Assembly: GCA_964598335.1 (NCBI GenBank)
Contig: CAZRBL010000011.1
Coordinates: 1,634 to 65,633, forward strand
DNA length: 64,000 nucleotides
Source: an uncultured Rhodospirillales bacterium
Lineage (GTDB): Bacteria; Pseudomonadota; Alphaproteobacteria; CAZRBL01
Reading direction: 5' to 3'
Below are positions 1 through 64,000 of this stretch, in pieces. The number at the start of each line of letters is the position of its first letter. Positions within the stretch are counted from its first letter, which is position 1. The translations under genes were made by a program, and so were the position numbers. Under the pieces are notes generated by a model that was given only the letters and a program-made list of their open reading frames with translations, was not told where the DNA came from and ran no database searches.

Positions 1-1
1 C

Positions 2-1012
2 GACGCGCTGGCCCGCCCGATCGATCGGCGCGGCTCGCTGCCGCGCGGCAGCACCGAAAGGCCCTTCCGCGCGCCGCCGCTCAATGCATATGCACGCAAC
101 CGCATCGGCGACCGCATCCGCACCGGCGTCAGAGCCATTGACGGTTTCACGCCGGTCTGCAGCGGTCAGCGGCTCGGCATATTCGCCGGGTCGGGCGTCG
201 GTAAATCGACGCTGCTGTCGATGCTGGCGCGCCATGTCGAGGCCGATGTCGTGGTCATCGGCCTGATCGGCGAGCGCGGTCGCGAAGTGCAGGATTTCAT
301 CCAGGATACGCTCGGCGAGGACGGTCTTGCACGTTCGGTGCTGGTCGTGAGTACTGCCGATGAGCCGCCCGCCATGCGCCGTCAGGCCGCCTATACCACA
401 ATGGCCGTGTCCGAGCATTTCCGTGATCAAGGTCTGCATGTGCTGTGTCTGATGGACAGCGTCACCCGCTTTGCCATGGCCCAGCGGGAAATCGGTCTGG
501 CTGCCGGTGAGCCGCCGACCAGCAAGGGCTACCCGCCGACCGTGTTCTCGGAGCTGGCGCAGCTGCTCGAACGGGCCGGGCCCGGCGATCCGGTCGGTGC
601 CGTCACCGGGCTGTTCTCGGTGCTGGTCGAGGGCGGCGATCATGACGAGCCGGTGGCGGACGCCGTGCGCGGTATCCTCGACGGTCATATCGTGCTTGAC
701 CGCAAGATCGCCGAGCGCGGTCGCTATCCCGCCATCGACGTGCTGGCCAGCGTTTCAAGGACCGCGCCGGGCTGCCTGACCGCAGCCGAGGCGGATATCC
801 TTGGCCACGCCCGGCGCCTGCTCGCCGATTATGAGGACATGCGCGAACTGATCCGGATCGGTGCCTACAAGCAGGGCGGCAACCCGGTAACCGACCGCGC
901 CATCCAGGCGCATGATCCGATCGCCACACTGCTGACCCAGCAGCCGAATGAGGATGACGACGCCGACATCTTCGAAGCCCTGAACGACATTGTTCGGGCG
1001 CTGGAGGTCTGA
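2..1012 (+). CDS. fliI: Flagellar export ATPase FliI (5'-truncated by window edge)
   Basis: Frame 2 is open from base 2. Walker [17 protein letters not shown], then [23 protein letters not shown] and [14 protein letters not shown], typical of alphaproteobacterial FliI. Confidence 0.9.
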
Positions 1013-1116
1013 GTCATTTTCGGATCATTCCGGCCCCCCTGCACCCCAGCCTCTGCCCCAATTGGGATAGGGCCAACTGGGATAGGCCAAATGGGATAGG
1101 GGTGAGAGCGGTCCGC
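1011..1116. repeat. Degenerate copy of the hairpin element family, containing 3 tandem CCAANTGGGATAGG units (1058-1100)
   Basis: cattttcggatcattccggccccc-ctgcacccc resembles the A flank and arm of the 56848 element. Units ccaattgggataggg, ccaactgggatagg, ccaaatgggatagg read directly. Confidence 0.65.
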
Positions 1117-1209
1117 TGCGTCAGCCGACTGCCTGATCGATCCGATGAGGGCTGTGGTGCCTGCATCGCCGAAAAAACCGCCTTCCCCGGGCCGGTATTC
1201 CGCGCTAAG

Positions 1210-1227
1210 GTTACAGCTTGATGACAG
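1210..1227 (-). promoter_or_regulatory. Putative Pho box (PhoB site), reverse orientation relative to the patatin gene
   Basis: Minus strand reads CTGTCAT-CAAG-CTGTAAC, matching the CTGTCAT-N4-CTGT(C/A)A(C/T) consensus; 21 bp before the patatin ATG. Confidence 0.55.
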
Positions 1228-1248
1228 GGAAGAGTGAGTCGACCACTT

Positions 1249-2391
1249 ATGAGCCGTAACAAACAGACCCCGGAAAGGGAGCAGGGCGGCGCGGATGCAG
1301 TGGCCTGCCAGGGCGGCGGCGGGCACGGCCCCTTTGCCTGGGGCTGGCTCGATCGGGCCCTCGAAGAGATGGAAATCAACCCCGATTTCCAATTCAACCC
1401 GCAAACCTGGAGCGGCAGCAGCGCAGGCGCGATGAATGTCATTATCGCCGCGCATGGCATGATGGCCGGCGGACCGGCGCGCGCGCGTGCGGACCTGGCC
1501 GAGTTCTGGCCGGAAGTTGCCTCCTTTTCGCGCGGCCTGCCGAGCAATCCGATGCTGAACGGGACCTTCGCAGGCAACCCGATGGCCGACTGGCTGATCT
1601 ACATGAATACCGAAGTGCTGATGCACTGGCTGCCATGGTACAGGCCGGTCGATATCGCGCCCTTGCGAGAACTGATCGAAAAGCGTGTCGATTTCGATCT
1701 TCTCAAACAACCGGACGCGCCGCGCATCTTCATAAATGCGAGCAATGCGCGCCGCATCGGCCAGTCGCGGATTTTCACCAATGCTGATCTCAGCCCCGAT
1801 GCGGTGGTGGCCTCGGCGGCCTTGCCACAGCTTTTCCAGCCGGTCGACATTGATGGCGAGCTGTATTTCGACGGCGGGCTGACGCGAAACCCGCCTTTGC
1901 CGACGGATCGGGAGGATTTGTTCGCGATTGCCATCAACCCGACCGAACGGCACTCGGTTCCGAAAACGGCGATGGAGCTGACCGCACGGACGCAGGAGAT
2001 ACAGCTTAATGCCGCCTTTCGGCGCGAGCTTGAGCAGATCGAACTGCACAATGATCGTCTGGATGCGGGTTTGACGAGCGGCCTGCCGGTGGATCACAAG
2101 GTAAGGCTGCATCTGATCGAAGCCGATGGCTATATCGATCATTTCAGCTTTTACAGCCGCCGCATGGCTGATTGGTCAATGTTTCAGGCGCTATTCGAAG
2201 CGGGCCGCAAGGCCGGCCAGGACTGGCTTGATGCCCATGGCGCCGATTTCCGGCAGGACTCGACCTTCCGCCTTACCGATAAAGAGACCGCGGCAGAGCA
2301 TTTGAACGATATCCGGCCGCTTGTGCCGATCAATGAAATGATCCAGCGCGGTCCGAGCGGCAAGAACGGCCCCGCACCCGTAACGCCCTAG
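1249..2391 (+). CDS. Patatin-like phospholipase
   Basis: Oxyanion loop QGGGGHG, nucleophile elbow GSSAG, catalytic DGG (YFDGGL), ASAALPQLFQPVDIDG. C-terminal extension ends GPAPVTP. Confidence 0.88.
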   Translation: MSRNKQTPEREQGGADAVACQGGGGHGPFAWGWLDRALEEMEINPDFQFNPQTWSGSSAGAMNVIIAAHGMMAGGPARARADLAEFWPEVASFSRGLPSNPMLNGTFAGNPMADWLIYMNTEVLMHWLPWYRPVDIAPLRELIEKRVDFDLLKQPDAPRIFINASNARRIGQSRIFTNADLSPDAVVASAALPQLFQPVDIDGELYFDGGLTRNPPLPTDREDLFAIAINPTERHSVPKTAMELTARTQEIQLNAAFRRELEQIELHNDRLDAGLTSGLPVDHKVRLHLIEADGYIDHFSFYSRRMADWSMFQALFEAGRKAGQDWLDAHGADFRQDSTFRLTDKETAAEHLNDIRPLVPINEMIQRGPSGKNGPAPVTP

Positions 2392-2402
2392 TTTGTATCG
2401 CC

Positions 2403-3245
2403 ATGGCGGCTTCGCGGCACAATGTGACGCTTTCCCTTGTGCTGCCGGGAATGGGGCCGCCCGCCGATATTCATCAAAGCCTGAAAGCGCTTCTGGCGGC
2501 ACCGGATCTGCGGCTGCACAGCCTCTATGCCACCGGTATCGATACGCTGCCTGCCGCCCTCCTCGCGCATGGATTGACCCAAGGCCAGCCCGCCGGCCGG
2601 ATCAGCTCTGCACTTGACCGGTTTTACGATGGGCTCGGCAGGCATGCCTTTTACGGCCCGTTTGACCGGACCTATGCCGCACAAATGCTGGGCGCGGAAG
2701 AAAGCCGGATCGACAGCCTTTTCGACCATGACACGCCGCCTTTGTCGCAAACGGCGTGGCGCGATGTGGTTACCGAAGCGTTCGGCTGGCAAGCCGGTCA
2801 GCCGCTTGCGATCAATGGTCTGGGATTAGGCGTGACCGATCTCAGGCGCGGCATTGCCGAGGTTTTGACGCCGCCTCATGATATCGACCGGCTGATGGCG
2901 GCGACGATCAACCCGCTTCAATTTCCGCCCTTGGCCTGCGCCGGCCTGCTCGCCGGCCACAGCGCCTCGGCCACGCCGCATATTCTGGTCGATCAGGCCG
3001 TGCGGCACATGGAGTGCGATGCCGTCCTGGTCCTGCGCGGCGATTGGCGCGGCACCCCGGAGCACGTCGACGAGACCATCGGGCTGCAGGAAGAGGCAGG
3101 CCTGATCCAGTCGATCGAGCAGGCCAATCTGCGGGTTGAGATCATCGGCCTCGGCCCGGTCTGCATTGATGCGGCCCTCCTGGCCGAGGGGGTGACGCCG
3201 CCCGCCATCAGCGCGGCGCTCGATGAGGTATCGGTCAGGGATTGA
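2403..3245 (+). CDS. Catalytically degenerate patatin-like paralog
   Basis: Collinear by eye with the upstream patatin (AALLAHGL...ALDRFY; LMAATINPLQFPPL), but the GGGxxG, GxSxG and DGG motifs are all replaced. Confidence 0.55.
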   Translation: MAASRHNVTLSLVLPGMGPPADIHQSLKALLAAPDLRLHSLYATGIDTLPAALLAHGLTQGQPAGRISSALDRFYDGLGRHAFYGPFDRTYAAQMLGAEESRIDSLFDHDTPPLSQTAWRDVVTEAFGWQAGQPLAINGLGLGVTDLRRGIAEVLTPPHDIDRLMAATINPLQFPPLACAGLLAGHSASATPHILVDQAVRHMECDAVLVLRGDWRGTPEHVDETIGLQEEAGLIQSIEQANLRVEIIGLGPVCIDAALLAEGVTPPAISAALDEVSVRD

Positions 3246-4050
3246 CCGGCGGTCTCTTTTCCGGCTGCGGTGCCAGTGCCGTCTTCGGCTTGGCGCCCAG
3301 CGCGGCCCGCATTTCCTTCGGCTTGTCGCTGAATACCCCGTCGATGCCCAGCTCAGTGAGCGCGCGGCCGACGGAGGGGTCGTTGACGGTATAGGCACGC
3401 AGCTCATAGCCGGCTGTCTTGACGGCTGCGACCGCGGCCGGCGTCAGCGCCTCGGCGTCGGCGTGGATCGCGATCACGTCCAGCTTGCGCGCTTGCTTCT
3501 GCCAGTCGTCGTCCAGCGATCGCAGCAGCAAGGCGCGGTCATATTCGACCGGTGCGAGTGAGGTGATGGTCGCCAAGGCCTTCGGCTCGAAACTTGAAAT
3601 CAGCGGCCGGGGCAGGGTGGCATCCCACTGATCCTGCAGCGTACGAACGACGGCGAAGGCGGTGTCGCGAGCCAGCCTTTTCGTCGTCTTGATCTCGATT
3701 TGCGGCCGCAGCCCCAGCCCGGCACATAGGTCCAGCGCCTCGGCAAGGCTGGGGATCGATTCCGGACGCTGTTCGCTGCCGGCATTGATCCCTGCAAGCT
3801 GCGCGAATGACTTTTTGCGCAGATAGCCGGTAGCATCGGTCGTGCGGTCCAGGGTGGCGTCGTGAAACAGCACCGGCTGATCATCGGCAGTCAGACGGAC
3901 GTCGAATTCGACGGTGTCGCAGCCATCACGCTTGGCTTGGCGGATGCCCGCCAGCGTGTTTTCCGGCGCGTTGCCCATATTGGTACGATGGGAGATAACC
4001 TCGATACCGCCCTTTTGCCGCGGCCTGCCGGTTCTGTCTTTTCTGCTCAT
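3235..4050 (-). CDS. ugpQ: Glycerophosphodiester phosphodiesterase (UgpQ/GlpQ family)
   Basis: SHR...APENT, VEFDVRLTADD..LFHD.TLDRTT, QIEIK, YTVND, GIDGVFSDKP. Confidence 0.88.
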   Translation of the reverse strand: MSRKDRTGRPRQKGGIEVISHRTNMGNAPENTLAGIRQAKRDGCDTVEFDVRLTADDQPVLFHDATLDRTTDATGYLRKKSFAQLAGINAGSEQRPESIPSLAEALDLCAGLGLRPQIEIKTTKRLARDTAFAVVRTLQDQWDATLPRPLISSFEPKALATITSLAPVEYDRALLLRSLDDDWQKQARKLDVIAIHADAEALTPAAVAAVKTAGYELRAYTVNDPSVGRALTELGIDGVFSDKPKEMRAALGAKPKTALAPQPEKRPPVNP

Positions 4051-4120
4051 TGCGGGACCCCTCCCGTGCCCATGCTGTCACCGCGAGCCGGACCCTCCGA
4101 CTCGCGGTATCAGTGTGCGA

Positions 4121-6241
<2,121 letters not shown>

Positions 6242-6290
6242 TGTCTTTTTATCTCTTTCCACACGGCCGGATTGCCGTGTTTGGTTTGGG

Positions 6291-6452
6291 GCCGGTCCGC
6301 TCCTCACCCCCGCCACTGCGTTCTGGTGCCGGGCCTCCCGCGCCCCCGCTTTGGCCACCCCGTCAGGATACTCTCGTAAGGTGGTCAGGGCGGGGGCGCG
6401 GGAGGCTTGGATCAGTCAGACATCACAATGCGGGGGTGAGGGGCGGGCCGGC
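6291..6452. repeat. Nested long inverted repeat in the rpsO-pnp spacer; relative of the 131-bp element family
   Basis: Outer arms gccggtccgctcctcacccccgc / gcgggggtgaggggcgggccggc; inner arms gcctcccgcgcccccgc / gcgggggcgcgggaggc; loop contains CAGGATACT. Confidence 0.75.
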
Positions 6453-6463
6453 GCAACTAAAAA

Positions 6464-6733
6464 CTACCGACGCAAGCCGAGAGGCTCAACGATCGTCCGA
6501 TAGCGGCCTTCGTCTTTCTTGCGCAGATAGTCGAGCAGGCGGCGGCGTTGGCCGACCATGCCGAGCAGACCGCGACGGCTGTGCAGGTCGCCTTTGTGGC
6601 TTTGCATGTGTTCGGTGAGGTTCCCGATCCGCTCGCTCAGGATCGCGATCTGGACTTCGGGAGATCCGGTGTCGCCCGGATTGCGGGCATATTCTTCGAT
6701 AAGCGACTCTTTGCGCTCTTGCGTAATCGACAT
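6464..6733 (-). CDS. rpsO: 30S ribosomal protein S15
   Basis: [43 protein letters not shown]; 89 aa. Confidence 0.98.
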
Positions 6734-6773
6734 CGTATTTTCCTTTTCTTCGGGCCCGTCTCTGCGGGCGGTT

Positions 6774-7718
6774 TCACACGTGCAGAATGCGCACAGGCCG
6801 GACCGAGGCGCCGTCGACGGCGACAATCGCCACCGGACGACCTTGGCAGGTCGCGAGCGCGGCGTCGCCGCCCCCGTCCTCGCCGTCCTGCCTGAGCCGA
6901 TCGAGCCGTTCCCGGTCCTGCCGCCTTAGCAGCGTCACCGGTTGCCCATTCCGCAGATGGCATGCCTCCTGATCGGTCAGGGCCAGTGCCGGGATGTCGT
7001 CCAGCGCGGTCTCGACCGGTAGAAGGTGATTGGAAATGGCGCCGTCATGCCCCAGCGCCATCAGCTCGTCCAAGGTTACCGCGTCCTGGGCATGAAAACC
7101 GCCGACCGCAACGCGCCGCAGCGCGCTGATATGGCCGTGGCAGCCAAAATGCCTTCCGAGATCGCGGGCCAGAGACCGAACATAGAAACCGCGACCGCTG
7201 CTGATTTCAAAGGTCGCGTGATCGGTGTCGGAAATCTCCACCAGATCGAGCTTATACACATCCACAGGGCGGCTGGCCAGCGTCACCGTCTCGCCCGCGC
7301 GCGCGAGGTCATAAGCGCGCTCGCCCTGCACCTTGATGGCGGAGAATTGCGGCGGCACCTGATCGATGCACCCGACAAAGCCGGGCAGCACAGCTTCGAT
7401 TTCATCCCGCCCCGGTCGGTCATCGCTGGTCGCGATGATAGTGCCCTCACTGTCATCAGTATCGCGGGCTTCTCCCCAACGCACGGTGAATCGGTAAAGC
7501 TTTTCAGCGTCTTGAACGTAAGGCACGGTTTTCGTCGCCTCGCCCAGGGCGAGCGGCAATACCCCCGTCGCCAGCGGGTCGAGCGTGCCGGCATGACCGA
7601 CTTTCTGCGGGTTCAACAGGCGCTTGATGCGGCTGACGACTTCTGTCGACGTCAATCCGCGCGCCTTGTCGATATTGAGCCAGCCATTGATCGGGCGGCC
7701 TTTGCGTCGTCGCGCCAT
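6774..7718 (-). CDS. truB: tRNA pseudouridine(55) synthase
   Basis: [16 protein letters not shown] motif; position in the infB-rbfA-truB-rpsO operon. Confidence 0.97.
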
Positions 7719-7720
7719 TC

Positions 7721-8119
7721 TCAGCCGTTTTCCGAATCGGTGCGCAGATCGCGGGCGACCGGATCGCTGTGCAGCAGTTTTTCGATCTTTTCCGCCTCGT
7801 CGAAGGTGGTGTCGACGGCGAAGGTCATTGTCGGGGTGAACCGCAAATCGAGCTCCCGGCTGATCTCGCGCCGGATATAGGCCGCGGCGCGATTGAGTCC
7901 GGCGACCACGGCTTCAGTATCCTGGCCGCCCAGGGGCATGACAAAGGCGGTGGCGTTTTTCAGATCGGGGCTGATCCGCACCTCGGACACGGTGATATCG
8001 GCATCGATCAATGCCGGATCGCGGAAGTGCCCGCGCCGCAGCAGATCGGCCAAGATATGCCGTATATGTTCCCCGACCCGAAGCTGGCGCTGGCTCGGCG
8101 GCTTGTGAAAATGTTTCAT
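7721..8119 (-). CDS. rbfA: Ribosome-binding factor A
   Basis: SQRQLRVGEHIR, ITVSEVRISPDLKNA, LRFTPTMTF. Confidence 0.97.
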   Translation of the reverse strand: MKHFHKPPSQRQLRVGEHIRHILADLLRRGHFRDPALIDADITVSEVRISPDLKNATAFVMPLGGQDTEAVVAGLNRAAAYIRREISRELDLRFTPTMTFAVDTTFDEAEKIEKLLHSDPVARDLRTDSENG

Positions 8120-8148
8120 GATATTCTTACACTGCTTCCGTCTTGAAA

Positions 8149-8276
8149 CCTCTCTTCCCAGGGAAAGAGAGGATGCAGGATCATGGGGTTGGCATTGCCA
8201 AGCCCTTGATCCTGACGGTGAAGGGGATTGCCGCCTTGCCCCTCACCGCGGCCCTTTCCCCTGCGGGAAAGAGGGC
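8149..8276. repeat. Two REP-like palindromes in the infB-rbfA spacer
   Basis: cctctcttcccagggaaagagagg (8149-8172) and cccctcacc..gccctttcccctgcgggaaagagggc (8239-8276) resemble the common alphaproteobacterial CCCCTCACC...CCCTCTCCC-N-GGGAGAGGG repeat. Confidence 0.6.
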
Positions 8277-8281
8277 ATTTA

Positions 8282-11014
8282 TTACAATTCTCTTTTCGTC
8301 TCGGTGACCTCGAAGCATTCGATAACGTCGCCCTGCTTGATATCGTCATAGTTTTCAAAGGCCATGCCGCATTCAAAGCCTTCGGTGACTTCCTTCACCT
8401 CGTCCTTGAAGCGCTTGAGGGTTTTCAGCTTGCCCTCATGGATGACGACATCATCGCGCAGCAGGCGCACGCCGGAGCCGCGCCGGACGACGCCTTCGGT
8501 GACGAAACAGCCCGCGACCTTGCCGACCTTGGTGATGTTGAAGACTTCGCGGATTTCGGCATAGCCGATGAAGTCTTCGCGCACCTCAGGCGACAGCATG
8601 CCCGAAACCGCCGCTTTCACATCGTCGATGATATCGTAGATGACGTTGTAATAGCGGATTTCCTGGCCTTCGCGCCGTGCCAGCTCGCGCGCCTGGGCAT
8701 TGGCCCGCACATTGAACGCAACGATCATCGCATCCGAGGCCTGAGCCAGCGTGATATCGGATTCGTTGATCGCGCCGACGCTGGTATGCAGCACCTTGAG
8801 ATCGATTTCGTCGATATCCTCGCCGATTTTCTCAAGCGCGCCGGAAATTGCCTCGGCCGAGCCGTGGACGTCGGTTTTGACCAGCACCGCCAGTGTTTGC
8901 TTTTCGCCTTCCTTGGCCTGGATGAGAAGCTGATCGAGCGAGCCGCGCTTGCCGGCGACAGCCGCTGCTTCGCGCTTTTTGCGGTCGCGATATTCGGCGA
9001 TCTCGCGGGCGCGCGCTTCATTTTCGACAACGACGAAATCGTCACCGGCTGCCGGGGTTCCGTTCAGGCCGAGCACTTCGACCGGCATGCCGGGATCGGC
9101 TGTCTTGACCTGCTCACCGCGATCATTGAGCAGCGCGCGTACGCGGCCGAACTCAGTGCCGGTGACGAAGATATCGCCGACATTCAGCGTACCCTTCTGG
9201 ACCAGCACCGTGGCCACCGAACCGCGACCCTTTTCAACCTTGGCCTCGACCACCGTGCCATGGGCCGCGCGGTCGGGATTGGCCTTGAGCTCCAGCAATT
9301 CGGCCTGAAGCAGGATCGCTTCCTCGAGTTTATCGAGATTTGTTTTCTTGGTCGCGGAGACGTCGACGGCCTGGATGTCGCCGCCCATCTCCTCCACGAC
9401 CAGCTCATATTGCAGCAATTCCTGCTTGACCCGGTTCGGATCGGCATCGGGCTTGTCGACCTTGTTTACCGCAACGATGATCGGCACGTCGGCCGCCTTG
9501 GCATGGCTGATCGCCTCTTGTGTTTGCGGCATGACGCCGTCATCGGCGGCGACCACGATGACGACGATATCGGTGACATTGGCACCGCGCGCCCGCATTT
9601 CGGTGAAGGCGGCATGGCCCGGCGTGTCGACAAAGGTGATCTTGTCACCGCCTTCGAGCTGTACCTGATAGGCGCCGATGTGCTGGGTGATGCCGCCCGC
9701 CTCGCCGGCGACGACATCGGCCTGTCGCAGTGCGTCAAGCAGCGAGGTCTTGCCGTGATCGACATGGCCCATGATGGTGACGACCGGCGGTCGGGGCTTC
9801 AGGGTGCCTTCCTCATCGGTCTCGCCTTCGAGGCCGAGCTCGACATCGGATTCCGAGACCCGTTTGGATTTGTGGCCGAATTCTTCAACGATCAGCTCAG
9901 CGGTGTCGGCATCGATGATCTCGTTGATGGTGACCATCATGCCCATCTTCATCAGCGATTTGATCACCTCACCGCTGCGCTCGGCCATTCGGTTGGACAG
10001 CTCCTGAACGGTAATCATGTCGGGAATGGTCACCTCGCGGGTAACTTTGACCTGTTCACCGCTGGTTTCCTGCCGACGTTCCTTCTCCCGTGCCCGCTTC
10101 ATCGCGGCCAGACTCCGCACGCGCTCGGCACCGACATCGTCATTCAGGGCCTGGGTCACGGTCAGCTTGCCCGCGCGACGGCGTTCACCGCCGGGGCGGG
10201 TGCGCGGGGTTGCCGGCCGCGCCGTCTTGGTCTTGCCGCGGCTTCTGCGATCATCGTCCTCGACAGGTGCGCCTTCGGACAGGCGGTCCATCTTGGCGGC
10301 AGCCTGGCGCCCTGCGCGATCGGCCATTTCCCGGCGCTCCTGTTCGGCGCGCTCTTTGGCCTCGCGTTCGGCGCGGCGGGATTCCTCCAACGCCTTGCGC
10401 GCTTCCTCGGCTTTCTCTTGGGCCGCCTTGTCGGATTCGCGGATGCGGCGCAGTTCCTCTTCCTCGCGGGCGCGGACGGCATCGGCATCAGCCGGCGCTT
10501 CGGCCGCTTTGCGCTCTGCTTCTTCCTTTGCCCTGGCTGAGGCTTCGGCAGCGGCGCGCGCGGCAGCTTCGGCGGCTTCGGCCGCCTGACGCGCGGCTTC
10601 GGCGCGGGCGCGGGCAGGCGATGGCGGCAAATCGGTGCCTGACTGATCCGTCGACGCGCCGCGAAGGGCGGCGAGCCGCGCCTGACGTTCGGCTTCGGTC
10701 AGTTGACGGCCGCCGCGCTTTGGCGTTGCCTCTCCACTCTGCGGCGGTGCCGTCTCGGGACCTTTCTGCGGGGTTTTCTTGAGGTTCAGCTTGCCGCGCG
10801 CCGCGGTCTTGGTCTCGACCGGCTTGGCGCTCGGGTTCTGTGCCGGGGCGGGGCCGGTTTTCTTGCGCTTGACCTCAACCTGCACTGCCTTGCTGCGGCC
10901 ATGCGAGAAGCTTTGGCGTACCTGGGTGCCGCCATCGGCACCCGGCTTGAGACCGAGCTTGCCCCGATTGCCGAGGCTCAGCTTCTTTTTCGAACCTTCA
11001 GTCGTTTCACTCAT
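8282..11014 (-). CDS. infB: Translation initiation factor IF-2
   Basis: [24 protein letters not shown]. Start taken at MSETTEG. Confidence 0.98.
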
Positions 11015-11717
11015 AATCTGACCGCTGCGTTTGCGTTTTCGCATGATGTGAAAGCGGCGGGACCTGCGGTGCGAATGCCGCAAGGCGCCGGTGATCGCGG
11101 GCCAGCCTGTCGGCCAGTTTCCCGGGGGCGATCATGACGGTGGCAAGGCTGCCGGTCTTGCCCAGCGCGCTTGCCATTTCGGCGCCGTTCAGCGCCGTCA
11201 GGAAACGGGTATCCGGCGGCGCCAGGCGGCGCAGCCTGTTGAAATTTCTCTCGCCGCTATCGGCCGCGCGCAGGATCAAGGCCTTGTCCGTCTTGGGCAG
11301 GGCGGCGGCGATGCGCTCGAAACCGAGGGTGACGGTGCCGGCGCGCATGGCAAGGCCGAGCGCATCGCAGCAACGCCGTCGCAGGTTCTGTTCGATCAGC
11401 TCGGCGAGATTCTCCGGCACCGTTACGCTGCGCCGCGCGGCACGATCGAAAACGCGCTTTTTCAACGCATCGGCGATCGCCGAGGGCGACGCGGTCAGCC
11501 AATAGCCTCGACCGGGCAGCTTTTCCGCGAGATCGAGATGCAGAACGCCGTCGGGATCGACGACAAAGCGGATCAGCGCGTCGCGATCCGCCGGTTGCCC
11601 GCGCACAAGGCAACGCCGCTCGCCCTGCGCGCCGCGGCGACGCCGATCGCGGCGTTCTGCGGAACGCTGCTCGGCAGCAAGCGGGGCTTGCCCGTTATGT
11701 GAGGTGACGCTGTGCAC
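11007..11717 (-). CDS. YlxR/DUF448 RNA-binding protein with L7Ae-like C-terminal part
   Basis: [26 protein letters not shown] motif; located between nusA and infB. Confidence 0.88.
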
Positions 11718-11741
11718 TGTGCCTGTCTCACCGCCCTTGAC

Positions 11742-13304
11742 CTAAGCATTGGCCGGTTCGGCCGTATCGGCCTGCTCAGCGCCTTCGCCGGTCGCCCCAT
11801 CTTCACCCTGGTCTTTGCCCTCGTCTTCGTCGTCGAACCAGGTCGCGCGGATCGCCATGATCATTGCTTCAGCCTGTTCGGCGCTGAGAGCGCCCTCGGC
11901 GATTTCCATCAGCTCATCGGTCGCGAGATCGCCGAGATCGTCCGGCGTCTTAACGTCATTCTCACCCAGCTTGACCGCCAGCGACAGCGTCAGCCCGTCG
12001 ATCGCGACCAGCTCATCGGTAACGCCCAGCTCCTGCCGTCTTTCTTCGAGCGCGGCATCGCGGACCTCGATAAAGCCGAGCGCACGGTTGCGCAGCTCTG
12101 TTGCGATATCCTCGTCGAAACCTTCGATTTCGGTCAGCTCTTCGGTTTCGGTATAGGCGACTTCTTCGACCATCGAGAACCCTTCTGCCACAAGCAGATG
12201 CGCAATGACATCGTCGACATCGAGCGCTCCCATAAAAAGTTCGGAGCGCAGGCGGGTCTCCTCGGCGCGTTTTGCCGATTCCTCCTCCTCGGTCATGATG
12301 CCGATATCCCAGCCCGTCAGCATCGAGGCGAGGCGGACATTCTGGCCTCGGCGACCGATGGCGAGGCTGAGCTGGTCGTCGGGCACGACAATCTCGATGC
12401 GGCCGTTCTCCTCATCGAGAACCACCTTGCTGACTTCAGCCGGCGCCAGCGAGTTGACGACGAAAGTGGCCGGGTTTTCCGACCATGGAATAATGTCGAT
12501 CTTTTCGCCCTGCAGTTCGCCGACAACGGCCTGCACACGGCTGCCGCGCATGCCGACGCACGCGCCGACCGGATCGATGCTGCTGTCATTGCTGAGCACG
12601 GCGATCTTGGCGCGGCTGCCGGGATCGCGGGCCACGGCCTTGATCTCGATGATGCCGTCATAGATCTCCGGCACTTCCTGCTGGAACAGCATGGCCATGA
12701 AATTCGGGTGTGCGCGAGACAGGAAGATCTGTGGGCCACGCACCTCCTGCCGGACGTCATAGATGAATGCGCGAACCCGGTCGCCGATATTCAGGCGCTC
12801 GCGCGGCAGGCCGTCTTCACGGCGGATGATGCCTTCGGCGCGGCTGAGGTCGACGGTGACGCCGCCATGGTCGAATCGCTTGACGGTGCCGTTGACGATT
12901 TCGCCGACCCGGTCCTTGTATTCCTCGAACTGCCGCTCACGCTCGGCATCGCGAACCTTCTGCACGATGACCTGCTTGGCAGTCTGCGCGGCAATGCGGC
13001 CGAGATCGATCGGCGGCAGCGGTTCGATGATGAATTCGCCCGCTTCGATACCGGGTTGGCGATCTTGCGCCGCAGCGAGCGGCATCTGAGTGTTCTCGTC
13101 TTCCACCTCCTCGACCGCCTGAATATAGCGGAACAGCGAAATCTCACCGGATTTGCGGTCGATGGTGGCGCGGATATCGTGCTCGAGTCCGTATTTGGCG
13201 CGGCCGGCTTTTTGGATCGCCTGTTCCATCGCCTCGATGACGATTTCCTTGTCGATGCTCTTTTCGCGGGCAACCGCGTCGGCGACATGAAGCAGCTCAA
13301 TCAT
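11742..13304 (-). CDS. nusA: Transcription termination/antitermination factor NusA
   Basis: [43 protein letters not shown] precedes the ATG at 13304. Confidence 0.98.
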
Positions 13305-13327
13305 CCTGTGCTCTCCTAACTCCGTCC

Positions 13328-13834
13328 TCAAACCGCGCCTTGCTGCGTTGCGTCGATCAGCGCGTCGGTCAGCAACAGCTTGGCTTTCTGTATCTCGCTA
13401 AAGGGCAGAGTGAAGGCCCCTTTATCGGTGGTGATCTCAATTGTCGTGCCGTCGGGCGTCTGGCTCGCGCCGCCGAGCACACCGGTGAAGCGGCGGCGCC
13501 CGTCGATCGGCGCAATCAACTCGACCTTGGCTTCGAAACCGGCAAAACGCTCGAAATCCTTGGCCCGAGTCAGCGGCCGGTCAATGCCGGGAGAACTGAC
13601 TTCCAGCCGGTAGGCATTCTTGATCGGATCATGAACATCGAGAATCGCCGAGACGGTCTCGCTGATCTCCGCGCAGTGATCGACGGTCATTTCCCGCCCG
13701 TCGACAGGTTCGGCCATGATCTGCAATGTCTGCCGCTGATCGCCGCTGAGCTGCACACGCACCAACTCGAAACCCATCCCGTTAAGGCTGGGTTCGATCA
13801 TTTCGGCAATCTTGCGGCTGCGCGGGTCTTGCAC
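13328..13834 (-). CDS. rimP: Ribosome maturation factor RimP
   Basis: LEVSSPGIDRPL motif; first gene of the operon. GTG start at 13834 is inferred. Confidence 0.93.
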   Translation of the reverse strand: MQDPRSRKIAEMIEPSLNGMGFELVRVQLSGDQRQTLQIMAEPVDGREMTVDHCAEISETVSAILDVHDPIKNAYRLEVSSPGIDRPLTRAKDFERFAGFEAKVELIAPIDGRRRFTGVLGGASQTPDGTTIEITTDKGAFTLPFSEIQKAKLLLTDALIDATQQGAV

Positions 13835-13903
13835 GGGTCGGTGTTGCTCTTGGCTTCGGCGGTAAATTGCGCTTTTCTCAACCGGCAGGTTCACCGGGCA
13901 GCG

Positions 13904-13956
13904 CGCCAACAAAAAAGCGGGACGCCAACAAAAAAGCGGGCGCGCGGCCCACTCTT
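13904..13956 (-). promoter_or_regulatory. rimP-nusA leader terminator/attenuator-like hairpin with duplicated U-tract half
   Basis: Minus strand GAGTGGGC-cgcgc-GCCCGCTT-TTTTGTT. The 18-mer cgccaacaaaaaagcggg is directly repeated at 13904-13921 and 13923-13940. Confidence 0.5.
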
Positions 13957-13986
13957 CAAAAACAGCGAAACTGTCAGTCGAGAACA

Positions 13987-14751
13987 ATGCTCAACATACC
14001 CCATTTGCCGAATTTCGCAAGGGGCGGCAGCGCATCCGGTCTTTGCCTTGTTCTGATCATCGCGCTGGCCGCTCCCGCGGCCGGCCAGCATGCGCAACAT
14101 GATCATGATCACGGTCATCATCACGATCATCATCACGGATCCGCCGACGCCGGCGATATCGAGGCGTTTTTCGCCGATGTTGCCGCTCGCCTTCCCGGAA
14201 ATTTCACCAACCAGGCGCAGATCGATGCAGCTGTCGCGGACGGCAATGCCGATGCCGAGAAAGATCGTCGCTTCATGCGTATGACCAAGGTAACGGCGCC
14301 GGCGCTCGGAGAGCATGTCTATTATCTCGAATGGCGCCGCCCGGATGCCGATGGCGCCATCAGCCGCCAGCGGATCTGGAGTTTTCATGCGGATCAGTCA
14401 GGCGCGCCGCGGATGAAATTCTTCACCATTCGCAATCCCGAGCCGCTGGCGGGGCAGCCTGCCGACTCGGCCGTCTTCGCCGGTCTCCGCACGGACGATC
14501 TGATCGGTTATCCGGAAGCCTGTGATGTGAATTGGTATCGGACCGATGACGGCGTCTGGCATGGCCGTATTCCTGCCGGTGCCTGCACCATCGTGACCCA
14601 GCGAACCGGCAGAACGATGACCATCGATGCGCATGTCGAATTGCTGCCGGACCGCTTTCACTATGATGAGGCCGGTACGCTGGACGGCGGCATCGTCGCC
14701 TTTGATGTGCCCCAGACGCTGACACGATTCGAGGCGATGCGCACGGAGTAA
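13987..14751 (+). CDS. CpcT/CpeT-like (T-type bilin lyase fold) exported protein with His-rich segment
   Basis: Signal-like LCLVLIIALAAPAAG, then HAQHDHDHGHHHDHHH, then LPGNFTNQAQ..YYLEW..RQRIWSF..ACDVNW..GACTI pattern of the CpcT family (recalled). Confidence 0.6.
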   Translation: MLNIPHLPNFARGGSASGLCLVLIIALAAPAAGQHAQHDHDHGHHHDHHHGSADAGDIEAFFADVAARLPGNFTNQAQIDAAVADGNADAEKDRRFMRMTKVTAPALGEHVYYLEWRRPDADGAISRQRIWSFHADQSGAPRMKFFTIRNPEPLAGQPADSAVFAGLRTDDLIGYPEACDVNWYRTDDGVWHGRIPAGACTIVTQRTGRTMTIDAHVELLPDRFHYDEAGTLDGGIVAFDVPQTLTRFEAMRTE

Positions 14752-14933
14752 CCGCCCATTCGGGTGCAAGCAGACCGATCTTGCCGCCCGGCGCGTCGAA
14801 AGTGCCGTTGTGGCCCTCGCGACGGGCTCAAAACGCCAATCGAACAAGCCGGAAGAAAAGGCGGTTGTGGCGGCACCGTCACCGGTGCGCCTCTCAACGA
14901 TGCTGACCCAGCCGTTCTGCGCCGGTATCCTGA

Positions 14934-17108
14934 TCAGACCCCTTTGCGCTTGCGCGCCTTGCGGCGCTGTTTGCGCTTGGTGTCGCCGCCGAGGGTGAGG
15001 GCGCGGGCGTCGACCTTGGCGCCGTCCATCGAGACCAGATCCTGGTTTTCGATGCGTTTGAGTTCGTCGCGATAGCGGGCGGCGTCTTCGAAATCGAGAT
15101 TGGCGGCGGCCTCGCGCATCTTGGTCTCAAGCTGCTTTTTGTAATCGTCGAGATCGCTGCCGGCCAGATGCACGACATCGCCGGTATCGGTCTTCACCGC
15201 GATGTGGTCGCCGCGTTCGTAAACGCTTTCAAGAATGTCGGCGATGTTCTTCTTGATGCTTTGCGGCGTGATGCCGTGTTCGGCGTTGTATGTGGCCTGC
15301 TTCTCGTGGCGGCGGGCGGTTTCGTCCATCGCCGCCTTCATGCTGTCGGTGATCTTGTCGGCATAGAGGATGGCGCGGCCCTCGACATTCCGGGCCGCAC
15401 GGCCGATGGTCTGGATCAGCGAGGTGCGGGAGCGGAGATAGCCTTCCTTGTCGGCATCGAGGATCGCGACCAGCGCGCATTCGGGGATATCCAGCCCCTC
15501 GCGCAGCAGGTTGATACCGATAAGGACGTCAAACGTCCCGAGGCGCAGATCGCGGATGATTTCGATCCGCTCCAAGGTATCAACATCCGAATGGATGTAG
15601 CGGACCTTGATCCCGGCCTCATGCATGTATTCGGTCAGCGCCTCGGCCATTTTCTTGGTCAGCGTGGTGACCAGCGCCCGGTAGCCTTGCTCGATCACCG
15701 AACGGCATTCGGCCATCACATCATCGACCTGGTTCTCGACCGGGCGGACGATGCAAACCGGGTCGATCAGCCCGGTCGGGCGCACAACCTGCTCGGTAAA
15801 GACGCCGCCGGTGCGTTCCAGCTCCCAGTCACCGGGGGTGGCTGAAACAAAGACGGTTTGCGGCCGCATCGCCTCCCATTCCTCGAATTTCAGCGGCCTG
15901 TTGTCCTTGCAGGACGGCAGGCGGAAGCCGTAATCGGACAGGGTCGATTTGCGCCGGAAATCGCCGTGATACATGGCGTGTAGCTGCGGCACCATGACAT
16001 GGCTTTCATCAAGGATCAGCAGCGCGTTTTTCGGCAGATATTCGAACAGGGTCGGCGGCGGGTCGCCGGGATTGCGGCCCGACAGATAGCGCGAGTAATT
16101 CTCGATCCCCTGGCAGACGCCGGTCGCTTCCAGCATTTCGAGGTCGAACTGGGTGCGCTGTTCCAGCCTTTGCGCCTCCAGCAGCTTGCCCTCGGCGTTG
16201 AATTCTTCCAGCCGGATCTTGAGGTCGCGCTTGATTCCCTCAATGGCCTGAATCATCGTCGGGCGCGGCGTGACATAGTGGGAATTGGCATAGAGTTTGA
16301 CGCTGTCCAGCCTCTGGATTTTCTTGCCGGTCAGCGGGTCGATCTCGGTGATCGCCTCGATTTCATCGCCGAACAGTGACAGCCGCCAGGCGCTGTCATC
16401 CATATGGCTTGGGAAGATTTCGATAGTGTCGCCGCGGGCCCGAAAGGTGCCGCGCACGAAGCTCTGATCATTGCGCTTGTATTGCAGCTCGGTCAGCCGT
16501 TTGAGCAGGTCCTGGCGGTTGATCCGTTGCCCTTTGGAAAAGGCCAGCGTCATGGCCGAATAGGTTTCGACAGCGCCGATACCGTATATGCAGGAGACCG
16601 AGGCGACGATGATGACGTCATTGCGCTCGAGCAGGCCGCGCGTCGCGGCATGGCGCATGCGGTCGATCTGCTCGTTGATCGTGCTCTCTTTCTCGATATA
16701 GGTGTCGGTCCGGGGCACATAGGCCTCCGGCTGGTAATAATCGTAATAGGAGACGAAATACTCCACCGCATTGTCGGGGAAGAAGGATTTCATCTCGCCA
16801 TAAAGCTGCGCGGCAAGCGTCTTGTTCGGCGCCAGAATCAGCGTCGGGCGCTGAATCTCCTGGATGACATGCGCCATGGTAAAGGTCTTGCCCGAGCCGG
16901 TGACTCCCAGCAGCACCTGATCGCGTTCCCCCTGATCAAGGCCGGCTACAAGCTCGGCAATCGCCTGGGGCTGATCGCCGGCCGGTTTGAACTCGGACTC
17001 GACGCGCAAGGGCTTGCCGCCCTCGATCGATGGCGGGGTATCGAGCACGCCGATGAAGTCGGCATCGCTATGCGGTTTGCGGGCGGAGGGCTGAGCCGTA
17101 TCGGGCAT
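14934..17108 (-). CDS. uvrB: Excinuclease ABC subunit B
   Basis: [52 protein letters not shown]. Confidence 0.98.
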
Positions 17109-17194
17109 GTTTCATACATAGCGCCGTGCCCCGGCGGTTGAAGCTGCGCCGGTCGTTTCGTAGGCTGAGCGGAAAGTTCCTCACGAGTCTGCGG

Positions 17195-18187
17195 ATGCCC
17201 CAGCCCTTATCCTTTTCCGACGCCGATCAAACACGGTTTCGCGATTTTCTCGTCGACAGTTTCCCCGGCTTTACTGCTGAAAAAGCCATGCAGGTTGTTG
17301 ATGACGTGCAACAGACGGGGCTGGCGCGAGCTTATGGCTACGGCTCGCTGGTCGATAGCCCGCACACCGAGATCGATAACAAGGTGCCGGCCTCGCTGCC
17401 CGGGTGGAAAAAGGGCTTTGTCTGTCAGGATACGCATTACCGCGGCACCACCGACAAGCCGGGTATGACGCTGGGCCTCAATGATAGCGAGGATCCTGCG
17501 GCGCGGACCGAGGGTGCGGTCCTCGAAAGCCGGGTGCGCGATGTCGATCAGGCGATCGATTTCTTCGACAGGCTGGCTCAGCGCGAAATACCGCCGGGCA
17601 TGGATATCTACACCTTTGATTTTCTCGAGGTGGAAACGGCCAAGGGGCCGATCCGCGGCATGGTCTGTGTCGCCAACAAACTCAGCGAACTCTATGTCGG
17701 CGACCGTCTCGATCCACGTGAAAAGGGCACGCTGGTCGCTGAGCGACTTGGCGATGAGCGATTCGATGAGAATGGCGAACCGCTCAACGCCGAGAAGGGA
17801 CGGCGGACGAATTTCCAATACGTCCAGAACGCCATCACCAATGATATCGAACTCGGCCGCGAGCCGGATCGCGATATGCTGGAAGTGTTTCTCGAGGCCG
17901 GACGGGCGCGGCAAGCGATGGATGCCGACCGCCGGCGCCGCTATGAGGCGCTCGAATTGCCGCTCACCGATGCCCAGCGCGGCGATGTCGCGGCGGCCGC
18001 CCGCCGTGCCGATGTCATGTCCGAGGCCAGGCTGTCGGAAGCGCTGGACGGGATGTCGCCGCTGCCGCCCCCGGGCGGCCCGCGCATCGGTATCGTCGCC
18101 AAACCGGCCCTGCCGCATCAGGGCGCAAAAAACGCCGCTGCCGAATGGCCGAGGGCCAAGGCGCCGAGCTTTCCGAAAAAGCCTTAG
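17195..18187 (+). CDS. ChaC-like gamma-glutamylcyclotransferase with long C-terminal extension
   Basis: YGYGSLV, GWKKGF..DTHYRGT.DKPGMTLGL, and conserved Glu in LAQRE. About 130 extra residues ending KAPSFPKKP. Confidence 0.78.
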   Translation: MPQPLSFSDADQTRFRDFLVDSFPGFTAEKAMQVVDDVQQTGLARAYGYGSLVDSPHTEIDNKVPASLPGWKKGFVCQDTHYRGTTDKPGMTLGLNDSEDPAARTEGAVLESRVRDVDQAIDFFDRLAQREIPPGMDIYTFDFLEVETAKGPIRGMVCVANKLSELYVGDRLDPREKGTLVAERLGDERFDENGEPLNAEKGRRTNFQYVQNAITNDIELGREPDRDMLEVFLEAGRARQAMDADRRRRYEALELPLTDAQRGDVAAAARRADVMSEARLSEALDGMSPLPPPGGPRIGIVAKPALPHQGAKNAAAEWPRAKAPSFPKKP

Positions 18188-18193
18188 GCTCCG

Positions 18194-18562
18194 ATGATCG
18201 GCTTGATCATTGTCGGGGACGAGGCCCTCGTCGCCGGCCTGGCGGCTGAGGAGCAGCGCCTGCTCAGACTGGCGGTGACACGAGAAAAACCGGTGGACAG
18301 CCAACGTCAGACATTACTCGAACTGATCGGCCGCGCGGATCACGGCGAGGGCGTTCTGGTGCTCGCCGACGGCGAAGATCAGCTCGCCGCAAGGCTGGCG
18401 CAATCGCTGATGGATCAGGCGCCGATCGCCCTGGTGTCCGGTTTCAATTTGCCGATGCTGCGGACCGCGGTCGAGCATTGCCATCGCCTTCCCCTCGGCG
18501 ATCTTGCCGTCATGGTGCGCGATGCAGGGCGCCGCGGCATTGTGATGACGGTGATTGAATGA
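18194..18562 (+). CDS. PTS EIIA (mannose-type)-like protein lacking the phospho-acceptor His
   Basis: MIGLIIVGDEAL (family: MIGIVIVTHG), GVLVLAD, LVSGFNLPML. Confidence 0.65.
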   Translation: MIGLIIVGDEALVAGLAAEEQRLLRLAVTREKPVDSQRQTLLELIGRADHGEGVLVLADGEDQLAARLAQSLMDQAPIALVSGFNLPMLRTAVEHCHRLPLGDLAVMVRDAGRRGIVMTVIE

Positions 18563-19347
18563 GTGATGCCGTCCCGCTTGCCGTGACCCGCTATGACGGT
18601 CCGAGTGATGCGTTGCCCTTGATCATTTTGCACGGGCTGTTCGGCAACAGGCGCAACTGGGCGAGGCTTGCAAAAGAGTGGGCGGCTGAGCGCCGGGTGA
18701 TTTGCGCCGATCTGCGCAATCACGGTCAATCGCCATGGACTCCCGACATGGACTATCCGGCGATGGCCGGGGATATAGCCGCGCTGATCGAGGCTGAGAC
18801 GAGTGGAAGGGCTCTGTTGCTGGGACACAGCCTGGGCGGCAAGGCGGCCATGATGACGGCGCTGACGTGGCCGGACAGCGTCGCCGGCCTGATCGTCGTC
18901 GATATCGCGCCGGTCGCCTATGACCGGCCTGGTCTGGACGGTGTCGACGCGATGCTGTCGGTCGATCCATCGGCGGTTGACGGTCGGGCTGCGGCGGATC
19001 GTGCCCTGGCGCCGATCGTGCCCGATCCGGCCATGCGTGCGTTTTTGCTGAGTAATCTGGAGCGAAATGATGCCGGCGGCTTTCGCTGGCGGGTCAATCT
19101 TGACGTGATTGCCAAGAGCCAGACGGCACTGCTGGGTTTTCCCGATAGTCCCCGACGCTATTCAGGGCCGGCTCTGGCAATCGCCGGTCAGCGCTCCGAT
19201 TACGTGACCGGGCCGGGTATCGATGCGTTCCGAGACCTCTTTCCAGCATTCCGCCTGGAGTGCGTCTCGGAGGCCGGTCATTGGGTTCATGCCGACCGGC
19301 CGGAAGAGGTTGTGCGGCTTGTTGCGGATTTCGTTGAAACGCTCTGA
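18559..19347 (+). CDS. Alpha/beta hydrolase (YbfF/ABHD11-like esterase)
   Basis: LHGLFGNRRNW, DLRNHGQS, GHSLGGK, DIAPV, AGHWVHADRP. Confidence 0.9.
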   Translation: MSDAVPLAVTRYDGPSDALPLIILHGLFGNRRNWARLAKEWAAERRVICADLRNHGQSPWTPDMDYPAMAGDIAALIEAETSGRALLLGHSLGGKAAMMTALTWPDSVAGLIVVDIAPVAYDRPGLDGVDAMLSVDPSAVDGRAAADRALAPIVPDPAMRAFLLSNLERNDAGGFRWRVNLDVIAKSQTALLGFPDSPRRYSGPALAIAGQRSDYVTGPGIDAFRDLFPAFRLECVSEAGHWVHADRPEEVVRLVADFVETL

Positions 19348-19351
19348 TGCC

Positions 19352-19414
19352 TTAGGCGACGATGGCGCCGGCAGTCATGATGGCGACGGTGAAGAACATG
19401 AAAATCGCGGGCAT
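19352..19414 (-). CDS. 20-aa hydrophobic small ORF (MPAIFMFFTVAIMTAGAIVA)
   Basis: Translated by hand; AGGAGAGAGAC directly precedes the ATG; fills the space after the hydrolase stop. Confidence 0.5.
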   Translation of the reverse strand: MPAIFMFFTVAIMTAGAIVA

Positions 19415-19544
19415 TGTCTCTCTCCTGAACATTGGCCCCTGTCATGCTGATCGGGGCCGGTTGGTTGCTGTTGAGAGTGTTATGACGGATGCCTTCCGAA
19501 CGGTCTGTGAAGGGCGTAACACGCCGAAACTTTCCTCGAAATTT

Positions 19545-19967
19545 CTATAAAAGCCCAAGTTTTTGAAGCTCTTGCAGCATCTCGGGCGGCATGTCGGCCA
19601 GTGCCCCGCCGCCCAGATCCTCCGGCGTGTCCTTGGCCTCGAAATAACGCCAGCCCTGAAAGGCTCGGCGCGGCGTCGGGCGCACCGTGATCAGGTCCGG
19701 GTCCAGCCGCAGCAGGGCGTAGCGACGGCCGTTTTCATCATGCTCGATATCGATTGCCAGCAACCGGTTACGCGCCTGAATGGTATGTTTGATGATCCAG
19801 TAGACCGATCCGCCGTCGAGCAGCTCTTCGGCGCGCTTCGGAATCGAGCGTGTGAAGGCAACCGGGCAGGTGCGTCCCTGAAACGGCATGGCATACTGTT
19901 TCTGCCGCTGCCGCAATCGCGGAAGATCAGGGCAGCCTGCTGCCGGACGGAGCAGGTGAAGCGTCAT
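19545..19967 (-). CDS. DUF1489 family protein
   Basis: PKRAEELLDGGSVYWII and RRAFQGWRY motifs. Confidence 0.85.
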   Translation of the reverse strand: MTLHLLRPAAGCPDLPRLRQRQKQYAMPFQGRTCPVAFTRSIPKRAEELLDGGSVYWIIKHTIQARNRLLAIDIEHDENGRRYALLRLDPDLITVRPTPRRAFQGWRYFEAKDTPEDLGGGALADMPPEMLQELQKLGLL

Positions 19968-19983
19968 CTTCGCGCGAATGACG

Positions 19984-21156
19984 CTAGGGCTGCGGGGCGT
20001 CTTTGGCTAAGTCTTGCGCCCTGCGTGACGGGCCGGCCGGCGGCGGCTTGCTGCCGGGTTTCGGCTGATTGGCCGGGAAGATGAGGAAGTCGCGGGCCGT
20101 CACCGGTGCGCCGTCTTCACCCACCGGGCACGAATCGGGATCGCCGCCGGCATTGATCATGCCGTTCGCATGATCGAGCCGTCGTGCCAGATCGTCCCGC
20201 ATGCCGGACCGATACCAGTCATTGACCAGGGCCAACCGGCCGGTGCCCTCAATGAAATTGCGACCGTCGGGCAAAACACCGATATCGGACAGCCAGGCGC
20301 TGTCGGGCTCGACTCGCGGGCAGCCGGCGGCGGCAACATAGGCGTATTGATAACGCTCCATCATCCGCACGATCTTGCTGTCATAGGCGGCGCGGCGTTC
20401 GGGCAGGGCAAACCATTGGTCGAAAGCGGCCCTGATCGCCTTCAGCGGACGCATTTCCTCCGCGCCGCGGCTGCGGCGCCGACGCATCTCATAAGCCTCG
20501 GCCAGATCGGCATAGGGCGCGTCGCGGCGTGCCTGCTTGCTGCGATAGCTTTTCCACGGGCCGTCATGACTCGCTTCCTTCAGCTCGAAGCAGACATGAA
20601 CGGCCATCGCCTCGGCGGCGGCTTCGAGCATGCGCTGCACCAGAACCTCGTTTTCCGGCGCAAGGTTGACCCGCAGCCATTCGCCGCTGTGGTCCTGCCA
20701 GACATGAAACAGCTCATGCGCCAGGCTCGCGACCTGTTCCTCCAGCGTGCCGGTGTCGCTGATCCCGACCAGCTTCGGCTCGCTGTCGGCGGCATAATAT
20801 CCGAGCACCTCTTCACTGAGGTCGGAGATCACCATCACGCCCGCTGTCTCCGCCGCCTTGAGCAAAGCGCGGCCGTCGGGAATTTTATCGAGGAGATCGA
20901 TGGCGGCGCGCAGGCGACGGCTCTGCTCGGGATGTTGCAGCGCCTGGCGCGCATGAGCGGCGACATCAGCAATCTCGGGCTCTTTCGAACCGCTGTCCCG
21001 GTCGCGTGCGAGCAGCCGCCGCGGCCGGGATGAGGCTGCGTGCGCCTGCCGCGGCGGCGGCAGGTCCGATAAAGCAGGAGGTTCGGTCGGGAACATCAAG
21101 GGATAACGCACGCTGATTCCATAACGCTCCCATTGTGCGGTGAATCGGGTCTGCAA
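19984..21156 (-). CDS. HExxH putative zinc metallopeptidase (DUF6782-like)
   Basis: SLAHELFHVWQ followed by RMLEAAAEA; Pro/Lys-rich tail. Start uncertain. Confidence 0.6.
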   Translation of the reverse strand: MQTRFTAQWERYGISVRYPLMFPTEPPALSDLPPPRQAHAASSRPRRLLARDRDSGSKEPEIADVAAHARQALQHPEQSRRLRAAIDLLDKIPDGRALLKAAETAGVMVISDLSEEVLGYYAADSEPKLVGISDTGTLEEQVASLAHELFHVWQDHSGEWLRVNLAPENEVLVQRMLEAAAEAMAVHVCFELKEASHDGPWKSYRSKQARRDAPYADLAEAYEMRRRRSRGAEEMRPLKAIRAAFDQWFALPERRAAYDSKIVRMMERYQYAYVAAAGCPRVEPDSAWLSDIGVLPDGRNFIEGTGRLALVNDWYRSGMRDDLARRLDHANGMINAGGDPDSCPVGEDGAPVTARDFLIFPANQPKPGSKPPPAGPSRRAQDLAKDAPQP

Positions 21157-21296
21157 GGCAAGGACTTGGAGCAGGCGGGCGCTACAGCTTCGGGTTGCTG
21201 CTTGTCACTTTCGCTTGACATGGGTCCCGTTATCGTTCCTTTGAAATCCGATAACGGCAAAAATCCTACTCCGCTAAGGGTTGGAAGCGGGTTGAG

Positions 21297-22106
21297 ATGT
21301 CAGAGCACAGCACCCCAATGCGCAGCGGCTCGGCGGCTTCGGTTTTCCTGAGCGGCCTGCAGGAGCGTTTTGCGCTCGAAGCCGACGCCTTACTGACCCC
21401 TGAAATCGAAGCCGGTGAACCGCTCGCGGCGGACCGGCTGCGCGCCTTGCTCAGCAAGGTATTGCCGAATCGGCTGGCGGTTTCGAGCGGCCGGATCGTA
21501 TCCTCCAATACCAAGCTCAAGGCGACCGCGCCCTTCGACGTCGTGCTCTATGACAGCACCGTCAATGCCAGCGTCTACAGCCAGCTGATCGCCGGCGGCT
21601 TTCCGATAGAGCTGGTTTACGCCTCGGTGCTCTTCGTTGACGTGCTGACGCCAGACAATGCGCGCGAGGCGCTGAAGCAGATCGCCGATTTGCGCCTGAT
21701 GGCGCGGCGCGGCAAATACTATTCGGCCTATGTGCCGATCGAAAAACCCAATGGCAAAAAGATCGTGAGTTTGCGCGAGCTGCGACTCGATTCCGAGCCG
21801 CGCACTTATCTTGTCTGCGGCGATGTCAGCGGCGGCGAGGGCAAGGCGGCCGCAGCGAAATGGGAGAAGCTCGACGGCATGGCCAAGCAGCTCAAGGACA
21901 TTGTCGGCGAGGAAGAATCGGCACGATTGCACGGCCTGCTGGTGCTTTCCCGCAATTGGTTCCTGTACCAGCCGACGTATAAGAAGCGGGTCGAATACAG
22001 CAATGACAATGCGCTATTGCGCTTTTGTCACAAGATCACGATCGATCTGCACAATTACGAAATGCACCCGATCTCCCTCGACCGGTACTTCAAGACCGTC
22101 AGCTGA
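21297..22106 (+). CDS. DUF6602-like protein (PD-(D/E)xK-type fold), catalytic ExK apparently lost
   Basis: LRALLSKVLP..LAVSSGRIV..FDVVLYD..FPIELVYASVLFVD; the family normally reads AVIEVK at the last segment (recalled). Confidence 0.5.
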   Translation: MSEHSTPMRSGSAASVFLSGLQERFALEADALLTPEIEAGEPLAADRLRALLSKVLPNRLAVSSGRIVSSNTKLKATAPFDVVLYDSTVNASVYSQLIAGGFPIELVYASVLFVDVLTPDNAREALKQIADLRLMARRGKYYSAYVPIEKPNGKKIVSLRELRLDSEPRTYLVCGDVSGGEGKAAAAKWEKLDGMAKQLKDIVGEEESARLHGLLVLSRNWFLYQPTYKKRVEYSNDNALLRFCHKITIDLHNYEMHPISLDRYFKTVS

Positions 22107-22189
22107 CGGCTGCCGGTCAAGGTAAGGCCCGGAGCTGCAAGCGCCGAAGCCGAGGGTCATAGCTTAAGCCCGAGACCGCTCGCGGCATG

Positions 22190-22320
22190 TTAGCGCGTTT
22201 TCGTTTGTTTTTGATCCGGTCCGCCCCTGCACCCCCGCCCCGCCTCCCCAGACAGGATACTTGCAGGGGAGGCGGGGCGGGGGTGCCGGGGTGGACCGGA
22301 ATGATCGGAAAATGCTCTAG
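22190..22320. mobile_element. 131-bp MITE/REP-like hairpin element, copy 1
   Basis: Ends TTAGCGCGTTTTC...GAAAATGCTCTAG; about 35-bp internal inverted arms; near-identical to 56848-56978. Confidence 0.8.
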
Positions 22321-22406
22321 CTCAAGGTGAATGCGTGCGCGTAAAGCGCTGCAAACATCACGGCAAAGGCGATGCCTGAGGCAATCGCCAGACGTTGAAA
22401 TGTCAT
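22317..22406 (-). CDS. 29-aa single-TM small ORF (MTFQRLAIASGIAFAVMFAALYAHAFTLS)
   Basis: Translated by hand; GGGAG RBS upstream; TAG stop lies within the CTAG end of the repeat element. Confidence 0.5.
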   Translation of the reverse strand: MTFQRLAIASGIAFAVMFAALYAHAFTLS

Positions 22407-22477
22407 ATGGCGGGCTCCCTACGACCTAGCTCCTAACTTGACTCGCAGCTTATCAGTTGCGGCGTTTGGCGTCCAGA

Positions 22478-23887
22478 TTAGAGCAGGAAAACGGTGGCGA
22501 GGCCGAGAAAGGCGAGAAATCCGACGACATCGGTGACCGTGGTCAGGAAAACACTGCTCGCAATTGCCGGATCGACCTTCATGCGGTCGAGTGCGATCGG
22601 AATGATGGCGCCGAAAAAGCCGGCAACCAGCATATTGACGATCATGGCCGCAGCGATGATGGCGCCGAGCTGAGTCGAGCCGAACCAGCCGAAGGCTATG
22701 GCGCCGATCAGGATCGCAAACAGCACACCGTTGAAAAAGCCGACAGCGGTTTCCTTGCCGATCACGCGCCAGGCATTGGCTGCTGTCAGCTCCTTGGTGC
22801 TTAGCGCGCGGACGGCAACCGTGAGCGTCTGCGTCCCGGCATTGCCGCCCATGGAGGCAACGATCGGCATCAGGATTGCCAGCGCGACGAGTTGGTCGAG
22901 CGTGGCATCGAACATGCCGATGACCACCGAGGCGAGGACCGCCGTCAACAGATTGACGAACAGCCAGGAGAAACGTGACCGCGTGGTCTGCAGCACGGCT
23001 TTGTAGAGGTCACCGCTTTCGGCGCCGGCGAGGGCAAGGATGTCCTCCTCGGCCTCGAGATTGATGACCTCGACGATGTCGTCGATGGTGATGACGCCCA
23101 GCAATCGTCCGTCATCATTCACGACCGGGGCGGCGACGAGCCCGTATTGGCGGAATTTGAAGGCGACCTCTTCCTGATCGGTCTCGGGGCTGATCGCCTC
23201 GAACTCGGTTTCGCAGATATCGATCAGTCGCTGGCTGCGCCTTGACCGCAGCAACCGTGACAGGTCGACGGTGCCGGTGACCCGGTGCATCGGATCGACA
23301 ATGAACACGTCGTAAAACGTGTCCGGCAGGCCGTCAGGATCGGCCCGCATGTAATCGATGGTCTTGCCGACGGTCCAGAATTGCGGCAGCGCGATGACCT
23401 CGCGCTGAATCAGGCGCCCGGCGCTGTCCTCGGGGAAAGTCAGGCCCTGTTCGACCAGGGCGCGGACACGCCCGGACAGCAGCGTCATGATCGTGCGCTG
23501 CAAATCCTCGTCGAGGTCCTCGATCAGCTCCAGCGCATCATCGCTTTGCAGTTCATCGACGATGGCCGCGACATCGCGCGGTTCGAGCTGGCGGATCAGC
23601 TCTTCTTGTACCGAGGAATGGAGATAGGAAAAGACCTCGGCATCCAGCCGGTTCTTGAAGGTCTCGCACAGCTTGAGCCGGTGCTGCGGATCGGTCTTTT
23701 CCAGCAGATCGGCGATATCGGCGGCGTGCAACTCATCGATCAGCGGTTCGAGATGGCTGACATCGTTTTCGTCGAGCCAGCGTTCGACCTGCCGCAGATG
23801 TTCGGGCGAGATATCGTAACCGGTTGGGGCCTCGCCCTCTTCCGGCCCCGGTTCGATCTCTTTCTCTTTCGCGTTTTCCAGCGCCAC
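22478..23887 (-). CDS. mgtE: Magnesium transporter MgtE
   Basis: Acidic N-domain, CBS pair, IVASMGGNAGTQT, TTVTDVVGF. Confidence 0.96.
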   Translation of the reverse strand: MALENAKEKEIEPGPEEGEAPTGYDISPEHLRQVERWLDENDVSHLEPLIDELHAADIADLLEKTDPQHRLKLCETFKNRLDAEVFSYLHSSVQEELIRQLEPRDVAAIVDELQSDDALELIEDLDEDLQRTIMTLLSGRVRALVEQGLTFPEDSAGRLIQREVIALPQFWTVGKTIDYMRADPDGLPDTFYDVFIVDPMHRVTGTVDLSRLLRSRRSQRLIDICETEFEAISPETDQEEVAFKFRQYGLVAAPVVNDDGRLLGVITIDDIVEVINLEAEEDILALAGAESGDLYKAVLQTTRSRFSWLFVNLLTAVLASVVIGMFDATLDQLVALAILMPIVASMGGNAGTQTLTVAVRALSTKELTAANAWRVIGKETAVGFFNGVLFAILIGAIAFGWFGSTQLGAIIAAAMIVNMLVAGFFGAIIPIALDRMKVDPAIASSVFLTTVTDVVGFLAFLGLATVFLL

Positions 23888-23894
23888 GATCGAC

Positions 23895-26222
23895 CTATTG
23901 CGCGGCTGCTACGGCCTGCCCCGCCTCTGCGGCGGCGTTCCGCATGGCGGCGGCGGCCTGCGCATCGACGGCGGCAATGGCTGAAACATTGACGATGCCG
24001 CGCACCGTCACCGACGGGGTCAGAATGTGCGCCGGTTTGGCGATGCCCAGAAGGAGCGGTCCGATGCTGATACCGTCGCCGAGCACCTTGAGCAGGTTGA
24101 AGGCGATATTCGCCGCCCCAAGCGAGGGCATCATCAGCAGATTTGCTTCACCGCTGAGCATGGAATCAGGCAGGATCTGCTCTCGGATTTCCGGCGAAAT
24201 CGCGGCATCGGCATGCATTTCGCCGTCGATTTCCAGCTCAGGCGCGCGGCGCTGGATTTCCGCCAGGGCTTCCCGCATGCGCCGGGCATCGGCATCGTCA
24301 TGGGTACCGAAATTCGAATGCGAAAGCATTGCCACCTTCGGGACGATACCGAGGCGCCGGATTTGATCGGCGGCCATGAGCGTGTTTTCGGCGATGTCGA
24401 GGGCGTCGGGCTTCGGTGTGACATATGTGTCGGCGACGAAATAGGTGCCCTTGGACAGGATCAGTACCGACAGCGCGGCCGGTTTCCTGATGCCTTCGCG
24501 CAGGCCGAGGACATCGGTGACGGCCTTGAGATGTTTGGCATAGGCGCCGAAAGCGCCGCAGATCAGGGCATCGGCCTCGCCCTTATGCACCATCAGTGCG
24601 CCGATCACCGAGAAATTGCTGCGTAATTCGGTCCGGGCGATCTGGGCAGTGACACCACGTCGTTTCATCAGATCGTGATAGGCGGTCCAGTATTCCCGAT
24701 AGCGCGGATCATTCTCCGGATTGACGAAATCGAAATGCTCATAGGGGCGCAGTCGCAGCCCCAGCTTTTCGATCCGGCGGGCGATGACGTCAGGCCGGCC
24801 GATCAGGATCGGACGACCGAAGCCTTCATCGACCACGACCTGTACCGCGCGCAAAACCTTTTCCTCTTCGCCTTCGGCATAGACCAAGCGTTGCGGATTT
24901 GCCGCCGCCTGGCTCATCACCGGCTTCATCAGAAGGCCCGAGCGGAAGACAAATTGTTCCAGGCGCCGGCGATAGGCGTTGAAATCCTCGATCGGTCGCG
25001 CGGCGATACCGCTGTCCATCGCCGCCTTGGCCACGGCGGGCGCCAGTTTCAGGATCAGCCGCGGATCGAACGGTTTGGGGATCAGATGCTCGCGGCCGAA
25101 CTGCATCGGCGTGTCATCGGCTTGATAGGCGCTGGCGACGATGTCGCTCGACTCGGCCATCGCCAGATCGGCCAGCGCACGGACGCAGGCCAGTTTCATC
25201 GCCTCATTGATTTCGCTGGCGCCGACATCGAGGGCGCCGCGAAAGATGAACGGAAAGCACAGAACATTATTGACCTGATTGGGATAATCCGACCGCCCGG
25301 TCGCGATAATCGCATCAGGTCTAACCTCTTTCGCCGCGACCGGGTCGATCTCGGGGTTCGGATTCGCCAGCGCCATGATCAGCGGGTCTTCGGCCATGCC
25401 GGAGACCATCTCGGGGCTCAGCACACCGCCCACCGACAGGCCGAGAAACAGATCGGCCCCCGAGATCGCCTCGCTCAGCTGACGCGCTTCGGTATCGGCT
25501 GCGAATCCGGCCTTGCGCGAGTCCATATATTCGCTGCGGCCCCGATAAACGACGCCGACCCGGTCGGTGACAATTATATTTTCCTTGCGGATGCCGATGC
25601 CGCAGAGCAATTCGAGACATGCCATGGCGGCAGCGCCGGCGCCCGAGGTGACCATCCTGACCTCTTCCGGCCTGCGCCCGGTCAGCCTCAGCCAGTTCGT
25701 GACCGCCGCGCCGACGATGATTGCCGTGCCGTGCTGATCGTCGTGGAAGACCGGAATATTCATGCGCTGATGGCAGGCCGCCTCGACCGCGAAACATTCC
25801 GGCGCCTTGATGTCCTCAAGATTGATGCCGCCGAAACTCGGCTCGAGCGAGGCGATGATCTCGACCAGCTTGTCGGGATCGGTCTCATCGATCTCGATAT
25901 CGATCGCATCGATGCCGGCGAATTTCTTGAACAATACCGCCTTGCCTTCCATCACCGGCTTGGCCGCCAGCGGACCGATGGCGCCGAGGCCGAGCACGGC
26001 TGTGCCGTTCGTGATGACCGCGACCATATTGCCGCGCGCCGTGTATTCGCTGGCAAGCGACGGATCGGCGGCGATTTCCTCACAGGCGGCCGCAACGCCG
26101 GGGGAATAGGCGAGCGATAGATCGCGCTGGGTGGTCAGCGGCTTGGTCGCCCGGATCGCGATCTTCCCCGGTCTCGGGCTCTGGTGATAGGTCAGCGCGG
26201 CTTCGCGCAGCGTGTCGGGCAT
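23895..26222 (-). CDS. maeB: NADP-dependent malic enzyme with PTA-like domain
   Basis: [45 protein letters not shown]-terminal PTA-like domain. Confidence 0.97.
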
Positions 26223-26317
26223 GGACAGGGTTCCGGCTCGGATGATCCCCAAGCGATGTTGGATATCTGCCGGAATGTAAAGGGCTGTAAGCGCGGCGGG
26301 TCAGACTGTGCCTGCGC

Positions 26318-27064
26318 TTACCCCACCCCCATACCGCCGTCGATCGGCACCACCAAACCGGTCAGATAGGCGGCCGCGTCGCTTAGCAGAAAGGCGACGG
26401 TCTCGGCGACATCACTGCCCGTGCCCAGCCGCTTTAGCGGCACCGTCGCCGCCAGCGCCTCGGCCTGATCGCCGAGTTTCGCCATCCAGGCGTCGGTCGC
26501 GATATAGCCGGGCGCGATGACATTGACGCGGATGCCGTGCGGACCATTCTCGGCCGCTGCGGTCTGCGCCAGGATGATGGCGGCGGCCTTGGCCGCGGAA
26601 TAAATGCCGATGGTCGGGATGCCCTTGATGCCGCTGCGGGCGCTGTTGATGACGACAGACCCGCCGCCGCTTTCACGCAACAGCGGGATCTGGCTGCGCA
26701 AGGTATGAAACACCCCGGCGGCATTTACCGCCATGGTGTCGGCAAAGGCGGCCGGATCGGCTTCGTGCAGCGCCCCGAAGCCAAGGATCTTGCCGGCGTT
26801 ATTGAAGGCGCAATCGAGCCGGCCGAAATCGCGTTCGATGAACTGCGCCAGCGCGGCGCATTGCGCATAATCGGTGACATCGGCGGCAAAGCCCTGCGCC
26901 CTGCCGCCCGCGTCGCGGATTTCCGCCGCGAGCTCATCGCAGGCATCCTGCCGCCGCGACGCGACGATGACGGTGCCGCCGCGTGCTGCAAGCAGCCTTG
27001 CGGTGTCACGCCCCATGCCGGTGCTGGCGCCGGTTACGACACAGATTTTGCCGTCAAAGCTCAC
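26318..27064 (-). CDS. Short-chain dehydrogenase/reductase
   Basis: TGASTGMG, NNAG, YSAAK, IRVNVIAPG. Confidence 0.92.
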   Translation of the reverse strand: MSFDGKICVVTGASTGMGRDTARLLAARGGTVIVASRRQDACDELAAEIRDAGGRAQGFAADVTDYAQCAALAQFIERDFGRLDCAFNNAGKILGFGALHEADPAAFADTMAVNAAGVFHTLRSQIPLLRESGGGSVVINSARSGIKGIPTIGIYSAAKAAAIILAQTAAAENGPHGIRVNVIAPGYIATDAWMAKLGDQAEALAATVPLKRLGTGSDVAETVAFLLSDAAAYLTGLVVPIDGGMGVG

Positions 27065-28026
27065 GCCTGGACAAACTCAAAGAGTTCTTCATTGGGGCCG
27101 CAAGCGAGCATCACCGTCTCGGTCTTGCCGTCGCGCTCGATCTCCGTCGGTTTGGTCATGATCGGGTATCCGGCGGCCTCTATGCGCCCGGCCAGGGCAT
27201 CGATGTCCGGCGTGCTGTGCGACAGCAGGCTGAAGCCGAGATGGCCTGGCTTCATGCGGCCCTTCAGACGTTTTCTCTCCATGCCGGCGAATTCGATCGT
27301 CAGGTATTTGCCGCTGGGTTCGCCCTCACCGGCCCAGACCAGCCAATCGATGCCGGTTCCGGCGGTGCCCGTCAGCTTGTTCGCCAAATCGACATTTTCG
27401 GGATCGCTGACCTCGTCGACCAGCAATTGCAGACCCAGCACATCGCCGTAGAACGCCCTGGTTCTGTTGAGGTCTTCAGCGATGATGGAGATCGTGGCGA
27501 TTTCGCTGTAATCGACCCCGTCAAGGCAGCCGGGCCGGAGATGGTCATCGCGATGCTTGTGACCGACCATCAACAGGATCGGGACGCCGTCCGGACCCCA
27601 GAAGACAAACTCCTCACTGATCATGTCGCCGACCTGATGGGTGACCGGTTCGGCGCGGGTCGGCCAGCCTTCGGCGACAAGCGCGTCATAGATCGGACGG
27701 ATCGGGTCATCGACATAGAAATCAATGGCCTTGGGGCCGATATCGGCAGGGCCGTCATGCGTTCCCGGCCCATCGTGGATACGGACCTTCTGCGTTGCGG
27801 CGGGGGTGTACTGCGCCAGCCGCAGCTTACCGGCGGGGTGGCCCTTATTGGACAACTCAACCAGCCGGATGGCTGTTTCCGGCGGCAGGCCCCAGGCGGC
27901 GATCAGCGACGGCGAGGCGGCATAGTCCCGCTCAATGCTCAGCGCCATCTTGCCGTGAAAAAGGGCCAGGGCTGCAGCCATATCGCTGACGCCGACGGTG
28001 CAATACTCAATCGCCGATACAGCCAC
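27061..28026 (-). CDS. Tandem VOC/glyoxalase-family protein
   Basis: Two VOC-like halves (VGVSDMAAALALF; IIAEDLNRTRAFYGDVLGL; GPNEELFEFV); overlaps the SDR start. Confidence 0.7.
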   Translation of the reverse strand: MAVSAIEYCTVGVSDMAAALALFHGKMALSIERDYAASPSLIAAWGLPPETAIRLVELSNKGHPAGKLRLAQYTPAATQKVRIHDGPGTHDGPADIGPKAIDFYVDDPIRPIYDALVAEGWPTRAEPVTHQVGDMISEEFVFWGPDGVPILLMVGHKHRDDHLRPGCLDGVDYSEIATISIIAEDLNRTRAFYGDVLGLQLLVDEVSDPENVDLANKLTGTAGTGIDWLVWAGEGEPSGKYLTIEFAGMERKRLKGRMKPGHLGFSLLSHSTPDIDALAGRIEAAGYPIMTKPTEIERDGKTETVMLACGPNEELFEFVQA

Positions 28027-28083
28027 CGCTTATCTCCTGAAAATGTTGCATCACCAGCGTGGCAAGGAATGCGTCACTGATGC

Positions 28084-28172
28084 TGGTGCGGCCGAGAAGA
28101 CTCGAACTTCCACGGGATTTAACTCCCACAGCGACCTCAACGCTGCGCGTCTACCAATTCCGCCACGGCCGC
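28084..28172 (-). tRNA. tRNA-Leu (anticodon GAG)
   Basis: Minus strand GCGGCCGTGGCGGAATTGGTAGACGCG-CAGCG-TTGAGGT-CGCTG...GTTCGAGTC..CGGCCGCACCA; long variable arm; encoded CCA. Confidence 0.96.
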
Positions 28173-28289
28173 AATCCATGTCGGGGAAGCGATGCAGGTA
28201 GCAAAGCGCCGGGCTGTTATCAAGCAGTGGCACCTGCAGATAGCCGGTCCATATTCTGCTTCGTCACTTGAACGGAGGCACCGCCTGTC

Positions 28290-29483
28290 ATGTCAAAGCT
28301 TCGCACCGGCCTGCTTTTCTGCGCCGCGCTTGCTGTCCCCACGCTCTCGACCCTGGCTGCGGCGAGCGAGACGCTCGTCTCCCGCGGCGGCCGCATCCCG
28401 GTAGTGAGCGGCGTTGAGATCGTTACCCAGGCGACGGGGCTTGAGCGTCCCTGGGCGATTGCCTGGCTGCCCGATGGGCGCGCCGTCATCACCCAGAAGA
28501 AGGGCAGTCTGCGCCTGCTCAATCAGGACGGAACCCTTGATCCGGCTGAAATCGCGTTTCCTGTCGCGGTCACCGGGGGCGGTGAATCCTGGGGGCAGGG
28601 CGGTTTGCTGGATGTCGCGCTGCATCCGGACTACGCGGAAAACGGCTGGCTGTATTTCACCTATTCGACGGGTGATCCATCCGCCAATCGCACGGCGGTC
28701 GGTCGGGCTCGGCTCGAGGATGGTGCGCTGACCGGATTTGAGGAAATCTGGGAAAATCCGGATGACAAGCGCAGCGGCGCCCATTTCGGCTCGCGGCTGC
28801 TGTTTCTGGACGACGGCAGCCTGTTGGTCAGCATCGGTGATGGCGGTAATCCGCCGATTATGTTCGACGGCGACGAGATCCGGAAACAGGCGCAGAATCC
28901 TGCTACCGCATTCGGCAGCGTTATCCGGCTGAACGATGACGGCAGCGTGCCCGAAGACAATCCCTTCGCCGGCGATGAGGAGGTTCTGGCCGAGATGTGG
29001 AGCTTTGGTCACCGAAACATTCAGGGCATGGCGATCGACCCGGAGACCGGGGCGATCTGGGCCAATGAGCATGGCGCTGGCGGCGGCGACGAGTTGAACC
29101 GGCTCGAGGCCGGCAAGAATTATGGCTGGCCCGCCGTCACCTTTGCCCGCAATTATCGCGACGGGTCGCTGATCGCAGATGCCATCGACGGTCCCGAATT
29201 CACGGCGCCGACCGTCGTCTGGCTCGACACCAACGCACCCTCGGGCCTGCTGGTCTATCGCGGCGAGGCCTTTGCCGATTGGGACGGCATGATCCTGTCC
29301 GGCGGTCTGGTGACACAGGATTTGCGCCTGATATCGCTGGCCGAAGACGGCGGTCGCCCGAGCGAGCAGCGGCTGCCGATCGGCCACCGCGTGCGCGATG
29401 TCCGCCTCGGCCCGGACGGTCAGCTTTATGTGCTCACCGATGGTGAGGAGGCGCGGCTGCTCCGCCTGACACCGGCTCCCTAA
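28290..29483 (+). CDS. PQQ-dependent sugar/sorbosone dehydrogenase (beta-propeller)
   Basis: Signal peptide; GLERPWAIAWLPDG, HFGSRL, SFGHRNIQG, EHG..GGDELN, NYGWP, RVRDV. Confidence 0.92.
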   Translation: MSKLRTGLLFCAALAVPTLSTLAAASETLVSRGGRIPVVSGVEIVTQATGLERPWAIAWLPDGRAVITQKKGSLRLLNQDGTLDPAEIAFPVAVTGGGESWGQGGLLDVALHPDYAENGWLYFTYSTGDPSANRTAVGRARLEDGALTGFEEIWENPDDKRSGAHFGSRLLFLDDGSLLVSIGDGGNPPIMFDGDEIRKQAQNPATAFGSVIRLNDDGSVPEDNPFAGDEEVLAEMWSFGHRNIQGMAIDPETGAIWANEHGAGGGDELNRLEAGKNYGWPAVTFARNYRDGSLIADAIDGPEFTAPTVVWLDTNAPSGLLVYRGEAFADWDGMILSGGLVTQDLRLISLAEDGGRPSEQRLPIGHRVRDVRLGPDGQLYVLTDGEEARLLRLTPAP

Positions 29484-30880
29484 TGCGATAACGAGGGAGA
29501 ACGGGCGCGCAGCTTCGCGAGAAGGCTAGCGAGCGCCGGGATCAGCAATAACGGTAAAGTCGCCGGTGCGGGGATTGCCGGGATGACATATTCCAGCGTG
29601 ACAGAGGCTGATGCCCCGGCGCGGTCGGTGACGGTGATGTCGATCAGATAGCTCTGATTGCCGCGGCCGCCGAAGATCGCGAGAATCGTCTCGTCGTCCA
29701 GCGTGCCGCCGACATTCTGGAAAACATCGGTCGAAGCCGGGTCGGTGACTCCCTCGAGAAGGGTGTGCACAACCTCCCCGTCATCATAGGTCACCGCCCA
29801 GCTCAGCTGCTCGAATCCCTCGAGCTCGGCATTGGCCAGCATGTCATATTCGGTGAAGGTGGCGCCGATTGAGCGCGTGCGCGGTGGTTGCAGAGGCGGC
29901 GCGAAGAGAGGCGGGAATGGCGCCGAGTTCTGATAGAAGGCGGTCGTCCGTGCCTGTGCGGTGTCGGCGCTGCTCAGCCCCTCGGCATCCGTTGCGGTCA
30001 GCCGCCACTCGACCTCGGCATCGGTATCGCTTGCATCAAGCCGCGGTCGCGTGATGCCGGAGGAGGCGAGGGTGATCAGACCGTCCGGACCCGGCTGCGC
30101 GGTGAAATCGATCGGCGGGTAGCCGGGCGATTGCAGCGCGGCGCCGTCGCTGACCCGCGTCCAGCTATAGCCGGTTATGTCGCCATTGGGGTCGCTCGCA
30201 CTGCCGTCTACTGAAGCGGTGAGGTTGAAGGCATCGAATGGCTGATTGATGCTGGCGGTCGAAACAGTGGGCGGCGTTTGAGAAATGACGCCGGTCAGCG
30301 TCAGGCTCACACTGTTCAGGCGCGCATCGTCCGAATAAGACATCCGCATATCCCCGATGCCGGTCGTGCCATAGGACAGATCATTAAAGCTGCCGAAGAA
30401 TTCAGCCAGAATTTCAGCGCTGGTGAAACCGGCATCGCCGCTGCCGAGGATTGATTCATTGTTCCAATCCGCCGCCTGCCGGACTTGACCGGTGCGCAGT
30501 TGGGGAGCGCTTGAATTCACATCGCTATGCGTGATCCTGACGGCATCGCCGGTCAGATAGTTCTGGCTGCCTGCGAATCTGTCCATCGAGAAACTGGCGC
30601 CGGTAATGACGTCCACGGCAAGAAATTGCGCATAATTCGGATCATTCTTGAAATCGAAGATCCACCGCGTGCAGTCATTGACGCCGTCTACCGAGCCGCC
30701 CTGGCTCCCTCCGCAAATGTTTGAGCCGGATTCGTTCAGACGGTCTCGCTGCGCGATGCCCGTATTCGTGACGCGCTGGGTTAGGCTTGCCGTCACCGAG
30801 ACTGTCGTCGCCTGCGCTGCAATGGTCGCACCGACCGACATCCAGATTACCGCAAAAAGCGCGATGGCTGCTCGTGCCAT
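29480..30880 (-). CDS. Secreted protein with PKD-like domains and PEP-CTERM/VPLPA-like sorting tail
   Basis: Signal peptide; SASDPNGDITGYSW..LTATDAEG; ends IPAPATLPLLLIPALASLLAKLRARS. Confidence 0.7.
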   Translation of the reverse strand: MARAAIALFAVIWMSVGATIAAQATTVSVTASLTQRVTNTGIAQRDRLNESGSNICGGSQGGSVDGVNDCTRWIFDFKNDPNYAQFLAVDVITGASFSMDRFAGSQNYLTGDAVRITHSDVNSSAPQLRTGQVRQAADWNNESILGSGDAGFTSAEILAEFFGSFNDLSYGTTGIGDMRMSYSDDARLNSVSLTLTGVISQTPPTVSTASINQPFDAFNLTASVDGSASDPNGDITGYSWTRVSDGAALQSPGYPPIDFTAQPGPDGLITLASSGITRPRLDASDTDAEVEWRLTATDAEGLSSADTAQARTTAFYQNSAPFPPLFAPPLQPPRTRSIGATFTEYDMLANAELEGFEQLSWAVTYDDGEVVHTLLEGVTDPASTDVFQNVGGTLDDETILAIFGGRGNQSYLIDITVTDRAGASASVTLEYVIPAIPAPATLPLLLIPALASLLAKLRARSPSLSH

Positions 30881-31021
30881 GGAAACTCCCCGATCCTCAG
30901 GCTTAACGTCCATGTAATAGCTTACGCTTGGGCAATTGTCTCCTGCTTTTAATGCTATTGGTCGGCGTCACTATCGCCGCTATAGGCTGCCTCACGCTCG
31001 ATCCCCCCAGAACCGGCCGTT

Positions 31022-32149
31022 ATGGGCATTGTATACTCGCTGTCGCTGACAGCCTTTCGCAATTACACACAAGCGCTTCTCGACCTGCCGAGGGATCCGC
31101 CGCCGCTCATCGTCCTTACCGGCCCGAACGGCGCCGGCAAGACCAATCTGCTCGAGGCGATCAGCCTGCTGGTGCCGGGGCGGGGGCTGCGCAATGCGCG
31201 GCTGGGCGAGGTGCAGAATGTCGCCGAACCGCGCCCTTGGGCGGTGTTCGCGCGCGGGCACGGCCTGTCCGGCGATTTCTCGATTGGCACCGGCCGCGAC
31301 CCGGACGCCGCCACCGAGCGCCGGGTTGTGCGCATCAACGGGCAGAATGCTGCGGGCCAGACGGCATTGGCAGACCATGTGACGGCCATCTGGCTGACGC
31401 CGCAAATGGACGGGTTGTTTCGCGACGGCGCGAGCGAGCGGCGACGTTATCTCGACCGCTTGGTCTTCGGGCTCGACCCGGCGCATGCCGGGCGGGTCAG
31501 CCGTTATGACAAGCTGCTGCGGGAACGCAGCCGCCTGTTGCGCGAGGGCGGCGCCGATGATGCCTGGCTGACGGCATTGGAGGGCAATCTCGCCGAAACC
31601 GGTCTCGCCATCGCCGCGGCCCGGCGCCAATTGGTGCAGGCGCTGGCCGCCGCTTGCGATCGGGCGCAAGGGCCGTTTCCCAAACCCATGATCGCGCTCG
31701 ATGGCTGGTTGGAGACGGCATTGGCTGAACAGCCCGCCTTGAGTGTTGAGGATGGCTATCGGGCGGCTCTGGCCGAAGGACGCCGCCGCGATGCCGAAAC
31801 AGGCGGCGCGATGCACGGGCCGCACCGCAGCGATCTGCGGGTAGGTCATGCGGCCAAGGATATGCCCGCTGCGCTGTGCTCGACCGGCGAGCAGAAGGCG
31901 CTGTTGATCGCACTGACCCTGGCCAATGCACGGATGCTGACCGCCGAACGCGGCGGCGCGCCTCTGATGCTGCTCGATGAGGTGGTGGCGCATCTGGACG
32001 GAGAACGGCGGGCGGCGCTGTTTGACCAGCTGGCCGCGCTTGGCAGTCAATGCTGGCTCACCGGCACCGATCCGGCACTGTTCGACATGCCGTCCGGCGA
32101 CGCTATATTCTTTATCGTATCGGAGGGCAGGGTTACGCCCGGCTCCTAG
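31022..32149 (+). CDS. recF: DNA replication/repair protein RecF
   Basis: GPNGAGKTNLLEAI, CSTGEQKALL, LLDEVVAHLD. Confidence 0.96.
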   Translation: MGIVYSLSLTAFRNYTQALLDLPRDPPPLIVLTGPNGAGKTNLLEAISLLVPGRGLRNARLGEVQNVAEPRPWAVFARGHGLSGDFSIGTGRDPDAATERRVVRINGQNAAGQTALADHVTAIWLTPQMDGLFRDGASERRRYLDRLVFGLDPAHAGRVSRYDKLLRERSRLLREGGADDAWLTALEGNLAETGLAIAAARRQLVQALAAACDRAQGPFPKPMIALDGWLETALAEQPALSVEDGYRAALAEGRRRDAETGGAMHGPHRSDLRVGHAAKDMPAALCSTGEQKALLIALTLANARMLTAERGGAPLMLLDEVVAHLDGERRAALFDQLAALGSQCWLTGTDPALFDMPSGDAIFFIVSEGRVTPGS

Positions 32150-32191
32150 CCCCGATGCGAAGATGCGAAATCGCCGCACTCTGTGCTATGA

Positions 32192-34696
<2,505 letters not shown>

Positions 34697-34774
34697 GTCG
34701 GCCCCGGGAGAGGCTCAAGCGGCAGAACGACTCCGACCGAAGCGACTCCGACACGAACGAAGCTGAGAGTATCG

Positions 34775-35548
34775 ATGAGCATTCTCTATCACTGGGCGGC
34801 CCTGATGCTGAAAGAACGGCAATTGGTGGCACGTTTCGATCCGGGCGCGGATATCGACGATCTTGCCGCCGTTACCGGCTCGGCCTCCGACCCCGGCGCC
34901 GATCTGAAGTCGGTTCGCGGCATGAATGCCGATCTGGTCGACGGCCTGCTTGATATCCGGCTTGAGCGCGCGAATACCGCCAAAGCCCTGTTGATGAAGA
35001 GCGAAGATGCCGCGCCGGCCTCGCATTTCGCGCTGGTCGACAGGGACCCGACCCTGCGTAATGCGCTGCTGAATGATGTCAACTACGCGGATCGCCGGGC
35101 CAAGTCCGGCATCCCGCATGAGGCGGCGCAGGATTATATTGCGCTCTCGGCGGCGGTTTATCCGACGGCCTGGTTCCCCGATTATACCTCCGGCGCACTG
35201 TCCGTGCTGGCAGAGAATGAGAAGGTCATGGCCGGGTTTGCCGCCTATGACCCTGAAACGGCGATGGAGCTGGCGGATTTCGTGGCTGAGCAAAGCGATC
35301 GTTCGGCGCTTGAGAATCTGCCGGCCGATCTCCGCGCCGAACGTTTTGTCGAGGCGCATCGCCGGATCCGCGATGCCTGGGATGCCGAGGATTTACCGGC
35401 CGAATGGATGAACCGCGGCAAGACCATGTTCGAGGCGATCGATAAGGCGCTCAGCCTTGTTGCCGGGCCCGATGGCGGTAAGCCCAAGGCGACGGTTCGG
35501 CCCAAGCCGTCCTCCGATAAGACGGTCGGGCCGCCTCCCAGCCCCTGA
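34775..35548 (+). CDS. Hypothetical all-alpha protein with Pro/Lys-rich tail
   Basis: 257-aa ORF filling the gap after gyrB; ends KPKATVRPKPSSDKTVGPPPSP. Confidence 0.65.
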   Translation: MSILYHWAALMLKERQLVARFDPGADIDDLAAVTGSASDPGADLKSVRGMNADLVDGLLDIRLERANTAKALLMKSEDAAPASHFALVDRDPTLRNALLNDVNYADRRAKSGIPHEAAQDYIALSAAVYPTAWFPDYTSGALSVLAENEKVMAGFAAYDPETAMELADFVAEQSDRSALENLPADLRAERFVEAHRRIRDAWDAEDLPAEWMNRGKTMFEAIDKALSLVAGPDGGKPKATVRPKPSSDKTVGPPPSP

Positions 35549-35575
35549 TACGCTTATTTTTCACGCTGCTGCGTT

Positions 35576-35905
35576 GTGATGCTGCCGGCTGTCCCGCCAG
35601 AAGCGCTGCGCTGCCTGCATGCTCTGTTTCGCGGCGGCCTCGGTTCATCGCCGAGTCTGGATCTGTTCCATCACTGTGAACAGGTTTTCATCGATATCGG
35701 TATCTATGATGAGCGAACGATGACCGCCGCCGTCGCCCGCTATCTTGCCATGGGCACGGTGATCGAGGAGCTGGCGCCCGATATCGGCGGCGATCCGGAA
35801 ACGCATGAATGGATGCTGGTCATCGCCGCCAGCCAGCCGCTGGTCGGCGGTGTCGGATCGCTGCGCTTCGATGCCGACGCCTTTCGCCGGGCGATGGGGC
35901 TGTGA
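35576..35905 (+). CDS. Hypothetical protein
   Basis: 109-aa ORF filling the space between neighbouring genes; no recognised motif; weak RBS. Confidence 0.45.
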   Translation: MMLPAVPPEALRCLHALFRGGLGSSPSLDLFHHCEQVFIDIGIYDERTMTAAVARYLAMGTVIEELAPDIGGDPETHEWMLVIAASQPLVGGVGSLRFDADAFRRAMGL

Positions 35906-35911
35906 ATCCGC

Positions 35912-36625
35912 TTACGATTGCCGCGGTCTTCGCAAGCCCGCGATTACCTTTAACAGCGCCGTTGGTATCAGTAGCCAAGCCCCAATCGCTGGTATGGCGG
36001 CGGCCTTAACCGTGAAGCGGAAATTGTCTAGGCCGACCACGCCGCTGCTCTCATCCGGGCTGAAGAATGTCAGTGACGCCGTCGAAACACCGGCCTGATT
36101 GACGGTTTGCGTGCCGGTAGTATCGCGCGTTTCAATCAGCGCGACGCTATTAACAAGGATCCCATCCTGATCGGCAAGCGACAGCGTCCCGCTCTCACCA
36201 TTCGTTCCGCCGTCGAGGTCATGGATATCGAAGTCGATCAGGGTCACCGGGCGGCTGAAATCGATATCGAGGGCCAGCCCGCTGGGGCTATTCTCGAAAA
36301 AGGTTTCGATCAGCGGTTCCTGCTCGCTGCAGCAGAAACTGAAACCGTCGGTGTTGATCCGAAATGTTTGTTGGCCGCTCAGAGCGCTGTCATCGGCTAT
36401 GAGGCTGAAATCGACTTGCGTCAGTAGCCGCCCTTGAGGATCGCGGATACTGAAGGAAAGCGGCCCGGCATAGCCGGACGTATAGCTTTGATCGAAGCCG
36501 ATGGCTGCTTCGAACAGCCCGCCGCCAATGGGTGTGGCGGAGACATCAAATATGAGCGCAGAGGCAGAGAGGGGAGGTATCATGAACCCCATCACTGCGA
36601 ACAGAATTATTGAAATGTTCCTCAC
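35912..36625 (-). CDS. Secreted protein with IPTL/PEP-CTERM-like sorting tail
   Basis: Signal peptide ending SASA; GGAGG RBS; ends AIPAIGAWLLIPTALLKVIAGLRRPRQS. Confidence 0.68.
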   Translation of the reverse strand: MRNISIILFAVMGFMIPPLSASALIFDVSATPIGGGLFEAAIGFDQSYTSGYAGPLSFSIRDPQGRLLTQVDFSLIADDSALSGQQTFRINTDGFSFCCSEQEPLIETFFENSPSGLALDIDFSRPVTLIDFDIHDLDGGTNGESGTLSLADQDGILVNSVALIETRDTTGTQTVNQAGVSTASLTFFSPDESSGVVGLDNFRFTVKAAAIPAIGAWLLIPTALLKVIAGLRRPRQS

Positions 36626-36713
36626 GCGACCTCCTCAAACTCGTATGTTCACTACTCGATTTTGGCCCGCTCAGTCAAGGCATCATGCCGCCATGCCGTG
36701 AGTCTAGTCCGGA

Positions 36714-38702
36714 TTAACCCGGCGGTGCGGCCTCTTCGCTCAACATCGACAGCGCCCGGTTCAGAGGCATGACCTCCTGCGCCTTGCCGCCCAGGCGGCG
36801 GATGGCGACGGTGCCTTCCTCCGCTTCGCGGCCGCCGACGACGAGGATCGCCGGCACCTTGGCGAGAGAGTGCTCGCGGACCTTGTAATTGATCTTCTCA
36901 TTGCGCAGATCGGTCTCGACGCGGAGACCTGCCGCCTTCGCCGCTTCGGCGACCTGTTCGGCATAGCCATCGGCGGCTTCGGTGATCGTCGCGACGACCG
37001 CCTGGGTCGGTGCCAGCCATAAGGGCAACCGGCCGCCGGTGCTTTCGATCAGCACGCCGATAAAGCGTTCGAAACTGCCGAACACCGCGCGATGGATCAT
37101 CACCGGGCGATGGCGGCCTCCATCCTCGCCGATATAGGCGGCATCAAGGCGTTCGGGCAGCACGAAATCGAGTTGGCAAGTGCCCATCTGCCAGGATCGG
37201 CCGATCGCATCGCGCAGATGAAATTCGTATTTCGGCCCGTAAAAGGCGCCTTCGCCGGGTGCATAGGCAAAATCCAGCCCAAGGTCATGCAGGGCATCGG
37301 CCATGGCTTTTTCCGCACGGTCCCAAACCGAATCCTCGCCTGCGCGGGTTTCCGGTCGGGTGGCGAGCAGGATCCTGATATCGTCAAAGCCGAAATCTGC
37401 ATAGACACGGTTGAACAGATTGATGAAGCCTTTGACCTCCTCGCGGATCTGGTCTTCGCGGCAGAAGATGTGTGCGTCATCCTGGGTCATCTGCCGCACA
37501 CGCATCAGCCCGTGCAGCGCGCCATGTGCCTCATTGCGATGGCAGCAACCCATCTCGGCCATCCGCAGCGGCAGATCACGATAGCTCTTGATGCCTTGTT
37601 TGAAGATTTGCACATGCGCCGGGCAATTCATCGGTTTGATCGCCATCAGACGGCCTTCGCCGCTGAACACCGGGCCGTCATCCTCGGAACTCGGTACCTC
37701 ATCGGGGACGACGAACATGTTCTCGCGGAATTTCCCCCAATGGCCTGACGCTTCCCACAGCTTGTTGTCGATCAGCTGCGGGGTTTTCACCTCGACATAG
37801 CCATCGGCATAGATCTGCCGCCGGATATAGGCCTCGAGCTGATTGTAGATCGTGAAACCCTTGGGATGCCAATACACGCTGCCCATCGCGGTTTCGTCGA
37901 GATGGAACAGATCCATTTCCTTGCCGAGCTTGCGGTGATCCCGCTTCTCGGCCTCCTCCAGCATCGTCAGATAGGCCTTGAGCTCCTTATCGTCGCGCCA
38001 GGCGGTGCCGTAAATCCGATGCAGCATGGCGTTGCGGTGATCGCCTCGCCAATAGGCGCCCGCCACCTTCATCAATTTGAACGCATTGCCGATCTTACCG
38101 GTGCTCGGCAGATGGGGGCCGGCGCACAAATCGTACCAGCCGCCCTGACGATAGACGGAAATCTCCGCATCCGCGTCGAAGCTCTCGATCAATTCGGCTT
38201 TGTAGTGCTCGCCAATCTGCCTGAAATGCGCGATCGCCTCGTCGCGATCCCAAACCTCCCGCGTGAAGGGTTCGTTGCGCGCGATAATCTCGCGCATTTT
38301 CTTCTCGATGGCGGCAAGATCATCGGTCGAGAAAGGCTCATTCCGCGCGAAGTCGTAATAGAACCCGTTTTCGATTGCCGGGCCGATCGTCACCTGTGTG
38401 CCGGGATAGAGTTCCTGCACGGCCTCGGCCATGACATGCGCTGCGTCATGGCGGATCAGCTCTAACGCCTCGTCATCATCCTTGGTCACAATGGACACGG
38501 ACGCATCCTGGCGAATAGGCAAAGTCAGATCTTGGACCTTGCCGTCGATCTTCGCGGCCAGCGCTTTCTTCGCCAGGCTCTTGGAAATCGATTCGGCGAT
38601 TTCCAGACCGGTGACCGGCGCCGTGTATTGCCGGACGGAGCCGTCGGGTAAGGTGACTGAGATGTCGCGCTCTACATTCACGGCTGCGGAATCGGGGCTC
38701 AT
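36714..38702 (-). CDS. thrS: Threonine--tRNA ligase
   Basis: TGS domain, [37 protein letters not shown]. Confidence 0.98.
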
Positions 38703-38828
38703 GGCTTGGCTGTCGCTTAATCGGGTTGTCCCTTACTAATATACGGCTCTGTGCTTGCCGCGCCACCCATAGCTGACTTATGGTGGCCTCGTCATTTTAG
38801 GTTCATATTTCCCCATAGAAGCACCGCA

Positions 38829-39122
38829 ATGTCGAGATTCACCCTACAAGGTCCACAGAAGGCGGTCAGCGAAGACGGCGTGATCGTCGCCTTCGCCGGA
38901 CGTCATGGCCTGCTTTACGAAACCGGCGGCTATCGTTTGACCGTCCCCTGCGAATCGGGCCGCCGGGAAAACGGCGAGGCCGGGATCATCGCCTATGTCT
39001 CGGGCGTCACCAGCTGGGACCAGCCCGCGGGCGGCGCGCTCGACGAGGCGGATCGGCGGAAACTGGCGGCCGATCTGACCGCTGCTGTGACCGAAATGGG
39101 AGGCTGGTGTGATGTCGCCTGA
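38829..39122 (+). CDS. Imm74-like immunity protein
   Basis: AGRHGLLYETGG.RLTV..E...GIIAYVSGVTSWD.P...LDEADRRKL matches my recollection of the Imm74 pattern (GR.GL.Y.E...I.SE..IY..SI..WD.P). Confidence 0.6.
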   Translation: MSRFTLQGPQKAVSEDGVIVAFAGRHGLLYETGGYRLTVPCESGRRENGEAGIIAYVSGVTSWDQPAGGALDEADRRKLAADLTAAVTEMGGWCDVA

Positions 39123-39906
39123 TCAGATGCCGGAAAACCCTGTGGCCAAGGCGCTGTTCATGATTGAGCATACCGCCGCTCTGCAGGGCTGGCTGCATGG
39201 CCCGCGCGCGCAGAAAACGGCTGAAGCGCTGTCGCAGGAGCCTTATTTCGACGATCTTGTCGACCTGTTCCTGGCGCGTCGCAGCGACAGTCCGCCGGAT
39301 ACCGAAACCATCGCCAGGCTGTCCCACACCGTCGCGCAATACGGCGCGATGGATATTCCGGCCGACAGCCTGGTCTATTTCTCGGGTCCGGAGATCAAGA
39401 CGGCAGAGGCGCATGCGGCGCGCGATCCGTCGATTTCCGTAATCCACGGTACGGCAGCCGGGGCGGCTCTCGAGATCATGCAATTGTTCAGCGACCCGCT
39501 CGATCCCGATGCCGGCGGTCCGATTCCCTTCGCCATCGGCACCGCAATGTGGGATCTCGCTTCCGAACGCACCGCGCTGGAGACGCCGCCCGGGCATATC
39601 CGCGTCTATGTTAATCCGGAAATCGGCTCGCACCCCGACAGCACTTTCCGTTCCGTCGAATTGCCGGCCCTTCTGGCCCGGGAGGATTCATCCCGTTTCT
39701 CGCTCAGCCTGATCAGGGTGGATAAGCAAAGCGGCGAAGAGCTGGTTGAGACGCGGCCTTTGGAGCAATGGCTCGATTATAGCCGCACGCGAATGTCCGG
39801 CATGGCCAGCCGCCAGGGCGTCTCGATCAAACCGGACGGCACGGTCGAGTTCTCAATGAACAAGCCGACGGTGGGCGGTGCAGGGAGTGTTTCCCCCAGC
39901 CCGTGA
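39112..39906 (+). CDS. ADP-ribosyl cyclase/CD38-like (Tox-ARC-like) NAD+ glycohydrolase candidate
   Basis: Ordered motifs VYFSG...MWDLASERTA...GHIRVYV...PDSTFRSVELPALL; overlaps the immunity-like gene. Confidence 0.6.
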   Translation: MSPDQMPENPVAKALFMIEHTAALQGWLHGPRAQKTAEALSQEPYFDDLVDLFLARRSDSPPDTETIARLSHTVAQYGAMDIPADSLVYFSGPEIKTAEAHAARDPSISVIHGTAAGAALEIMQLFSDPLDPDAGGPIPFAIGTAMWDLASERTALETPPGHIRVYVNPEIGSHPDSTFRSVELPALLAREDSSRFSLSLIRVDKQSGEELVETRPLEQWLDYSRTRMSGMASRQGVSIKPDGTVEFSMNKPTVGGAGSVSPSP

Positions 39907-39971
39907 TCGGTCGATAAAAATCTTCGCCCGCGCTATTGCGTGAAATTTTACACTTATGTTACAAAACGGAT

Positions 39972-40322
39972 ATGGCTGAAGCGAAACAACTTGTCCGTGC
40001 TGCGGACCACTTGATCGAGCCCCACGCCGACGATCAATCCGGGCCGGATATCGGCGATTTTGCCCATGCGCCGAATCGCGAAGGGCTGCTCTTGCGTCTG
40101 TTCGGTTGCACCCCGCGCTATGGCCGGCCGGAGATCCGGGCGCTGTATCAGGAAGTGGATCAGGAGGATCCCCTGGCCGTTTATGATTACTGTCGTTCAC
40201 AGGGGGTTGAGGTGCTTACCGATCAGGGTGAGCCGGTCCCGCCCTGGCGTGACATCGCCGTCATGCTGAAAGCTCGCGCACAGGGCCTCGATCCGTCGGC
40301 ACCTGCCGACAATGCTGCCTAA
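39972..40322 (+). CDS. Hypothetical 116-aa protein
   Basis: Clean ORF ending 15 bp before the HAD gene; no recognised family. Confidence 0.6.
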   Translation: MAEAKQLVRAADHLIEPHADDQSGPDIGDFAHAPNREGLLLRLFGCTPRYGRPEIRALYQEVDQEDPLAVYDYCRSQGVEVLTDQGEPVPPWRDIAVMLKARAQGLDPSAPADNAA

Positions 40323-40337
40323 TCGGGATACCGGGAC

Positions 40338-41714
40338 ATGGAAATCGCCTCACCGCTCGCTGTTCGCGCCTCCAGCAAGGATGTCGATAACAACATCCTC
40401 AATTATTTCGACAAATGGCGCGAACGCTCGACCAAGGCCTGGGATGGGCTGATGGCGCTATACAATCCTGCCGTCACCGAACAGGTGGTGCCGTCGCTGC
40501 TGCCGCAAATCGCCAGGGGCAACGCCGGGGCCAAGCGCATGCTGCAAAGCATTTTCGATGCCGATCTCGACGTCCTGTCATGGTCTGTTCGAATCGGTGA
40601 TGCCGCGGCGGAACCTGAGCCATATCTGCTCAGCGGCGTTCATACACTCGCCGGCAACGACGTCGTCGGGCCGATGCTGCAGTTTCTTGAGACCGTCAAG
40701 AACGGCGGCGACAACAATGCGATCAATATCGCCGAAGCCGGTTTCCGCAACGCTGCGAGCGCACGCTTTGAAGACCTTCTCGACAAGGCGGCAGCGGGCA
40801 GTAAAGAAGCCACCGAAGAAGTTCAGAACCTGATGAAGCTGGACCTTCTCAAGGTCGGTAAGGAAGCGATCCGCAATAATTATGGCGGCTTTCACAGCCT
40901 GCAGACACTGATCGAGGAAGCGCCGGCACTGGCCCGCCGCCGTGCCGCCATCGAATACACCTGGGATCATCATCCCGAAACCGCCCGGACCCGCGGCCTT
41001 CTGCTCGGCAATGAGCGTGAACTGATCATGGATTTCCGCGCCGAGCGGGATGAGAGCTGCAAGCTCTGGCCCGGCGGCCATGAGGCGATTGCCATGGTCG
41101 CAGAGGCTGGCGGCGTCAATTTCATCGACACCGATGCACGCTTCGAAGATCTGGCCGAGCGGCTTTTTCTGGCGGGCGTCCAGCTCGACCAGATCGACGG
41201 CGTTGTCTGCAAGCGCGACGTCAAGGGGGTCGATCCTGTCCGCAACCCGCCGCTGGACGGTGACAGTGCGATGTCGCGTTTTCGCCGCGCCCTGTTCGAT
41301 AAATGCTACGGCTTTACCGATGACAGCAAGGGCACGCAGGCCAGGGCTGATCTCGGGATTGCGATGTGGAAAAGTCACGGGCTCGAACCGCATGAGGTGG
41401 CGCATTCGGGCGACAGCTACAAGGACGGGATCCACGCCAAGCTGGCCGGGGCGCATTACCTGATGAACGTCAAGGGCGCCGATGTGGAGCCCGCGACGAC
41501 CCGGCTGATGAACATCGTCAAGCCGACCTATCCGCTCGGCCTTGAGATCGCCAATCAGAAGCTTGCGGAGGCCGGCGTTGAGGTCGGCCGCTATCTGGTC
41601 AACGGCATGGAGGATTTCCCCAAGGCCGTGACGATCATGCCGCGCCCGCCGGCGCCCGGCGCCAAGCGCTCGGTCAAGGCCGATATCGCGCCGAATTCGC
41701 CCAGTCCGGTTTAG
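40338..41714 (+). CDS. HAD-superfamily hydrolase with very large cap insertion
   Basis: Motif I DVDNN (residues 15-19), LWPGGHEAI..FIDTD (motif II), SKG (motif III), EVAHSGDSYKDG..A..AG (motif IV). Confidence 0.65.
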   Translation: MEIASPLAVRASSKDVDNNILNYFDKWRERSTKAWDGLMALYNPAVTEQVVPSLLPQIARGNAGAKRMLQSIFDADLDVLSWSVRIGDAAAEPEPYLLSGVHTLAGNDVVGPMLQFLETVKNGGDNNAINIAEAGFRNAASARFEDLLDKAAAGSKEATEEVQNLMKLDLLKVGKEAIRNNYGGFHSLQTLIEEAPALARRRAAIEYTWDHHPETARTRGLLLGNERELIMDFRAERDESCKLWPGGHEAIAMVAEAGGVNFIDTDARFEDLAERLFLAGVQLDQIDGVVCKRDVKGVDPVRNPPLDGDSAMSRFRRALFDKCYGFTDDSKGTQARADLGIAMWKSHGLEPHEVAHSGDSYKDGIHAKLAGAHYLMNVKGADVEPATTRLMNIVKPTYPLGLEIANQKLAEAGVEVGRYLVNGMEDFPKAVTIMPRPPAPGAKRSVKADIAPNSPSPV

Positions 41715-41726
41715 GAGGCATCGCCC

Positions 41727-42881
41727 ATGCCGCACGTTACATTCGCCGGAAACAGCCCCAGCTCGATTCCAATTTCCGACCGCTTTACCGCCGGCCTACT
41801 CGACAGCGACGATTTTGCCCTGCGTGACAGCAAACGCGAACTGGCCGCCGATGCCGTTGTGGTCATCGATCCGGACAGCGCCAGCAGCTATTTTCATGCC
41901 GCGCTGGTGGTCGAGAAAATCATCGATCCGAATTTCAAGAACACCCCGATTATCTATCAGGTGGCCGAGGGTGCGCCGAAGCCGAAAGCCTTTGAACTGC
42001 TCGAGCACCTCAAGGCGAATGGTGTTCTGGGCCAAACCGCCGAGGATTTCTTCGAGATCGCGCATGACGAGACGGATGTGCTGCGCATTCTGCATCAGCA
42101 CCTTGATCAAGGCGGCCCGGCCAAGGCTGATACGCCGCCGCAAAGCCGCGATATCGGCCCGGCCGAGCAAAAGGTGATGGACGACATCAATCAGCGCGGC
42201 GCCGACAAGGAAGAGGGCGAGTTCAAGATCGCCGTCTTCATGTCGGCCTCGACCAAGGACCCCGAAAAGCTCGCCCTGGCCCGCACCCTGGGCAATATGG
42301 TCGGCGAGGCCGGCTGGTCGGCGGTGTATGGCGCCAGCAATGTCGGCGCGATGAATGAATTCGGCAAAGGCGTGCATGAAAGCGGCGGGCATCTGTCCGG
42401 CGTCACCGTGCCCTGGCTGCTTGGCCAGCTGATCCCCGGCGCCGTCGATCCGACCGGTCGTGGCGGCGAAAAGCTCGACGCTGACGGCCTCAACCGCCTC
42501 GATGCTCTGGCGGTGGTCGAAGACACCAAGGTGCGGGTCAAGGACCAGCTGAAAATGTCCGACGCGCTGGTCGTGCTCGAGGGCGGCATCGGCACCTTCG
42601 AGGAACTCGCCTATGTCCTCGAGCTCAAACGCGCCGAGCCCGAGACCTATGGCGACAAGGCGGTGGTCATCGTCAACCGCGACGGTTTCTGGGATCCCGC
42701 CATCGAGATGCTGAAGGCCGACGGCTTTGACCCGAAAACCGACTTCGTCAGCGTCACCGATGAGGCGGGCCTGAAAGCCGCCCTGATCGACCATGCCGAC
42801 GCCATGGGCAAACCGACCCGACCCGCCTTCGAGAACGCCCCGGCGCGCAAGTCCCCCGGGCCGGATCTGTCGCCGAGCTGA
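41727..42881 (+). CDS. LOG/SLOG-family nucleotide phosphoribohydrolase with degenerate N-terminal LOG-like domain
   Basis: C-half VYGASNVGAM, RVK..L..SDALVVLEGGIGTFEEL, VIVNRDGFWDP. N-half ADAVVV..NTPIIY..FELLEHLKANG looks like a decayed copy. Confidence 0.8.
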   Translation: MPHVTFAGNSPSSIPISDRFTAGLLDSDDFALRDSKRELAADAVVVIDPDSASSYFHAALVVEKIIDPNFKNTPIIYQVAEGAPKPKAFELLEHLKANGVLGQTAEDFFEIAHDETDVLRILHQHLDQGGPAKADTPPQSRDIGPAEQKVMDDINQRGADKEEGEFKIAVFMSASTKDPEKLALARTLGNMVGEAGWSAVYGASNVGAMNEFGKGVHESGGHLSGVTVPWLLGQLIPGAVDPTGRGGEKLDADGLNRLDALAVVEDTKVRVKDQLKMSDALVVLEGGIGTFEELAYVLELKRAEPETYGDKAVVIVNRDGFWDPAIEMLKADGFDPKTDFVSVTDEAGLKAALIDHADAMGKPTRPAFENAPARKSPGPDLSPS

Positions 42882-43002
42882 CCATTCACGTCATTGCGAG
42901 CGACCAACGGGAGCGCGGCAATCCAGGAATTTTTCCATCTTGGCGAAACTCCTGGATCGCCGCGTCGCTGTCGATCCTCGCGGTGACGTTAGGTACTGAC
43001 TC

Positions 43003-43737
43003 CTAACGCCACTGACCCGGCGTATTTGGCGTCACCTCCGGCTTCAGACGCATGTCCTCGCCGAACTCGTCGAGCTTGTGGAAGAAGACCGGCTCGGTCG
43101 TGTCGATGGTTTTGATGCGCTCGCGGAAGGCCTCGATCATGCCTTCCCGCACCTCATCAGGCACCCACATCGGGCCGTACATGATATGGGCCGGCAGCAC
43201 GTCGAAGCCGCAGATGGCGAGGATGCCGGCTTGCTGGCTCCAGAGGATACGCTCGATATCGCCATTGCGTCCGTCCGGCTCATAGCCGCTTTTCGGGGTG
43301 CCGGTGACGATCGACAACATCGCCTTCTTGCCCGACAGCATGCCCTGATCCCACCATTGGCCGAGGCCGTAGGCGACGCCATAGGCCAGCACGCGGTCGA
43401 CCCAGCCCTTCATGATGGCGGGCATGCCGAACCACCACATCGGATATTGGAACATGATGAAATCGGCGGCCTTCAGCTTGTCGATCTCGCCCTGAATATC
43501 GGCGGCGAACAAGTCTTTCTCGGCGGCATTGCCCTGCTCGGCGAAAGCGTTGAACTTTTCCGGGTTCAGCCGCTCAGTCACATCATGCGGGCCGAGCACC
43601 GGATTGAAATTCATCGCATAGAGGTCCGAGATCATCACCTCATGGCCCGCCGCTTCAAGCTCTTGCTTGGCGATGTCAACCAGGCCGTGGCACAGCGAGG
43701 TCGGTTCCGGATGGGCGTTGATCAGCAGCGCCTTCAT
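43003..43737 (-). CDS. NAD(P)H:quinone oxidoreductase (flavodoxin-like fold)
   Basis: AHPEPTS, SDLYAMNFNP, QYPMWWFGMPAIMKGWVDRV. Confidence 0.92.
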   Translation of the reverse strand: MKALLINAHPEPTSLCHGLVDIAKQELEAAGHEVMISDLYAMNFNPVLGPHDVTERLNPEKFNAFAEQGNAAEKDLFAADIQGEIDKLKAADFIMFQYPMWWFGMPAIMKGWVDRVLAYGVAYGLGQWWDQGMLSGKKAMLSIVTGTPKSGYEPDGRNGDIERILWSQQAGILAICGFDVLPAHIMYGPMWVPDEVREGMIEAFRERIKTIDTTEPVFFHKLDEFGEDMRLKPEVTPNTPGQWR

Positions 43738-43755
43738 GATTTTTTCTCCCTGAGA

Positions 43756-45123
43756 TCAGTAGGATAATTCATCGAATACCGGATCGACCGAGCCGTTCCA
43801 TTCGCCATGGAAACGCTCGAGCAGAACCCGGGCCGGGCTGCGGCCGTCCTCGGCGATCTTTTGCAGCGGGTCGAGGAAATGCGCCTCGGTGCTGTTCCAG
43901 CCATCGCGCCGGGCACGTTTTTCGAGACCGGTGCGGGCAATCGCGATCATCTCCTTGGCCAGATCCGATATGGCTCCCGTTCGGAAAGGCGTCATCAGCC
44001 CGGTCTTGGATACAGCCATCCTCATGGCGGTGCGTTCATCGGGTGTCCAGCCTTTGACCATATCCCACGCCGCATCCAGCGCTTCCTGATCATAAAGCAA
44101 GCCGGTCCACAGCGCGGACAGCCCGCAGATCCGGTTCCACGGCCCGCCATCGGCGCCGCGCATTTCCAGGAAGCGCTTCAGCCGCACTTCGGGGAAAATG
44201 GTGCTGAGATGGTCGATCCAATCGCCCATGCTCGGTCGTTCGCCGGGCAGGGCGGCCAGCTTGCCATCCATGAAATCGCGGAAGCTGAGGCCGCTGACGT
44301 CGATATAGCGGCCGTCGCGGCTGACGAAATACATCGGCACATCAAGCGCATAATCGACATAGCGCTCAAACCCCATGCCGTCCTCGAAGACAAAGGGCAG
44401 ATCGCCGGTGCGGTCGGGATCGGTGTCGGTCCAGATAAAGCTGCGATAGCTGACAAAGCCGTTCGGCCGCCCCTCAAGGAAAGGCGAATTCGCGAACAGC
44501 GCCGTAACGACCGGCTGCAGCGCCAGGCCGACACGGAACTTCTTGACCATGTCGGCTTCGCTGGAGAAATCCAGATTGCACTGAATGGTGCTGGTCCGCA
44601 GCATCATGTCGAGCCCCAGCCCGCCGACCCGCGGCATGTAATTGCGCATGATCCGGTAGCGCCCCTTGGGCATCCAGTGGATGTCCTCGCGCCGGGCCCG
44701 GGGTGTAAAGCCGATGCCCAGCATCAGCACGCCCAGCTGCTCGCAGACTTCCAGCACCTGGCGCAGATGTTCCTGCGTCTCATCACAGGTCTGGTGGATC
44801 GTGCGCAGCGGTGCGCCGGAGAGTTCAAGCTGGCCGCCCGGTTCGAGGCTGACGCTGCCGCCATCGCTGCTGGTCAGGCCGATCAGCGTGTCGCCCTCAT
44901 AGATGCCGTCCCAGCCGAAGCGTTTGAGGCCTTCGAGCAGTGCCTTGATGCCGTTCGGCCCCTCATAAGGCAGCGGCGACAGGGTCGCTCTGTCAAAGGC
45001 GAATTTCTCATGCTCGGTGCCGATGCGCCAGGCATCGGCAGGTTTGCAGCCCGCCTCAAGATAGGCGGCGAGCTGCGCTTTATCGGTGATGGGCTCACCG
45101 CCTTGTGTCGCTGGTCCAGACAT
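43756..45123 (-). CDS. gshA: Glutamate--cysteine ligase
   Basis: [45 protein letters not shown]. Confidence 0.96.
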
Positions 45124-45144
45124 GTGTTGCGGATGTAAGGCGCG

Positions 45145-45894
45145 TTAGCTTCTCGGAAAACCGGCGCGCTCGGATTTCCCGTCGCCGGCAAGGGCCTGAA
45201 AGATCGCCAGCGCCGCCATGGCGGCGGTCTCGGCCTTGAGGATTCTCGGGCCGAGGCTGACGGCGCGAGAAAACGGCAAGCCGGCCAGAAATGCAAGCTC
45301 ATCCGGATCGAATCCGCCCTCCGGCCCGATCAGCAGCGCGCCCGCTTCGGGGGATTCCTTTTGCAGCGCCTCGGCCAGCGGTACCGCCGGTCCGGCTTCG
45401 GCGCAGACCCACAGCCTGCGGCTGCTTTTCCATTCGTCCAGCGCTGCCGAAAGCTTCACCGGTTCGGCGATTGCCGGCACCGTCAGGCGTTCGCATTGTT
45501 CGGCCGCTTCGATTGCGATCTTGCGCAGCCGGTCGAGATTGACCCGCTCGCTTTGCGTCCGCGCGGTGATGACCGGCAGCAGCCGGCTGACCCCCAGCTC
45601 CGTCGCCTTTTGCACGATCAGATCGGTCTGCGTCCGCTTGATCGGCGCGAACAGCAGCCAGGGCCCTTTCTCTGCTGTCTGCTCGCGGATTTGTGATTCG
45701 CACCGCACCATCCCCGACTTTTTGCCGAGATCAACGATTGAGCCGCGCCATTCACCGTCTCGGCCATTGAACAGGATCACCTCGTCGCCGACCTCGCGCC
45801 GCAGCACATCGCGCAGATAATGCGCCTGATCGGGGTTCAGGCCGACGCTGAGCGTGCTGCCTAAATCATCGTCAACCAACAGACGCGGGATCAT
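45145..45894 (-). CDS. rsmE: 16S rRNA m3U1498 methyltransferase
   Basis: HYLRDVLRR, QKATELGV, EAAEQC, IGPEGGF, LGPRILKAETA. Confidence 0.95.
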   Translation of the reverse strand: MIPRLLVDDDLGSTLSVGLNPDQAHYLRDVLRREVGDEVILFNGRDGEWRGSIVDLGKKSGMVRCESQIREQTAEKGPWLLFAPIKRTQTDLIVQKATELGVSRLLPVITARTQSERVNLDRLRKIAIEAAEQCERLTVPAIAEPVKLSAALDEWKSSRRLWVCAEAGPAVPLAEALQKESPEAGALLIGPEGGFDPDELAFLAGLPFSRAVSLGPRILKAETAAMAALAIFQALAGDGKSERAGFPRS

Positions 45895-46283
45895 TGGCTT
45901 CGGGACTGGGTATTGTCCCGAAGCCATTGCGCGAATTCGGCTTCGGTGAAGTCACCGGCTGCCAGCATCAGCACGGCATGGGTTGCGGTGGCTTCGTCGG
46001 CGATGAGCTGCAGGCCGTTGACCTGAAGAAACAAGGCCGAGACGACAAAGGCAGTGCGTTTATTGCCGTCGACGAAGGGGTGATTGCGGGCAATGCCATA
46101 GGCATAAGAGGCGGCGAGGGCGCAGAGGTCGCCCTCGCCATAGCTGAAGGCGTTGATCGGACGCGCCAGTGCTGATTCAAACAAACCTTCATCGCGCACG
46201 CCGCTACCGCCGCCATGCTGTCGTATTTGATGCTCATGAATCGTGTTGGTGGTGGCGATGGAAATCCACTGCGGCTCGGTCAC
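45891..46283 (-). CDS. Doc/Fic family toxin
   Basis: HPFVDGNKRTA Doc motif; GVRDEGLFESALARP. Confidence 0.92.
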   Translation of the reverse strand: MTEPQWISIATTNTIHEHQIRQHGGGSGVRDEGLFESALARPINAFSYGEGDLCALAASYAYGIARNHPFVDGNKRTAFVVSALFLQVNGLQLIADEATATHAVLMLAAGDFTEAEFAQWLRDNTQSRSQ

Positions 46284-46504
46284 TTCGCCAGCTCACGCAG
46301 AGTGTTCTTGTAGCGCTCCATGATCTCTTCGGCGATTTCCATCTGGCGCGCGAACTCGGCGTCGGTTGGTGACAGATGCAGGCCGTTCTTGGCGCGGGTA
46401 GCGTAAAAGCTGTCGCCCTCGCCGAGCTTCATCTCGTCCAGCAAGTCTTTCGGGATCACAACGCCGAGAGAATTGCCGATTTTGCGGATTTTGAGGGTAG
46501 CCAT
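46280..46504 (-). CDS. AbrB/MazE-type antitoxin
   Basis: KIRKIGNSLGVVIPK swapped-hairpin motif; 4-bp overlap with the doc gene. Confidence 0.9.
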   Translation of the reverse strand: MATLKIRKIGNSLGVVIPKDLLDEMKLGEGDSFYATRAKNGLHLSPTDAEFARQMEIAEEIMERYKNTLRELAK

Positions 46505-46553
46505 AGCGTATTTTCTCCAGTGTTATAACCAGAGTATATACACGCTGCGTCTG

Positions 46554-48701
46554 CTATGGCCAGCGCAGGGTCAGCTCGGCGCCGAAGCGGCGGCTTTCCT
46601 GTGGCGTGATCAGCCAGGCGCGGCCGAAGCCGGCGGTGGGGTCGAACCAGCGGATCGCGACGCTGGCGCTTTGATCATCGGCGAGATTGTTGACGAACAG
46701 CGCCAGATCGGCATAGCGGCTTTCGATCTCGGCGCGCAGATTGATGCGGCTCAGCCCGCCGCTGCGAGCGAGGTTGGCCGGGGTCGAAAACTGGCTCGAC
46801 TGATACAGCCCCTCGGCACGAAACAAGGCAGTGGCGCGGTCCTGCAGAACCGGAAATTCGAGTAAGGTGCCGACGGCAAGCTGATGCGGGGCATAGCGGG
46901 GCAGGCGGTTGCCCGAGACATCGCCATCGGGCGCGAAACCGGCAATGTCGACCAGATCGGGATCCTGATAATCGACAAAGCGCGCATCGGTGAAGGCATA
47001 GCTGAGATCGAGCGACAGCCAGTCGGTCGGCCGCGCCGCCAGCTCCAGCTCAATGCCGCGGCTGCGGCTTTCGCCGACATTGGTGTTGAAGAAGTTATCG
47101 GTCAGCCCGGCCGATGAGGCGGCGACCAATTGCTGGCCATCCCACAGGATCCAGAACCCGGTCAGATTGGCCGTCAGCCGGCCGTCGAGCCAGCGGGTCT
47201 TGGCGCCGGCCTCAAAGGTCCAATTGCTGTCGGGATCGAAGCTGCGCTGATCGTCGAACAGATTGGTATCGTCATTGAAGCCGCCGCTTTTGAAGCCGCG
47301 CGCGACCGAGCCGTAGAGCGTGACGCGGTCGTTCAGCGCCGCATCCAGCGCCAGACGCGGCAGCCAGCTGTGCCAGCGATCCGACAGGTCGAGCGGGTTG
47401 CCGGCGGCATCGGTGCTGCTGCTTTGGAAGCGCTTGTATTCGATCTGATAGCGCAGCTCGGCGACCGCGCGGAGATTGTCGGCCAGTCGATAATCGAGGC
47501 TGCCATAAATCGCGCCGGCTTCCGTCAGGCTTTCGGTAATCGGGCCGCCGCGTTCGGGCTGGTTGAAGATCAGGAATTGATCCTGCCGCACGGTGTCCTG
47601 CTCGAAGCGATAATAGTTACCGCCGGCCAGCCAGGTCAGGCGCGAGCCTTGATGCAACACACGCACCTCCTGGCTAAGGTCCCAGCTGCGGATGATCTGA
47701 CCCTGATGATAGGCGCGCACCGGGCTGTGATCGCCGTCAAAGCCGAATTCCGCATCGGTGTCCGAGACGCCGGTCAGGCTGGAAACGGTCAGATCGTCGG
47801 ACAATGCCCAATCCCAGACGGATGAGACCCGCAATGTCCTCCTTGTGTATCCGAAATGGTCGGCATTGGCGGCGTAGCTGTCCGGCGGGCCGGGCACGGT
47901 ACCGACGAAATAGCGCAGCGCGCCGTCGCTCAGCCTTTCGCCGCCATTGGCGGGCACGACATAGCTCTTGGGCTGGCCGTCATTGTCGCGGCTCCAGGCG
48001 AGGCGCAGATAGCCCTCAACCCGCTCGCTCGGTGTGTAAGACAGGCCGAGAATACCCTGAATATTGCGGATCAGACCGATATCGGGCGCTTCGCCCGGGA
48101 TCGCATTGTCGACATCCGTGCCGCTGTCATGATCCAGCACCATCAGGCGCGCCGCCAGCACATCGGCGACAAGCGGGGTTTCGATGCCGGCTTCAATTTC
48201 GCGAAAGCCGTGATCGGCGATGGTCACTTCGGCTTCGGCGGCCGGTTTGCCGCTCGGACGGCGGGTCTGGAAATTGATCGCGCCGCCGAAGCTGTTGCGG
48301 CCGTAAAGCGCGCTCTGCGGGCCGCGGGCGATCTCGACCCGCTCCAGATCGGCGGAGAGAAAATTGGTGCCGATCCGGCCCGAAACATAGATGCCGTCGA
48401 TAAACACGCCGACATTCGGCTCATCGCCGATGCCGGGCTGCACCAGACCGCGAAACCCGGGCGCCGGATTCAGCCGTCCAAAGGGATCGGAAAAAGTCAG
48501 CCCAGGTGTCCGGAGAGCGAGATCGGGAAGTGAGTCGATCCGGTCGAGTTCAACTGACTGACGATCGAAAACGCTGACCGCCAGGGGCACATCCTGAACC
48601 GCTTCGCTGCGTTTTCGGACCTCAACCATGATCTCATCGATCTCATCGGCGACTGCCGAACCGGTGAGCGCCGCCAGAAGCAGGGCAAGGAATGCAATCA
48701 C
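46554..48701 (-). CDS. TonB-dependent receptor
   Basis: Signal peptide from GTG 48701; VEVRKRSE TonB box region, RVEIARGPQSALYGRNSFGGAINF plug motif, C-terminal W. Confidence 0.92.
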   Translation of the reverse strand: MIAFLALLLAALTGSAVADEIDEIMVEVRKRSEAVQDVPLAVSVFDRQSVELDRIDSLPDLALRTPGLTFSDPFGRLNPAPGFRGLVQPGIGDEPNVGVFIDGIYVSGRIGTNFLSADLERVEIARGPQSALYGRNSFGGAINFQTRRPSGKPAAEAEVTIADHGFREIEAGIETPLVADVLAARLMVLDHDSGTDVDNAIPGEAPDIGLIRNIQGILGLSYTPSERVEGYLRLAWSRDNDGQPKSYVVPANGGERLSDGALRYFVGTVPGPPDSYAANADHFGYTRRTLRVSSVWDWALSDDLTVSSLTGVSDTDAEFGFDGDHSPVRAYHQGQIIRSWDLSQEVRVLHQGSRLTWLAGGNYYRFEQDTVRQDQFLIFNQPERGGPITESLTEAGAIYGSLDYRLADNLRAVAELRYQIEYKRFQSSSTDAAGNPLDLSDRWHSWLPRLALDAALNDRVTLYGSVARGFKSGGFNDDTNLFDDQRSFDPDSNWTFEAGAKTRWLDGRLTANLTGFWILWDGQQLVAASSAGLTDNFFNTNVGESRSRGIELELAARPTDWLSLDLSYAFTDARFVDYQDPDLVDIAGFAPDGDVSGNRLPRYAPHQLAVGTLLEFPVLQDRATALFRAEGLYQSSQFSTPANLARSGGLSRINLRAEIESRYADLALFVNNLADDQSASVAIRWFDPTAGFGRAWLITPQESRRFGAELTLRWP

Positions 48702-48702
48702 C

Positions 48703-49146
48703 TCATGCCCCGTTTCTCTCGGCCTCATGAGCGGCGGCGCGGCGCGCCATTTCCTCGGCGCTGATCGTCTCCTGATGCGTCGCGATCCACCAGATATTGC
48801 CGGCCGGATCGCGGACACCGCCTGCGCGGTCGCCATAGAACTGGTCCTTGGGTTCCTGAAAGGATGTCGCGCCGCAGTCGAGCGCGCGGGCATAGACGGC
48901 ATCGCAATCGGCGACATAAAGATGAAGGAAGTTGCAGCCGGGGGAAAAGCCGCGTGCCTGAGCAATCATGAAGCAGCTATCGCCGATCCGGCATTCCGCG
49001 TTCCATAGTGACCCGTCACCATGTCTGAGAGGCTCGCGCAGCACCTCCGCGCCGAAAACCGTCTTTACAAAGTCCAGCAGGCGGTCGGCCTCTTCGACTG
49101 CCAGATAAGGCATGATCGTATTGCGGTCGGGCATCTGAAACGACAT
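48703..49146 (-). CDS. VOC/PhnB-like protein
   Basis: IMPYLAV, AECRIGDS, DQFYGDRAGGVRDPAGNIWWIA. Confidence 0.88.
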   Translation of the reverse strand: MSFQMPDRNTIMPYLAVEEADRLLDFVKTVFGAEVLREPLRHGDGSLWNAECRIGDSCFMIAQARGFSPGCNFLHLYVADCDAVYARALDCGATSFQEPKDQFYGDRAGGVRDPAGNIWWIATHQETISAEEMARRAAAHEAERNGA

Positions 49147-49235
49147 CGTTGTCTTCCTTCCGGATGGTGTTTCAAGCGCCGGGGGGTGGCACAGCCGGCT
49201 TGGGCTGGCAAGGCTGAGCCGCTATCTGCACAGCA

Positions 49236-50180
49236 ATGAACGATTTCACCGATATCCGGCGTGACGCCTGGGTGCTGCGGCTGCTGCCGGGTTTCGCTCG
49301 TCCCTATGCGCGGCTGATGCGGCTCGACCGACCGATCGGGGTCTGGCTGCTGTTGCTTCCGGGCTGGTGGAGCATCGCGCTGGCGGCGGCGAATGAGGCA
49401 TCCTCGGGAGCACTGCCCGATGCCTATTTGCTGCTGCTCTTCGGGATCGGCGCGGTGATCATGCGCGGCGCCGGCTGTACGGTGAATGATTTGTGGGACC
49501 GCAACATCGATGCGGCGGTCGAGCGCACGCGCAATCGGCCGATCCCTTCCGGCGAGGTGTCGGTCAAACAGGCAACAATCTTTCTGATCGCTCAGCTGCT
49601 TGCCGGTCTGGCGGTCCTTTTGCAGCTATCGCCGACGGCGATCTGGCTCGGCGTCGCGTCGCTGCTTCTGGTCGGCACCTACCCGCTGATGAAGCGGATC
49701 ACCTGGTGGCCGCAAGCTTTTCTCGGCCTGACCTTCAATTGGGGCGCGCTGATGGGCTGGGCATCGGTGACCGATGACATCGCGCTACCGGCGATCTTGC
49801 TTTATGCGGCGGGCGTGTTCTGGACGCTGGCCTATGACACGATCTACGCCTTTCAGGATATCGAGGACGATGCCCGGATCGGCGTCCGCTCGACGGCGCG
49901 TCTGCTGACCGAAAAAGGCGGCCGGCGGCAGGCGAGAGCCTTTGTTGCGTTCTGCTATGCCGGCTTTGCCGGGCTTTCGCTGGCGGCGCTGGTGACCGGC
50001 GGCGCCTGGCCCGCCGGCGTGGTCGGCTGGCTGGCTGCGACAGCGCTGATTCTTTGGATCGTCGGGCGCTGGCAGCCGGACGATCAGGACAATTGTCTGG
50101 CGATGTTCAAGGCAAACCGCTTTATCGGCTGGGCGCTGATGGTCGGCATCATCATCGGTGCGCTTTGGTCGCAGGGCTGA
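49236..50180 (+). CDS. ubiA: 4-hydroxybenzoate polyprenyltransferase
   Basis: RLDRPIG, MRGAGCTVNDLWDRNID..VERTRNRP, YDTIYAFQDIEDD. Confidence 0.96.
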   Translation: MNDFTDIRRDAWVLRLLPGFARPYARLMRLDRPIGVWLLLLPGWWSIALAAANEASSGALPDAYLLLLFGIGAVIMRGAGCTVNDLWDRNIDAAVERTRNRPIPSGEVSVKQATIFLIAQLLAGLAVLLQLSPTAIWLGVASLLLVGTYPLMKRITWWPQAFLGLTFNWGALMGWASVTDDIALPAILLYAAGVFWTLAYDTIYAFQDIEDDARIGVRSTARLLTEKGGRRQARAFVAFCYAGFAGLSLAALVTGGAWPAGVVGWLAATALILWIVGRWQPDDQDNCLAMFKANRFIGWALMVGIIIGALWSQG

Positions 50181-50256
50181 TTTACGCGGAGCGAGGGCCC
50201 ATCTTGACAGCATCAGGCCATGGCGCGGCGGTCCTGTCGCGCGCGAGGATCCCCGC

Positions 50257-51522
50257 ATGAGCAACTCTTCCGCCTCTGCCGCGACATCAGGCGACGGCAC
50301 TGCCGCCATCGCACCGCCTTTGATCGTGCTGGTGGCGATCACATCGCTGGGCCCGCTGGCGCTCAACATGCTGGTGCCGGCGATGCCGGCGATGCAACGC
50401 GCATTCGGTGTGGATTACGGTGTCGTCCAACTGACGCTGACGCTTTATCTTTTCACCACCGCGGTTGCCCCGCTGATAGCCGGACCGATGTCGGACCGCT
50501 TCGGACGTCGGCCGATTCTCCTTGTCGGCTGTGCCATATACATTTTCGGCAGCATCCTGTGCGGTATTGCACCGGATATCTGGACGCTGATTGCGGGGCG
50601 GATCGGTCAGGCGATCGGCGGCAGCATAGCCTTGTCGATCACGCGTGCCATCGTCGTTGACGTGTATCGCGGCGACAAGGCAGCCAGCGTCATGGGGTAT
50701 GTCATCGCCATCATGGTTGTGGTGCCGATGATCGGCACCCCGGTCGGCGGCGTTATGGTCGAACATGTTCATTGGCGCGCCGCGCTGGCGCTGCTTTTCT
50801 TTTACGGGCTGATTACCGGCGCGTTGGTTCTGTTCGCGTTGAATGAGACCAACAAGAATCCGCGTCCGCTGCCGTCAGCACTATCGCTTCTGGGGGACTA
50901 TAAAACGCTGCTGGTGGATAATTCGGCATTCCGTGTCTACGCGCTGATCAGCGCTTGTGTGCTGAGCATCTTCTTCAGCTTCGTCGCCGGCAGCCCCTAT
51001 GTCGTGGAGAGGCTTTTCGGCATGTCGCCGACCGAATACGGCTTGTTCTTTGTTGTTGCCGCGGTGACGCATGTGTTCGGCAATCTGGCAAGCGGAAGGT
51101 TCTCCGAAAAACTCGGCGGCGATACGATGATCTGGATCGGCTTGATCCTGTCGCTGATAGGTACGTTTTCCATGGTCGCGCTCGATGCCGCCGGCGTGCT
51201 TGGGCCGGTCGGCTTGTTCGGCGCGATGGCGCTTGTCAGCTTTGCCAACGGCCTCTCCAACCCGAACGCGTCGGCGTCGGCAGTCGCCTCTGCCCGCGAA
51301 ATGGCGGGCACGGCATCGGGCCTGTCCAGCACCGTGCAGCTGGGTGTCGCCTCGGTCGCAACGGTGATTGTCGGGCTGACACAGGGCGGGGCGGCGACGG
51401 CAATGCCGACGGTCGCGGTGATGGCGGCGCTTAGCCTGATCGCGCTTGTCGTCCATGCGGTCGGTCGTCCGGCGCGACAGGATTTGCGCGCCCGGCAGGC
51501 AGCGGAAGAGGCCGCCGGCTGA
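50257..51522 (+). CDS. Bcr/CflA-family MFS efflux transporter
   Basis: About 12 TM segments; GPMSDRFGRRP motif A. Confidence 0.9.
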   Translation: MSNSSASAATSGDGTAAIAPPLIVLVAITSLGPLALNMLVPAMPAMQRAFGVDYGVVQLTLTLYLFTTAVAPLIAGPMSDRFGRRPILLVGCAIYIFGSILCGIAPDIWTLIAGRIGQAIGGSIALSITRAIVVDVYRGDKAASVMGYVIAIMVVVPMIGTPVGGVMVEHVHWRAALALLFFYGLITGALVLFALNETNKNPRPLPSALSLLGDYKTLLVDNSAFRVYALISACVLSIFFSFVAGSPYVVERLFGMSPTEYGLFFVVAAVTHVFGNLASGRFSEKLGGDTMIWIGLILSLIGTFSMVALDAAGVLGPVGLFGAMALVSFANGLSNPNASASAVASAREMAGTASGLSSTVQLGVASVATVIVGLTQGGAATAMPTVAVMAALSLIALVVHAVGRPARQDLRARQAAEEAAG

Positions 51523-51624
51523 CGCCGGCGCGCTATACAATAATTCGGGAAATAAAACAGTGTGGTTTTTGGGCAGCCGGACTATATTGCGTCCCGAGTC
51601 GGGTTGAACCATGAGGGACGACGC

Positions 51625-52428
51625 ATGAGCGCTGACCCCGAAGTAACGCGATATCGGACAATTTTCATCTCCGATATCCATCTTGGCACGCGCGGTTGTC
51701 AGGCTGAATTACTGCTTGATTTTCTGCGCTATACCGAGAGTGAATCGCTCTATCTGGTCGGCGATATCGTCGATGGCTGGCGGCTTAAACGCCAATGGTA
51801 CTGGCCGCAGGCGCATAATGACGTGGTGCAGAAACTGCTGCGCAAGGCCCGTAAGGGGACGGACATTATTTACGTGCCGGGCAATCATGACGAAGGATTT
51901 CGGGAATATCTCGGACTCGAATTCGGGCGTATTCGCTTGGAGAATGAATCGATTTTCGAGGCCGCCGACGGTCGAAAATTCCTTGTGCTGCACGGCGACC
52001 AATTCGACATGGTCGTCAACAACGTCAAATGGCTCGCCTTTGTCGGCGATTACGCCTATCGGGCGGCGCTGATCGCCAATACCGCCTTCAACTATGTCCG
52101 CCGCAAGCTCGGCTTCGGCTATTGGTCCCTATCCGCCTATCTTAAGCACAAGGTCAAGAACGCCGTTGCCTATATCGGCACCTATGAAGAGGCGGTCGCC
52201 TCGGAGGCGAGGCGGCGCGGCGTTGACGGCGTGATCTGCGGTCACATCCATCATGCTGAAATGCGCGATTTCGATGAGATCACCTATATCAATGACGGTG
52301 ATTGGGTGGAAAGCTGTACGGCGCTGGTCGAGCATCATGACGGTCGTATGGAAATTCTTCGCTGGGCCGACATCTTTGCAGCGCGCGAAGGACGCAAAAT
52401 CGCTGAATTGCAGCCGGCCGCCGCCTGA
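51625..52428 (+). CDS. PlcP-like metallophosphoesterase (often auto-annotated UDP-2,3-diacylglucosamine hydrolase)
   Basis: ISDIHLG, GDIVDGW, WPQAHNDVVQKLLRKARKG, PGNHDE, HGDQFD, CGHIHH, GDWVESCTAL. Confidence 0.8.
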   Translation: MSADPEVTRYRTIFISDIHLGTRGCQAELLLDFLRYTESESLYLVGDIVDGWRLKRQWYWPQAHNDVVQKLLRKARKGTDIIYVPGNHDEGFREYLGLEFGRIRLENESIFEAADGRKFLVLHGDQFDMVVNNVKWLAFVGDYAYRAALIANTAFNYVRRKLGFGYWSLSAYLKHKVKNAVAYIGTYEEAVASEARRRGVDGVICGHIHHAEMRDFDEITYINDGDWVESCTALVEHHDGRMEILRWADIFAAREGRKIAELQPAAA

Positions 52429-52521
52429 CCCCTGATAATCGCGGCGGGGAGCCGGGGCCGGTAAAGCCGCCTTTAACGCCCTTTCCCGCCGCCGCTTTTT
52501 CCGCTACCCGCTCTCGCCATT

Positions 52522-53613
52522 GTGCGCATTCTTTTCATTTCCGATGCTTGGCTGCCGCAGGTCAACGGCGTTGTCCGCACGCTGCAGACGACCCGCGACG
52601 AGCTGATTGCGATGGGCCACGAGGCCCAGGTGATCGGCCCCGAGCATTTCGTCACCATGCCGTTGCCGACCTATTCCGAAATTCGCCTGGCGCTGCTGCC
52701 GGGCGTCAAGCTCGGCAATATGATCGACGATATCAAGCCCGACGCGATCCATATTGCCACCGAAGGTCCCCTCGGCTGGGCTGCGCGCGAATATTGCCTC
52801 AATCGCGAAATCCAGTTCACCACCAGCTATCACACGCGCTTTCCCGAATATATCCGCAAGCGGGTGCCGATCCCGCTGGCCTGGACCTACCGCATGCTGC
52901 GCATGTTCCATGCGCCGGCCTCGGCCGTGATGGTGGCGACGCCCTCGGTCGAGCGCGCTTTGCGGCGTCGCGGCTTCACTCATCTCGAGCGCTGGGAGCG
53001 CGGTGTCGATACCCGGCAATTTCATCCTCTGCCGCCGGATCAGCGTGACTTCCTCGATCTGCCGCGCCCGATACTCGTCTATGTCGGGCGTTTGGCGGTC
53101 GAAAAAAACGTCAAGGCGTTTCTACAATTGAAGACTCCCGGCACCAAGCTGGTTGTCGGCGACGGCCCGCAGGCCGCCGGGCTGATGGAAAAATTTCCCG
53201 AAGCACATTTCGTCGGCGCCAAGCATGGCGAAGAACTTGCCCGCTATTACGGCGTCGGCGATGTGTTCGTATTTCCTTCCCTGACCGACACTTTCGGTCT
53301 TGTTGTGCTTGAGGCATTGGCCTGCGGGGTGCCGGTGGCGGCCTATCCGGTCACCGGCCCGCTCGACATTCTCGGTGCGGACGGAAGCGGCGTCGGTGTG
53401 CTCGACGAAGATCTGGAGAAGGCCGTTGAAGGGGCGCTGGCGCTTGATCCGTCTGCGTGCCGTGCCTTCGCCGAAACCCGCAGCTGGCGGCGCGCCGCGG
53501 AACAATTCCTCGGGCATCTCGATCCGTTTGAACGCGAAAGGTTGCAACGCAGGGTCGATGAGGAGGAGGAAGCGCTGCTGGCGCAGAGCGTGCGCCAGGA
53601 CGGCCCCGCTTGA
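52522..53613 (+). CDS. GT4 glycosyltransferase (Agt-like glycolipid synthase)
   Basis: DAWLPQVNGVVRTL, HIATEGPLG, SYHTRFPEY, FPSLTDTFGLVVLEALACG. Confidence 0.85.
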   Translation: MRILFISDAWLPQVNGVVRTLQTTRDELIAMGHEAQVIGPEHFVTMPLPTYSEIRLALLPGVKLGNMIDDIKPDAIHIATEGPLGWAAREYCLNREIQFTTSYHTRFPEYIRKRVPIPLAWTYRMLRMFHAPASAVMVATPSVERALRRRGFTHLERWERGVDTRQFHPLPPDQRDFLDLPRPILVYVGRLAVEKNVKAFLQLKTPGTKLVVGDGPQAAGLMEKFPEAHFVGAKHGEELARYYGVGDVFVFPSLTDTFGLVVLEALACGVPVAAYPVTGPLDILGADGSGVGVLDEDLEKAVEGALALDPSACRAFAETRSWRRAAEQFLGHLDPFERERLQRRVDEEEEALLAQSVRQDGPA

Positions 53614-54923
53614 GTTTGGCTGCTGCGCTATACCGGATGACGATGGACGGCGCCGGGCCGCTTCCCGGGCTCTGGTTACGATGGCGCAAGCTGCGCGGTA
53701 AAGAGATGCCCGAGCGCCTCGACGAGCGGCACGGCGTTCCGGGAGCGCCGCGCCCACCGGGGAAACTGGTCTGGGTGCACGCCGCCAGCCTGGGCGAAAT
53801 GCTTTCCGTGCTCGCTTTAATGCGGCGCCTGCTTCAGAGTGATGAGGACGTCACGATATTACTGAGCACGGTCACGGTCAGCAGCGCCCGCGTGATCGCC
53901 GAACGAATCGCCAGGGCGTCGCCTGACGATCCCATCGCCGCGCGGCTGATCCACCAGTTCTTGCCGCTGGACCGCACCGCGGCCGTGACCGGGTTTCTCG
54001 ATCATTGGCGCCCGGATGCCGTCATCTGGGTCGAATCCGAATTCTGGCCGACGCTTTTGCGTCATGTCAGTGCGCGCGGCATCCCGCTGACGCTGCTCAA
54101 TGGCCGCTTGTCGGAGCGATCATTTGGACGCTGGCGGCTGGTCCGTGGCTGGATTTCAAAGCTTCTCGCCGGTTTTGACCCGCTGCTGGCGCAAAGCGAA
54201 ACCGATAGGCGGCGTCTCGTGACACTTGGCGCCGAACAGGCGGACTATCTCGGAAATCTCAAACTGAGCGGCGAACCGCTGGCTGCCGACGCCCATGAAT
54301 CCGATGAATTGCGTTCCCTTCTGGCCGATCGGCCGCGCTGGCTTCTGGCTAGCAGCCATCCGGGCGAAGAGGCGGTAGCATTTCGGGCGCATCGTGCGCT
54401 GCTCAAGGATCGGATGGACTTTCTGACACTGATCGCGCCGCGCCACCCCGAGCGCGCCGATGCCATCGAACAGCTGGCCCTGCGAGAGGGCTTCATGCCG
54501 GGGCGCCGCAGCCGCGGCGAGCGACCGGAGCCGTGGCAGGATATCTATATCGTCGATACGCTGGGCGAGCTCGGACTGTTTTACCGGCATTGTCCGGTGG
54601 CCTGCATCGGCGGTTCTCTGGTTCGGCACGGCGGCCATAATCCCTATGAACCCGTGCAGCTCGGTTGCTGCGTCCTGCATGGGCCGCATATGGACAATTT
54701 CGCCGAGTTGACGGCGGCGCTTGATCACGTCGGCGCCGCGCGGCTGTGCGAAAGCAGCGAGGAACTGGTGACGGCCATCGGCGTATTGGTCGATAATGAA
54801 GACAGCGCGGCGGTCATGCGCAAGGCGGCGGAGGACTTCGTCGCCGAGCAGAGCGGTGTGCTGGACCGCATCACCGCAAGGCTGGCGCCGACACTCGAGC
54901 GCGCCGGTATCAAGCTGAGTTAG
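53610..54923 (+). CDS. waaA: Kdo transferase
   Basis: WVHAASLGE, HQFLPLD, ESEFWP, APRHPER, DTLGEL, GGHNPYEP. Confidence 0.94.
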   Translation: MSLAAALYRMTMDGAGPLPGLWLRWRKLRGKEMPERLDERHGVPGAPRPPGKLVWVHAASLGEMLSVLALMRRLLQSDEDVTILLSTVTVSSARVIAERIARASPDDPIAARLIHQFLPLDRTAAVTGFLDHWRPDAVIWVESEFWPTLLRHVSARGIPLTLLNGRLSERSFGRWRLVRGWISKLLAGFDPLLAQSETDRRRLVTLGAEQADYLGNLKLSGEPLAADAHESDELRSLLADRPRWLLASSHPGEEAVAFRAHRALLKDRMDFLTLIAPRHPERADAIEQLALREGFMPGRRSRGERPEPWQDIYIVDTLGELGLFYRHCPVACIGGSLVRHGGHNPYEPVQLGCCVLHGPHMDNFAELTAALDHVGAARLCESSEELVTAIGVLVDNEDSAAVMRKAAEDFVAEQSGVLDRITARLAPTLERAGIKLS

Positions 54924-54935
54924 AGCACTGCCGCG

Positions 54936-55925
54936 ATGCCGAAACGTCCAGCCTTCTGGTTTGCCGATCATCCGGGCTGGCAGGCCGCGGCGCTGGGCCC
55001 CTTGGCGGGCATCGTTGCCGCGATCGGTCGCAGACGCATGGCGCGGAAACCGGTCTACCGGCCGTTTGCACCGGTGATCGGGGTCGGCAATCTGCTGGTC
55101 GGCGGGCAGGGGAAAACGCCGGTGACGCTGGCCTTGGCCGACAAGCTGACGGGCATAGGCCGGCGGCCGATAATCCTGTCGCGCGGCTATGGCGGTCGCC
55201 TCGCAGGTCCGGTGCGGGTCGATCCCGCCGACCATGACGCGGCGGATGTCGGCGATGAACCGCTTTTGCTGGCGCGTGCGGCGCCCTGCTGGGTGGCGCG
55301 CGATCGTGCTGCGGGTGCGCGGCAGATCGATGCCCGGGCGATGCATGATGCCGAAAGCGTCCTGCTCCTCGACGATGCCCACCAGAACCGCGATCTTGCG
55401 ATCGATCTCAGGCTTTTGGTCATCGACGGTGCCGACGGATTCGGTAACGGTCAGGTGATACCCGCCGGACCGCTACGCGAGCCGCTCGGCCCGGGCATCG
55501 CGCGCGCCGATGCGGTGATCCTGATCGGCCCGGACAGACGCGAATGCCGTCGCTCGATCCCGCAGGGCACGCCGGTTCTGGAGGCGACGCTGCAGACGGT
55601 GCCGCTTTCTCCGATTCGGCCGGGGGGCCGCGTCTTTGGTTTTGCCGGAATAGGGCGGCCGGAGAAGTTTCGTGAGGGCCTCGCCGCTGCCGGGTTGGAG
55701 GTCGCCGGATTTCGCAGCTTTGCGGATCACCACCGCTACAGGCAGTCCGAGATCGAGGCGTTGAGGGCTGCTGCGGCTCGGGAAGAAGCGTTTCTGGTAA
55801 CGACGGAAAAGGACGCTGTGCGCATCCCGGCGGCCGCGGGTACCGGTATCCACGCGCTGGCGGCACGGATTCTCTGGCATGATGAGGGCGCCGTCGACCG
55901 GCTGCTCTCCGACCTGTTGGGCTGA
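54936..55925 (+). CDS. lpxK: Tetraacyldisaccharide 4'-kinase
   Basis: VGNLLVGGQGKTP, LSRGYGG, GDEPLLLA, PAGPLRE, TTEKDAVR. Confidence 0.94.
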   Translation: MPKRPAFWFADHPGWQAAALGPLAGIVAAIGRRRMARKPVYRPFAPVIGVGNLLVGGQGKTPVTLALADKLTGIGRRPIILSRGYGGRLAGPVRVDPADHDAADVGDEPLLLARAAPCWVARDRAAGARQIDARAMHDAESVLLLDDAHQNRDLAIDLRLLVIDGADGFGNGQVIPAGPLREPLGPGIARADAVILIGPDRRECRRSIPQGTPVLEATLQTVPLSPIRPGGRVFGFAGIGRPEKFREGLAAAGLEVAGFRSFADHHRYRQSEIEALRAAAAREEAFLVTTEKDAVRIPAAAGTGIHALAARILWHDEGAVDRLLSDLLG

Positions 55926-55930
55926 GCGCC

Positions 55931-56812
55931 ATGGCACGGGCCCTTCACAAGACCTGGCTGCTGGATCCGCTCGGTGCTGCGGCCGGGCTCTTCGCCTACG
56001 GTGTCTTCCGTCTCTTGCCGGCGCCGCTTGCCTCGGCGCTTGGCGGCGTGATCGGCCGGGCGATGGGACGGGTCCTGCGCGGCCTTGATCGCAGAGCAGA
56101 GAGCAATCTGAGGCACGCCATGCCGGAGCTGAGTGTCGATCAGCGTCGGCATATCCGTCGCGGCATGTGGGATAATCTCGGTCGGACCATCGCCGAATTG
56201 CCCCATCTCGATTGGATCTGTCGCAACCGCCTCGACCTGGTCGGGGCAGAGCATTTTCGGGAGCTGGACGAGGATGGGCGTCCCGGCGCGATCTATTGCG
56301 CCCATCTTGCCAATTGGGAACTGGAACTGCCGGTGCCGGCTCTGGCCGGGCTGGCTACGGTGCAGGTCTATCGCGAACTCAACAATCCGTGGCTCCGGCC
56401 GTTGATGCGGCATATCAGGCAGGGCCGGCTGCAGGAGCTGGTGACCAAGGGTCCGAGCGGAGCCAAAAGGCTGATCGCGACGATGCAGGCCGGCGGGCAT
56501 ATCGGCCTGATGGCGGATCAGAAGATGAATGACGGCATTGCCGTCCCGTTTTTCGGCCAACGGGCGATGACCGCGACGGCGCTGGTTCAGCTCTGTCTGC
56601 GTTACCAGGCGCCCTTGGTCGCAATGCGGATGGAACGACTCGATGGCTGTCGCTTCCGCTGCACCGCCTATCCGCCCTGGCAGGTCACTCATCATCCCGA
56701 CGGCAAGGCGGCATCGATCGAAGCGGCGTTGCTGAAAATCAACCTTGAGCTTGAAGACTGGATCAGGGCGCGCCCCGAGCAATGGCTGTGGATCCATCGT
56801 CGATGGAACTGA
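55931..56812 (+). CDS. Lipid A late acyltransferase (LpxL family)
   Basis: HLANWE (HxxxxE), DQKMNDG..VPFFG, EQWLWIHRRW. Confidence 0.9.
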   Translation: MARALHKTWLLDPLGAAAGLFAYGVFRLLPAPLASALGGVIGRAMGRVLRGLDRRAESNLRHAMPELSVDQRRHIRRGMWDNLGRTIAELPHLDWICRNRLDLVGAEHFRELDEDGRPGAIYCAHLANWELELPVPALAGLATVQVYRELNNPWLRPLMRHIRQGRLQELVTKGPSGAKRLIATMQAGGHIGLMADQKMNDGIAVPFFGQRAMTATALVQLCLRYQAPLVAMRMERLDGCRFRCTAYPPWQVTHHPDGKAASIEAALLKINLELEDWIRARPEQWLWIHRRWN

Positions 56813-56847
56813 GTTGTCAGCGGGCTCCGGCTGCATCGCTATGGCGG

Positions 56848-56978
56848 CTAGAGCATTTTCCGATCATTCCGGTCCAACCCTGCACCCCCGCCCCGCCTCC
56901 CCAGACAGGATACTTGCAGGGTAGGCGGGGCGGGGGTGCAGGGCTGGACCGGATCAAAAACAAACGAAACCGTTCTAA
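56848..56978. mobile_element. 131-bp MITE/REP-like hairpin element, copy 2
   Basis: CTAGAGCATTTTC...GAAACCGTTCTAA; flanks are the reverse complement of copy 1 at 22190-22320. Confidence 0.8.
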
Positions 56979-57778
56979 TCTCGCATCAGGGCGCCGCCAT
57001 TGATGTGCAGCGCCTGGCCGGTGATATGGGCGGCCGCGGTCGAAAGCAGAAACAGGATCGGCCCGGCGATTTCCTCGGGCATGGCGAGCCGGCCCAGCGG
57101 TACCAGCTTGGCATAATCGGCGGATGAGATGCGCATCGGCCGGTTTTCGTCGCTCCGGCCCGTGCCGCCGCGCAGAAAGGCGGTGTCGACACCGCCCGGT
57201 GAGACCGCATTGACCCTGATCTGAGGTGCAAGCTCGGCGGCAAGGGTCCGCGTCAAGGATGCGGTCGCGGCCTTTGAGGCTGCATAGGCGGAATAGCCGG
57301 GCCGACCGGCATTACCCAGACCCGATGACATCAGCACCATAGCAGCCCTTCCCGTGCTTCGGCGCAGCAGGGGTATGGCTGCCCTGGCACATAAAAAAGT
57401 GCCGCGGGCATTGGCGTTCATGATGTCGTCATAGGTTTCCAGCGCCAGCTCCGCCGCAGGGATCAGATCAGCGGCATAGCCCGGAAGAATCACGCAACCC
57501 TCGATGCCGTCCCATCGCTCAGCGAGCGACTCGAATGCGGCATCGACGCTGTCCGGTTCGTGCACGTCGAAGGCGGCGGTAACGGTTTCAGGCGGGGGCG
57601 GATGCCGCTCCAGTGAGCCGGCAAGGTCGAAGACGGCAACATCACAGCCATTGGCCAGCAGGCCCTGGACGACGGCGCGCCCGATTCCGCCGCAGCCGCC
57701 GGCTACCGCTATCTTCGCGCCTTGGGGGGGTGCCAGCCGGGTGAGGTCCGGCCGCTGGTTATCGTCAGCTGATGTCAT
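56975..57778 (-). CDS. Short-chain dehydrogenase/reductase
   Basis: GGCGGIG, YAASK, IRVNAVSPG. Confidence 0.9.
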   Translation of the reverse strand: MTSADDNQRPDLTRLAPPQGAKIAVAGGCGGIGRAVVQGLLANGCDVAVFDLAGSLERHPPPPETVTAAFDVHEPDSVDAAFESLAERWDGIEGCVILPGYAADLIPAAELALETYDDIMNANARGTFLCARAAIPLLRRSTGRAAMVLMSSGLGNAGRPGYSAYAASKAATASLTRTLAAELAPQIRVNAVSPGGVDTAFLRGGTGRSDENRPMRISSADYAKLVPLGRLAMPEEIAGPILFLLSTAAAHITGQALHINGGALMRD

Positions 57779-57832
57779 GGCGTTATCATCCGGTGTTCGG
57801 GTCGGCTGAATGCTTAACAGGACAAAATGTTA

Positions 57833-57850
57833 TGTCAAAAAATGTTGACA
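57833..57850. promoter_or_regulatory. PpsR/CrtJ-type palindrome overlapping a TTGACA -35 hexamer
   Basis: TGTCA-aaaaatgt-TGACA fits TGT-N12-ACA; TTGACA at 57845-57850; upstream of the AppA-like gene. Confidence 0.7.
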
Positions 57851-58003
57851 GACTGAACTGATCCATAGCCTAATGTGATTGGCGCTGGTGCAGTTGTCGC
57901 GGTTTCCTCTCCGCATGATCGCATGGCACCCAACGAAAAATACTTCGGCCTCAGAGTCGTTCATCGACCCCGGCCGATCCATAACAGATGGAGGCAGAAA
58001 GAG

Positions 58004-59338
58004 ATGGATGAGGATCGCGACTACAACACCGGGGGCTTGTTGACACTTGAAGACAGCCCGATGGAAGAGAGCCATGCTGACGGCTTGATGTCGACGCTGG
58101 TCTATCGAAGTCGCGAAACCCACAAGATGATGCCGCGTGAATTGAGCGGCCTGATCGCCAACGCGCAATCTGCCAATGCAGCGGCCGGCATCACCGGGAT
58201 GGTGATTTATGATCGCGGTCGATTCCTGCAATGGCTTGAGGGACCCGCCTCCTCCGTCAACGCGCTAAGGGCGCGGATCGGTCGCGACAGCCGGCATACG
58301 GATATCGAAGTTCTTACCTGCCTCGACAGCAACACGCATGAGCGCTGCTTCGACGGCTGGAACATGCAACTGGTTCAGCGGGCGGGACAGTTTGACATTG
58401 TCGATCTTTCCCTGCCTGAACCCCCGTCGCTATTGCTCGATTGCCTGCACAAAAATCCCGAAGACCTCGTCGAGCAGCTTCGCTGCTATGCCGGCAATCG
58501 CGATTTAACCGCTGCCGGCCATATTCCCTATGCGGTCAAGATCGATCAGGGCGTCGACCGTCTTGCCGATCTGCGCAGCCTGATGGAAGAGCCCAGAGAT
58601 CTTGACGGATCGGCGTCATCCTGCGGCTGCGTGCAGCACGCGCCGCGGCAATTGCTCGATGCCGGACAGGAATTGGCGCGTGCGCTGCTCTCCGCCAGGG
58701 AGGGAGAGGCCCATGATGCTATCCGGCGGATTTGCGGTCAGACGGCGCATAGCATGCGGGCCGTCGCTCAGCTTTTTGAAATTGCCGCTCGCTCACTGGG
58801 CGACAGCTGGATGCGCGATGAGTGCAGCGAATACGATATCGCCATGGCGATGTGCAATCTTCAGACAACCTTGCGCTCGCTTGCTCCCTGGGCACAGAAT
58901 CGCAATCACCGTCGCGAGGCGGCCTGCGGCTCGGCGCTGATCGCGCCGCTGCCGGGTGAGGTACACATTCTAGGTGCGACCCTCAAATCGGAATTGTTGG
59001 CAAGTGAAGGTTGGGCGACCGAATGCGATTTCCCCGACCGCATTGCCGATCTTGAGGACTCGGTGTCGCGCAATTGGTATGATGTAGCGATTATTGCGCT
59101 CTCGCGCGTTTTCCGCCGCGAAGACAGCCTGTTGCGGGTTGCCGATGCGGTGGCCCGCACGCGCCGCGCGTCCTGCAATCCCAATATCCGCTTGATCGTC
59201 GGCGGCCGGATCTTCGGCGATAACCCGGATGCCCGCGCCCAGGTCGGGGCGGATGCGCGTTGTGCCAGCGCCGGCGATGTAAGCCGAGCGATACGCGAAG
59301 CAATGGCTGCGGTCCCGACGAGCGGTGCCGTGCACTAA
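58004..59338 (+). CDS. AppA-like BLUF + SCHIC/B12-binding-like antirepressor
   Basis: BLUF: LVYRS, N...GITG, FLQWLEG, DSRH, WNM. C-terminal LPGEVHILG domain of the AppA/PpaA type. Confidence 0.82.
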   Translation: MDEDRDYNTGGLLTLEDSPMEESHADGLMSTLVYRSRETHKMMPRELSGLIANAQSANAAAGITGMVIYDRGRFLQWLEGPASSVNALRARIGRDSRHTDIEVLTCLDSNTHERCFDGWNMQLVQRAGQFDIVDLSLPEPPSLLLDCLHKNPEDLVEQLRCYAGNRDLTAAGHIPYAVKIDQGVDRLADLRSLMEEPRDLDGSASSCGCVQHAPRQLLDAGQELARALLSAREGEAHDAIRRICGQTAHSMRAVAQLFEIAARSLGDSWMRDECSEYDIAMAMCNLQTTLRSLAPWAQNRNHRREAACGSALIAPLPGEVHILGATLKSELLASEGWATECDFPDRIADLEDSVSRNWYDVAIIALSRVFRREDSLLRVADAVARTRRASCNPNIRLIVGGRIFGDNPDARAQVGADARCASAGDVSRAIREAMAAVPTSGAVH

Positions 59339-59359
59339 TCTCGCCGGGGCAATCCGGAT

Positions 59360-59393
59360 AAAAAAAGCGGCGCTCGAAGCGCCGCTTTTTTTT
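59360..59393. terminator. Bidirectional Rho-independent terminator
   Basis: A7-GCGGCGC-tcgaa-GCGCCGC-T8 between convergent genes. Confidence 0.88.
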
Positions 59394-59418
59394 GTTCATA
59401 TTACAGCCGTCTGGCTGA

Positions 59419-60195
59419 TTAATTCTCCAGCGTCTGCTCGATGATATAGGCGATGACGTCGGCGCGCTCTTGCGGCGTACGCAGACCCGGGAAAGCCATC
59501 GTCGTCCCGCGAATGTACTGGCGCGGGTTTTCAAGATACTCAAACAGCGCCTGCTTGGTCCAAACGATGCCGGAATTCTTGTTGGCGGCTGAGTAGCGCG
59601 TATAGCCTTCCACCGTGCCCGCTTCGCGACCCAGCAGACCGTAAAGCGACGGTCCCTGGCGGTGCTGGCCGGGCTGAACCAGATGGCACTGCATGCAGCG
59701 CCGGAAGACGCGGCTGCCGGCCTCAGGGTCACCGGTATACTCGGTGCCGTCTTCGCCGGTGACGACGAAATCGAGGCTGATATTCTGCTCATAATCCGGA
59801 ACGGCGTCACCGGCGGCTTCGGCAGCTTCTTCGGCTTCCTCTACCGGAGCTTCCGTGTCGGCCTGCGCAGTCTGCGCGACGTCTTCAGCGCCATCGGTGC
59901 CGGCGTCTGCTTCCCCGGCCATTGTTGAAGCTGCGGTCTCGCTTGCCTGCTCGACATCATCAGCCGTCCCTTCGGCCGCTGCTGACATCTCGCCAGCGGC
60001 TTCCGACATGGCGTCGGCTGCCTCGGCGGCGTTCTCGGCCGCCTGAGCCATATTCTCAGCGGCAGCGGCTGCCTTGGCGGCCGAATCCTCTGCAGTAGCG
60101 GTAAACGGCGCGAAGGCCAGAGCCAGGGCAAAGGCGCTGGCGGCGGTGGCTTTGAAGAAAGCTGTATCTCTCACGGTAGCTCCCAATTTTATCAT
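59419..60195 (-). CDS. Class I cytochrome c (c2-like) with long acidic Ala-rich N-terminal linker
   Basis: Signal peptide; CMQCH; GPSLYGLLGR; PRQYIRGTTMAFPG. Confidence 0.9.
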   Translation of the reverse strand: MIKLGATVRDTAFFKATAASAFALALAFAPFTATAEDSAAKAAAAAENMAQAAENAAEAADAMSEAAGEMSAAAEGTADDVEQASETAASTMAGEADAGTDGAEDVAQTAQADTEAPVEEAEEAAEAAGDAVPDYEQNISLDFVVTGEDGTEYTGDPEAGSRVFRRCMQCHLVQPGQHRQGPSLYGLLGREAGTVEGYTRYSAANKNSGIVWTKQALFEYLENPRQYIRGTTMAFPGLRTPQERADVIAYIIEQTLEN

Positions 60196-60313
60196 TGTTT
60201 CGGGTTCACTAGCACCCGAAGGTCCCAAGTAGCAACATGGCTTGGTGGCGAGATTGTGGACATCTGATGTCGAATGCAAGTGCCATGTCAGCACAGGTCA
60301 CAACGCCGCAAGC

Positions 60314-61666
60314 TCAATTCTGTTCCTCCCGCAGCATTTTCTTGCGCAGACGAGACAGCAGATACCAGACACCGGCGATGACCAAGGGCGCGGCAATGCC
60401 GGTCGCGATTTTAGGATCAAACTGGGGAACCGTTTTTTCGATGCCTTCGAAGATATATTTCAGCAGGCCGATCGAATAATAAGAGATTGCGGCCACGGAC
60501 AGCCCCTCGACTGTTTGTTGCAGACGCAACTGCAGGGTGGCGCGGCGATCCATTGAGGCGAGCAAGCCGGCATTGGTGATCTCGGTGGCGACTTCGACCC
60601 GGGTGCTGAGCAATTGTGTCGCACGCGCAATCTGGTCGATCACCGCCTTTTGCCGTTCGGCGACAGCGGTGCAGGTCCGCATCGCCGGCGCGTGACGCCG
60701 CTCCATGAATTCGGCGATCGTCGGGCGACCGTCTATGCGTTCCTCGCGCAATTGCTGGATCCGCTCCAGAACAATGCCGTAATAGGCGCGGCTGGCGGCG
60801 AATCGATAACTTGTCCGCCCGTAAAGCGCCTGCGCCTCGCCGGCCAGCGCCGCCAGGCGGTTGAGCAATTCGCGGTCGGAATCGATATCGCCGTCCCTGA
60901 CCACCTCGCCGGCGGCGCTCGAGGCCATTTCCTCCAGTTTCGCCAATTCCTTGCCGGCCGTATCGGCGACCGGAAAGCCCAGCATCGCCATCAGCCGGTA
61001 GGTTTCGACCTCGAAAATCTGTTGCACGGTGCGGCCCGCAATCGACGCCGCTTCCTCGGGCTGAACCAGCAGGAAGCGGGTGAAGCCGTCCGAGCCGGGC
61101 CGAAAATCGGTCCGCAATTCAAGACGGCCGCCGGCTATATTGACCGCGATATCGTCGCCGTAACTCCACTGTGCCGCATTGTTCTTGTCCCGCAGCAGCG
61201 CGATATGCGCGCCGACCAGCACGTTACCCGGCAATTCGGAGAGCCAGTCCTTGGGCACCAGTTCCAGCGCCGTTTCATCATTCGCCGGCAGATGGTCATC
61301 AGCGATAGGGCGATAGAAAGTCCAGCTCGACAGCTCGGTATGGCGTTCCCAGCGCAGCGACCAATTGCCCGCGTCGAGGCTGCACCAACGCGCGCCTTCT
61401 GCCGGCTCCGGCGCCTGGTAGCGGCGACACAAGGCAACCATATGCTCCCAATCGGCGCGCAGATTGCGAGCGCCGGCATTGGCGCCGATGCGCGTCGTCA
61501 ATGTCGGCCGGTCGAGCGCGGTATAGGGGCGAGCATGCGCTTCCGCCAGCAGCCGGTGGCGTTCGGGATGAAAGCCGAAGCCGCCGGCGCTGCTCACGCC
61601 GCTGTTCGGCGACGCGCTGCCGCCTCTGCCGGGCGGTGCTTCGGTCGAATCCGGGGCCAGCATCAT
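60314..61666 (-). CDS. DUF3422 family membrane protein
   Basis: HPERHRLLAEAHARP, RWERHTELSSWT, EVETYRLMAMLGFP, LRLQQTVEGLSVAAISYY. Confidence 0.88.
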   Translation of the reverse strand: MMLAPDSTEAPPGRGGSASPNSGVSSAGGFGFHPERHRLLAEAHARPYTALDRPTLTTRIGANAGARNLRADWEHMVALCRRYQAPEPAEGARWCSLDAGNWSLRWERHTELSSWTFYRPIADDHLPANDETALELVPKDWLSELPGNVLVGAHIALLRDKNNAAQWSYGDDIAVNIAGGRLELRTDFRPGSDGFTRFLLVQPEEAASIAGRTVQQIFEVETYRLMAMLGFPVADTAGKELAKLEEMASSAAGEVVRDGDIDSDRELLNRLAALAGEAQALYGRTSYRFAASRAYYGIVLERIQQLREERIDGRPTIAEFMERRHAPAMRTCTAVAERQKAVIDQIARATQLLSTRVEVATEITNAGLLASMDRRATLQLRLQQTVEGLSVAAISYYSIGLLKYIFEGIEKTVPQFDPKIATGIAAPLVIAGVWYLLSRLRKKMLREEQN

Positions 61667-61793
61667 GTCCCGACCTTGCGTCTGATCTATCGTCCGTGAA
61701 TATGTCACGTGCTAAATGGTTCTCGTGCGGCTGTTCCGATCCCTGCCTATCTACGCGAGAATCCACCCCATGGTCCAATTGTCGTTGAAATAA

Positions 61794-62831
61794 ATGGCTC
61801 AGTTTTTTCCCTTTCCCGCGATTGTCGGTCAGGATGAGATGAAATTCGCGCTGCTGATCGCGGCGGTCGACCGCAGTGTCGGCGGCGTGCTGGCGATCGG
61901 CGACCGCGGTACCGGCAAATCGACCGCGATCCGGTCTTTCGCTGCGCTGTTGCCGCCGATGAAGGTGGTGAAAGCCTGTCGCTATAATGCAGATCCGGAT
62001 GAACCGCCCTCACGCTATGCCGCGGTCTGCGATCCGTCATCGCCCTGGCAGCAGGGCCGCAAGGTGCCGAGCGAGACGGTTCCGGTACCGGTGGTCGATC
62101 TGCCGCTCGGCGCGACCGAAGATCGGGTGGTCGGGGCGCTGGATCTCGAACGCGCTCTGACGCGCGGCGAAAAGGCGTTCGAGCCCGGCCTGTTGGCGCA
62201 GGCGCATCGCGGTTTCTTGTATATCGACGAGGTCAATTTGCTCGAAGACCACCTTGTCGATCTGCTGCTCGACGTTGCCGCATCGGGCGAAAACATCGTC
62301 GAGCGCGAAGGGCTGAGCATTCGCCATCCTGCCCGGTTCGTGCTGATCGGCAGCGGCAACCCCGAGGAAGGAGAGCTGCGCCCGCAATTGCAGGATCGCT
62401 TCGGCCTGTCGGTGGAAATCAGCACGCCCCAAGACCTCAAGCAGCGTGTCGAGGTGTTGCGTCGCCGCGAAGCCTTCGAGCGCGATCCCGAGAGCTTCCT
62501 GGCGCAATGGGAAAAAGCCGGCAATAAGCTGACGGCGCAGATCAAGAAAGCGCGCAGCCTGCGCCCTGAGGTCACCGTGTCTGATGCGATGATGGAAACC
62601 ATCTCGCGGCTTTGTCTGGCAATCGGATCCGACGGGCTGCGTGGCGAGCTGACGATCATGCGTGCGGCGCAATCGGCGGCGGCGCTCGACGGCAAGACAG
62701 CGGTCGAGGAAAGCCATGTCCGGCAGGTAACAGCGATGTCCTTGCGGCACCGTCTGCGCCGGGATCCGCTCGATCAATCGGGTTCCGACGTCCGTATCGA
62801 CCGCGCCATAAGTGAAGTGCTGCCCGCATGA
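61794..62831 (+). CDS. bchI: Magnesium chelatase subunit I
   Basis: FPFPAIVGQDEMK, GDRGTGKST, LPLGATEDRVVG, LYIDEVNLL, GNPEEGELRPQLQDRFG. Confidence 0.96.
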   Translation: MAQFFPFPAIVGQDEMKFALLIAAVDRSVGGVLAIGDRGTGKSTAIRSFAALLPPMKVVKACRYNADPDEPPSRYAAVCDPSSPWQQGRKVPSETVPVPVVDLPLGATEDRVVGALDLERALTRGEKAFEPGLLAQAHRGFLYIDEVNLLEDHLVDLLLDVAASGENIVEREGLSIRHPARFVLIGSGNPEEGELRPQLQDRFGLSVEISTPQDLKQRVEVLRRREAFERDPESFLAQWEKAGNKLTAQIKKARSLRPEVTVSDAMMETISRLCLAIGSDGLRGELTIMRAAQSAAALDGKTAVEESHVRQVTAMSLRHRLRRDPLDQSGSDVRIDRAISEVLPA

Positions 62832-64000
62832 CCGAAGAGGCCGATCGGCGTTTTCGGGCGGCTCTCGACGCGGCGGCCTTGCTGGCGGTGGACCCGGTCG
62901 GACTCGGCGGGGCGGTGATCCACGGCCCTGCGAGCGCCCTCCGGGATCACTGGCTCTCACATTTCGGCGGCTTGCTGCCGGCCGATCTGCCTCAGCGTCG
63001 AATGCCGCCCGGCATCGATGATGACCGTCTGCTCGGCGGTCTCGATCTCGCCGCGACGCTGGCCCATAAGCGGCCGGTGCACCAGGCCGGCCTGCTGACG
63101 GAAACGCGCGGCGGCGTGATGATACTGCCGATGGCCGAAAGGCTCGAGGCTGATCGGCTCGGCCGTCTGTTACAGGCGAGCGACGGCCTTTGCCTGATCG
63201 CGCTGGATGAAAGCGAAGCCGACGAGGAGCCGATGGCACCGGCATTGGCCGACCGGCTTGCCTTTATCGTCGATCTGAGGGGGCTCGGACGACCGAAAAC
63301 ACCGGAAGTGAGCTCAGCGGAGCCTGACGCGGCGGCGGAGGCCCGGGTGGCTTTGTCTGCGGTCCGCGCGCCGAGCGAAGCGCAGCTCGAGGCCGTTGTC
63401 GGGACCGCTTCGGCGCTCGGCGTTGCGTCACTCCTGCCCGCTTTGCGCACGGTTCGCGCGATGAAGGCGTCGGCGGCGCTGGCCGGTCGCCGCGTGATCG
63501 AGGAGGCCGATCTGATCAGGGCGGTTAATGCCGTCCTGGCCCCGCGGGCAACGCAAATCCCGGCACCGCCGGAGGAGGAGCCTGATGAGAGCGAAGCGCC
63601 GCCCCCGGAAGAAGCCGAGCCGCCCCCGGAATCCGGTAATGACGATCAGGACAACAGTGAAATCGGTGAATTGCAGGACCGCGTTCTTGAGGCCGCCGCG
63701 ACCGCGCTGCCGCCCGGCTTGCTCGAATTGATCGCCAAGGCGGATCGCCTCGGCGGATCGGGCGAACGCCGCGGTTCCGGAGCGGGAGCGATAGCCGCGC
63801 AACGCGGAAGACCCAAGGGGCATCGGAGCGGCGCGCTGCGCGGGGGCGACCGGCTTGATCTTGTCGCGACGCTGCGGGCAGCGGCCCCCTGGCAGCCGGT
63901 GAGACGCAGCTCAGGCGAGATGGAAAGCGGCCGAATTGCCGTCCGGCAAAGCGATTTCCGTATCCGCCGTTTCGTCAAGCGCCGCGAGATGACGACGATT
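62828..64000 (+). CDS. bchD: Magnesium chelatase subunit D (3'-truncated by window edge)
   Basis: Hand translation from ATG 62828 gives LLAVDPVGLGG..IDDDRLLGGLDLAATL..LPMAERL, then a Pro/acidic linker; ATGA overlap with bchI. Confidence 0.93.
   Translation, partial: MTEEADRRFRAALDAAALLAVDPVGLGGAVIHGPASALRDHWLSHFGGLLPADLPQRRMPPGIDDDRLLGGLDLAATLAHKRPVHQAGLLTETRGGVMILPMAERLEADRLGRLLQASDGLCLIALDESEADEEPMAPALADRLAFIVDLRGLGRPKTPEVSSAEPDAAAEARVALSAVRAPSEAQLEAVVGTASALGVASLLPALRTVRAMKASAALAGRRVIEEADLIRAVNAVLAPRATQIPAPPEEEPDESEAPPPEEAEPPPESGNDDQDNSEIGELQDRVLEAAATALPPGLLELIAKADRLGGSGERRGSGAGAIAAQRGRPKGHRSGALRGGDRLDLVATLRAAAPWQPVRRSSGEMESGRIAVRQSDFRIRRFVKRREMTTI

Follow-up and report, generated by a model that had tools for sequence, protein, structure and literature searches.

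A proline-rich, basic C-terminal tail on unrelated enzymes of a Rhodospirillales-like, probably phototrophic bacterium, a candidate sorting or export tag

Eight otherwise unrelated, cytoplasmic-looking proteins, hydrolase-type for the most part, end in a short proline-rich and mostly basic tail. They are encoded in the window, the 64-kb stretch of DNA analysed here. The tails are disordered, non-random and conserved gene by gene, and they recur on a toxin family in genomes of differing GC content. The tail probably serves for sorting or export, as a tag not described so far, and is not a by-product of high GC. The best reading, given somewhat less than even confidence, is that stand-alone toxins or effectors share a delivery tag at the C-terminus.

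The tails and their bearers

All eight C-termini named in the preliminary description were located in the window, each directly abutting its stop codon. The bearers, their tails up to the stop codon and the neighbouring genes are:

2-1012: fliI, preceding the patatin gene
1249..2391, plus strand: patatin-like phospholipase (Pfam Patatin, E=3.6e-22); tail roughly 2314-2388 (C-terminus as first quoted 2347-2388), RPLVPINEMIQRGPSGKNGPAPVTP
2403-3245: 'mid' gene, 280 aa, unknown, directly after the patatin gene
3235..4050, minus strand: glycerophosphodiester phosphodiesterase, GDPD (Pfam GDPD, residues 21-245 of 271); tail 3238-3297 (C-terminus as first quoted 3238-3294), GAKPKTALAPQPEKRPPVNP
17126..18187, plus strand: ChaC-like gamma-glutamylcyclotransferase with a long C-terminal extension (Pfam ChaC, E=5.6e-14, residues 70-194); tail 18146-18184, WPRAKAPSFPKKP, within a Pro-rich stretch from about 18059
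19984..21156, minus strand: DUF6782 HExxH metallopeptidase (Pfam DUF6782, E=1.4e-32, plus Peptidase_M78); tail 19987-20061, KPGSKPPPAGPSRRAQDLAKDAPQP
34775..35548, plus strand: orphan, 257 aa, predicted all-helical, no family match; tail 35480-35545, KPKATVRPKPSSDKTVGPPPSP
35576..35905, plus strand: small conserved ORF directly downstream of the orphan
38826..39122, plus strand: Imm74-like small protein, putative immunity protein; its end overlaps the ARC start
39109..39906, plus strand: ARC, stand-alone ADP-ribosyl-cyclase-family (Tac1-like) predicted NAD glycohydrolase, 265 aa; tail 39862-39903, KPTVGGAGSVSPSP
39972..40322, plus strand: small conserved ORF directly upstream of the HAD-like gene
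40338..41714, plus strand: 458-aa protein, its C-terminal half possibly a HAD-type phosphatase (sub-threshold HAD_2); tail 41643-41711, RPPAPGAKRSVKADIAPNSPSPV
41727..42881, plus strand: LOG/SLOG-family nucleotide phosphoribohydrolase-like protein with an N-terminal extension of about 165 aa; tail 42810-42878, KPTRPAFENAPARKSPGPDLSPS

The genes had been described as dispersed, which overstates their layout: they fall into four neighbourhoods, namely patatin/GDPD, ChaC/DUF6782, the orphan, and the run Imm74-like, ARC, small ORF, HAD and LOG. Within this run, the Imm74-like plus ARC, small ORF plus HAD, and LOG modules were found independently in different genomes, like cassettes. In a tblastn search of plasmids, ARC, HAD and DUF6782 had no match and ChaC only domain-level GGCT matches.

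Pfam bore out the first family assignments of patatin, GDPD, ChaC, the HExxH peptidase (DUF6782) and LOG (Lysine_decarbox plus SLOG). LOG also matches LDcluster4 and TIGR00730, and the peptidase sequence contains HELFH. A literature search on DUF6782 returned nothing. No orthologue was recovered for this peptidase or for the ChaC-like protein. GCS2, for glutathione synthesis, is encoded nearby; ChaC could therefore be ordinary metabolism. The 'HAD' assignment stands as a possible one, its sole family support being a HAD_2 match below threshold (E=0.16), located on the motif GDxxxD (GDSYKD). An IDTDA motif is also present. A PDB sequence search gave no match for this protein, and its alignment found nothing in genome contigs. 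The orphan has no match in Pfam, NCBIfam, PADLOC or PDB, and its single-sequence AF2 model (pLDDT 44) is unusable.

The small ORF 35576..35905 has an orthologue (12008-12433) adjoining the orphan orthologue on L095, a contig of a relative, and may be a partner of the orphan, either immunity protein or chaperone. The ORF 39972..40322 likewise has an L095 orthologue in the same position (9384-9701) and may be a partner of the HAD-like protein. These two and the small ORF beside ChaC are without recognisable family. The 'mid' gene was considered as a degenerate patatin paralogue and rejected for lack of similarity.

None of the eight has a signal peptide, as had been noted at first: the highest 12-residue N-terminal hydropathy does not exceed 1.4, whereas four signal-peptide controls reach 2.1 or more. 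Membrane segments are likewise absent from the eight (maximal 19-residue hydropathy at most 1.44). A role in anti-phage defence (CBASS patatin, SLOG/TIR-type NADase) was rejected: PADLOC gave only marginal matches for patatin (E=0.0028) and DUF6782 (E=0.00066) and nothing for the other bearers, and no cyclase or sensor genes are nearby.

Composition, conservation and GC content

The last 30 residues of the eight bearers contain 6, 7, 6, 9, 8, 4, 7 and 6 prolines, versus 0-5 in the other 49 called genes. A strict definition of the tail (five or more Pro among the final 25 residues, Pro among the final three, and a net charge of +1 or more) selected 7 of 55 window genes versus 1 of 845 outgroup genes from loci of at least 58% GC (Fisher p=1.7e-8). 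The tails consist of 26% Pro, five times the value of the window proteome. Lys, with its AAR codons, is enriched 2.2-fold, Asp and Glu are reduced to 0.3-0.4-fold, hydrophobic residues are depleted, and Gly and Ala are not enriched. Net charge, counted on the tail sequences as K/R minus D/E, is positive in seven of the eight. Lys is as frequent as Arg. Regular Arg spacing is not evident in the tails, and neither is the Agrobacterium-type Arg-spacing motif in an informal comparison. In the AF2 model of ARC, the tail has a pLDDT below 50 and is unstructured.

L082 and L095 are two syntenic contigs of a relative, with 43 kb together. Five orthologue pairs were recovered (GDPD, patatin, LOG, HAD-like and orphan; 45-64% identity); in all five the tails are of comparable length and the Pro positions are conserved. 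The L082 patatin (64% identity) ends in RPLVPLSPPLSRHPLHKRPIAPSAP, the L095 orphan (51%) in QKPYPVRPAPRGRAAIGAPLQPGG and the L095 HAD-like protein (45%) in RRPAAPAGPAMNRPRRSITANSRVSGPAPV; both HAD-like proteins end P-x-P-V. LOG has a single homologue among 5.8e9 proteins, P0002 (50% identity), with the C-terminus SPRRSGPVQRPQWGPRPVPNP. The patatin alignment had no match in genome contigs and only 34% relatives in JGI metagenomes. Tails diverge faster than domains, with about 30-45% versus 45-64% identity. Their presence, length, frame and Pro positions are nevertheless kept at nucleotide saturation (45% nucleotide identity). Between the window patatin tail and that of L082, 12 of 26 codon positions (25 residues plus stop) are the same, seven of them through synonymous changes. 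Neighbouring core genes of the same relatives have no tails.

High GC had been a caution from the start. At 62% GC, Pro, Arg, Ala and Gly codons are favoured, and stop-codon loss under rising GC could have extended weakly constrained genes into the GC-rich DNA beyond their 3′ ends, leaving tails as inherited junk. The faster divergence of the tails and their greater frequency on non-core genes would suit such a neutral origin. It is very improbable and largely refuted already: outgroup loci of equal or higher GC have only about 0.1% tails, Lys is enriched and Gly and Ala are not, conserved residues carry synonymous changes at saturation, and the tail type is no different in ARC homologues from genomes of 43-47% GC. 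Because these homologues are tailed too, high GC does not explain the tails, and together with the outgroup statistics they led to the rejection of a GC artefact. A common 3′ DNA element encoding the tails, either repeat or terminator, was also rejected; the tails share no DNA motif, and their codon usage is normal and GC3-rich. The sequence comparisons support the tails as a selected protein feature that is concentrated on non-core hydrolases.

Ten syntenic outgroup GDPD orthologues, located beside pnp, stop right after the domain. Among the best 120 homologues, only P0004 (56% identity, same lineage) is tailed, ending in ADQPPSP. By its synteny, GDPD is taken to be the orthologue of a housekeeping gene and, because the ten outgroup proteins have no tail, a case of a tail gained by an existing gene.

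The extreme C-terminus is Pro-stop in six of the eight window tails and three of the five orthologues, and several tails contain PP or PPP. In E. coli, a proline at the C-terminus hampers termination and triggers tmRNA tagging, and stalling at Pro-stop is seen with TnaC. The tail could thus slow elongation or termination, or act as a degron or anti-degron, and hold potentially harmful hydrolases at low or conditional levels. The bearers are indeed enzymes that would be harmful if over-active. Such a control of stability or expression is improbable, since one to three residues would suffice for it in place of the 15-30 of conserved length, and the net positive charge and conserved internal prolines would be left unexplained. 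Stop-codon usage in the tail genes is not significantly different from other genes, and the endings PV (HAD), PS (LOG) and PGG (orphan orthologue) do not fit.

The ARC NADase and its immunity-like neighbour

The ARC protein has no Pfam match. In PDB, a profile of its 13-sequence family matched 9ro8, an 'ADP-ribosylcyclase toxin', with E=6e-9, and the CD38/Aplysia cyclases with about 2e-4 to 3e-4. The AF2 model has a pLDDT of 84, and its best 15 Foldseek matches are all CD38/ARC/BST-1. TFRSVEL, a STFRSVEL-type catalytic segment, is conserved in the family alignment. The profile and Foldseek matches thus upheld the first assignment as a real ADP-ribosyl-cyclase-family, Tac1-like predicted NADase. 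By sequence and model, one tail bearer accordingly belongs to an established toxin family (ARC/Tac1).

In this family the known partners are Imm74 proteins, which neutralise the toxin (PMC12356396). An Imm74-like gene is located immediately upstream of the ARC-like gene in three genomes, this one, L099 and L105. The two Pfam Imm74 matches, independent of each other, are sub-threshold, with E=0.041 here and E=0.0077 in the L099 counterpart (curated cut-off 27 bits). Judged by position and similarity, the gene is likely the ARC immunity gene. In the known Tac1/Tci1 pairs (T7SSb LXG, CdiA, T6SS; PMC12356396), an ARC-family NADase domain with a STFRSVEL-type segment and an adjacent Imm74 gene are found; the domain and segment are the same here, and the adjacent gene is Imm74-like. 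Unlike in those pairs, ARC is stand-alone with the short C-terminal tail as its sole extra element, and the immunity-like gene is upstream and overlapping, with its Imm74 match below threshold. The domain makes up nearly the whole protein, and an N-terminal LXG, PAAR, VgrG, Rhs or CdiA trafficking domain is absent. If the protein is exported, another delivery signal is therefore needed. No secretion genes were seen near the ARC gene.

Nine full-length, distinct ARC homologues of 24-38% identity were compared (alignment A4). Basic, Pro-containing tails are present on eight of them, with Pro in the last three residues of six of the nine, and the tailed homologues include genomes of 43% and 47% GC. 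P0248, the homologue from a reduced alphaproteobacterial chromosome of 1.65 Mb, has no tail. Similar tails on such distant homologues fit a delivery signal. Searches with the ARC alignment found none in viral contigs and only L099 again in public genomes. Two neighbours on L100 were considered as evidence for a modular tail and rejected; they have a common C-terminal region, but are full-length paralogues. The contexts of ARC homologues in other alphaproteobacteria include the 1.65-Mb reduced chromosome and ankyrin-repeat neighbours.

Export, tethering and known C-terminal signals

The preliminary description had proposed a genome-wide effector repertoire, with T4SS substrates as the model, and a search for VirB/D4 or another system. 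The search covered the window, which is part of a single 66-kb contig, and L082 and L095, about 107 kb of the lineage, and found no T4SS, T6SS or T1SS genes; flagellar genes are the only secretion-system-type genes there. The organism looks like a free-living flagellated phototroph, because it carries genes for AppA (BLUF/SCHIC), Mg-chelatase-like proteins, flagella and a TonB receptor. The best NusA identity among GTDB representatives is 73%. The top ThrS matches, from unrelated marine bacteria of 45% GC, were rejected as relatives; P0152 is a true relative, recognised by its termini. The proposal is partly supported, by the selected tails on non-core hydrolases, by one toxin-family bearer with an Imm74-like neighbour and by the similar tails of its distant homologues. 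The absence of T4SS genes from these 107 kb, the free-living look and the housekeeping GDPD speak against it.

The tail might instead act inside the producing cell as a tether, which would set where an enzyme acts and not export it. A cationic polyproline tail would dock enzymes on an anionic surface or hub; candidates are acidic phospholipid or the intracytoplasmic photosynthetic membrane, nucleoid/RNA, polyphosphate and an SH3/TPR-like scaffold. Other bacterial proteins (PhaF/PhaM-type, histone-like tails) bind DNA or membranes through KP/AKP-rich tails, and a composition of K/R and P with few acidic and hydrophobic residues is typical of tethers. For patatin and GDPD, the substrates are membrane lipids or products of lipid breakdown, the housekeeping orthologue GDPD has simply acquired a tail, and the search of about 107 kb gave no secretion genes other than flagellar ones. 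A tether is still rather unlikely. It leaves unexplained why almost all bearers are degradative enzymes, why an NADase of a toxin family, with an immunity-like gene beside it, has the tail, why tails persist on ARC homologues across very different genomes and why Pro is strongly preferred at the very last position.

The delivery-tag reading has parallels in known C-terminal signals. Signals of VirB/VirD4-type T4SS are located at the extreme C-terminus and are short, unstructured and positive, on unrelated Sec-less enzymes (PMC11098119; PMC10025392). The tails resemble those of such substrates (Agrobacterium Vir, Bartonella Beps) in being C-terminal, short, unstructured and, in seven of the eight, of net positive charge, on enzymes free of Sec signals. 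They differ in being Pro/Lys-rich and Pro-ending without an Arg motif, and in a free-living-looking lineage with no T4SS or coupling protein found. In contrast to T4SS signals, the adjacent immunity-like genes of some bearers point to interbacterial and not host targets. In the bacteria-killing T4SS effectors of Xanthomonas, diverse toxins share a C-terminal recognition element, XVIPCD, and each has a cognate immunity protein, a likeness to the immunity-like neighbours here. XVIPCD, however, is a domain of about 120 residues, folded and conserved (PMC10025392), whereas the tails are 15-30 disordered residues that are unalignable between families. PEP-CTERM/VPLPA-CTERM exosortase signals are also lineage-typical C-terminal sorting tags with Pro and basic residues. 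They have a hydrophobic transmembrane helix with an Arg cluster and an N-terminal signal peptide, and the eight tails have neither; with hydropathy at most 1.44 and no signal-peptide-like N-terminus, this identity was rejected. Two other genes of the window carry PEP-CTERM/VPLPA-CTERM signals.

As a delivery tag, the tail would be a short linear sorting signal of 15-30 disordered, cationic residues, likely in a polyproline-type conformation and usually ending in P, or P-x-P / P-x-x-P. It would be appended to stand-alone cytoplasmic hydrolases acting as toxins or effectors: phospholipase, phosphodiesterase, glutathione-degrading ChaC, metallopeptidase, NADase, and nucleotide hydrolase or phosphatase. 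The enzyme would fold in the cytoplasm, and a dangerous one would be neutralised by a small neighbour-encoded protein, Imm74-like for the ARC NADase. The exposed tail would then be bound by a receptor belonging to an apparatus dedicated to export or delivery. In the closest known analogue, the acidic surface of a type IV coupling protein reads unstructured C-termini of positive charge. We infer both that an export machine reads the tail and which machine this is. The secretion-gene search (flagellar genes only in about 107 kb), the free-living phototroph look, the housekeeping GDPD, the possible metabolic role of ChaC, the sub-threshold Imm74, the small ORFs of no recognisable family, the tailless P0248 and the absence of a match to a described T4SS motif count against this reading.

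A wider proposal is made with considerable doubt. Several lineages of alphaproteobacteria, free-living Rhodospirillales-like phototrophs as well as reduced and probably host-associated genomes, may use a common tag for export or delivery. The tag would be C-terminal, very short and previously undescribed, and it would be cationic, polyproline-like and Pro-ending. It would dispatch stand-alone toxins or effectors, including Tac1-like NADases with Imm74-like immunity, and housekeeping enzymes such as GDPD could be recruited merely by gaining it.

If the delivery tag is true, effectors and toxins of poorly known alphaproteobacteria could be found by a simple rule on sequence, and protein-export studies would gain a small portable tag. 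ARC/Imm74 modules would have a new architecture with no N-terminal trafficking domain, and an ordinary enzyme would become a secreted factor by the addition of about 20 residues. If the tail is a tether or stability element instead, it would still be a clear example of a short linear motif selected throughout a lineage, and bacteria offer few documented cases of this kind.

Eight proline-rich C-termini

The eight C-termini named in the preliminary description are all present in the window, each abutting its stop codon. They belong to the patatin, GDPD, ChaC-like, DUF6782, orphan, ARC, HAD-like and LOG proteins. The suggested lack of signal peptides was borne out: unlike four exported controls from the window, all eight proteins are free of membrane segments and of N-termini resembling a signal peptide. 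Pfam agreed with the proposed identities for Patatin, GDPD, ChaC, DUF6782 (HExxH) and LOG/SLOG. The HAD assignment is weakly supported (HAD_2, E=0.16, at the GDxxxD motif), and the orphan had no match in the Pfam, NCBIfam, PADLOC and PDB searches.

Pooled, the tails consist of 26% Pro, five times the value of the window proteome. Lys is enriched 2.2-fold and Ser is also elevated, while Asp/Glu and hydrophobic residues are depleted. Pro is the last residue of six tails; the other two close with Pro-Val and Pro-Ser. One further protein has a milder Pro-containing extension, which falls outside the tail definition given below:

43003-43737 (-): Flavodoxin_2/NQO-type protein, C-terminus ...MRLKPEVTPNTPGQWR, absent in the closest relative

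The 57 window genes were called with a codon-usage model. The calls are home-made; stop positions are independent of them, and false antisense ORFs could only raise the background. To count as a tail, an end needed five or more Pro among its final 25 residues, a Pro within the final three and a net charge of +1 or higher. Such ends occur in 7/55 window genes and in 1/845 background genes (Fisher p=1.7e-8). For the background, genes were called in 80 nusA-centred loci of other alphaproteobacteria, a set rich in core genes; the 845 are those in loci with a GC content of 58% or more. Gly and Ala are not enriched in the tails, though GC pressure should raise both; the enrichment of Lys is an effect that GC pressure cannot give. 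The tail codons are the GC3-rich set usual for the genome, and a search for a nucleotide motif common to the tails found none. The concern that high GC inflates Pro and Arg is answered by the outgroup counts, the raised Lys and the flat Gly and Ala: the tails are due neither to chance nor to GC.

The lineage and the conservation of its tails

The window (64 kb, GC ~62%) carries an alphaproteobacterial core block (rimP-nusA-ylxR-infB-rbfA-truB-rpsO-pnp), uvrB, gyrB, recF, thrS, a malic enzyme gene, mgtE, ubiA and the lipid A genes kdtA, lpxK and an acyltransferase. It also encodes a TonB-dependent receptor, a Doc/MazE pair, a BLUF+SCHIC AppA-like protein, Mg-chelatase I/D-like proteins and the 3' part of fliI. 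NusA shares at most 73% identity with any species representative (best: Azospirillum, uncultured Rhodospirillales), and the contig therefore represents a poorly sampled Rhodospirillales-like lineage. Judged by gene content, the source bacterium looks free-living and flagellated and is probably phototrophic. Three loci are listed here, of which the last two suggest that a photosynthesis gene cluster begins at the window's right end:

14005-14751 (+): CpeT/CpcT-family (DUF1001, phycobilin-lyase-like) protein, apparently with a signal peptide, in a non-cyanobacterial genome
58004-59338 (+): AppA-like BLUF+SCHIC protein
61794-64000 (+): Mg-chelatase I/D-like genes

The closest relative (NusA 81%, PNPase 84% identity) is found in ENA assembly ERZ10759712, with two contigs syntenic with the window, L082 and L095.

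C-termini of window proteins and their orthologues
GDPD: 57% identity; window GAKPKTALAPQPEKRPPVNP, orthologue GPWPPRSAPTQAEEIKADQPPSP
Patatin: 64% identity; window RPLVPINEMIQRGPSGKNGPAPVTP, orthologue RPLVPLSPPLSRHPLHKRPIAPSAP
HAD-like: 45% identity; both end in P-x-P-V
Orphan: 51% identity; VRPxP...GxPxxP common to both tails
LOG: 50% identity; window ...KSPGPDLSPS, orthologue ...GPVQRPQWGPRPVPNP

At 45% nucleotide identity, the two patatin tails agree at 12 of 26 codon positions (25 residues and the stop), seven of these with synonymous differences. Among 5.8 billion proteins, LOG has no homologue other than its orthologue, from MAG GCA_964553845.1; for ChaC and DUF6782, no orthologue was recovered. 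The core genes and other neighbours in the orthologue loci are without tails. In ten outgroup genomes with a GDPD after pnp, all ten proteins end directly after the catalytic domain, which makes the gain of a tail by GDPD directly visible. This gain and the gene-by-gene conservation count against a neutral read-through remnant; a neutral extension is largely refuted and very improbable.

A distant relative has a double patatin on a 68%-GC contig:

L087 7550-11068 (+): two patatin domains in one frame, 34% identity to the window patatin

A Pro/basic stretch, RKRPAASPPPAAAVSRPPRTPAPGT, links the domains, and the C-terminus of the second reads ...RGRESRPRAPKA. The arrangement may reflect a tail turned linker or the loss of a stop codon.

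The ARC protein and its Imm74-like neighbour

A full HMMER search gave 13 homologues of the window ARC protein. The family profile matches CD38/Aplysia cyclases and, at E=6e-9, PDB 9ro8, an 'ADP-ribosylcyclase toxin'. The 15 best structural matches of the AF2 model (pLDDT 84, pTM 0.82) are CD38/ARC/BST-1, and a TFRSVEL segment is aligned with the family's catalytic-Glu segment. The ARC family thus has the ADP-ribosyl cyclase fold. A putative immunity gene overlaps the start of the ARC gene:

38826-39122 (+): Imm74-like ORF

Its Pfam Imm74 match is sub-threshold (E=0.041), as is that of a counterpart in another MAG (E=0.0077). In three high-GC genomes, represented by the window and the loci L099 and L105, a homologous small gene directly precedes an ARC-like gene. 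In a 2025 study (PMC12356396), bacterial ARC enzymes (Tac1) proved to be antibacterial toxins that deplete NAD(P)+ and are neutralised by adjacent Imm74 proteins (Tci1); the known cases rely on N-terminal LXG, PAAR/VgrG or CdiA modules for delivery. The window ARC has none of these modules and is extended only by a disordered tail at the C-terminus (pLDDT <50).

Basic, Pro-containing tails occur in 8 of 9 full-length distinct ARC homologues (24-38% identity, alignment A4), which end in ...FIKRKPASQGAGGP, ...RRGPAQSKRRGPPRP, ...REPKAGGPRPS, ...RTEPRVQTLKP, ...GARVTGPATRP, ...SPHKTSKKLTP, ...YKPPMSPPSVHHRFR and ...LPKPRKNAR. Two tailed homologues are encoded on contigs with 43% and 47% GC, and the tail thus goes with this toxin family in different lineages and at different base compositions. 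A homologue on a 1.65-Mb, 40%-GC alphaproteobacterial chromosome (OZ244156.1, L098/L102) is without a tail. Two homologues are located near ankyrin-repeat proteins. At L100 (JGI 3300028372, 47% GC), neighbouring orphans also have basic, Pro-containing ends.

At L098/L102 and L100, many Pfam-less genes are found amid TCA-cycle, chaperone and dnaA genes, with ankyrin-repeat paralogues in L100. Several of these orphans have basic, Pro-containing C-termini. Taken with the 1.65-Mb chromosome, the gene pattern is typical of host-associated alphaproteobacteria.

Cassettes and possible functions of the tails

Small conserved ORFs without a recognised family often accompany the tail genes (spacing of the first four read from the sequence):

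Imm74-like ORF, then ARC
103-116-aa ORF, then HAD, then LOG
Orphan, then 109-aa ORF
ChaC, then 122-aa ORF
Patatin, then 280-aa ORF

L095 keeps HAD and the orphan, each with its small ORF, and is without ARC and LOG. L001, the locus of the LOG homologue, has LOG alone, and L099 and L105 have Imm74-like plus ARC. Tail modules occur independently of one another across genomes, which is cassette-like behaviour. Compared with L095, L001, L099 and L105, the thrS-GCS2 gene island (window 38751-42881) is a mosaic. The closest relative is without ARC plus Imm74-like, LOG, flavodoxin_2 and the CTERM gene, and island cassettes recur singly beside unrelated core genes in other MAGs.

Another variable site and another C-terminal signal (a Pro-containing motif, a hydrophobic helix and an Arg cluster, e.g. 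...IPAPATLPLLLIPALASLLAKLRARSPSLSH, ...VPVPSAALLLLPGAIATLCRQALRARPR) were observed:

Window 45891-46504 (-): Doc (Fic/DOC) toxin and MazE/AbrB-type antitoxin between TonB receptor and rsmE; L095 has a 643-aa ASH-domain CTERM protein instead
Window 29480-30913 (-): carrier of the other signal
Window 35912-36625 (-): carrier, absent from the relative
L095 3857-5788 (+): carrier

The C-termini of the three carriers look like PEP-CTERM/VPLPA-CTERM exosortase-type sorting signals.

The patatin gene lies head to tail, with short gaps, between fliI and an unknown gene of 280-293 aa:

Window 2-3245 (+): fliI, patatin, unknown gene
L082 10816-14264 (-): the same order

In both members of the lineage, the three genes look like a single operon, and the phospholipase seems to share a transcript with the flagellar export ATPase. 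In Yersinia, the flagellar apparatus exports a phospholipase, YplA.

The best-supported reading, though a tentative one, is that the tails serve as a short tag for sorting or delivery, common to stand-alone toxins and effectors. Among known systems, the unstructured, positively charged signal that T4SS coupling proteins recognise at the C-terminus comes closest (PMC11098119; PMC10025392). Of the genome-wide effector repertoire proposed in the preliminary description, the short delivery tag was retained; a T4SS as the specific reader would be much less probable. Confidence in both is limited because flagellar genes are the only secretion genes in ~107 kb of the lineage (window, L082 and L095), the organism does not look host-associated, ordinary metabolism can account for GDPD and ChaC (GCS2 is nearby) and the Imm74 matches are sub-threshold. 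Of the rival readings, a cationic tether to membrane, nucleoid or scaffold within the cell is an unlikely explanation, and control of termination or stability by the Pro-rich end is unlikelier still. Other functions, none of them named, take the remaining probability.

C-terminal unstructured cationic secretion signals and ARC/Imm74 toxin pairs are known already. The literature searched held no description of a ~20-residue Pro/Lys-rich tail ending in Pro and common to unrelated enzymes, of an ARC toxin with such a tail as its sole non-catalytic element, or of tail gain by a housekeeping GDPD. There is a real chance that the tail is a new signal for an unidentified route.

Follow-up and report, generated by a model that had tools for sequence, protein, structure and literature searches.

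Opposite loop orientations in two copies of an IS630-related MITE from an uncultured Rhodospirillales bacterium, and recurrent loop inversion in a related Geminicoccaceae family

Introduction

RUP (repeat unit of pneumococcus) and related IS630-type MITEs are non-coding, intergenic elements of about 100–130 bp that carry IS630-type terminal repeats, insert at TA and contain a long stem-loop (PMC2229807). The element described here, from an uncultured Rhodospirillales bacterium, is likewise short, non-coding and intergenic, forms a long stem-loop, resembles IS630 insertion sequences at its ends and probably inserts at TA, but differs from RUP in its long, near-perfect, GC-rich internal palindrome, in an asymmetric loop that is present in both orientations, in having one end that is only a degenerate match, and in that no cognate insertion sequence is known in the same genome. 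The CcrM-associated intergenic repeats (CIR) of Caulobacter and Brucella are likewise alphaproteobacterial, intergenic, about 110 bp long and bounded by terminal TA (PMC2229807); however, our element folds as a single long hairpin and not as two arms with a linker. Nor does either intact copy contain a GANTC site, and on this ground CIR membership was rejected.

Two further kinds of repeat invite comparison. REP and BIME sequences, which are mobilised by RAYT, resemble the element in being short, intergenic, palindromic, often placed at the 3' ends of genes and assembled from mosaic modules, whereas the element is flanked by TA, has ends that match DDE (IS630) insertion sequences and appears to lack the conserved 5' tetranucleotide of REPs. 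Correia elements are MITEs whose interior is sometimes inverted between their own inverted repeats (cited in PMC10969869). There the inversion takes in the whole interior, from one terminal repeat to the other, together with promoter elements; in our element it is confined to the small loop of the internal palindrome and affects no promoter.

The flip itself has a parallel in template-switch mutations and hairpin-associated inversions of chloroplast spacers, rRNA and miRNA hairpins and yeast inverted repeats, in which a spacer is precisely reverse-complemented, keeps its length and inverts recurrently (PMC8794818, PMC8604942, PMC2903610). Template switching between inverted repeats homogenises the arms and inverts spacers or loops (PMC8794818, PMC8604942), and small hairpin-associated inversions recur in chloroplast DNA (PMC2903610). 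The present case differs in that the inversions are spread over scattered copies of a mobile element in bacteria, whose arms measure 30–35 nt and whose loops measure 16–17 nt, and in that the two states are roughly balanced within one genome among the element's relatives.

We analysed a 64-kb stretch of DNA (hereafter the window, whose positions are used throughout) that holds two intact copies of the element, A and B, and one degenerate copy. The element belongs to a known kind, the IS630-derived MITE, and its loop flip is explicable; neither a novel regulatory switch nor a novel chemistry of transposition is indicated. The interest of the finding is that repeated inversions of a hairpin loop can be preserved in a bacterial MITE family, many dispersed copies being natural replicates of one palindrome, and such families might serve to estimate the frequency with which spacers between inverted repeats flip in bacterial chromosomes and its dependence on arm length.

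Results and Discussion

Structure of the two intact copies

Copy A occupies 22190–22320 and runs from L to R on the + strand, with TA at 22191–22192 and 22318–22319 and 125 bp between the two. Its L flank (22193–22214) begins with a degenerate terminal inverted repeat (TAGCGCGTTTTCG...) and continues as a T-rich stretch; the GC-rich palindrome follows, comprising a left arm (22215–22249) and a right arm (22266–22300) that are 94% complementary (repeat I3) and enclose the loop AGACAGGATACTTGCA (22250–22265, + strand), whose orientation with respect to the R flank (22301–22317) is the canonical one. The terminal repeat CGGAATGATCGGAAAATGCTCTAG (22297–22320) consists of the last 4 nt of the right arm, the R flank and TAG. 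Copy B (56848–56978) lies in the opposite chromosomal orientation, on the − strand, with TA at 56849–56850 and 56976–56977. Along the + strand it presents an arm adjoining the R' flank (56868–56902), the loop (56903–56918) and an arm adjoining the L' flank (56919–56953), the arms forming repeat I2. As in copy A, its arms are 35 nt each, are 94% complementary and enclose 16 nt.

The outer flanks of the copies, compared over 22190–22320 and 56848–56978, are reverse complements (132 nt, 88% complementary, repeat I1), whereas the central 86 nt (22215–22300 and 56868–56953) form a direct repeat of 94% identity (repeat D3); the loop is therefore inverted relative to the flanks. Copy B accordingly reads AGACAGGATACTTGCA on the + strand, inverted with respect to its own flanks, and the window contains just two occurrences of this sequence, each on the + strand, where 0.02 would be expected by chance. 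The loop is not palindromic, and when the copies are aligned consistently with their flanks only 6 of its 16 positions match; that alignment has 16 differences between A and B over 131 positions, ten of them in the loop. With respect to the ends of the element, the 16-base loop thus points one way in copy A and the other way in copy B. The initial annotation had made the same claim, and the flank, 86-nt and loop comparisons agree on it, as does the state of copy B in a second assembly. As a practical caution, copies of such elements which seem divergent in the loop may be separated by one event instead of a series of substitutions.

The inverted segment is bounded by the 35-nt arms, keeps its length of 16 nt and is an exact reverse complement. 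The initial annotation is borne out in two points: the loop lies inverted between the arms, and an event between them is the likely cause. Arm mismatches number five in either alignment of the two copies, and do not reveal the switch points. Both copies fold as a single long hairpin; the calculated energy of the palindrome as DNA is −49 to −54 kcal/mol (z −9 to −11), with −53.8 kcal/mol (z −9.2) for copy A; the palindrome is cruciform-prone and its fold very stable.

Relationship to IS630 insertion sequences

The element is best read as a non-autonomous MITE, a miniature relative of IS630 insertion sequences, from its ends, the TA that flanks them, its short non-coding and intergenic sequence, the presence of a degenerate third copy and the lack of an element within 21 kb in the closest relative. 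The 22-mer at its R end, GAATGATCGGAAAATGCTCTAG (22299–22320 in copy A), matches the right ends of insertion sequences over all of its 22 nt, and IS630-family elements sharing this right end occur across Alphaproteobacteria. Among 123 matches to the end motif, 45 come after the C-terminal codons of a transposase and 14 carry the 22-mer of the window; two ORFs of one insertion sequence with a matching end score as IS630 family (NF033545, 143 bits; DDE_3, 8e-33). The L end is a degenerate match, agreeing with the IS630-type end at 10–11 of the first 14 positions in a manual alignment. TA stands at both ends of both intact copies, which suggests that the element has been mobile and duplicated TA on insertion, and an IS630-family transposase presumably mobilises it. 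The initial annotation had looked towards a RAYT or Y1 transposase, from which these DDE-type ends and their TA lead away. The 64-kb window contains no IS630 transposase gene.

The element is non-coding, since only spurious ORFs cross the copies, and a protein search with one of these, of 47 aa, found no match. Across the whole window, Rfam at the gathering threshold matched one tRNA elsewhere and left the element unmatched, so that a known RNA family was rejected; below threshold, the element matched only generic miRNA-precursor hairpin models. An intrinsic terminator was also rejected, there being no hairpin followed by a T-run on either strand.

Further copies of the window's own family were not found in the public collections searched. 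The combined loop and stem 22-mer had no match in genome contigs; the L-flank 21-mer gave two chance matches there (Paenibacillus and Tannerellaceae), and the arm 21-mer gave 19 single-arm chance matches and no hairpins in metagenome contigs. A blastn comparison of the element with plasmids returned no match, and the gene to the left of copy A had no database record under either of its two alternative starts.

Recurrent loop inversion in a Geminicoccaceae family

A related MITE family in a Geminicoccaceae genome, assembled in contigs of 1.5–3.6 Mb, provides replicates. With the same L and R flanks, five copies have loop form 1 and five have form 2, and two loop variants, CCCGACC and CCCCACC, are each found in both orientations. 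Over flanks and arms, copies that share a form lie at a distance of 0.110 and copies of different form at 0.115 (permutation p = 0.16), and for 6 of 10 copies the nearest neighbour has the opposite orientation; L200 and L198, only 0.9% apart when the loop is left aside, are flipped with respect to each other. Orientation is independent of sequence relatedness, and flipping is therefore recurrent (homoplastic) in the Geminicoccaceae family, the window's own family being represented by two intact copies. Other members depart from the standard layout: L193 is a symmetric R'/R copy, L194 a hybrid X/R copy, L195 and L197 have (X,Y) flanks, and L158 and L197 are short deletion forms.

MITE families with arms of 8–9 bp in the same data set show one loop orientation only (7 against 0 for the Caulobacter type), in a comparison that is small and drawn from different genomes. 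The Caulobacter loci found by the element's end motif are two-hairpin repeats that fit the published description of CIR (PMC2229807).

In the window, CAGGATAC lies on the + strand in all three copies. The idea that the loop motif is held to one chromosomal strand was rejected on the Geminicoccaceae results, in which the loop strand bears no relation to local GC skew and loop orientation none to which way the neighbouring genes run (about 5 antisense, 4 sense). This last result also speaks against the invertible micro-switch that the initial annotation had proposed, as does the lack of a promoter-like site in the 16-bp spacer and of a recombinase gene adjoining copies A or B. A site-specific switch of the fim/hin type was rejected for that same spacer and for the identity of the neighbours, namely mgtE, a hypothetical gene, an acyltransferase and an SDR gene.

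Origin of the inversion

The flip is probably a passive, recurrent mutational by-product of the palindrome, generated by template switching during replication, and not a regulated switch. The arms are reverse complements of each other, so that synthesis across the element can switch templates. With two mutually complementary 35-nt arms, the nascent copy of one arm could pair with the complementary arm on the other strand; the loop would then be copied backwards and, once synthesis had switched back, a precise loop inversion would remain between unchanged flanks. Were the return switch to fall instead within the terminal repeats, farther from the loop, the element would end up with identical flanks left and right. 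Copies L193, L194, L158 and L197 have the layouts that switching or recombination within the arms would be expected to give.

Short-patch gene conversion between copies fits the same data and is the main rival, with template switching the most likely of the explanations. A donor copy would pair in antiparallel fashion through the palindromic arms, a short tract would paste the loop in backwards, and flanks might be swapped between MITE families. The hybrid flanks of L194 (X,R), L195 and L197 (X,Y) and L193 (R',R) point to exchange between elements within the shared hairpin, and copies A and B align directly over their central 86 nt with 94% identity; yet switching within a single element can give the same products, and no tract boundaries are visible. 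Arms of 35 nt are, moreover, near the lower limit for RecA-dependent exchange. We infer that template switching, rather than ectopic gene conversion, was the source of the flips, and regard conversion as rather unlikely.

A single ancient flip might instead have founded two subfamilies, each spread by transposition, with copies A and B belonging to different ones. The window alone, with only two intact copies that differ chiefly in the loop (10 of 16 differences over 131 positions), would allow this, but orientation does not partition the Geminicoccaceae copies, both of their loop variants are seen in both orientations, and one loop inversion between arms is still needed; we consider the scenario improbable.

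The flip might also be tied to movement or repair through a single-stranded or hairpin intermediate, so that the loop of each new copy would be oriented at random, in the manner of parvoviral terminal hairpins. An equilibrium of this kind would agree with the even split (5:5) of orientations in the Geminicoccaceae family and with its symmetric copy L193. However, we know of no hairpin-transfer step in IS630/Tc1-mariner transposases, which are cut-and-paste DDE enzymes; the signature of a Y1/HUH transposase is not seen at the ends of the element; and template switching covers the same data without new machinery. Hairpin-intermediate transposition, put forward in the initial annotation, is not required by anything observed, and a flip-flop of this kind is very unlikely to account for the copies. 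It is a long shot, too, that IS630-type MITEs with long palindromic cores in general have their loop orientation randomised at each move or repair by way of a hairpin or single-stranded intermediate; if they did, a state ratio of about 1:1 would be the signature of a flip-flop mechanism and not of slow mutation.

An assembly artefact at the palindrome, which the initial annotation had allowed for, can be set aside as scarcely credible: short-read contigs do break at the arms, the Logan contigs at copy A (independent assembly, run SRR7048223) end within an arm and leave that copy without a second assembly, and inside the hairpin the Logan contig shows 2 mismatches and 3 gaps against the window, but the same assembly is identical to the window outside the hairpin and reads through copy B, its L flank running directly into TGCAAGTATCCTGTC, the flipped state, while the orientation can be resolved where the arms are imperfect and reads exceed 86 nt, and both states recur in the megabase-scale contigs of the Geminicoccaceae genome. 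Elements of this kind nevertheless break short-read assemblies at their arms, and a contig with the gene to the left of copy B ends at the arm.

Genomic setting and a degenerate third copy

Copies A and B are both intergenic and lie between convergent genes. The terminal CTA of copy B (56975–56977) supplies the TAG stop codon of the SDR gene (56975–57778, − strand). The closest relative, whose MgtE is 82% identical, keeps the gene order and has no element within 21 kb; its intergenic DNA is too diverged for an empty site to be aligned.

The third copy, degenerate and expanded, lies on the + strand in the rpsO–pnp intergenic region (about 6279–6431; repeat I9) and has an L-like flank. It gives a local alignment score of 70, against 27 ± 4.6 for shuffled sequences (maximum 44). 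The inner hairpin (6333–6406) carries the loop motif CAGGATACT on the + strand, and its relative loop orientation is that of copy A, as is that of a Kiloniellales relative.

Loop orientation in two copies of a hairpin element

Two intact copies of a 131-bp element lie in the window, copy A at 22190-22320 (+) and copy B at 56848-56978 (-), each consisting in order of a left (L) flank, an arm, a loop, a second arm and a right (R) flank. The initial annotation described a hairpin whose loop is flipped relative to its flanks between copies, and the sequences bear out that layout. In the window repeat search, 22190-22321 matches the reverse complement of 56847-56978 over 132 nt at 88% (repeat I1), with the mismatches concentrated at the centre, while the central 86 nt (22215-22300 and 56868-56953) match directly at 94% (repeat D3). 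With reverse-complementary outer flanks and a directly matching centre, the loop is inverted relative to the flanks in one of the two copies. Within each copy, a 16-nt loop separates two arms of 35 nt that are 94% complementary (repeats I2 and I3). The window has two occurrences of this loop, AGACAGGATACTTGCA, which is non-palindromic; both are on the + strand, and 0.02 would be expected by chance. Single-strand folding of all four strands of the two copies gives -49 to -54 kcal/mol (z of -9 to -11 relative to shuffles).

Identity of the element

Each copy is flanked by a pair of convergent genes: copy A has a hypothetical gene on its left (21297-22106, +) and mgtE on its right (22478-23887, -), copy B a lipid A acyltransferase-like gene on its left (55931-56812, +) and an SDR gene on its right (56975-57778, -). 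No Rfam family matches either copy; the sole Rfam match in the window at gathering threshold is a tRNA gene (28087-28172, -). The 18-mer of the R end, GATCGGAAAATGCTCTAG, is present in more than 119 stretches among the matches listed from species-representative genomes, nearly all of them Alphaproteobacteria; by our own estimate, chance would account for fewer than 20. Of the 123 matches listed, 45 have this end motif immediately after the C-terminal codons of a transposase, and 14 of the 123 share the longer 22-mer of the window, GAATGATCGGAAAATGCTCTAG; many others are short palindromic repeats bounded at both ends by the same motif. In one retrieved stretch (L086), two ORFs of the insertion sequence score as IS630 family (NF033545, 143 bits; DDE_3, 8e-33; N-terminal helix-turn-helix), and its opposite end reads TTAGAGCACTTTC. 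TA stands at both ends of copies A and B, with 125 bp between, and TA is the insertion target of IS630-family elements (PMC2229807).

We conclude that the element is an IS630-type miniature non-coding transposon (MITE). Its R end matches directly and its L end (TAGCGCGTTTTCG or TAGAACGGTTTCG) is a degenerate match to an IS630-type terminal repeat; we infer that the L end serves as the other terminal repeat, that the TA is duplicated and that the MITE was mobilised. On the transposase with matching ends that the initial annotation suggested seeking, IS630-family insertion sequences elsewhere share the R end, and the 64-kb window contains no IS630 transposase.

The MITE ends in CTAG, which at copy B forms or overlaps the TAG stop codon of the neighbouring SDR gene (56975-56977). 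The same is seen at three genes of the Geminicoccaceae genome described below (L126, about 1090-1093; L130, about 2160-2163; L131, about 3039-3042), consistent with insertion at TA inside stop codons. Adjoining the SDR gene is a gene (57875-59338, +; 1441-2775 in Logan contig L002) whose product combines BLUF and AppA-SCHIC domains, the mark of a sensor of the blue-light and redox type.

Related copies and the original state

A homologous MITE in a Geminicoccaceae genome (contigs of 1.5-3.6 Mb) shows an IS630-type end, and its 17-nt loop (CAGGATCCCGACCATAT) lies between arms of about 30 nt (GGGAGGGGGAGAGGGCTGG). When all copies are oriented by their L and R flanks, the loop reads as written in five and reverse-complemented in five, and the loop variants CCCGACC and CCCCACC are each seen in both orientations. 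Mean distance outside the loop is 0.110 between copies of the same form and 0.115 between different forms (permutation p = 0.16); the nearest neighbour has the opposite loop orientation for 6 of 10 copies, and two loci, L200 and L198, differ by 0.9% outside loops that are mutually flipped. Since orientation is independent of sequence distance and both variants occur in both orientations, flipping has taken place more than once in this family. MITE families with 8-9-bp arms in the same data set, a small control, have a single loop orientation (7 vs 0 in the Caulobacter type). Flank pairings also vary, with the R flank on both sides (R',R; L193, 4731-4855), a hybrid (X,R; L194, 3984-4113) and (X,Y) copies (L195, 1440-1560; L197, 3410-3525), as well as 52-bp forms from which most of the palindrome is lost (L158, about 2339-2390). 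Hence, the family is mosaic and deletion-prone.

No further copies of the exact family of copies A and B were found in the genome, metagenome, plasmid or protein collections searched. The host is sparsely represented: in species-representative genomes the best MgtE match, from Kiloniellaceae, is 56% identical; in a metagenomic relative with an 82%-identical MgtE and the same gene order, the MITE is absent within 21 kb. A third, degenerate copy lies at about 6279-6431, in the rpsO-pnp intergenic region; its alignment with copy A (score 70, compared with 27 +/- 4.6 for shuffles) takes in the L flank, the loop motif CAGGATACT and a decayed R flank. It has additional segments within its arms and the relative loop orientation of copy A. 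A related element of a Kiloniellales genome (L186) shares the R end, and its loop, AATAGGATACTGCCG, is likewise oriented as in copy A. Since these two are oriented like copy A, the flip probably took place in copy B, with copy A keeping the original state.

Folded as RNA, the entire rpsO-pnp intergenic region (6242-6470; rpsO ends near 6464 and pnp starts at 6241, both -) is predicted to form a single long hairpin of about 190 nt (-132 kcal/mol, z -9.4) around the degenerate copy. The pnp leader hairpin of E. coli serves autoregulation as an RNase III site, so by analogy the MITE relic may have been co-opted for a leader hairpin, or may have disrupted it. Similar arms (…CCCAACCACCC…) also occur in GC-rich hairpins that lack IS630-type ends in several alphaproteobacterial genomes (L012, 498-561; L097, 6820-6888; L195, 638-685), those of L012 and L195 having a similar loop motif too, CAGG(A/G)TAC.

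Mechanism of inversion

We favour, with moderate confidence, a passive inversion mediated by the arms, with template switching as its route. Template switching between inverted repeats during replication is an established route that makes the arms alike and leaves the spacer inverted (PMC8604942); it flips hairpin loops in rRNA and microRNA genes, bacterial cases included (PMC8794818), and chloroplast spacers are well known for small inversions that recur at hairpins (PMC2903610). A template switch at an arm with a return switch within the arm would give a simple loop flip, a return in the terminal repeat would give a symmetric R'/R element, and slippage over the palindrome would give the short deletion forms. 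Inversion of duplex DNA by a classical site-specific or homologous recombinase is implausible, since a 16-bp spacer is too short for synapsis of two duplex arms.

The main rival, short-patch gene conversion between copies paired in antiparallel register, seems unlikely by comparison. The palindromic arms permit such pairing, and elements do exchange sequence, as the hybrid flank combinations show; the arm mismatches of copies A and B fit conversion and template switching equally. A single old flip, set beside the recurrent inversion in the Geminicoccaceae family of MITEs, has a small probability, as has a flip-flop coupled to transposition.

The assembly artefact raised in the initial annotation is also improbable. 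Logan contigs of SRR7048223 contain the window's genes, with sequence outside the hairpin identical to the window, and three of them terminate at or just within an arm (L001 at window 22292, L203 at about 56872, L002 at 56879), the usual behaviour at a repeat. In L002 the L flank and arm of copy B lead into TGCAAGTATCCTGTC, the same flipped state as in the window; the two mismatches and three gaps of this contig all fall within the GC-rich hairpin and stem either from noisy assembly of GC-rich palindromic DNA or from k-mers of other copies. This second assembly covers the loop of copy B only; the orientation of copy A is known from one assembly and is that of the degenerate third copy and the L186 element.

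Nothing suggests a regulated switch, and the invertible micro-switch proposed in the initial annotation found no support. Copies A and B have no promoter-like or terminator-like sites on either strand and no adjoining recombinase gene, and which strand carries the loop motif in the Geminicoccaceae family shows no link to local GC skew or to neighbouring gene direction (about 5 antisense, 4 sense).

Comparison with known repeats

The element resembles RUP and other IS630-related MITEs in the way it works, and its flip belongs to the class of template-switch loop inversions. Inversion is likewise reported for Correia elements (cited in PMC10969869), whose whole interior flips, whereas the loop alone flips in the window element. 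A limited, non-exhaustive literature search found no description of loop-orientation polymorphism among bacterial MITE copies; the flip in a MITE is an explicable peculiarity. Caulobacter repeats bounded by the same end motif (for example L100, L120 and L152), of about 105 bp with two hairpins, fit the published description of CIR elements (PMC2229807); unlike CIR elements, the window copies have no GANTC site. If these repeats are CIR, the ends of CIR are IS630-type terminal repeats.

Follow-up and report, generated by a model that had tools for sequence, protein, structure and literature searches.

Five tightly packed genes beside thrS in a 64-kb stretch of DNA from an uncultured Rhodospirillales bacterium (hereafter, the window) raise the question of whether their products form a single coordinated system that depletes NAD+ and nucleotides, as was originally predicted, or whether only some of them belong together. 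The ORF listing and our reading of the sequence agree with the layout claimed in that prediction: genes p1 to p5 occupy positions 38829-42881 of the + strand, divergent from the housekeeping gene thrS (36714-38702, - strand; ORF translation), with one overlap (11 nt, between p1 and p2) and gaps of 65, 15, and 12 nt between the successive genes p2 to p5. Homologs of the cassette were found at none of the 80 thrS loci kept for comparison (best thrS identity to a GTDB species representative was 61-69% among the top 30). A GGGAGG lies 8 nt 5' of the p2 ATG and a GGAGG lies 5' of p5. The GC content (0.60-0.64) and GC3 (0.62-0.79) of p1 to p5 are like those of the rest of the window, and the cluster therefore carries no compositional island signal. 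No terminator was found within the cluster. The AT-rich spacer between p2 and p3 (39907-39971, + strand) showed no terminator-like structure (RNA fold z = -0.5), and no terminator or promoter consensus was called in it. The only strong hairpin lies 3' of p5, where a long GC-rich element (42913-42965, + strand) sits between the convergent p5 and quinone-reductase genes (-40.1 kcal/mol; z = -3.75; 0 of 200 shuffles equally stable). This hairpin is likely to be the end of the transcription unit, and p1 to p5 are likely co-transcribed.

The p2 gene (39112-39906 from an ATG, or from a GTG at 39109; + strand) codes for a protein of 264 or 265 amino acids, in which a domain with the ADP-ribosyl cyclase/CD38 fold (ARC; residues ~25-195, 39181-39693) is followed by a 70-amino acid C-terminal extension ending in ...KPTVGGAGSVSPSP. 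By itself, p2 matched no Pfam, NCBIfam, or PDB entry and no curated ARC model. A HMMER scan of 1.84 billion representatives yielded 14 hits at E <= 1e-3, comprising p2 itself (P0001) and 13 remote homologs. A family profile compiled from 12 sequences (p2 and 11 of the 13 homologs) best matched PDB entry 9ro8, an 'ADP-ribosylcyclase toxin' (E = 2.2e-8), and also matched the Aplysia cyclase (E = 2e-4) and CD38 (E = 2.4e-4); 39 of its 42 matches were to ARC proteins, which bears out the ARC call made for this gene. Four of the homologs matched the Pfam family Rib_hydrolayse, below threshold. Since no curated model matched p2 and its AF2 model was unusable (pLDDT 43), we infer the fold from profile similarity only.

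Residues conserved in the p2 family (265-amino acid numbering) comprise F91-S92-G93, E122, W148, and E184. The last of these lies in STFRSVELP, a catalytic-Glu motif that aligned with NVELPRL, RVEVHSL, and KYELPNL of the ARC structures matched by the profile. The spacing of F91/E122/W148/E184 (31, 26, and 36) resembles that of the active-site residues W273/E299/W323/E356 (26, 24, and 33) of a Pantoea toxin (PMC12605009). The first active-site Trp is replaced by Phe in the p2 family, and in an HMM alignment with the Aplysia cyclase His113, not Glu122, is opposite the Glu of TLEDTL; the p2 product spectrum is therefore uncertain. On sequence criteria p2 is a very divergent CD38-type ARC enzyme, and by analogy it would have NADase activity, as a predicted NAD(P)+ glycohydrolase or cyclase.

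The gene that overlaps it, p1 (38829-39122, + strand), encodes a 97-amino acid acidic protein that is an Imm74-like candidate immunity protein or antitoxin for p2. Its match to Pfam Imm74 (E = 0.04, 14.5 bits, profile positions 13-74 of 80) falls below the gathering score. The p1-p2 pair is present in two other MAGs, in both cases without p3 to p5 and beside unrelated genes. In one of these (L084), a 97-amino acid gene directly upstream of the ARC homolog codes for a protein that is 36% identical to p1 (E = 3e-24) and that itself matched Imm74 (E = 0.0077, positions 6-78 of 80), again below the gathering score; in the other (L089), a truncated gene upstream of the ARC homolog is 41% identical to p1. 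Imm74-ARC pairing is established (PMC3482391, PMC12356396). The Imm74-like call for p1 is thus suggestive: its scores are sub-threshold, but the match is repeated in an ortholog and adjacency to the ARC gene is conserved. No p1-like neighbor was found at the ARC homologs in L083, L085/L091, and L086. Both members of the pair are fast-evolving relative to a nearby LpxH-like housekeeping protein, with p2 41% and p1 36% identical to the L084 copies as compared to 75% for the LpxH-like protein.

These comparisons bear on whether the pair is toxic at all. A Nac-like ARC enzyme regulated by p1 could produce cADPR or ADPR for signaling or salvage, and the LOG enzyme encoded by p5 could participate in purine or cytokinin metabolism. 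Non-toxic bacterial ARC enzymes such as Nac1 are known (PMC12356396), several ARC homologs that lack a p1-like neighbor sit among housekeeping genes, genes of the AMP-binding and AAA_28 (NadR-kinase-like) families come after the pair in L089, and the locus has a native composition. Nevertheless, a physiological role of this kind is quite unlikely given that three genomes keep an Imm74-like partner together with the ARC gene, that p1 and p2 diverge much faster than housekeeping genes, and that the family is extremely rare (14 hits among 1.84 billion representatives).

The second recognizable enzyme is encoded by p5 (41727-42881, + strand), a 384-amino acid LOG-family nucleotide phosphoribohydrolase with a LOG domain at residues 165-332 (42219-42722), an extra N-terminal domain of 160 amino acids, and a tail ending in ...ARKSPGPDLSPS. 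The LOG call is clear from matches to Pfam Lysine_decarbox (PF03641; E = 1.1e-16), LDcluster4 (E = 1.4e-9), and LOG structures in the PDB (2.6e-10), and the protein carries the motifs GASNVGAMN and EGGIGTFEE; its score against TIGR00730 was 67.6 bits, short of the 96.35 cut-off. What had been described as a double LOG could at most be a half-repeat in degenerate form (hhalign E = 0.054, probability 1%). The sole relative found with the same architecture (P0004, 50% identity), which retains PGGIGTFEE, stands alone beside ctaA in L082.

Between these enzymes lie two orphans, for which no relatives were detected elsewhere. The acidic p3 protein (39972-40322, + strand; 116 amino acids, pI 4.6) has no tail and no Pfam, NCBIfam, or PADLOC match, and its start is the same as that called on a Logan contig (L081). 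It may be a partner (immunity protein or chaperone) of p4 (40338-41714, + strand), a 458-amino acid protein with a tail (...KRSVKADIAPNSPSPV) that matched nothing other than itself in a search of 5.8 billion proteins. The N-terminal half of p4 is helical and contains a weak TALE/BurrH-like motif, GNxxGxxxLQ (E = 0.034 to BurrH, with no single stretch significant), and its C-terminal half has a motif, GDSxxD, that recalls HAD motif IV. The HAD call for this gene depends on one 12.5-bit match to HAD_2 (E = 0.16; cut-off 23.8; residues 334-375). Its single-sequence AF2 model was unusable (pLDDT 43.8, with residues 45-170 alone, which are helical, at 70-89) and returned nothing at E <= 0.001 in Foldseek, and the call was not upheld.

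The enzymes also share a C-terminal feature. The proline-rich tail noted on p2, p4, and p5 (...GAGSVSPSP, ...APNSPSPV, and ...SPGPDLSPS, respectively) is real at the protein level and, because the codons differ, is not a DNA repeat. A fourth tailed gene, missed in the original prediction, lies across thrS: u1 (34775-35548, + strand), a 257-amino acid orphan with no Pfam, NCBIfam, PADLOC, or PDB match, carries the tail ...KPKATVRPKPSSDKTVGPPPSP, ending in ...GPPPSP, and is followed by a small orphan, u2 (35576-35905). The small partner proteins have no tail. By a post hoc criterion (at least four P or S, including at least two P, in the last six residues), 4 of the 50 window genes are tailed as compared to 8 of 1159 control genes (0.7%) from 80 high-GC alphaproteobacterial loci (binomial P ~4e-4), and all four lie within 8.1 kb. 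Basic G/P-rich C-termini were also observed on ARC homologs from unrelated genomes (RRGPPRP, GGPRPS, GPATRP, and GAGGP), on the p5 ortholog (GPRPVPNP), and, in L086, on orphan and ankyrin proteins adjoining the ARC homolog.

A chance juxtaposition of unrelated orphans, with the tails arising by accident from the composition of a GC-rich genome, would fit the post hoc nature of the criterion, the ease with which Pro/Ser/Gly-rich ends arise at 62% GC, and the lack of detectable relatives of p3 and p4. We consider this highly improbable in light of the clustered excess over high-GC controls, the retention of the tails despite differing codons, and the comparable tails on orthologs and distant homologs, including those in genomes with 40-47% GC. 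The cluster proteins are all soluble and acidic and lack hydrophobic segments, and the tails are more basic; neither a signal peptide nor a membrane segment was detected in p2, p4, p5, or u1. The tail, which in p2 is basic, KP-containing, and of SPSP type, may be an export tag, and the tailed enzymes are probably exported, with a bacterial or eukaryotic target. The shared tail is the most novel lead at this locus.

Whether all five genes act together is a separate matter. In a coordinated NAD+/nucleotide-depletion system, the ARC enzyme would yield ADP-ribose or cADPR, and these products or other nucleotides would then be broken irreversibly by the LOG and HAD-like enzymes. The tight packing of the genes, the absence of an internal terminator with a hairpin solely after p5, the verified ARC and LOG assignments, and the tail common to the three enzymes are compatible with this, as is the proposal that SLOG/LOG domains split the bond between the ribosyl and adenine moieties of ADPr derivatives (PMC9503650). 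However, the parts are not inherited as a set: the p1-p2 pair occurs without the other genes in L084 and L089, the p5 ortholog occurs alone in L082, and no homolog of p3 or p4 was detected. The HAD assignment of p4 is also no more than putative. The five genes are not one conserved system, synteny lends the proposed arsenal no support, and we regard such coordination as unlikely.

Alternatively, p1 and p2 could form an intracellular toxin-antitoxin or abortive-infection module that is not exported, in which the ARC enzyme, released on stress or phage attack, collapses the cell's own NAD+ pool; the tail would then either be irrelevant or serve as a tag for degradation or regulation. Type II toxin-antitoxin modules classically have overlapping genes with the antitoxin first, as here, an order that is not typical of polymorphic toxins. 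In addition, both genes are fast-evolving, NADase effectors are common in defense, and a Doc/Phd toxin-antitoxin pair lies 3 kb from the cluster. Yet no PADLOC model matched any of the genes, p1 matched no DNA-binding domain, searches for phage, viral, and plasmid associations were empty, and the tails on unrelated enzymes (LOG, p4, and u1) and on distant homologs would be left unexplained. We consider such a module unlikely, and the anti-phage role originally offered has no support from these searches. As was also claimed, no classical delivery scaffold is present, with domain searches detecting no RHS, PAAR, VgrG, or CdiA domain; no secretion-system gene occurs within the window. The original interpretation survives in part, with the ARC and LOG calls, the suggestive Imm74-like call, the tail, and the missing scaffold retained and the HAD, double LOG, arsenal, and anti-phage elements set aside.

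The reading that we favor, to which we give an even chance of being correct, is that of a toxin-immunity pair (an ARC NADase with its Imm74-type partner) within a group of fast-evolving, lineage-specific enzymes that are probably exported. Here, p1 and p2 would be the immunity and toxin genes of an Imm74/ADP-ribosyl cyclase (CD38-fold) pair, with their translation coupled. If the pair works as Tac1/Tci1 and ARCtox/ARCimm do, p2 would use its conserved Glu184 to cut the bond between nicotinamide and ribose in NAD+ and NADP+, with cyclic ADP-ribose as a possible intermediate, and p1 would neutralize p2 in the producer by blocking its active-site cleft. The p5 product would be a LOG-family N-glycosidase acting on nucleoside 5'-monophosphates. 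The locus as a whole may consist of units of a small partner and a tailed enzyme: p1-p2, p3 before p4, and u2 after u1.

Members of the LOG/PpnN family are cytokinin riboside 5'-monophosphate phosphoribohydrolases and nucleotide 5'-monophosphate nucleosidases. Like these, p5 retains the RK-motif Arg and GGxGTxxE, but it differs in its 160-amino acid N-terminal domain, a core insertion, the Pro-rich C-terminal tail, a GASNVGAMN loop in place of GGGxxGxMG, and its failure to reach the TIGR00730 cut-off. Substrates of VirB/VirD4-type type IV secretion systems (T4SS) have positively charged C-terminal translocation signals. The tails at this locus resemble them as unstructured basic C-termini on otherwise acidic enzymes that lack signal peptides, and ankyrin-repeat proteins with similar tails adjoin the ARC homolog in L086; however, the window tails end in SPSP or PxP and are only mildly basic, and no T4SS gene turned up in the window. 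We treat this resemblance as a lead only.

Among ARC enzymes, Nac1 of Actinophytocola oryzae is secreted and non-toxic (PMC12356396). Both it and p2 are stand-alone enzymes outside of a polymorphic-toxin scaffold, but Nac1 lacks an immunity gene and bears a Sec signal at its N-terminus, whereas p2 has no signal peptide and is partnered by p1; the conserved E122 of p2 lies close to the site of an Ala in Nac1. ARCtox/ARCimm (PANA_2924/2923) of Pantoea ananatis comprises a PAAR-fused ARC toxin of a type VI secretion system (T6SS) and its immunity protein (PMC12605009). PDB 9ro8 is probably ARCtox, which shares with p2 a compact bacterial ARC core and similar active-site spacing, although its first active-site Trp is Phe in the p2 family. 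PANA_2924 has PAAR and transmembrane delivery domains and a downstream, non-Imm74 immunity protein, whereas p2 has no N-terminal trafficking domain, an upstream Imm74-like partner, and no T6SS genes nearby. Tac1/Tci1 of Streptococcus parasanguinis pairs a T7SSb LXG toxin bearing an ARC domain with an Imm74 immunity protein (PMC12356396). It resembles p1-p2 in the ARC/CD38-fold domain, the catalytic Glu, the adjacent small Imm74-type protein, and the rapid NAD(P)+ hydrolysis that is predicted for p2. Sequence similarity between Tac1 and p2 is detectable by profile-to-sequence comparison only, and the arrangements differ: Tac1 is a large LXG protein that carries its ARC domain as a C-terminal module and has the immunity gene downstream, whereas p2 is a stand-alone ARC protein with a C-terminal tail and an overlapping partner gene upstream. 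Moreover, unlike the streptococcal host of Tac1, the host of p2 is an alphaproteobacterium, a class absent from the phyletic range of Tox-ARC in a 2012 survey.

Five forward-strand genes, p1 to p5, lie between thrS (36714-38702, reverse strand), which forms the left border of the cluster, and a gene for a Flavodoxin_2 quinone reductase (43003-43737, reverse strand), which forms its right border. They comprise an Imm74-like gene (p1, 38829-39122), a gene with ADP-ribosyl cyclase/CD38 (ARC) homology (p2, 39112-39906), a small orphan (p3, 39972-40322), an orphan with a Pro/Ser-rich C-terminal tail (p4, 40338-41714), and a LOG-family gene (p5, 41727-42881). The ORF coordinates agree with the original prediction of five packed genes with one overlap: the overlap, between p1 and p2, is 11 nt long, the sequence GGGAGG is located 8 nt 5' of the p2 ATG, and the p2-p3, p3-p4, and p4-p5 gaps are 65, 15, and 12 nt, respectively. 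No terminator-like structure was seen inside the cluster, where the p2-p3 spacer is unfolded (RNA fold z = -0.5), and a hairpin is located 3' of p5 (42913-42965; -40 kcal/mol, RNA fold z = -3.75).

The window is a segment of an alphaproteobacterial chromosome (62% GC) in which orphans are interspersed among housekeeping genes (pnp, truB, rbfA, infB, uvrB, gyrB, thrS, a gshA-type GCS2, and rsmE). Across GTDB species representatives, thrS reaches an identity of no more than 68-69%, indicating that the organism is without a close sequenced relative. Among the 80 thrS loci that were kept, neither a homolog of the cassette nor shared neighboring genes were identified, and synteny of the cassette therefore cannot be judged through thrS. 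The cluster borders are free of tRNA genes, flanking repeats, and mobile-element genes. We rejected a genomic island on present evidence, given that codon and base composition are native, that flanking repeats are absent, and that the only tRNA gene, tRNA-Leu(GAG) (28084-28172, reverse strand), lies at a distance of 10 kb. This gene is the sole RNA gene found in the window and is not next to the cassette.

Several other features of the window were recorded. A Doc (Fic/DOC) toxin and a MazE/Phd-type antitoxin are paired just 3' of rsmE (45891-46504, reverse strand), and a CpeT/CpcT-family protein is encoded at 13867-14751. An AppA-like protein (57875-59338, forward strand) in which BLUF and SCHIC domains are combined suggests light/redox regulation as in purple phototrophs. 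Two proteins with a signal-peptide-like N-terminus (35912-36625 and 29480-30913, both reverse strand) end in a hydrophobic helix and a basic cluster (...AIPAIGAWLLIPTALLKVIAGLRRPRQS and ...LPLLLIPALASLLAKLRARSPSLSH, respectively), reminiscent of PEP-CTERM/exosortase-type sorting signals, and the latter also has a weak PKD-like match. With its TonB receptors, PEP-CTERM-like proteins, and AppA-like BLUF regulator, the window looks like that of a free-living organism.

Searches with p2 alone returned no match in Pfam (including Rib_hydrolayse), NCBIfam, PADLOC, or the PDB, and a word-indexed search of 5.8 billion proteins recovered only p2 itself. When 1.84 billion cluster representatives were scanned in full with HMMER, 14 hits were obtained at E <= 1e-3, p2 included, among which were 11 short proteins (130-280 aa) aligning over p2 residues ~25-195 and two large proteins (2,651 and 2,857 aa) matching only short repeated stretches. 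Four homologs (P0007, P0014, P0011, and P0008) match Pfam Rib_hydrolayse (PF02267) below threshold, at consistent positions. When p2 and the 11 short homologs were combined in a profile of 12 sequences and compared with the PDB, matches were obtained to an "ADP-ribosylcyclase toxin" (9ro8, E = 2.2e-8), to Aplysia ADP-ribosyl cyclase (E = 2e-4), and to some thirty CD38 entries (E ~2.4e-4), such that ARC proteins account for 39 of the 42 chains among the PDB matches listed. The original prediction of an ARC protein was thus borne out through this profile, with p2 alone matching nothing. These comparisons point to p2 being an ARC enzyme, with a predicted NAD(P)+ glycohydrolase or cyclase activity. 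Its AF2 single-sequence model (pLDDT 43.2) lacks the quality needed for fold comparison, and the two-lobed fold is consequently one that we infer rather than observe.

Residue E184 of p2, within STFRSVELP, is invariant across our alignment (A4) and is aligned with the catalytic Glu of the VELP/VEV/YELP motifs of solved ARC structures, with counterparts E226 in CD38, E573 in Tac1, and E356 in ARCtox. Further near-invariant positions in the family are F91-S92-G93, E122, and W148. The FSG motif aligns with FWSG of Aplysia cyclase, placing Phe91 at the position of the first active-site Trp, whereas the assignment of the second Glu is alignment-dependent (E122 by spacing versus H113 by profile alignment). 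The active site of a Pantoea T6SS ARC toxin comprises W273/E299/W323/E356 (PMC12605009), and its residue spacing resembles that of the p2 family apart from the Phe that replaces the first Trp. In p2, homology to ARC already begins at about residue 25, too early for a trafficking domain at the N-terminus, and Pfam and NCBIfam scans revealed no N-terminal delivery domain of the LXG, PAAR, Rhs, VgrG, or CdiA type, as expected from the earlier claim that no RHS, PAAR, VgrG, or CdiA scaffold is present. Residues 196-265 form a C-terminal extension, part of which is conserved in the nearest homolog, P0005.

The p1 protein matches Pfam Imm74 (PF15603) with a score of 14.5 bits (E = 0.04), and its ortholog in the "uncultured Rhodospirillales" MAG GCA_964584645.1 scores 16.7 bits (E = 0.0077, positions 6-78 of 80). 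Both scores are below the gathering cut-off of 27.1 bits, with nearly the whole 80-position model covered. In this MAG, a 97-aa gene with 36% identity to p1 (E = 3e-24) is located directly 5' of the closest p2 homolog. A third p1 copy, in MAG GCA_964397055.1, overlaps the start of an ARC gene and is itself cut by the contig end. A p1-type gene therefore adjoins or overlaps an ARC gene in the window and in both MAGs, and this conserved pairing is a stronger argument than the Pfam score for p1 as a putative Imm74-like partner. The original assignment of the first gene to an Imm74-like family stands on adjacency in three genomes and misses the Pfam gathering score. Tox-ARC toxins have Imm74 as their main immunity family (PMC3482391), and an Imm74 protein partially rescued E. 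coli from Tac1, an ARC toxin (PMC12356396).

The p1-p2 pair evolves fast: its proteins share 36 and 41% identity between the window and MAG GCA_964584645.1, versus 75% for an LpxH-like phosphoesterase whose gene adjoins the pair in the MAG. Since the window copy of the LpxH-like gene is located at 51562-52428, the chromosomal location of the pair is not the same in both genomes. Co-directional genes for an AMP-binding enzyme and for a member of AAA_28, the family to which the NadR ribosylnicotinamide kinase domain belongs, come next after the p1-p2-like pair of MAG GCA_964397055.1 (829-3216), a context that hints at a link to NAD salvage. Collectively, the evidence supports p1-p2 as a candidate Imm74-like/ARC NADase toxin-immunity or toxin-antitoxin pair, in which p1 is predicted to neutralize p2 by binding. 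Possible targets are a competing bacterium, a eukaryotic host, and the cell itself.

No p1-like neighbor of ARC homologs was identified in three other lineages, represented by a 1.65-Mb circular genome with 40% GC (L083), L085/L091, and three loci with 47% GC (L086-88). In the circular genome, the ARC homolog P0009, several orphans, and a Cu/Zn superoxide dismutase are interleaved in an mdh-sucCD-sucAB array (10001-15650). The small-genome, ankyrin-containing contexts of these distant homologs hint at host association in those lineages. Parts of the cassette occur separately in relatives, and the proposal of one conserved five-gene system is therefore not supported. The proposed anti-phage role fared no better, at least as a known anti-phage system: p1-p5 and the orphans u1 and u2 on the other side of thrS had no match in PADLOC-DB at E <= 1, no match came from tblastn against plasmids and phages or from a scan of viral contigs, and a metagenome scan recovered one extra locus only, of the P0006 type.

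At the other end of the cluster, residues 165-332 of p5 match PF03641 (Lysine_decarbox/LOG; E = 1.1e-16) with 61.7 bits against a gathering score of 27. The protein also matches SLOG cluster 4 and solved LOG structures in the PDB (E = 2.6e-10 to 1e-5), and scores 67.6 bits against TIGR00730, below the cut-off of 96.35. Both the PF03641 and PDB matches confirm the LOG domain originally called in the fifth gene, and by homology p5 is assigned to the LOG family of enzymes. It keeps the Arg of the RK motif, and its EGGIGTFEE replaces the leading Pro of PGGxGTxxE with Glu; the sole ortholog found (P0004, 50% identity) keeps PGGIGTFEE. At the GGGxxGxMG position, both proteins read GASNVGAMN. In its MAG, the gene for P0004 stands by itself next to ctaA/COX15, and the protein terminates in ...GPRPVPNP. 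Neither an exact-sequence look-up with p5 nor a scan of GTDB genomes for close relatives gave any match. Residues 1-160 had no Pfam match at E <= 10, and a BLASTP comparison of the two halves of p5 was not significant (E = 0.29). Alignment of the N-terminal domain to the LOG domain with hhalign was not significant either (E = 0.054 at a probability of 1%); it was collinear but covered the LOG domain only in its second half, and the catalytic motif is absent from the N-terminal domain, which has DPDSASSYF in place of PGGxGTxxE. The double LOG originally called was not established by these comparisons.

Neither p3 nor p4 had relatives in the databases searched, including plasmid and phage tblastn, and the word-indexed search with p4 returned only itself. 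The sole match that would place p4 among HAD proteins is a below-threshold one to HAD_2 (12.5 bits versus a cut-off of 23.8), spanning motif IV only (HSGDSYKD, GDSxxD; residues 334-375); NCBIfam and the PDB yielded no HAD match. A candidate motif I, FDADLD (residues 73-78), falls inside a helix predicted at pLDDT 73-84, and the alternative, MDFRAE, is without the second Asp. The AF2 single-sequence model of p4 has a pLDDT of 44, too low to judge the fold, and Foldseek on it gave meaningless helical matches only, with the N-terminal half predicted as helical at moderate confidence. Residues 57-201 (40506-40940) contain three copies of a GNxxGxxxLQ-like motif (IARGNAGAKRMLQ, LAGNDVVGPMLQ, and IRNNYGGFHSLQTLIEEAPALARR) that weakly resemble TALE-like BurrH repeats (PDB 4cj9, E = 0.034; no single stretch significant). 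PDB searches with a p1 profile, u1, and both halves of p4 yielded nothing significant, and neither did a Pfam scan of half-proteins at E <= 10. It is possible that p4 is an enzyme or a binding protein and that p3 is its small partner.

The only feature that p2 has in common with the neighboring enzymes is its C-terminal tail. The three proteins originally said to share a Pro-rich tail indeed do so, ending in ...SPSP (p2), ...SPSPV (p4), and ...LSPS (p5), and a fourth tail (...KTVGPPPSP) is present on u1, a 257-aa orphan on the far side of thrS (34775-35548). The gene for u2, a 109-aa acidic orphan, begins 27 nt after u1 and ends at 35905; u1-u2 is another unit of a tailed protein and a small partner, outside 38829-42881. 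Each SPSP-type end is preceded by a KP-containing, mildly basic, Gly/Pro-rich stretch, and the bodies of the tailed proteins are acidic (pI 4.6-5.2). No signal peptide or hydrophobic segment was found in p2, p4, p5, or u1, and the tail is absent from the small proteins p1, p3, and u2. By a post-hoc criterion (at least four of the last six residues P or S, at least two of them P), the tail is present on 4 of 50 window genes, all within 8 kb, versus 0.7% of 1159 control genes from 80 high-GC alphaproteobacterial loci. A DNA repeat or MITE was rejected as its source because the codons differ, which places the similarity at the protein level.

Weaker KP/Pro-rich ends were detected on a GDPD glycerophosphodiester phosphodiesterase (3235-4050, reverse strand; ...EKRPPVNP, ...AKPKTALAPQPEKRPPVNP) and on a DUF6782/M78-like putative metallopeptidase (19984-21156, reverse strand; ...KDAPQP, ...QPKPGSKPPPAGPSRRAQDLAKDAPQP), which may be looser members of the tail class. 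Distant ARC homologs in other genomes end in RRGPPRP, GGPRPS, GPATRP, and GAGGP. In L086 (5794-10669), as also in L087 and L088, a run of orphans and an ankyrin-repeat protein adjoin the ARC homolog P0020 and have the C-terminal ends DKAAYRGPANTR, DKPVYKGRPNAR, and ...KGSRP, a motif different from the window tail. Tail sharing among adjacent orphans thus recurs in a second lineage (47% GC).

The simplest reading of a C-terminal feature conserved among otherwise unrelated enzymes without signal peptides is that it serves in sorting or export, and a resemblance to basic T4SS C-terminal signals is a possible lead. No secretion-apparatus genes were found within the 64-kb window. We also considered an encapsulin or microcompartment cargo peptide and set it aside, as the tail has none of the GSL-type or amphipathic-helix features that such a peptide would be expected to have. 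The p1-p2 pair lies within a group of lineage-specific enzymes bearing the tail, one of them a LOG N-glycosidase, and the group is probably co-transcribed. A bolder and rather doubtful proposal is that a little-known group of Alphaproteobacteria uses the tail as a C-terminal signal for export or translocation that has yet to be described, that it defines a mobile repertoire of effector enzymes without signal peptides whose small untagged partners guard the producer, and that the p2 family is a new clade of ARC toxins on that route. If so, the repertoire would comprise the ARC NADase, the LOG N-glycosidase, p4, u1, and possibly the GDPD and DUF6782 proteins, with SPSP tails in this genome and GPxxP/R tails on homologs elsewhere. 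An export role would provide a sequence handle for effectors in uncultured Alphaproteobacteria and would add a LOG-type nucleotide N-glycosidase to the candidate secreted nucleotide-targeting enzymes. The tail is the most novel and most testable lead of the locus. If the tail is not an export signal, p1-p2 would still be a clean new example of a NADase toxin-antitoxin module.

To our knowledge, ARC (CD38-fold) NADase toxins were first demonstrated experimentally in 2025, in every case at the C-terminus of a polymorphic toxin of the T6SS, T7SS, or CDI type. The closest known systems to p1-p2 are Tac1/Tci1 and Pantoea ARCtox/ARCimm. The p1-p2 pair differs from both in that the ARC domain of p2 stands alone, with a C-terminal tail rather than an N-terminal delivery domain; in that the immunity-like gene is located upstream of, and overlaps, the ARC gene; in the Phe that takes the place of the first active-site Trp; and in its alphaproteobacterial host. 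It also differs in a divergence of p2 beyond the reach of curated models, which missed all 14 members of this very rare clade among the 1.84 billion representatives.

What the first reader, a model, noticed from the sequence alone, without database searches (positions are those of the whole stretch)
38829..39906. Stand-alone Tox-ARC-like toxin with its immunity gene placed upstream
Seen: the 97-aa gene overlaps the start of the 264-aa gene. The latter has ordered motifs FSG / W..AS / V.V / S.F..VELPAL, like CD38-fold cyclases, with the catalytic-type Glu kept. The usual TLExT reads IHGT, which could shift cyclase versus hydrolase activity. Recalled: Imm74 neighbours Tox-ARC domains. Immunity-first order with no N-terminal delivery domain resembles bacteria-killing T4SS effector/immunity pairs rather than RHS/CDI loci (inference).
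Basis: partly seen in the sequence, partly recalled or inferred. Interest (0 to 1): 0.8.

Follow-up and report, generated by a model that had tools for sequence, protein, structure and literature searches.

The report
Stand-alone CD38-like NADase with upstream inhibitor
Two overlapping genes next to thrS encode a very divergent, stand-alone CD38/ADP-ribosyl-cyclase-fold enzyme and, just upstream, a small protein that weakly resembles the Imm74 immunity proteins of bacterial NAD-destroying toxins; it is a rare, unusually organised variant of a toxin kind first characterised in 2025.

Summary

The 264-aa protein has no Pfam hit and only 11 distant true relatives among 1.84 billion representatives. 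A profile of those relatives matches solved bacterial ADP-ribosyl cyclase (ARC) toxins, Aplysia cyclase and CD38 (E 2e-8 to 2e-4). An AlphaFold model (pLDDT 83) retrieves only CD38, BST-1 and Aplysia cyclase as its top 29 PDB matches. The catalytic Glu (E183), Trp147 and Ser151 are kept. The second Glu (CD38 E146) most likely reads His112.

The small protein and its only homologue each hit Pfam Imm74 alone, below threshold (E 0.04 and 0.008). The pair recurs as a unit in one related Rhodospirillales genome, at another chromosomal place and much more diverged than a housekeeping neighbour.

Nine other family members have no such partner. There is no trafficking domain and no secretion-system gene in the 64 kb.

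Best reading (0.55): an NAD(P)+-cleaving ARC enzyme held in check by a co-translated Imm74-like inhibitor, as a toxin-immunity or toxin-antitoxin cassette with unknown delivery. Main rival (0.28): a non-toxic, Nac1-like cADPR-forming enzyme. The T4SS analogy has no support. This is a new variant of a known kind.

The parts
38829..39122 (+). 97-aa acidic (pI 4.8) small protein, Imm74-like; candidate inhibitor (immunity or antitoxin) of the downstream enzyme
   Evidence: ORF. Its only Pfam hit is Imm74, E 0.04, covering 13-74 of 80 profile positions. The homologue in the same position in L001 is 36% identical (E 3e-24) and also hits only Imm74 (E 0.0077). hhalign against Firmicute Imm74 proteins gives E 0.017 around Y-x6-W-[DE]-x-P.
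39098..39103 (+). GGGAGG Shine-Dalgarno sequence for the ARC gene, inside the 3' end of the small gene (translational coupling)
   Evidence: Read directly from the sequence. It lies 5 nt before GTG 39109 and 8 nt before ATG 39112.
39112..39906 (+). 264-aa stand-alone ADP-ribosyl cyclase (CD38/Tox-ARC superfamily) enzyme
   Evidence: Family profile against PDB: 9RO8 'ADP-ribosylcyclase toxin' 2.3e-8, porcine CD38 1.2e-5, Aplysia cyclase 1.9e-4, Tac1 (9OUF) 2.1e-4, human CD38 2.4e-4. hhalign against ARC-toxin fragments gives 94.9% probability, E 4.7e-8. AlphaFold2 with the alignment gives pLDDT 83 and pTM 0.80. The top 29 Foldseek PDB matches are all ARC enzymes.
39112..39342 (+). Residues 1-77: family-conserved helical N-terminal region, probably the helical lobe and not a delivery domain
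   Evidence: pLDDT 88-98 with helices at 10-19, 22-25, 30-41, 46-55 and 64-77. The region is alignable across homologues. No Pfam domain was found and no signal-peptide-like N-terminus is visible.
39379..39387 (+). Phe90-Ser91-Gly92, aligned to Aplysia W77-S78-G79 (CD38 W125-S126)
   Evidence: HMMER alignment. F90 is nearly invariant.
39445..39447 (+). His112, at the position of the 'second' Glu (CD38 E146, Aplysia E98, Tac1 E516, ARCtox E299)
   Evidence: HMMER aligns 'viHstpaGamL' to 'TLEDTLPGYML'. H112 is nearly invariant. It follows the predicted second beta-strand. The N-lobe segment searched alone finds no ARC protein, so the assignment is probable, not proven.
39472..39474 (+). Glu121, nearly invariant acidic residue; it aligns with Aplysia N107, which by my recalled CD38 numbering corresponds to Asp155. 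It is an alternative candidate for the second acidic residue.
   Evidence: In ARC toxins the spacing from the TLE Glu to the Trp (24 residues in ARCtox) is closer to E121-W147 (26) than to H112-W147 (35).
39550..39564 (+). Trp147...Ser151, aligned with the Trp...Ser of porcine CD38 'FWNLLSKRFA' (human W189...S193 by my recalled numbering)
   Evidence: HMMER alignments to porcine CD38 and 9RO8. W147 is nearly invariant.
39658..39660 (+). Glu183, the catalytic Glu (CD38 E226, Tac1 E573, ARCtox E356)
   Evidence: 'STFRSVELP' aligns to 'STFGRVEV' of CD38 and 'WENVELP' of 9RO8. It is invariant in A2.
39790..39903 (+). Residues 227-264: low-confidence Pro/Ser/Gly-rich tail, partly shared with P0002 (SRQG...KP...GAG)
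   Evidence: pLDDT 37-62; pairwise alignment. Function unknown.
39972..42881 (+). Context only: three tightly spaced same-strand genes of 116 aa, 458 aa and 384 aa (C-terminal LOG/SLOG domain). Linkage to the pair is not shown.
   Evidence: These genes are absent from the only other pair-bearing locus, L001.

Best explanation
The locus is a two-gene cassette. The 264-aa protein is a stand-alone, two-lobed enzyme of the ADP-ribosyl cyclase (CD38/Tox-ARC) superfamily. By homology it cleaves the nicotinamide-ribose bond of NAD+ (and probably NADP+), with Glu183 as the catalytic acid and Trp147, Ser151 and Phe90/Ser91 lining the cleft, and it releases ADP-ribose and/or cyclic ADP-ribose. His112 most likely replaces the second Glu, the residue that drives hydrolysis of the cyclic intermediate in CD38 and Tac1. 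The product mix is therefore expected to lean towards cADPR compared with Tac1 or ARCtox. The 97-aa protein encoded just upstream is translationally coupled and is a divergent Imm74-like protein. It binds the enzyme's cleft and keeps it inactive in the producer. Together they form a conflict module: toxin plus immunity, or an antitoxin-first toxin-antitoxin pair analogous to RES-Xre. The delivery or trigger is unknown.

Shown here: the ARC fold and superfamily, the conserved catalytic residues, the gene overlap, and the conservation of the pair as a unit.

Inferred: NAD turnover, the product shift, inhibition by the small protein, and toxicity.
For: ARC superfamily:
- The family profile matches 9RO8 at 2.3e-8, with CD38, Aplysia cyclase and Tac1 at 1e-5 to 2e-4.
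- hhalign against bona fide ARC-toxin fragments gives 94.9% probability.
- The AlphaFold2 model has pLDDT 83, and its 29 best PDB matches are all ARC enzymes at probability 0.92-1.0, followed by a drop to 0.12.
- Four of ten homologues give sub-threshold PF02267 hits.
- Catalytic residues are conserved.

Partner:
- Both small proteins hit only Imm74 in Pfam.
- hhalign against Imm74 gives P 0.017 in the same W-[DE]-x-P register.
[quoted passage not shown] Tci1 and ARCimm neutralise their toxins and are modelled to plug the cleft (PMC12356396; PMC12605009).

Cassette behaviour:
- The pair recurs in an uncultured Rhodospirillales MAG.
- A neighbouring housekeeping gene there is 75% identical to window 51562-52428. 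The pair lies at another chromosomal place and is only 34-41% (enzyme) and 36% (small protein) identical.
- The genes overlap by 11 nt and share a Shine-Dalgarno sequence.

Product shift: Tac1 E516A releases cADPR, and Nac1, with Ala at that site, makes roughly equal amounts of cADPR and ADPR (PMC12356396).
Against: - The Imm74 assignment is below Pfam's threshold (14.5 and 16.7 bits against 27.1), and BLASTP against real Imm74 proteins finds nothing.
- Nine other loci of this clade have no Imm74-like neighbour and sit among housekeeping genes. Two of them share synteny. This argues that the clade as a whole is tolerated without immunity.
- There is no trafficking domain, no signal peptide and no secretion-system gene in 64 kb, and there is no PADLOC hit.
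- The position of CD38 W125 is Phe. The equivalent W273A change abolished ARCtox toxicity, so activity could be weak.
- The His112 mapping rests on a single collinear HMMER alignment plus predicted topology. The N-lobe searched alone finds no ARC protein.
- No co-fold and no experiment were done.
Confidence: 0.55

Rival explanations
1. The enzyme is a non-toxic, Nac1-like ARC enzyme. It makes cADPR or a related NAD-derived nucleotide for signalling or metabolism. The small upstream protein is a regulator or is unrelated. The enzyme may work together with the downstream LOG/SLOG-domain protein.
For: Most clade members lack any immunity-like neighbour and lie in conserved housekeeping contexts: MlaD-DUF2155-aat-ARC-CDF in L002 and L012, and mdh/sucC in L005. 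The second Glu is replaced, as in Nac1. There is no delivery domain and no secretion system. A LOG/SLOG protein lies 1.8 kb downstream on the same strand. ARC, TIR and SLOG are grouped as NAD/ADPR-network domains (PMC9503650).
Against: This locus and its nearest relative do carry a conserved, translationally coupled Imm74-like partner. The pair is diverged and relocated relative to housekeeping genes. The downstream genes are absent from the other pair-bearing locus.
Confidence: 0.28
2. This is the first reader's analogy: an interbacterial effector/immunity pair delivered by a type IV secretion system, like Xanthomonas X-Tfe/X-Tfi.
For: The immunity-first order and the lack of an N-terminal trafficking domain. 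Several homologues end in basic, Pro-rich tails with net charge +3 to +7 over the last 30 residues, loosely like VirB/D4 signals.
Against: No T4SS gene, and no other secretion gene, lies in the 64-kb window. The protein has no Pfam hit of any kind, so no delivery domain was detected at either end. The tail of the window protein is uncharged (net 0). No T4SS-linked ARC protein was found in the literature search.
Confidence: 0.07
3. The protein has the ARC fold but a different chemistry. With His112 and Phe90 in the active site, it acts on another nucleotide or nucleoside substrate, or performs base exchange, rather than degrading NAD+.
For: Two of the four canonical residues differ: W125 is Phe and E146 is His. 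Pfam PF02267 does not detect the protein. ARC belongs to a wider hydrolase superfamily that acts on varied nucleotides (PMC9503650).
Against: The catalytic Glu and the Trp/Ser/Arg motif align closely with NAD-cleaving ARC enzymes. Phe can stack as Trp does. CD38 itself catalyses base exchange at the same site.
Confidence: 0.1

Closest known systems
Tac1/Tci1 of Streptococcus parasanguinis (T7SSb LXG-ARC toxin plus Imm74 immunity; PDB 9OUF; PMC12356396)
   Same: Same ARC catalytic fold, with the catalytic Glu and the Trp aligned (profile E 2.1e-4). The partner is of the Imm74 kind, adjacent to the enzyme gene.
   Different: Tac1 is a roughly 145-aa C-terminal domain of an LXG protein, its immunity gene lies downstream, and T7SS and Lap genes are nearby. 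It keeps the second Glu (E516) and makes only ADPR. Here the protein is a 264-aa stand-alone enzyme with an extra helical N-terminal region. The partner is upstream and overlapping, His stands at the second-Glu position, and no secretion genes are nearby.
Pantoea ananatis PAAR-ARCtox/ARCimm (T6SS; PDB 9RO8 by best match; PMC12605009)
   Same: This is the best solved match of the family profile (E 2.3e-8). The W...S...G.V.A...VELP.L..N..V motif string is shared.
   Different: ARCtox is fused to PAAR. [quoted passage not shown] In ARCtox, W273, E299, W323 and E356 are all needed; here the equivalents read F, H, W and E.
Nac1 of Actinophytocola oryzae (non-toxic ARC; PMC12356396)
   Same: Stand-alone ARC enzyme without a trafficking domain. 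A residue other than Glu occupies the second-Glu position, so cADPR release is expected.
   Different: Nac1 has a Sec signal peptide and no immunity gene. This protein has neither a signal peptide nor, at this locus, an absence of a partner. The substitution is His, not Ala.
Eukaryotic CD38, BST-1 and Aplysia ADP-ribosyl cyclase (Pfam PF02267)
   Same: A full-size two-lobed architecture of about 250 residues. Foldseek aligns 184-255 columns, and HMMER aligns both lobes with the Aplysia cyclase.
   Different: The protein has no disulfide-rich insert, no membrane anchor and no signal sequence. TM-scores are only 0.33-0.47. The window protein has no PF02267 hit at E <= 1, and the hits of its homologues are below the gathering score.
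RES-Xre and MbcT-MbcA NAD-degrading toxin-antitoxin modules (from general knowledge)
   Same: An intracellular NAD-destroying enzyme paired with a small neutralising protein. In RES-Xre the antitoxin comes first in a coupled arrangement.
   Different: The folds are unrelated (ART-like RES domain). Those antitoxins carry DNA-binding domains, and none is detectable here.

Membership tests
ADP-ribosyl cyclase / CD38 superfamily (Tox-ARC, PF02267) | Significant sequence or profile similarity to known ARC enzymes | tested here: met
   Profile A1 against PDB gives 2.3e-8 (9RO8), 1.2e-5 (CD38) and 1.9e-4 (Aplysia). hhalign gives 94.9% probability.
ADP-ribosyl cyclase / CD38 superfamily (Tox-ARC, PF02267) | Passes the curated Pfam PF02267 gathering score | tested here: not met
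   The window protein has no hit at E <= 1. Four of ten homologues hit at 10.7-17.4 bits against a cut-off of 25.
ADP-ribosyl cyclase / CD38 superfamily (Tox-ARC, PF02267) | Two-lobed alpha/beta ARC fold | tested here: met
   The AlphaFold2 model has pLDDT 83. The top 29 Foldseek PDB matches are all CD38, BST-1 or Aplysia cyclase at probability 0.92-1.0, although TM-scores are only 0.33-0.47.
ADP-ribosyl cyclase / CD38 superfamily (Tox-ARC, PF02267) | Catalytic Glu (CD38 E226) | tested here: met
   E183 in STFRSVELP aligns to the VE of CD38 and 9RO8. It is invariant in A2.
ADP-ribosyl cyclase / CD38 superfamily (Tox-ARC, PF02267) | Two active-site Trp residues (CD38 W125, W189) | tested here: inconclusive
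   W147 matches W189. The W125 position is Phe90, which is aromatic and nearly invariant in the family.
ADP-ribosyl cyclase / CD38 superfamily (Tox-ARC, PF02267) | Second Glu (CD38 E146, TLE motif) | tested here: not met
   His112 aligns to Aplysia E98. Bona fide ARC-toxin fragments keep TLE. Glu121 lies nearby as a possible substitute.
ADP-ribosyl cyclase / CD38 superfamily (Tox-ARC, PF02267) | NAD(P)+ glycohydrolase or cyclase activity | not testable with these tools
   Requires an enzyme assay.
Polymorphic toxin system carrying Tox-ARC (T5/T6/T7SS, CDI, RHS) | N-terminal trafficking or secretion-targeting domain | tested here: not met
   No Pfam, NCBIfam or PADLOC domain was found. Residues 1-77 are conserved in the family and belong to the modelled domain.
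Polymorphic toxin system carrying Tox-ARC (T5/T6/T7SS, CDI, RHS) | Immunity gene immediately downstream of the toxin | tested here: not met
   The conserved partner is upstream. The 116-aa downstream gene is absent from L001.
Polymorphic toxin system carrying Tox-ARC (T5/T6/T7SS, CDI, RHS) | Secretion-system or adaptor genes in the neighbourhood | tested here: not met
   The window carries core genes such as pnp, infB, nusA, uvrB, gyrB, thrS and lpxK. The rest of the genome was not seen.
Imm74 (PF15603) | Passes the Pfam gathering score | tested here: not met
   14.5 bits (window) and 16.7 bits (L001) against 27.1. In each case Imm74 is the only Pfam hit and spans most of the profile.
Imm74 (PF15603) | Profile similarity to verified Imm74 proteins | tested here: inconclusive
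   hhalign of A4 against four Firmicute Imm74 proteins gives E 0.017 over 33 columns. BLASTP finds nothing.
Imm74 (PF15603) | Encoded next to an ARC-domain gene | tested here: met
   Adjacent and overlapping here, and adjacent in L001.
Imm74 (PF15603) | Binds and neutralises the ARC enzyme | not testable with these tools
Binding and rescue assays are needed.
Nac (non-toxic bacterial ARC, Colautti et al. 2025) | No immunity gene beside the enzyme | tested here: not met
   An Imm74-like partner is present here and in L001. The feature is met in nine other loci of the clade.
Nac (non-toxic bacterial ARC, Colautti et al. 2025) | A residue other than Glu at the second-Glu position | tested here: met
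   His112.
Type II toxin-antitoxin module | Antitoxin first, with overlapping or coupled genes | tested here: met
   An 11-nt overlap and an internal Shine-Dalgarno sequence.
Type II toxin-antitoxin module | Antitoxin with a DNA-binding domain for autoregulation | tested here: not met
   No HTH, RHH or AbrB domain was detected.
T4SS interbacterial effector/immunity (X-Tfe/X-Tfi) | C-terminal XVIPCD-type signal and T4SS genes | tested here: not met
   The protein has no Pfam hit of any kind, and no T4SS genes lie in 64 kb. Whether Pfam holds an XVIPCD model was not verified.

The most novel reading that the evidence does not exclude
The window protein belongs to a previously unrecognised, rare alphaproteobacterial clade of full-length CD38-like enzymes in which His replaces the hydrolysis-promoting Glu. 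These enzymes would natively make cADPR, or a variant NAD-derived nucleotide, as a signal. In this genome the enzyme would be gated by an inhibitor recruited from the Imm74 immunity family, and its product would be read or processed by the downstream LOG/SLOG protein. That would be a bacterial cADPR signalling or defence circuit built from toxin-immunity parts.
Probability: 0.12. Interest if true: 0.8.

Novelty: new variant of a known kind. Interest (0 to 1): 0.5.

Why it matters
Bacterial ARC enzymes were characterised biochemically only in 2025. One study found them only as domains fused to secretion modules. The other raised the open question of what immunity-less, cADPR-forming 'Nac' enzymes are for.

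This locus sits between the two. It is a stand-alone, full-size ARC enzyme with a natural His at the residue that decides between cyclase and hydrolase output, and it is still paired with an Imm74-like protein, in reversed and overlapping gene order. The clade is invisible to Pfam and very rare: 11 true relatives among 1.84 billion representative proteins.

If the pair is a toxin and its inhibitor, ARC/Imm74 modules extend beyond polymorphic toxins to TA-like cassettes. If the enzyme makes cADPR, it offers a tractable natural system for asking what cADPR does in bacteria. It would also be a natural test of the role of the second Glu.

Tried and rejected
- **Direct searches with the 264-aa protein found nothing.** These were Pfam, NCBIfam, PADLOC and PHROGs, PDB phmmer, the word-indexed 5.8-billion-protein search, which returned only the protein itself, tblastn against plasmids, the first genome-contig scan with the single protein (the second, with alignment A2, recovered only the L001 contig) and viral contigs. 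BFVD Foldseek gave no viral ARC-like match.
- **Single-sequence AlphaFold2 was useless** (pLDDT 41). An alignment was needed.
- **The small protein alone** returned only itself. Its two-sequence profile matched nothing in PDB.
- **P0011 and P0014**, long proteins from the representative search, are repeat proteins (an adhesin-like protein and a eukaryotic repeat protein). I rejected them as spurious.
- **The last protein search**, run with a 9RO8 fragment, returned only short C-terminal ARC fragments. It gave no N-lobe sequences, so the second-Glu position could not be aligned profile-to-profile with bacterial toxins.
- **The N-lobe segment searched alone** against PDB gave only designed-repeat artefacts.
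- **No signs of a mobile element or of regulatory signals** were found: no flanking repeats, Rfam RNA families or sigma-70 promoter-like sites, terminator-like sites no more frequent than in shuffled sequence and none between the ARC gene and the next gene, and no compositional anomaly.
- **Downstream 116-aa gene as the 'real' immunity:** rejected as the conserved partner because it is absent from L001.
- **Shared SPSP-like C-terminal tails** of three adjacent proteins as a sorting signal: not pursued, because Pro/Ser-rich tails occur in about 8 of 53 ORFs of the window.
Full report
**1. What is in the sequence**

On the + strand, ATG 38829 to TGA 39122 encodes a 97-aa acidic protein. ATG 39112 (or GTG 39109) to TGA 39906 encodes a 264-aa protein. 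The genes overlap by 11 nt. A GGGAGG Shine-Dalgarno sequence for the second gene lies inside the end of the first, at 39098-39103.

**2. The large protein is an ADP-ribosyl cyclase (ARC) superfamily enzyme, but a very divergent one**

On its own the protein hits nothing in Pfam, NCBIfam, PADLOC, PHROGs or PDB. It is a singleton in the word-indexed protein search.

An exhaustive HMMER scan of 1.84 billion representative proteins found only 14 hits at E <= 1e-3. One is the protein itself. Two are repeat-protein artefacts. The other eleven are small stand-alone proteins, 24-41% identical, which share F90, H112, G117, L120, E121, W147, R153 and G161.

- A profile of this alignment matches 9RO8 'ADP-ribosylcyclase toxin' at 2.3e-8. 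By its sequence this is the Pantoea ananatis ARCtox family.
- The same profile matches porcine CD38 at 1.2e-5, Aplysia cyclase at 1.9e-4, Tac1 (9OUF, mislabelled 'Ribonuclease') at 2.1e-4 and human CD38 at 2.4e-4.
- A profile-profile comparison with 16 bona fide ARC-toxin fragments gives 94.9% probability, E 4.7e-8.
- Four of the ten homologues scanned give sub-threshold PF02267 hits.
- With the 12-sequence alignment, AlphaFold2 goes from pLDDT 41 to pLDDT 83 and pTM 0.80.
- The 29 best Foldseek matches of that model in the PDB are all CD38, BST-1 or Aplysia cyclase, at probability 0.92-1.0. The next match has probability 0.12. TM-scores are modest, at 0.33-0.47, so lobe orientation and the N-terminal helices differ.

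**3. Active site**

| Residue here | Aligned residue in known ARC enzymes | Source |
|---|---|---|
| F90-S91-G92 | Aplysia W77-S78-G79 (CD38 W125-S126) | |
| H112 | Aplysia E98 (CD38 E146) | |
| E121 | Aplysia N107 (CD38 D155 by my recalled numbering) | |
| W147...S151..R153 | CD38 W189...S193..R195 (human numbering recalled) | |
| E183 | Catalytic Glu: CD38 E226, Tac1 E573, ARCtox E356 | |

Caveats: the N-lobe segment alone does not find ARC proteins. The spacing to the Trp also leaves E121 as a conceivable functional second acid.

In CD38 and Tac1 the second Glu promotes hydrolysis of the cyclic intermediate. Tac1 E516A releases cADPR, and Nac1, which naturally has Ala there, makes roughly equal amounts of cADPR and ADPR (PMC12356396). 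A shift towards cADPR is thus a reasonable inference, but an untested one.

**4. The small protein**

- Its only Pfam hit is Imm74: E 0.04, 14.5 bits against a cut-off of 27.1, covering 13-74 of 80 profile positions.
- The one other genome with a close ARC relative (P0002, on contig CAZPBH010000253 of an uncultured Rhodospirillales MAG) has a 97-aa gene in the same upstream position.
- That protein is 36% identical to the window protein (E 3e-24). It too hits only Imm74 (E 0.0077, 6-78 of 80 positions).
- Verified Imm74 proteins were taken from Firmicute loci, where they follow ARC fragments. They align weakly with the pair around Y-x6-W-[DE]-x-P (hhalign E 0.094, then 0.017 with a more diverse set). 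BLASTP sees nothing.
- Imm74 is the documented primary immunity protein of Tox-ARC (PMC3482391).

I rate 'divergent Imm74-like partner' as likely, at about 0.7, but formally inconclusive.

**5. Behaviour of the cassette**

The MAG is a fairly close relative of the source organism. Its Metallophos gene, next to its ARC pair, is 75% identical in protein to window 51562-52428. Yet the pair lies at a different chromosomal place in the two genomes, and it is only 34-41% (enzyme) and 36% (small protein) identical. Fast divergence and relocation as a two-gene unit are typical of conflict modules.

The genes downstream in the window are absent from the MAG locus. An identical 1,751-bp stretch occurs in run SRR7048223.

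**6. The wider clade argues for caution**

Nine further loci carry homologues without any Imm74-like neighbour (HMM search). They lie among housekeeping genes.

- L002 and L012 share MlaD-DUF2155-aat-ARC-CDF synteny.
- L005 lies between mdh and sucC.
- L010 lies between an ankyrin-repeat gene and usg/groESL.

By the argument of Colautti et al., an ARC enzyme with no immunity gene is probably not a toxin. The clade may therefore be basically a Nac-like enzyme family, with one sub-branch (the window and the MAG) that needs, or has acquired, an inhibitor.

**7. Context in the window**

The 64 kb is core chromosome of a phototrophic alphaproteobacterium. It carries pnp, infB, nusA, uvrB, mgtE, malic enzyme, gyrB, thrS, a glutamate-cysteine ligase, rsmE, a TonB-dependent receptor, ubiA, waaA, lpxK, an AppA-like BLUF/SCHIC protein and a ChlI/BchI-type protein.

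- No T4SS, T6SS, T7SS, CDI or RHS gene was found.
- There is no GC or GC3 anomaly.
- There are no flanking repeats, Rfam RNA families or sigma-70 promoter-like sites, and terminator-like sites are no more frequent than in shuffled sequence.
- The protein has no trafficking domain and no signal-peptide-like N-terminus.
The only faint hint is the basic Pro-rich C-termini of several homologues, which the window protein itself lacks.

**8. Comparison with what is known**

Known ARC toxins are roughly 145-aa C-terminal domains of LXG, PAAR, VgrG, RHS or CdiA proteins with the immunity gene downstream (PMC12356396). [quoted passage not shown]

This locus differs in four ways: architecture (stand-alone, full size), gene order (partner first and overlapping), active site (F, H, W, E instead of W, E, W, E) and lineage (a rare alphaproteobacterial clade unseen by Pfam). 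It fails the membership tests for a polymorphic toxin and for PF02267 and PF15603 at their curated thresholds. It passes the tests for the ARC superfamily.

**9. Verdict**

Best explanation (0.55): an NAD(P)+-cleaving ARC enzyme kept inactive by a co-translated Imm74-like inhibitor. It would be a toxin-immunity or toxin-antitoxin cassette with unknown delivery or trigger, and probably with more cADPR output than Tac1.

Main rival (0.28): a Nac-like, non-toxic cADPR-forming enzyme, possibly linked to the downstream LOG/SLOG protein.

Novelty: a new variant of a known kind. Interest: 0.5.

Noticed in passing
window 39972-42881 (+): Three tightly spaced same-strand genes follow the pair, with gaps of 65, 15 and 12 nt. 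They encode a 116-aa protein, a 458-aa protein and a 384-aa protein; the first two have no family match. The C-terminal half of the 384-aa protein is a LOG/SLOG (TIGR00730-like) nucleotide N-glycosidase domain with an 'EGGIGTFEE' motif behind an unknown 160-aa N-terminal region. The 116-aa and 458-aa proteins are singletons at 90% identity, and the 384-aa protein's cluster has one further member. SLOG and ARC both belong to the NAD/ADPR network, but these genes are absent from the other pair-bearing locus.
   Followed up: partly
window 39880-39903, 41690-41711, 42855-42878: The ARC protein, the 458-aa protein and the 384-aa protein end in similar tails (...GSVSPSP...NSPSPV...PDLSPS). Pro/Ser-rich C-termini occur in about 8 of 53 ORFs of the window, so this may be compositional.
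   Followed up: partly
L002:6001-6666 and L012:5929-6666, with flanks: Immunity-less ARC homologues sit in a conserved housekeeping neighbourhood (MlaD, DUF2155, aat, ARC, cation-efflux) in two genomes of very different GC content (65% and 40%). This suggests vertical inheritance of the enzyme in some alphaproteobacterial lineages. Ankyrin-repeat genes lie nearby in L002 and L010.
   Followed up: partly
L014:4001-4498, L017:2501-3016, L018:2079-2613, L015:4001-4809: Eighty-six clusters of short (42-116 aa) C-terminal ARC fragments exist as separate genes. In three of the four Firmicute loci examined the fragment is followed by a 77-aa Imm74 gene, the pattern of orphan toxin cassettes. In Streptococcus (L015) the downstream 188-aa protein, annotated DUF6572, begins with an Imm74-like domain (E 1e-14 against the Imm74 profile).
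   Followed up: partly
PDB 9OUF: The Tac1 crystal structure is listed in the PDB sequence file under the molecule name 'Ribonuclease'. This could mislead annotation by name.
   Followed up: yes
window 35912-36625 (-): A 237-aa protein with no family match has an N-terminal hydrophobic segment. It ends in ...IPAIGAWLLIPTALLKVIAGLRRPRQS, which looks like a VPLPA/PEP-CTERM-type sorting tail.
   Followed up: no
window 57875-59338 (+) and 61794-62831 (+): An AppA-like BLUF plus SCHIC photoreceptor/antirepressor and a ChlI/BchI-type Mg-chelatase subunit indicate a phototrophic alphaproteobacterium. The 75% identical Metallophos orthologue in a Rhodospirillales MAG points to that order.
   Followed up: partly
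window 19984-21156 (-): A DUF6782 / M78 (IrrE-like) putative metallopeptidase lies in an otherwise housekeeping stretch.
   Followed up: no
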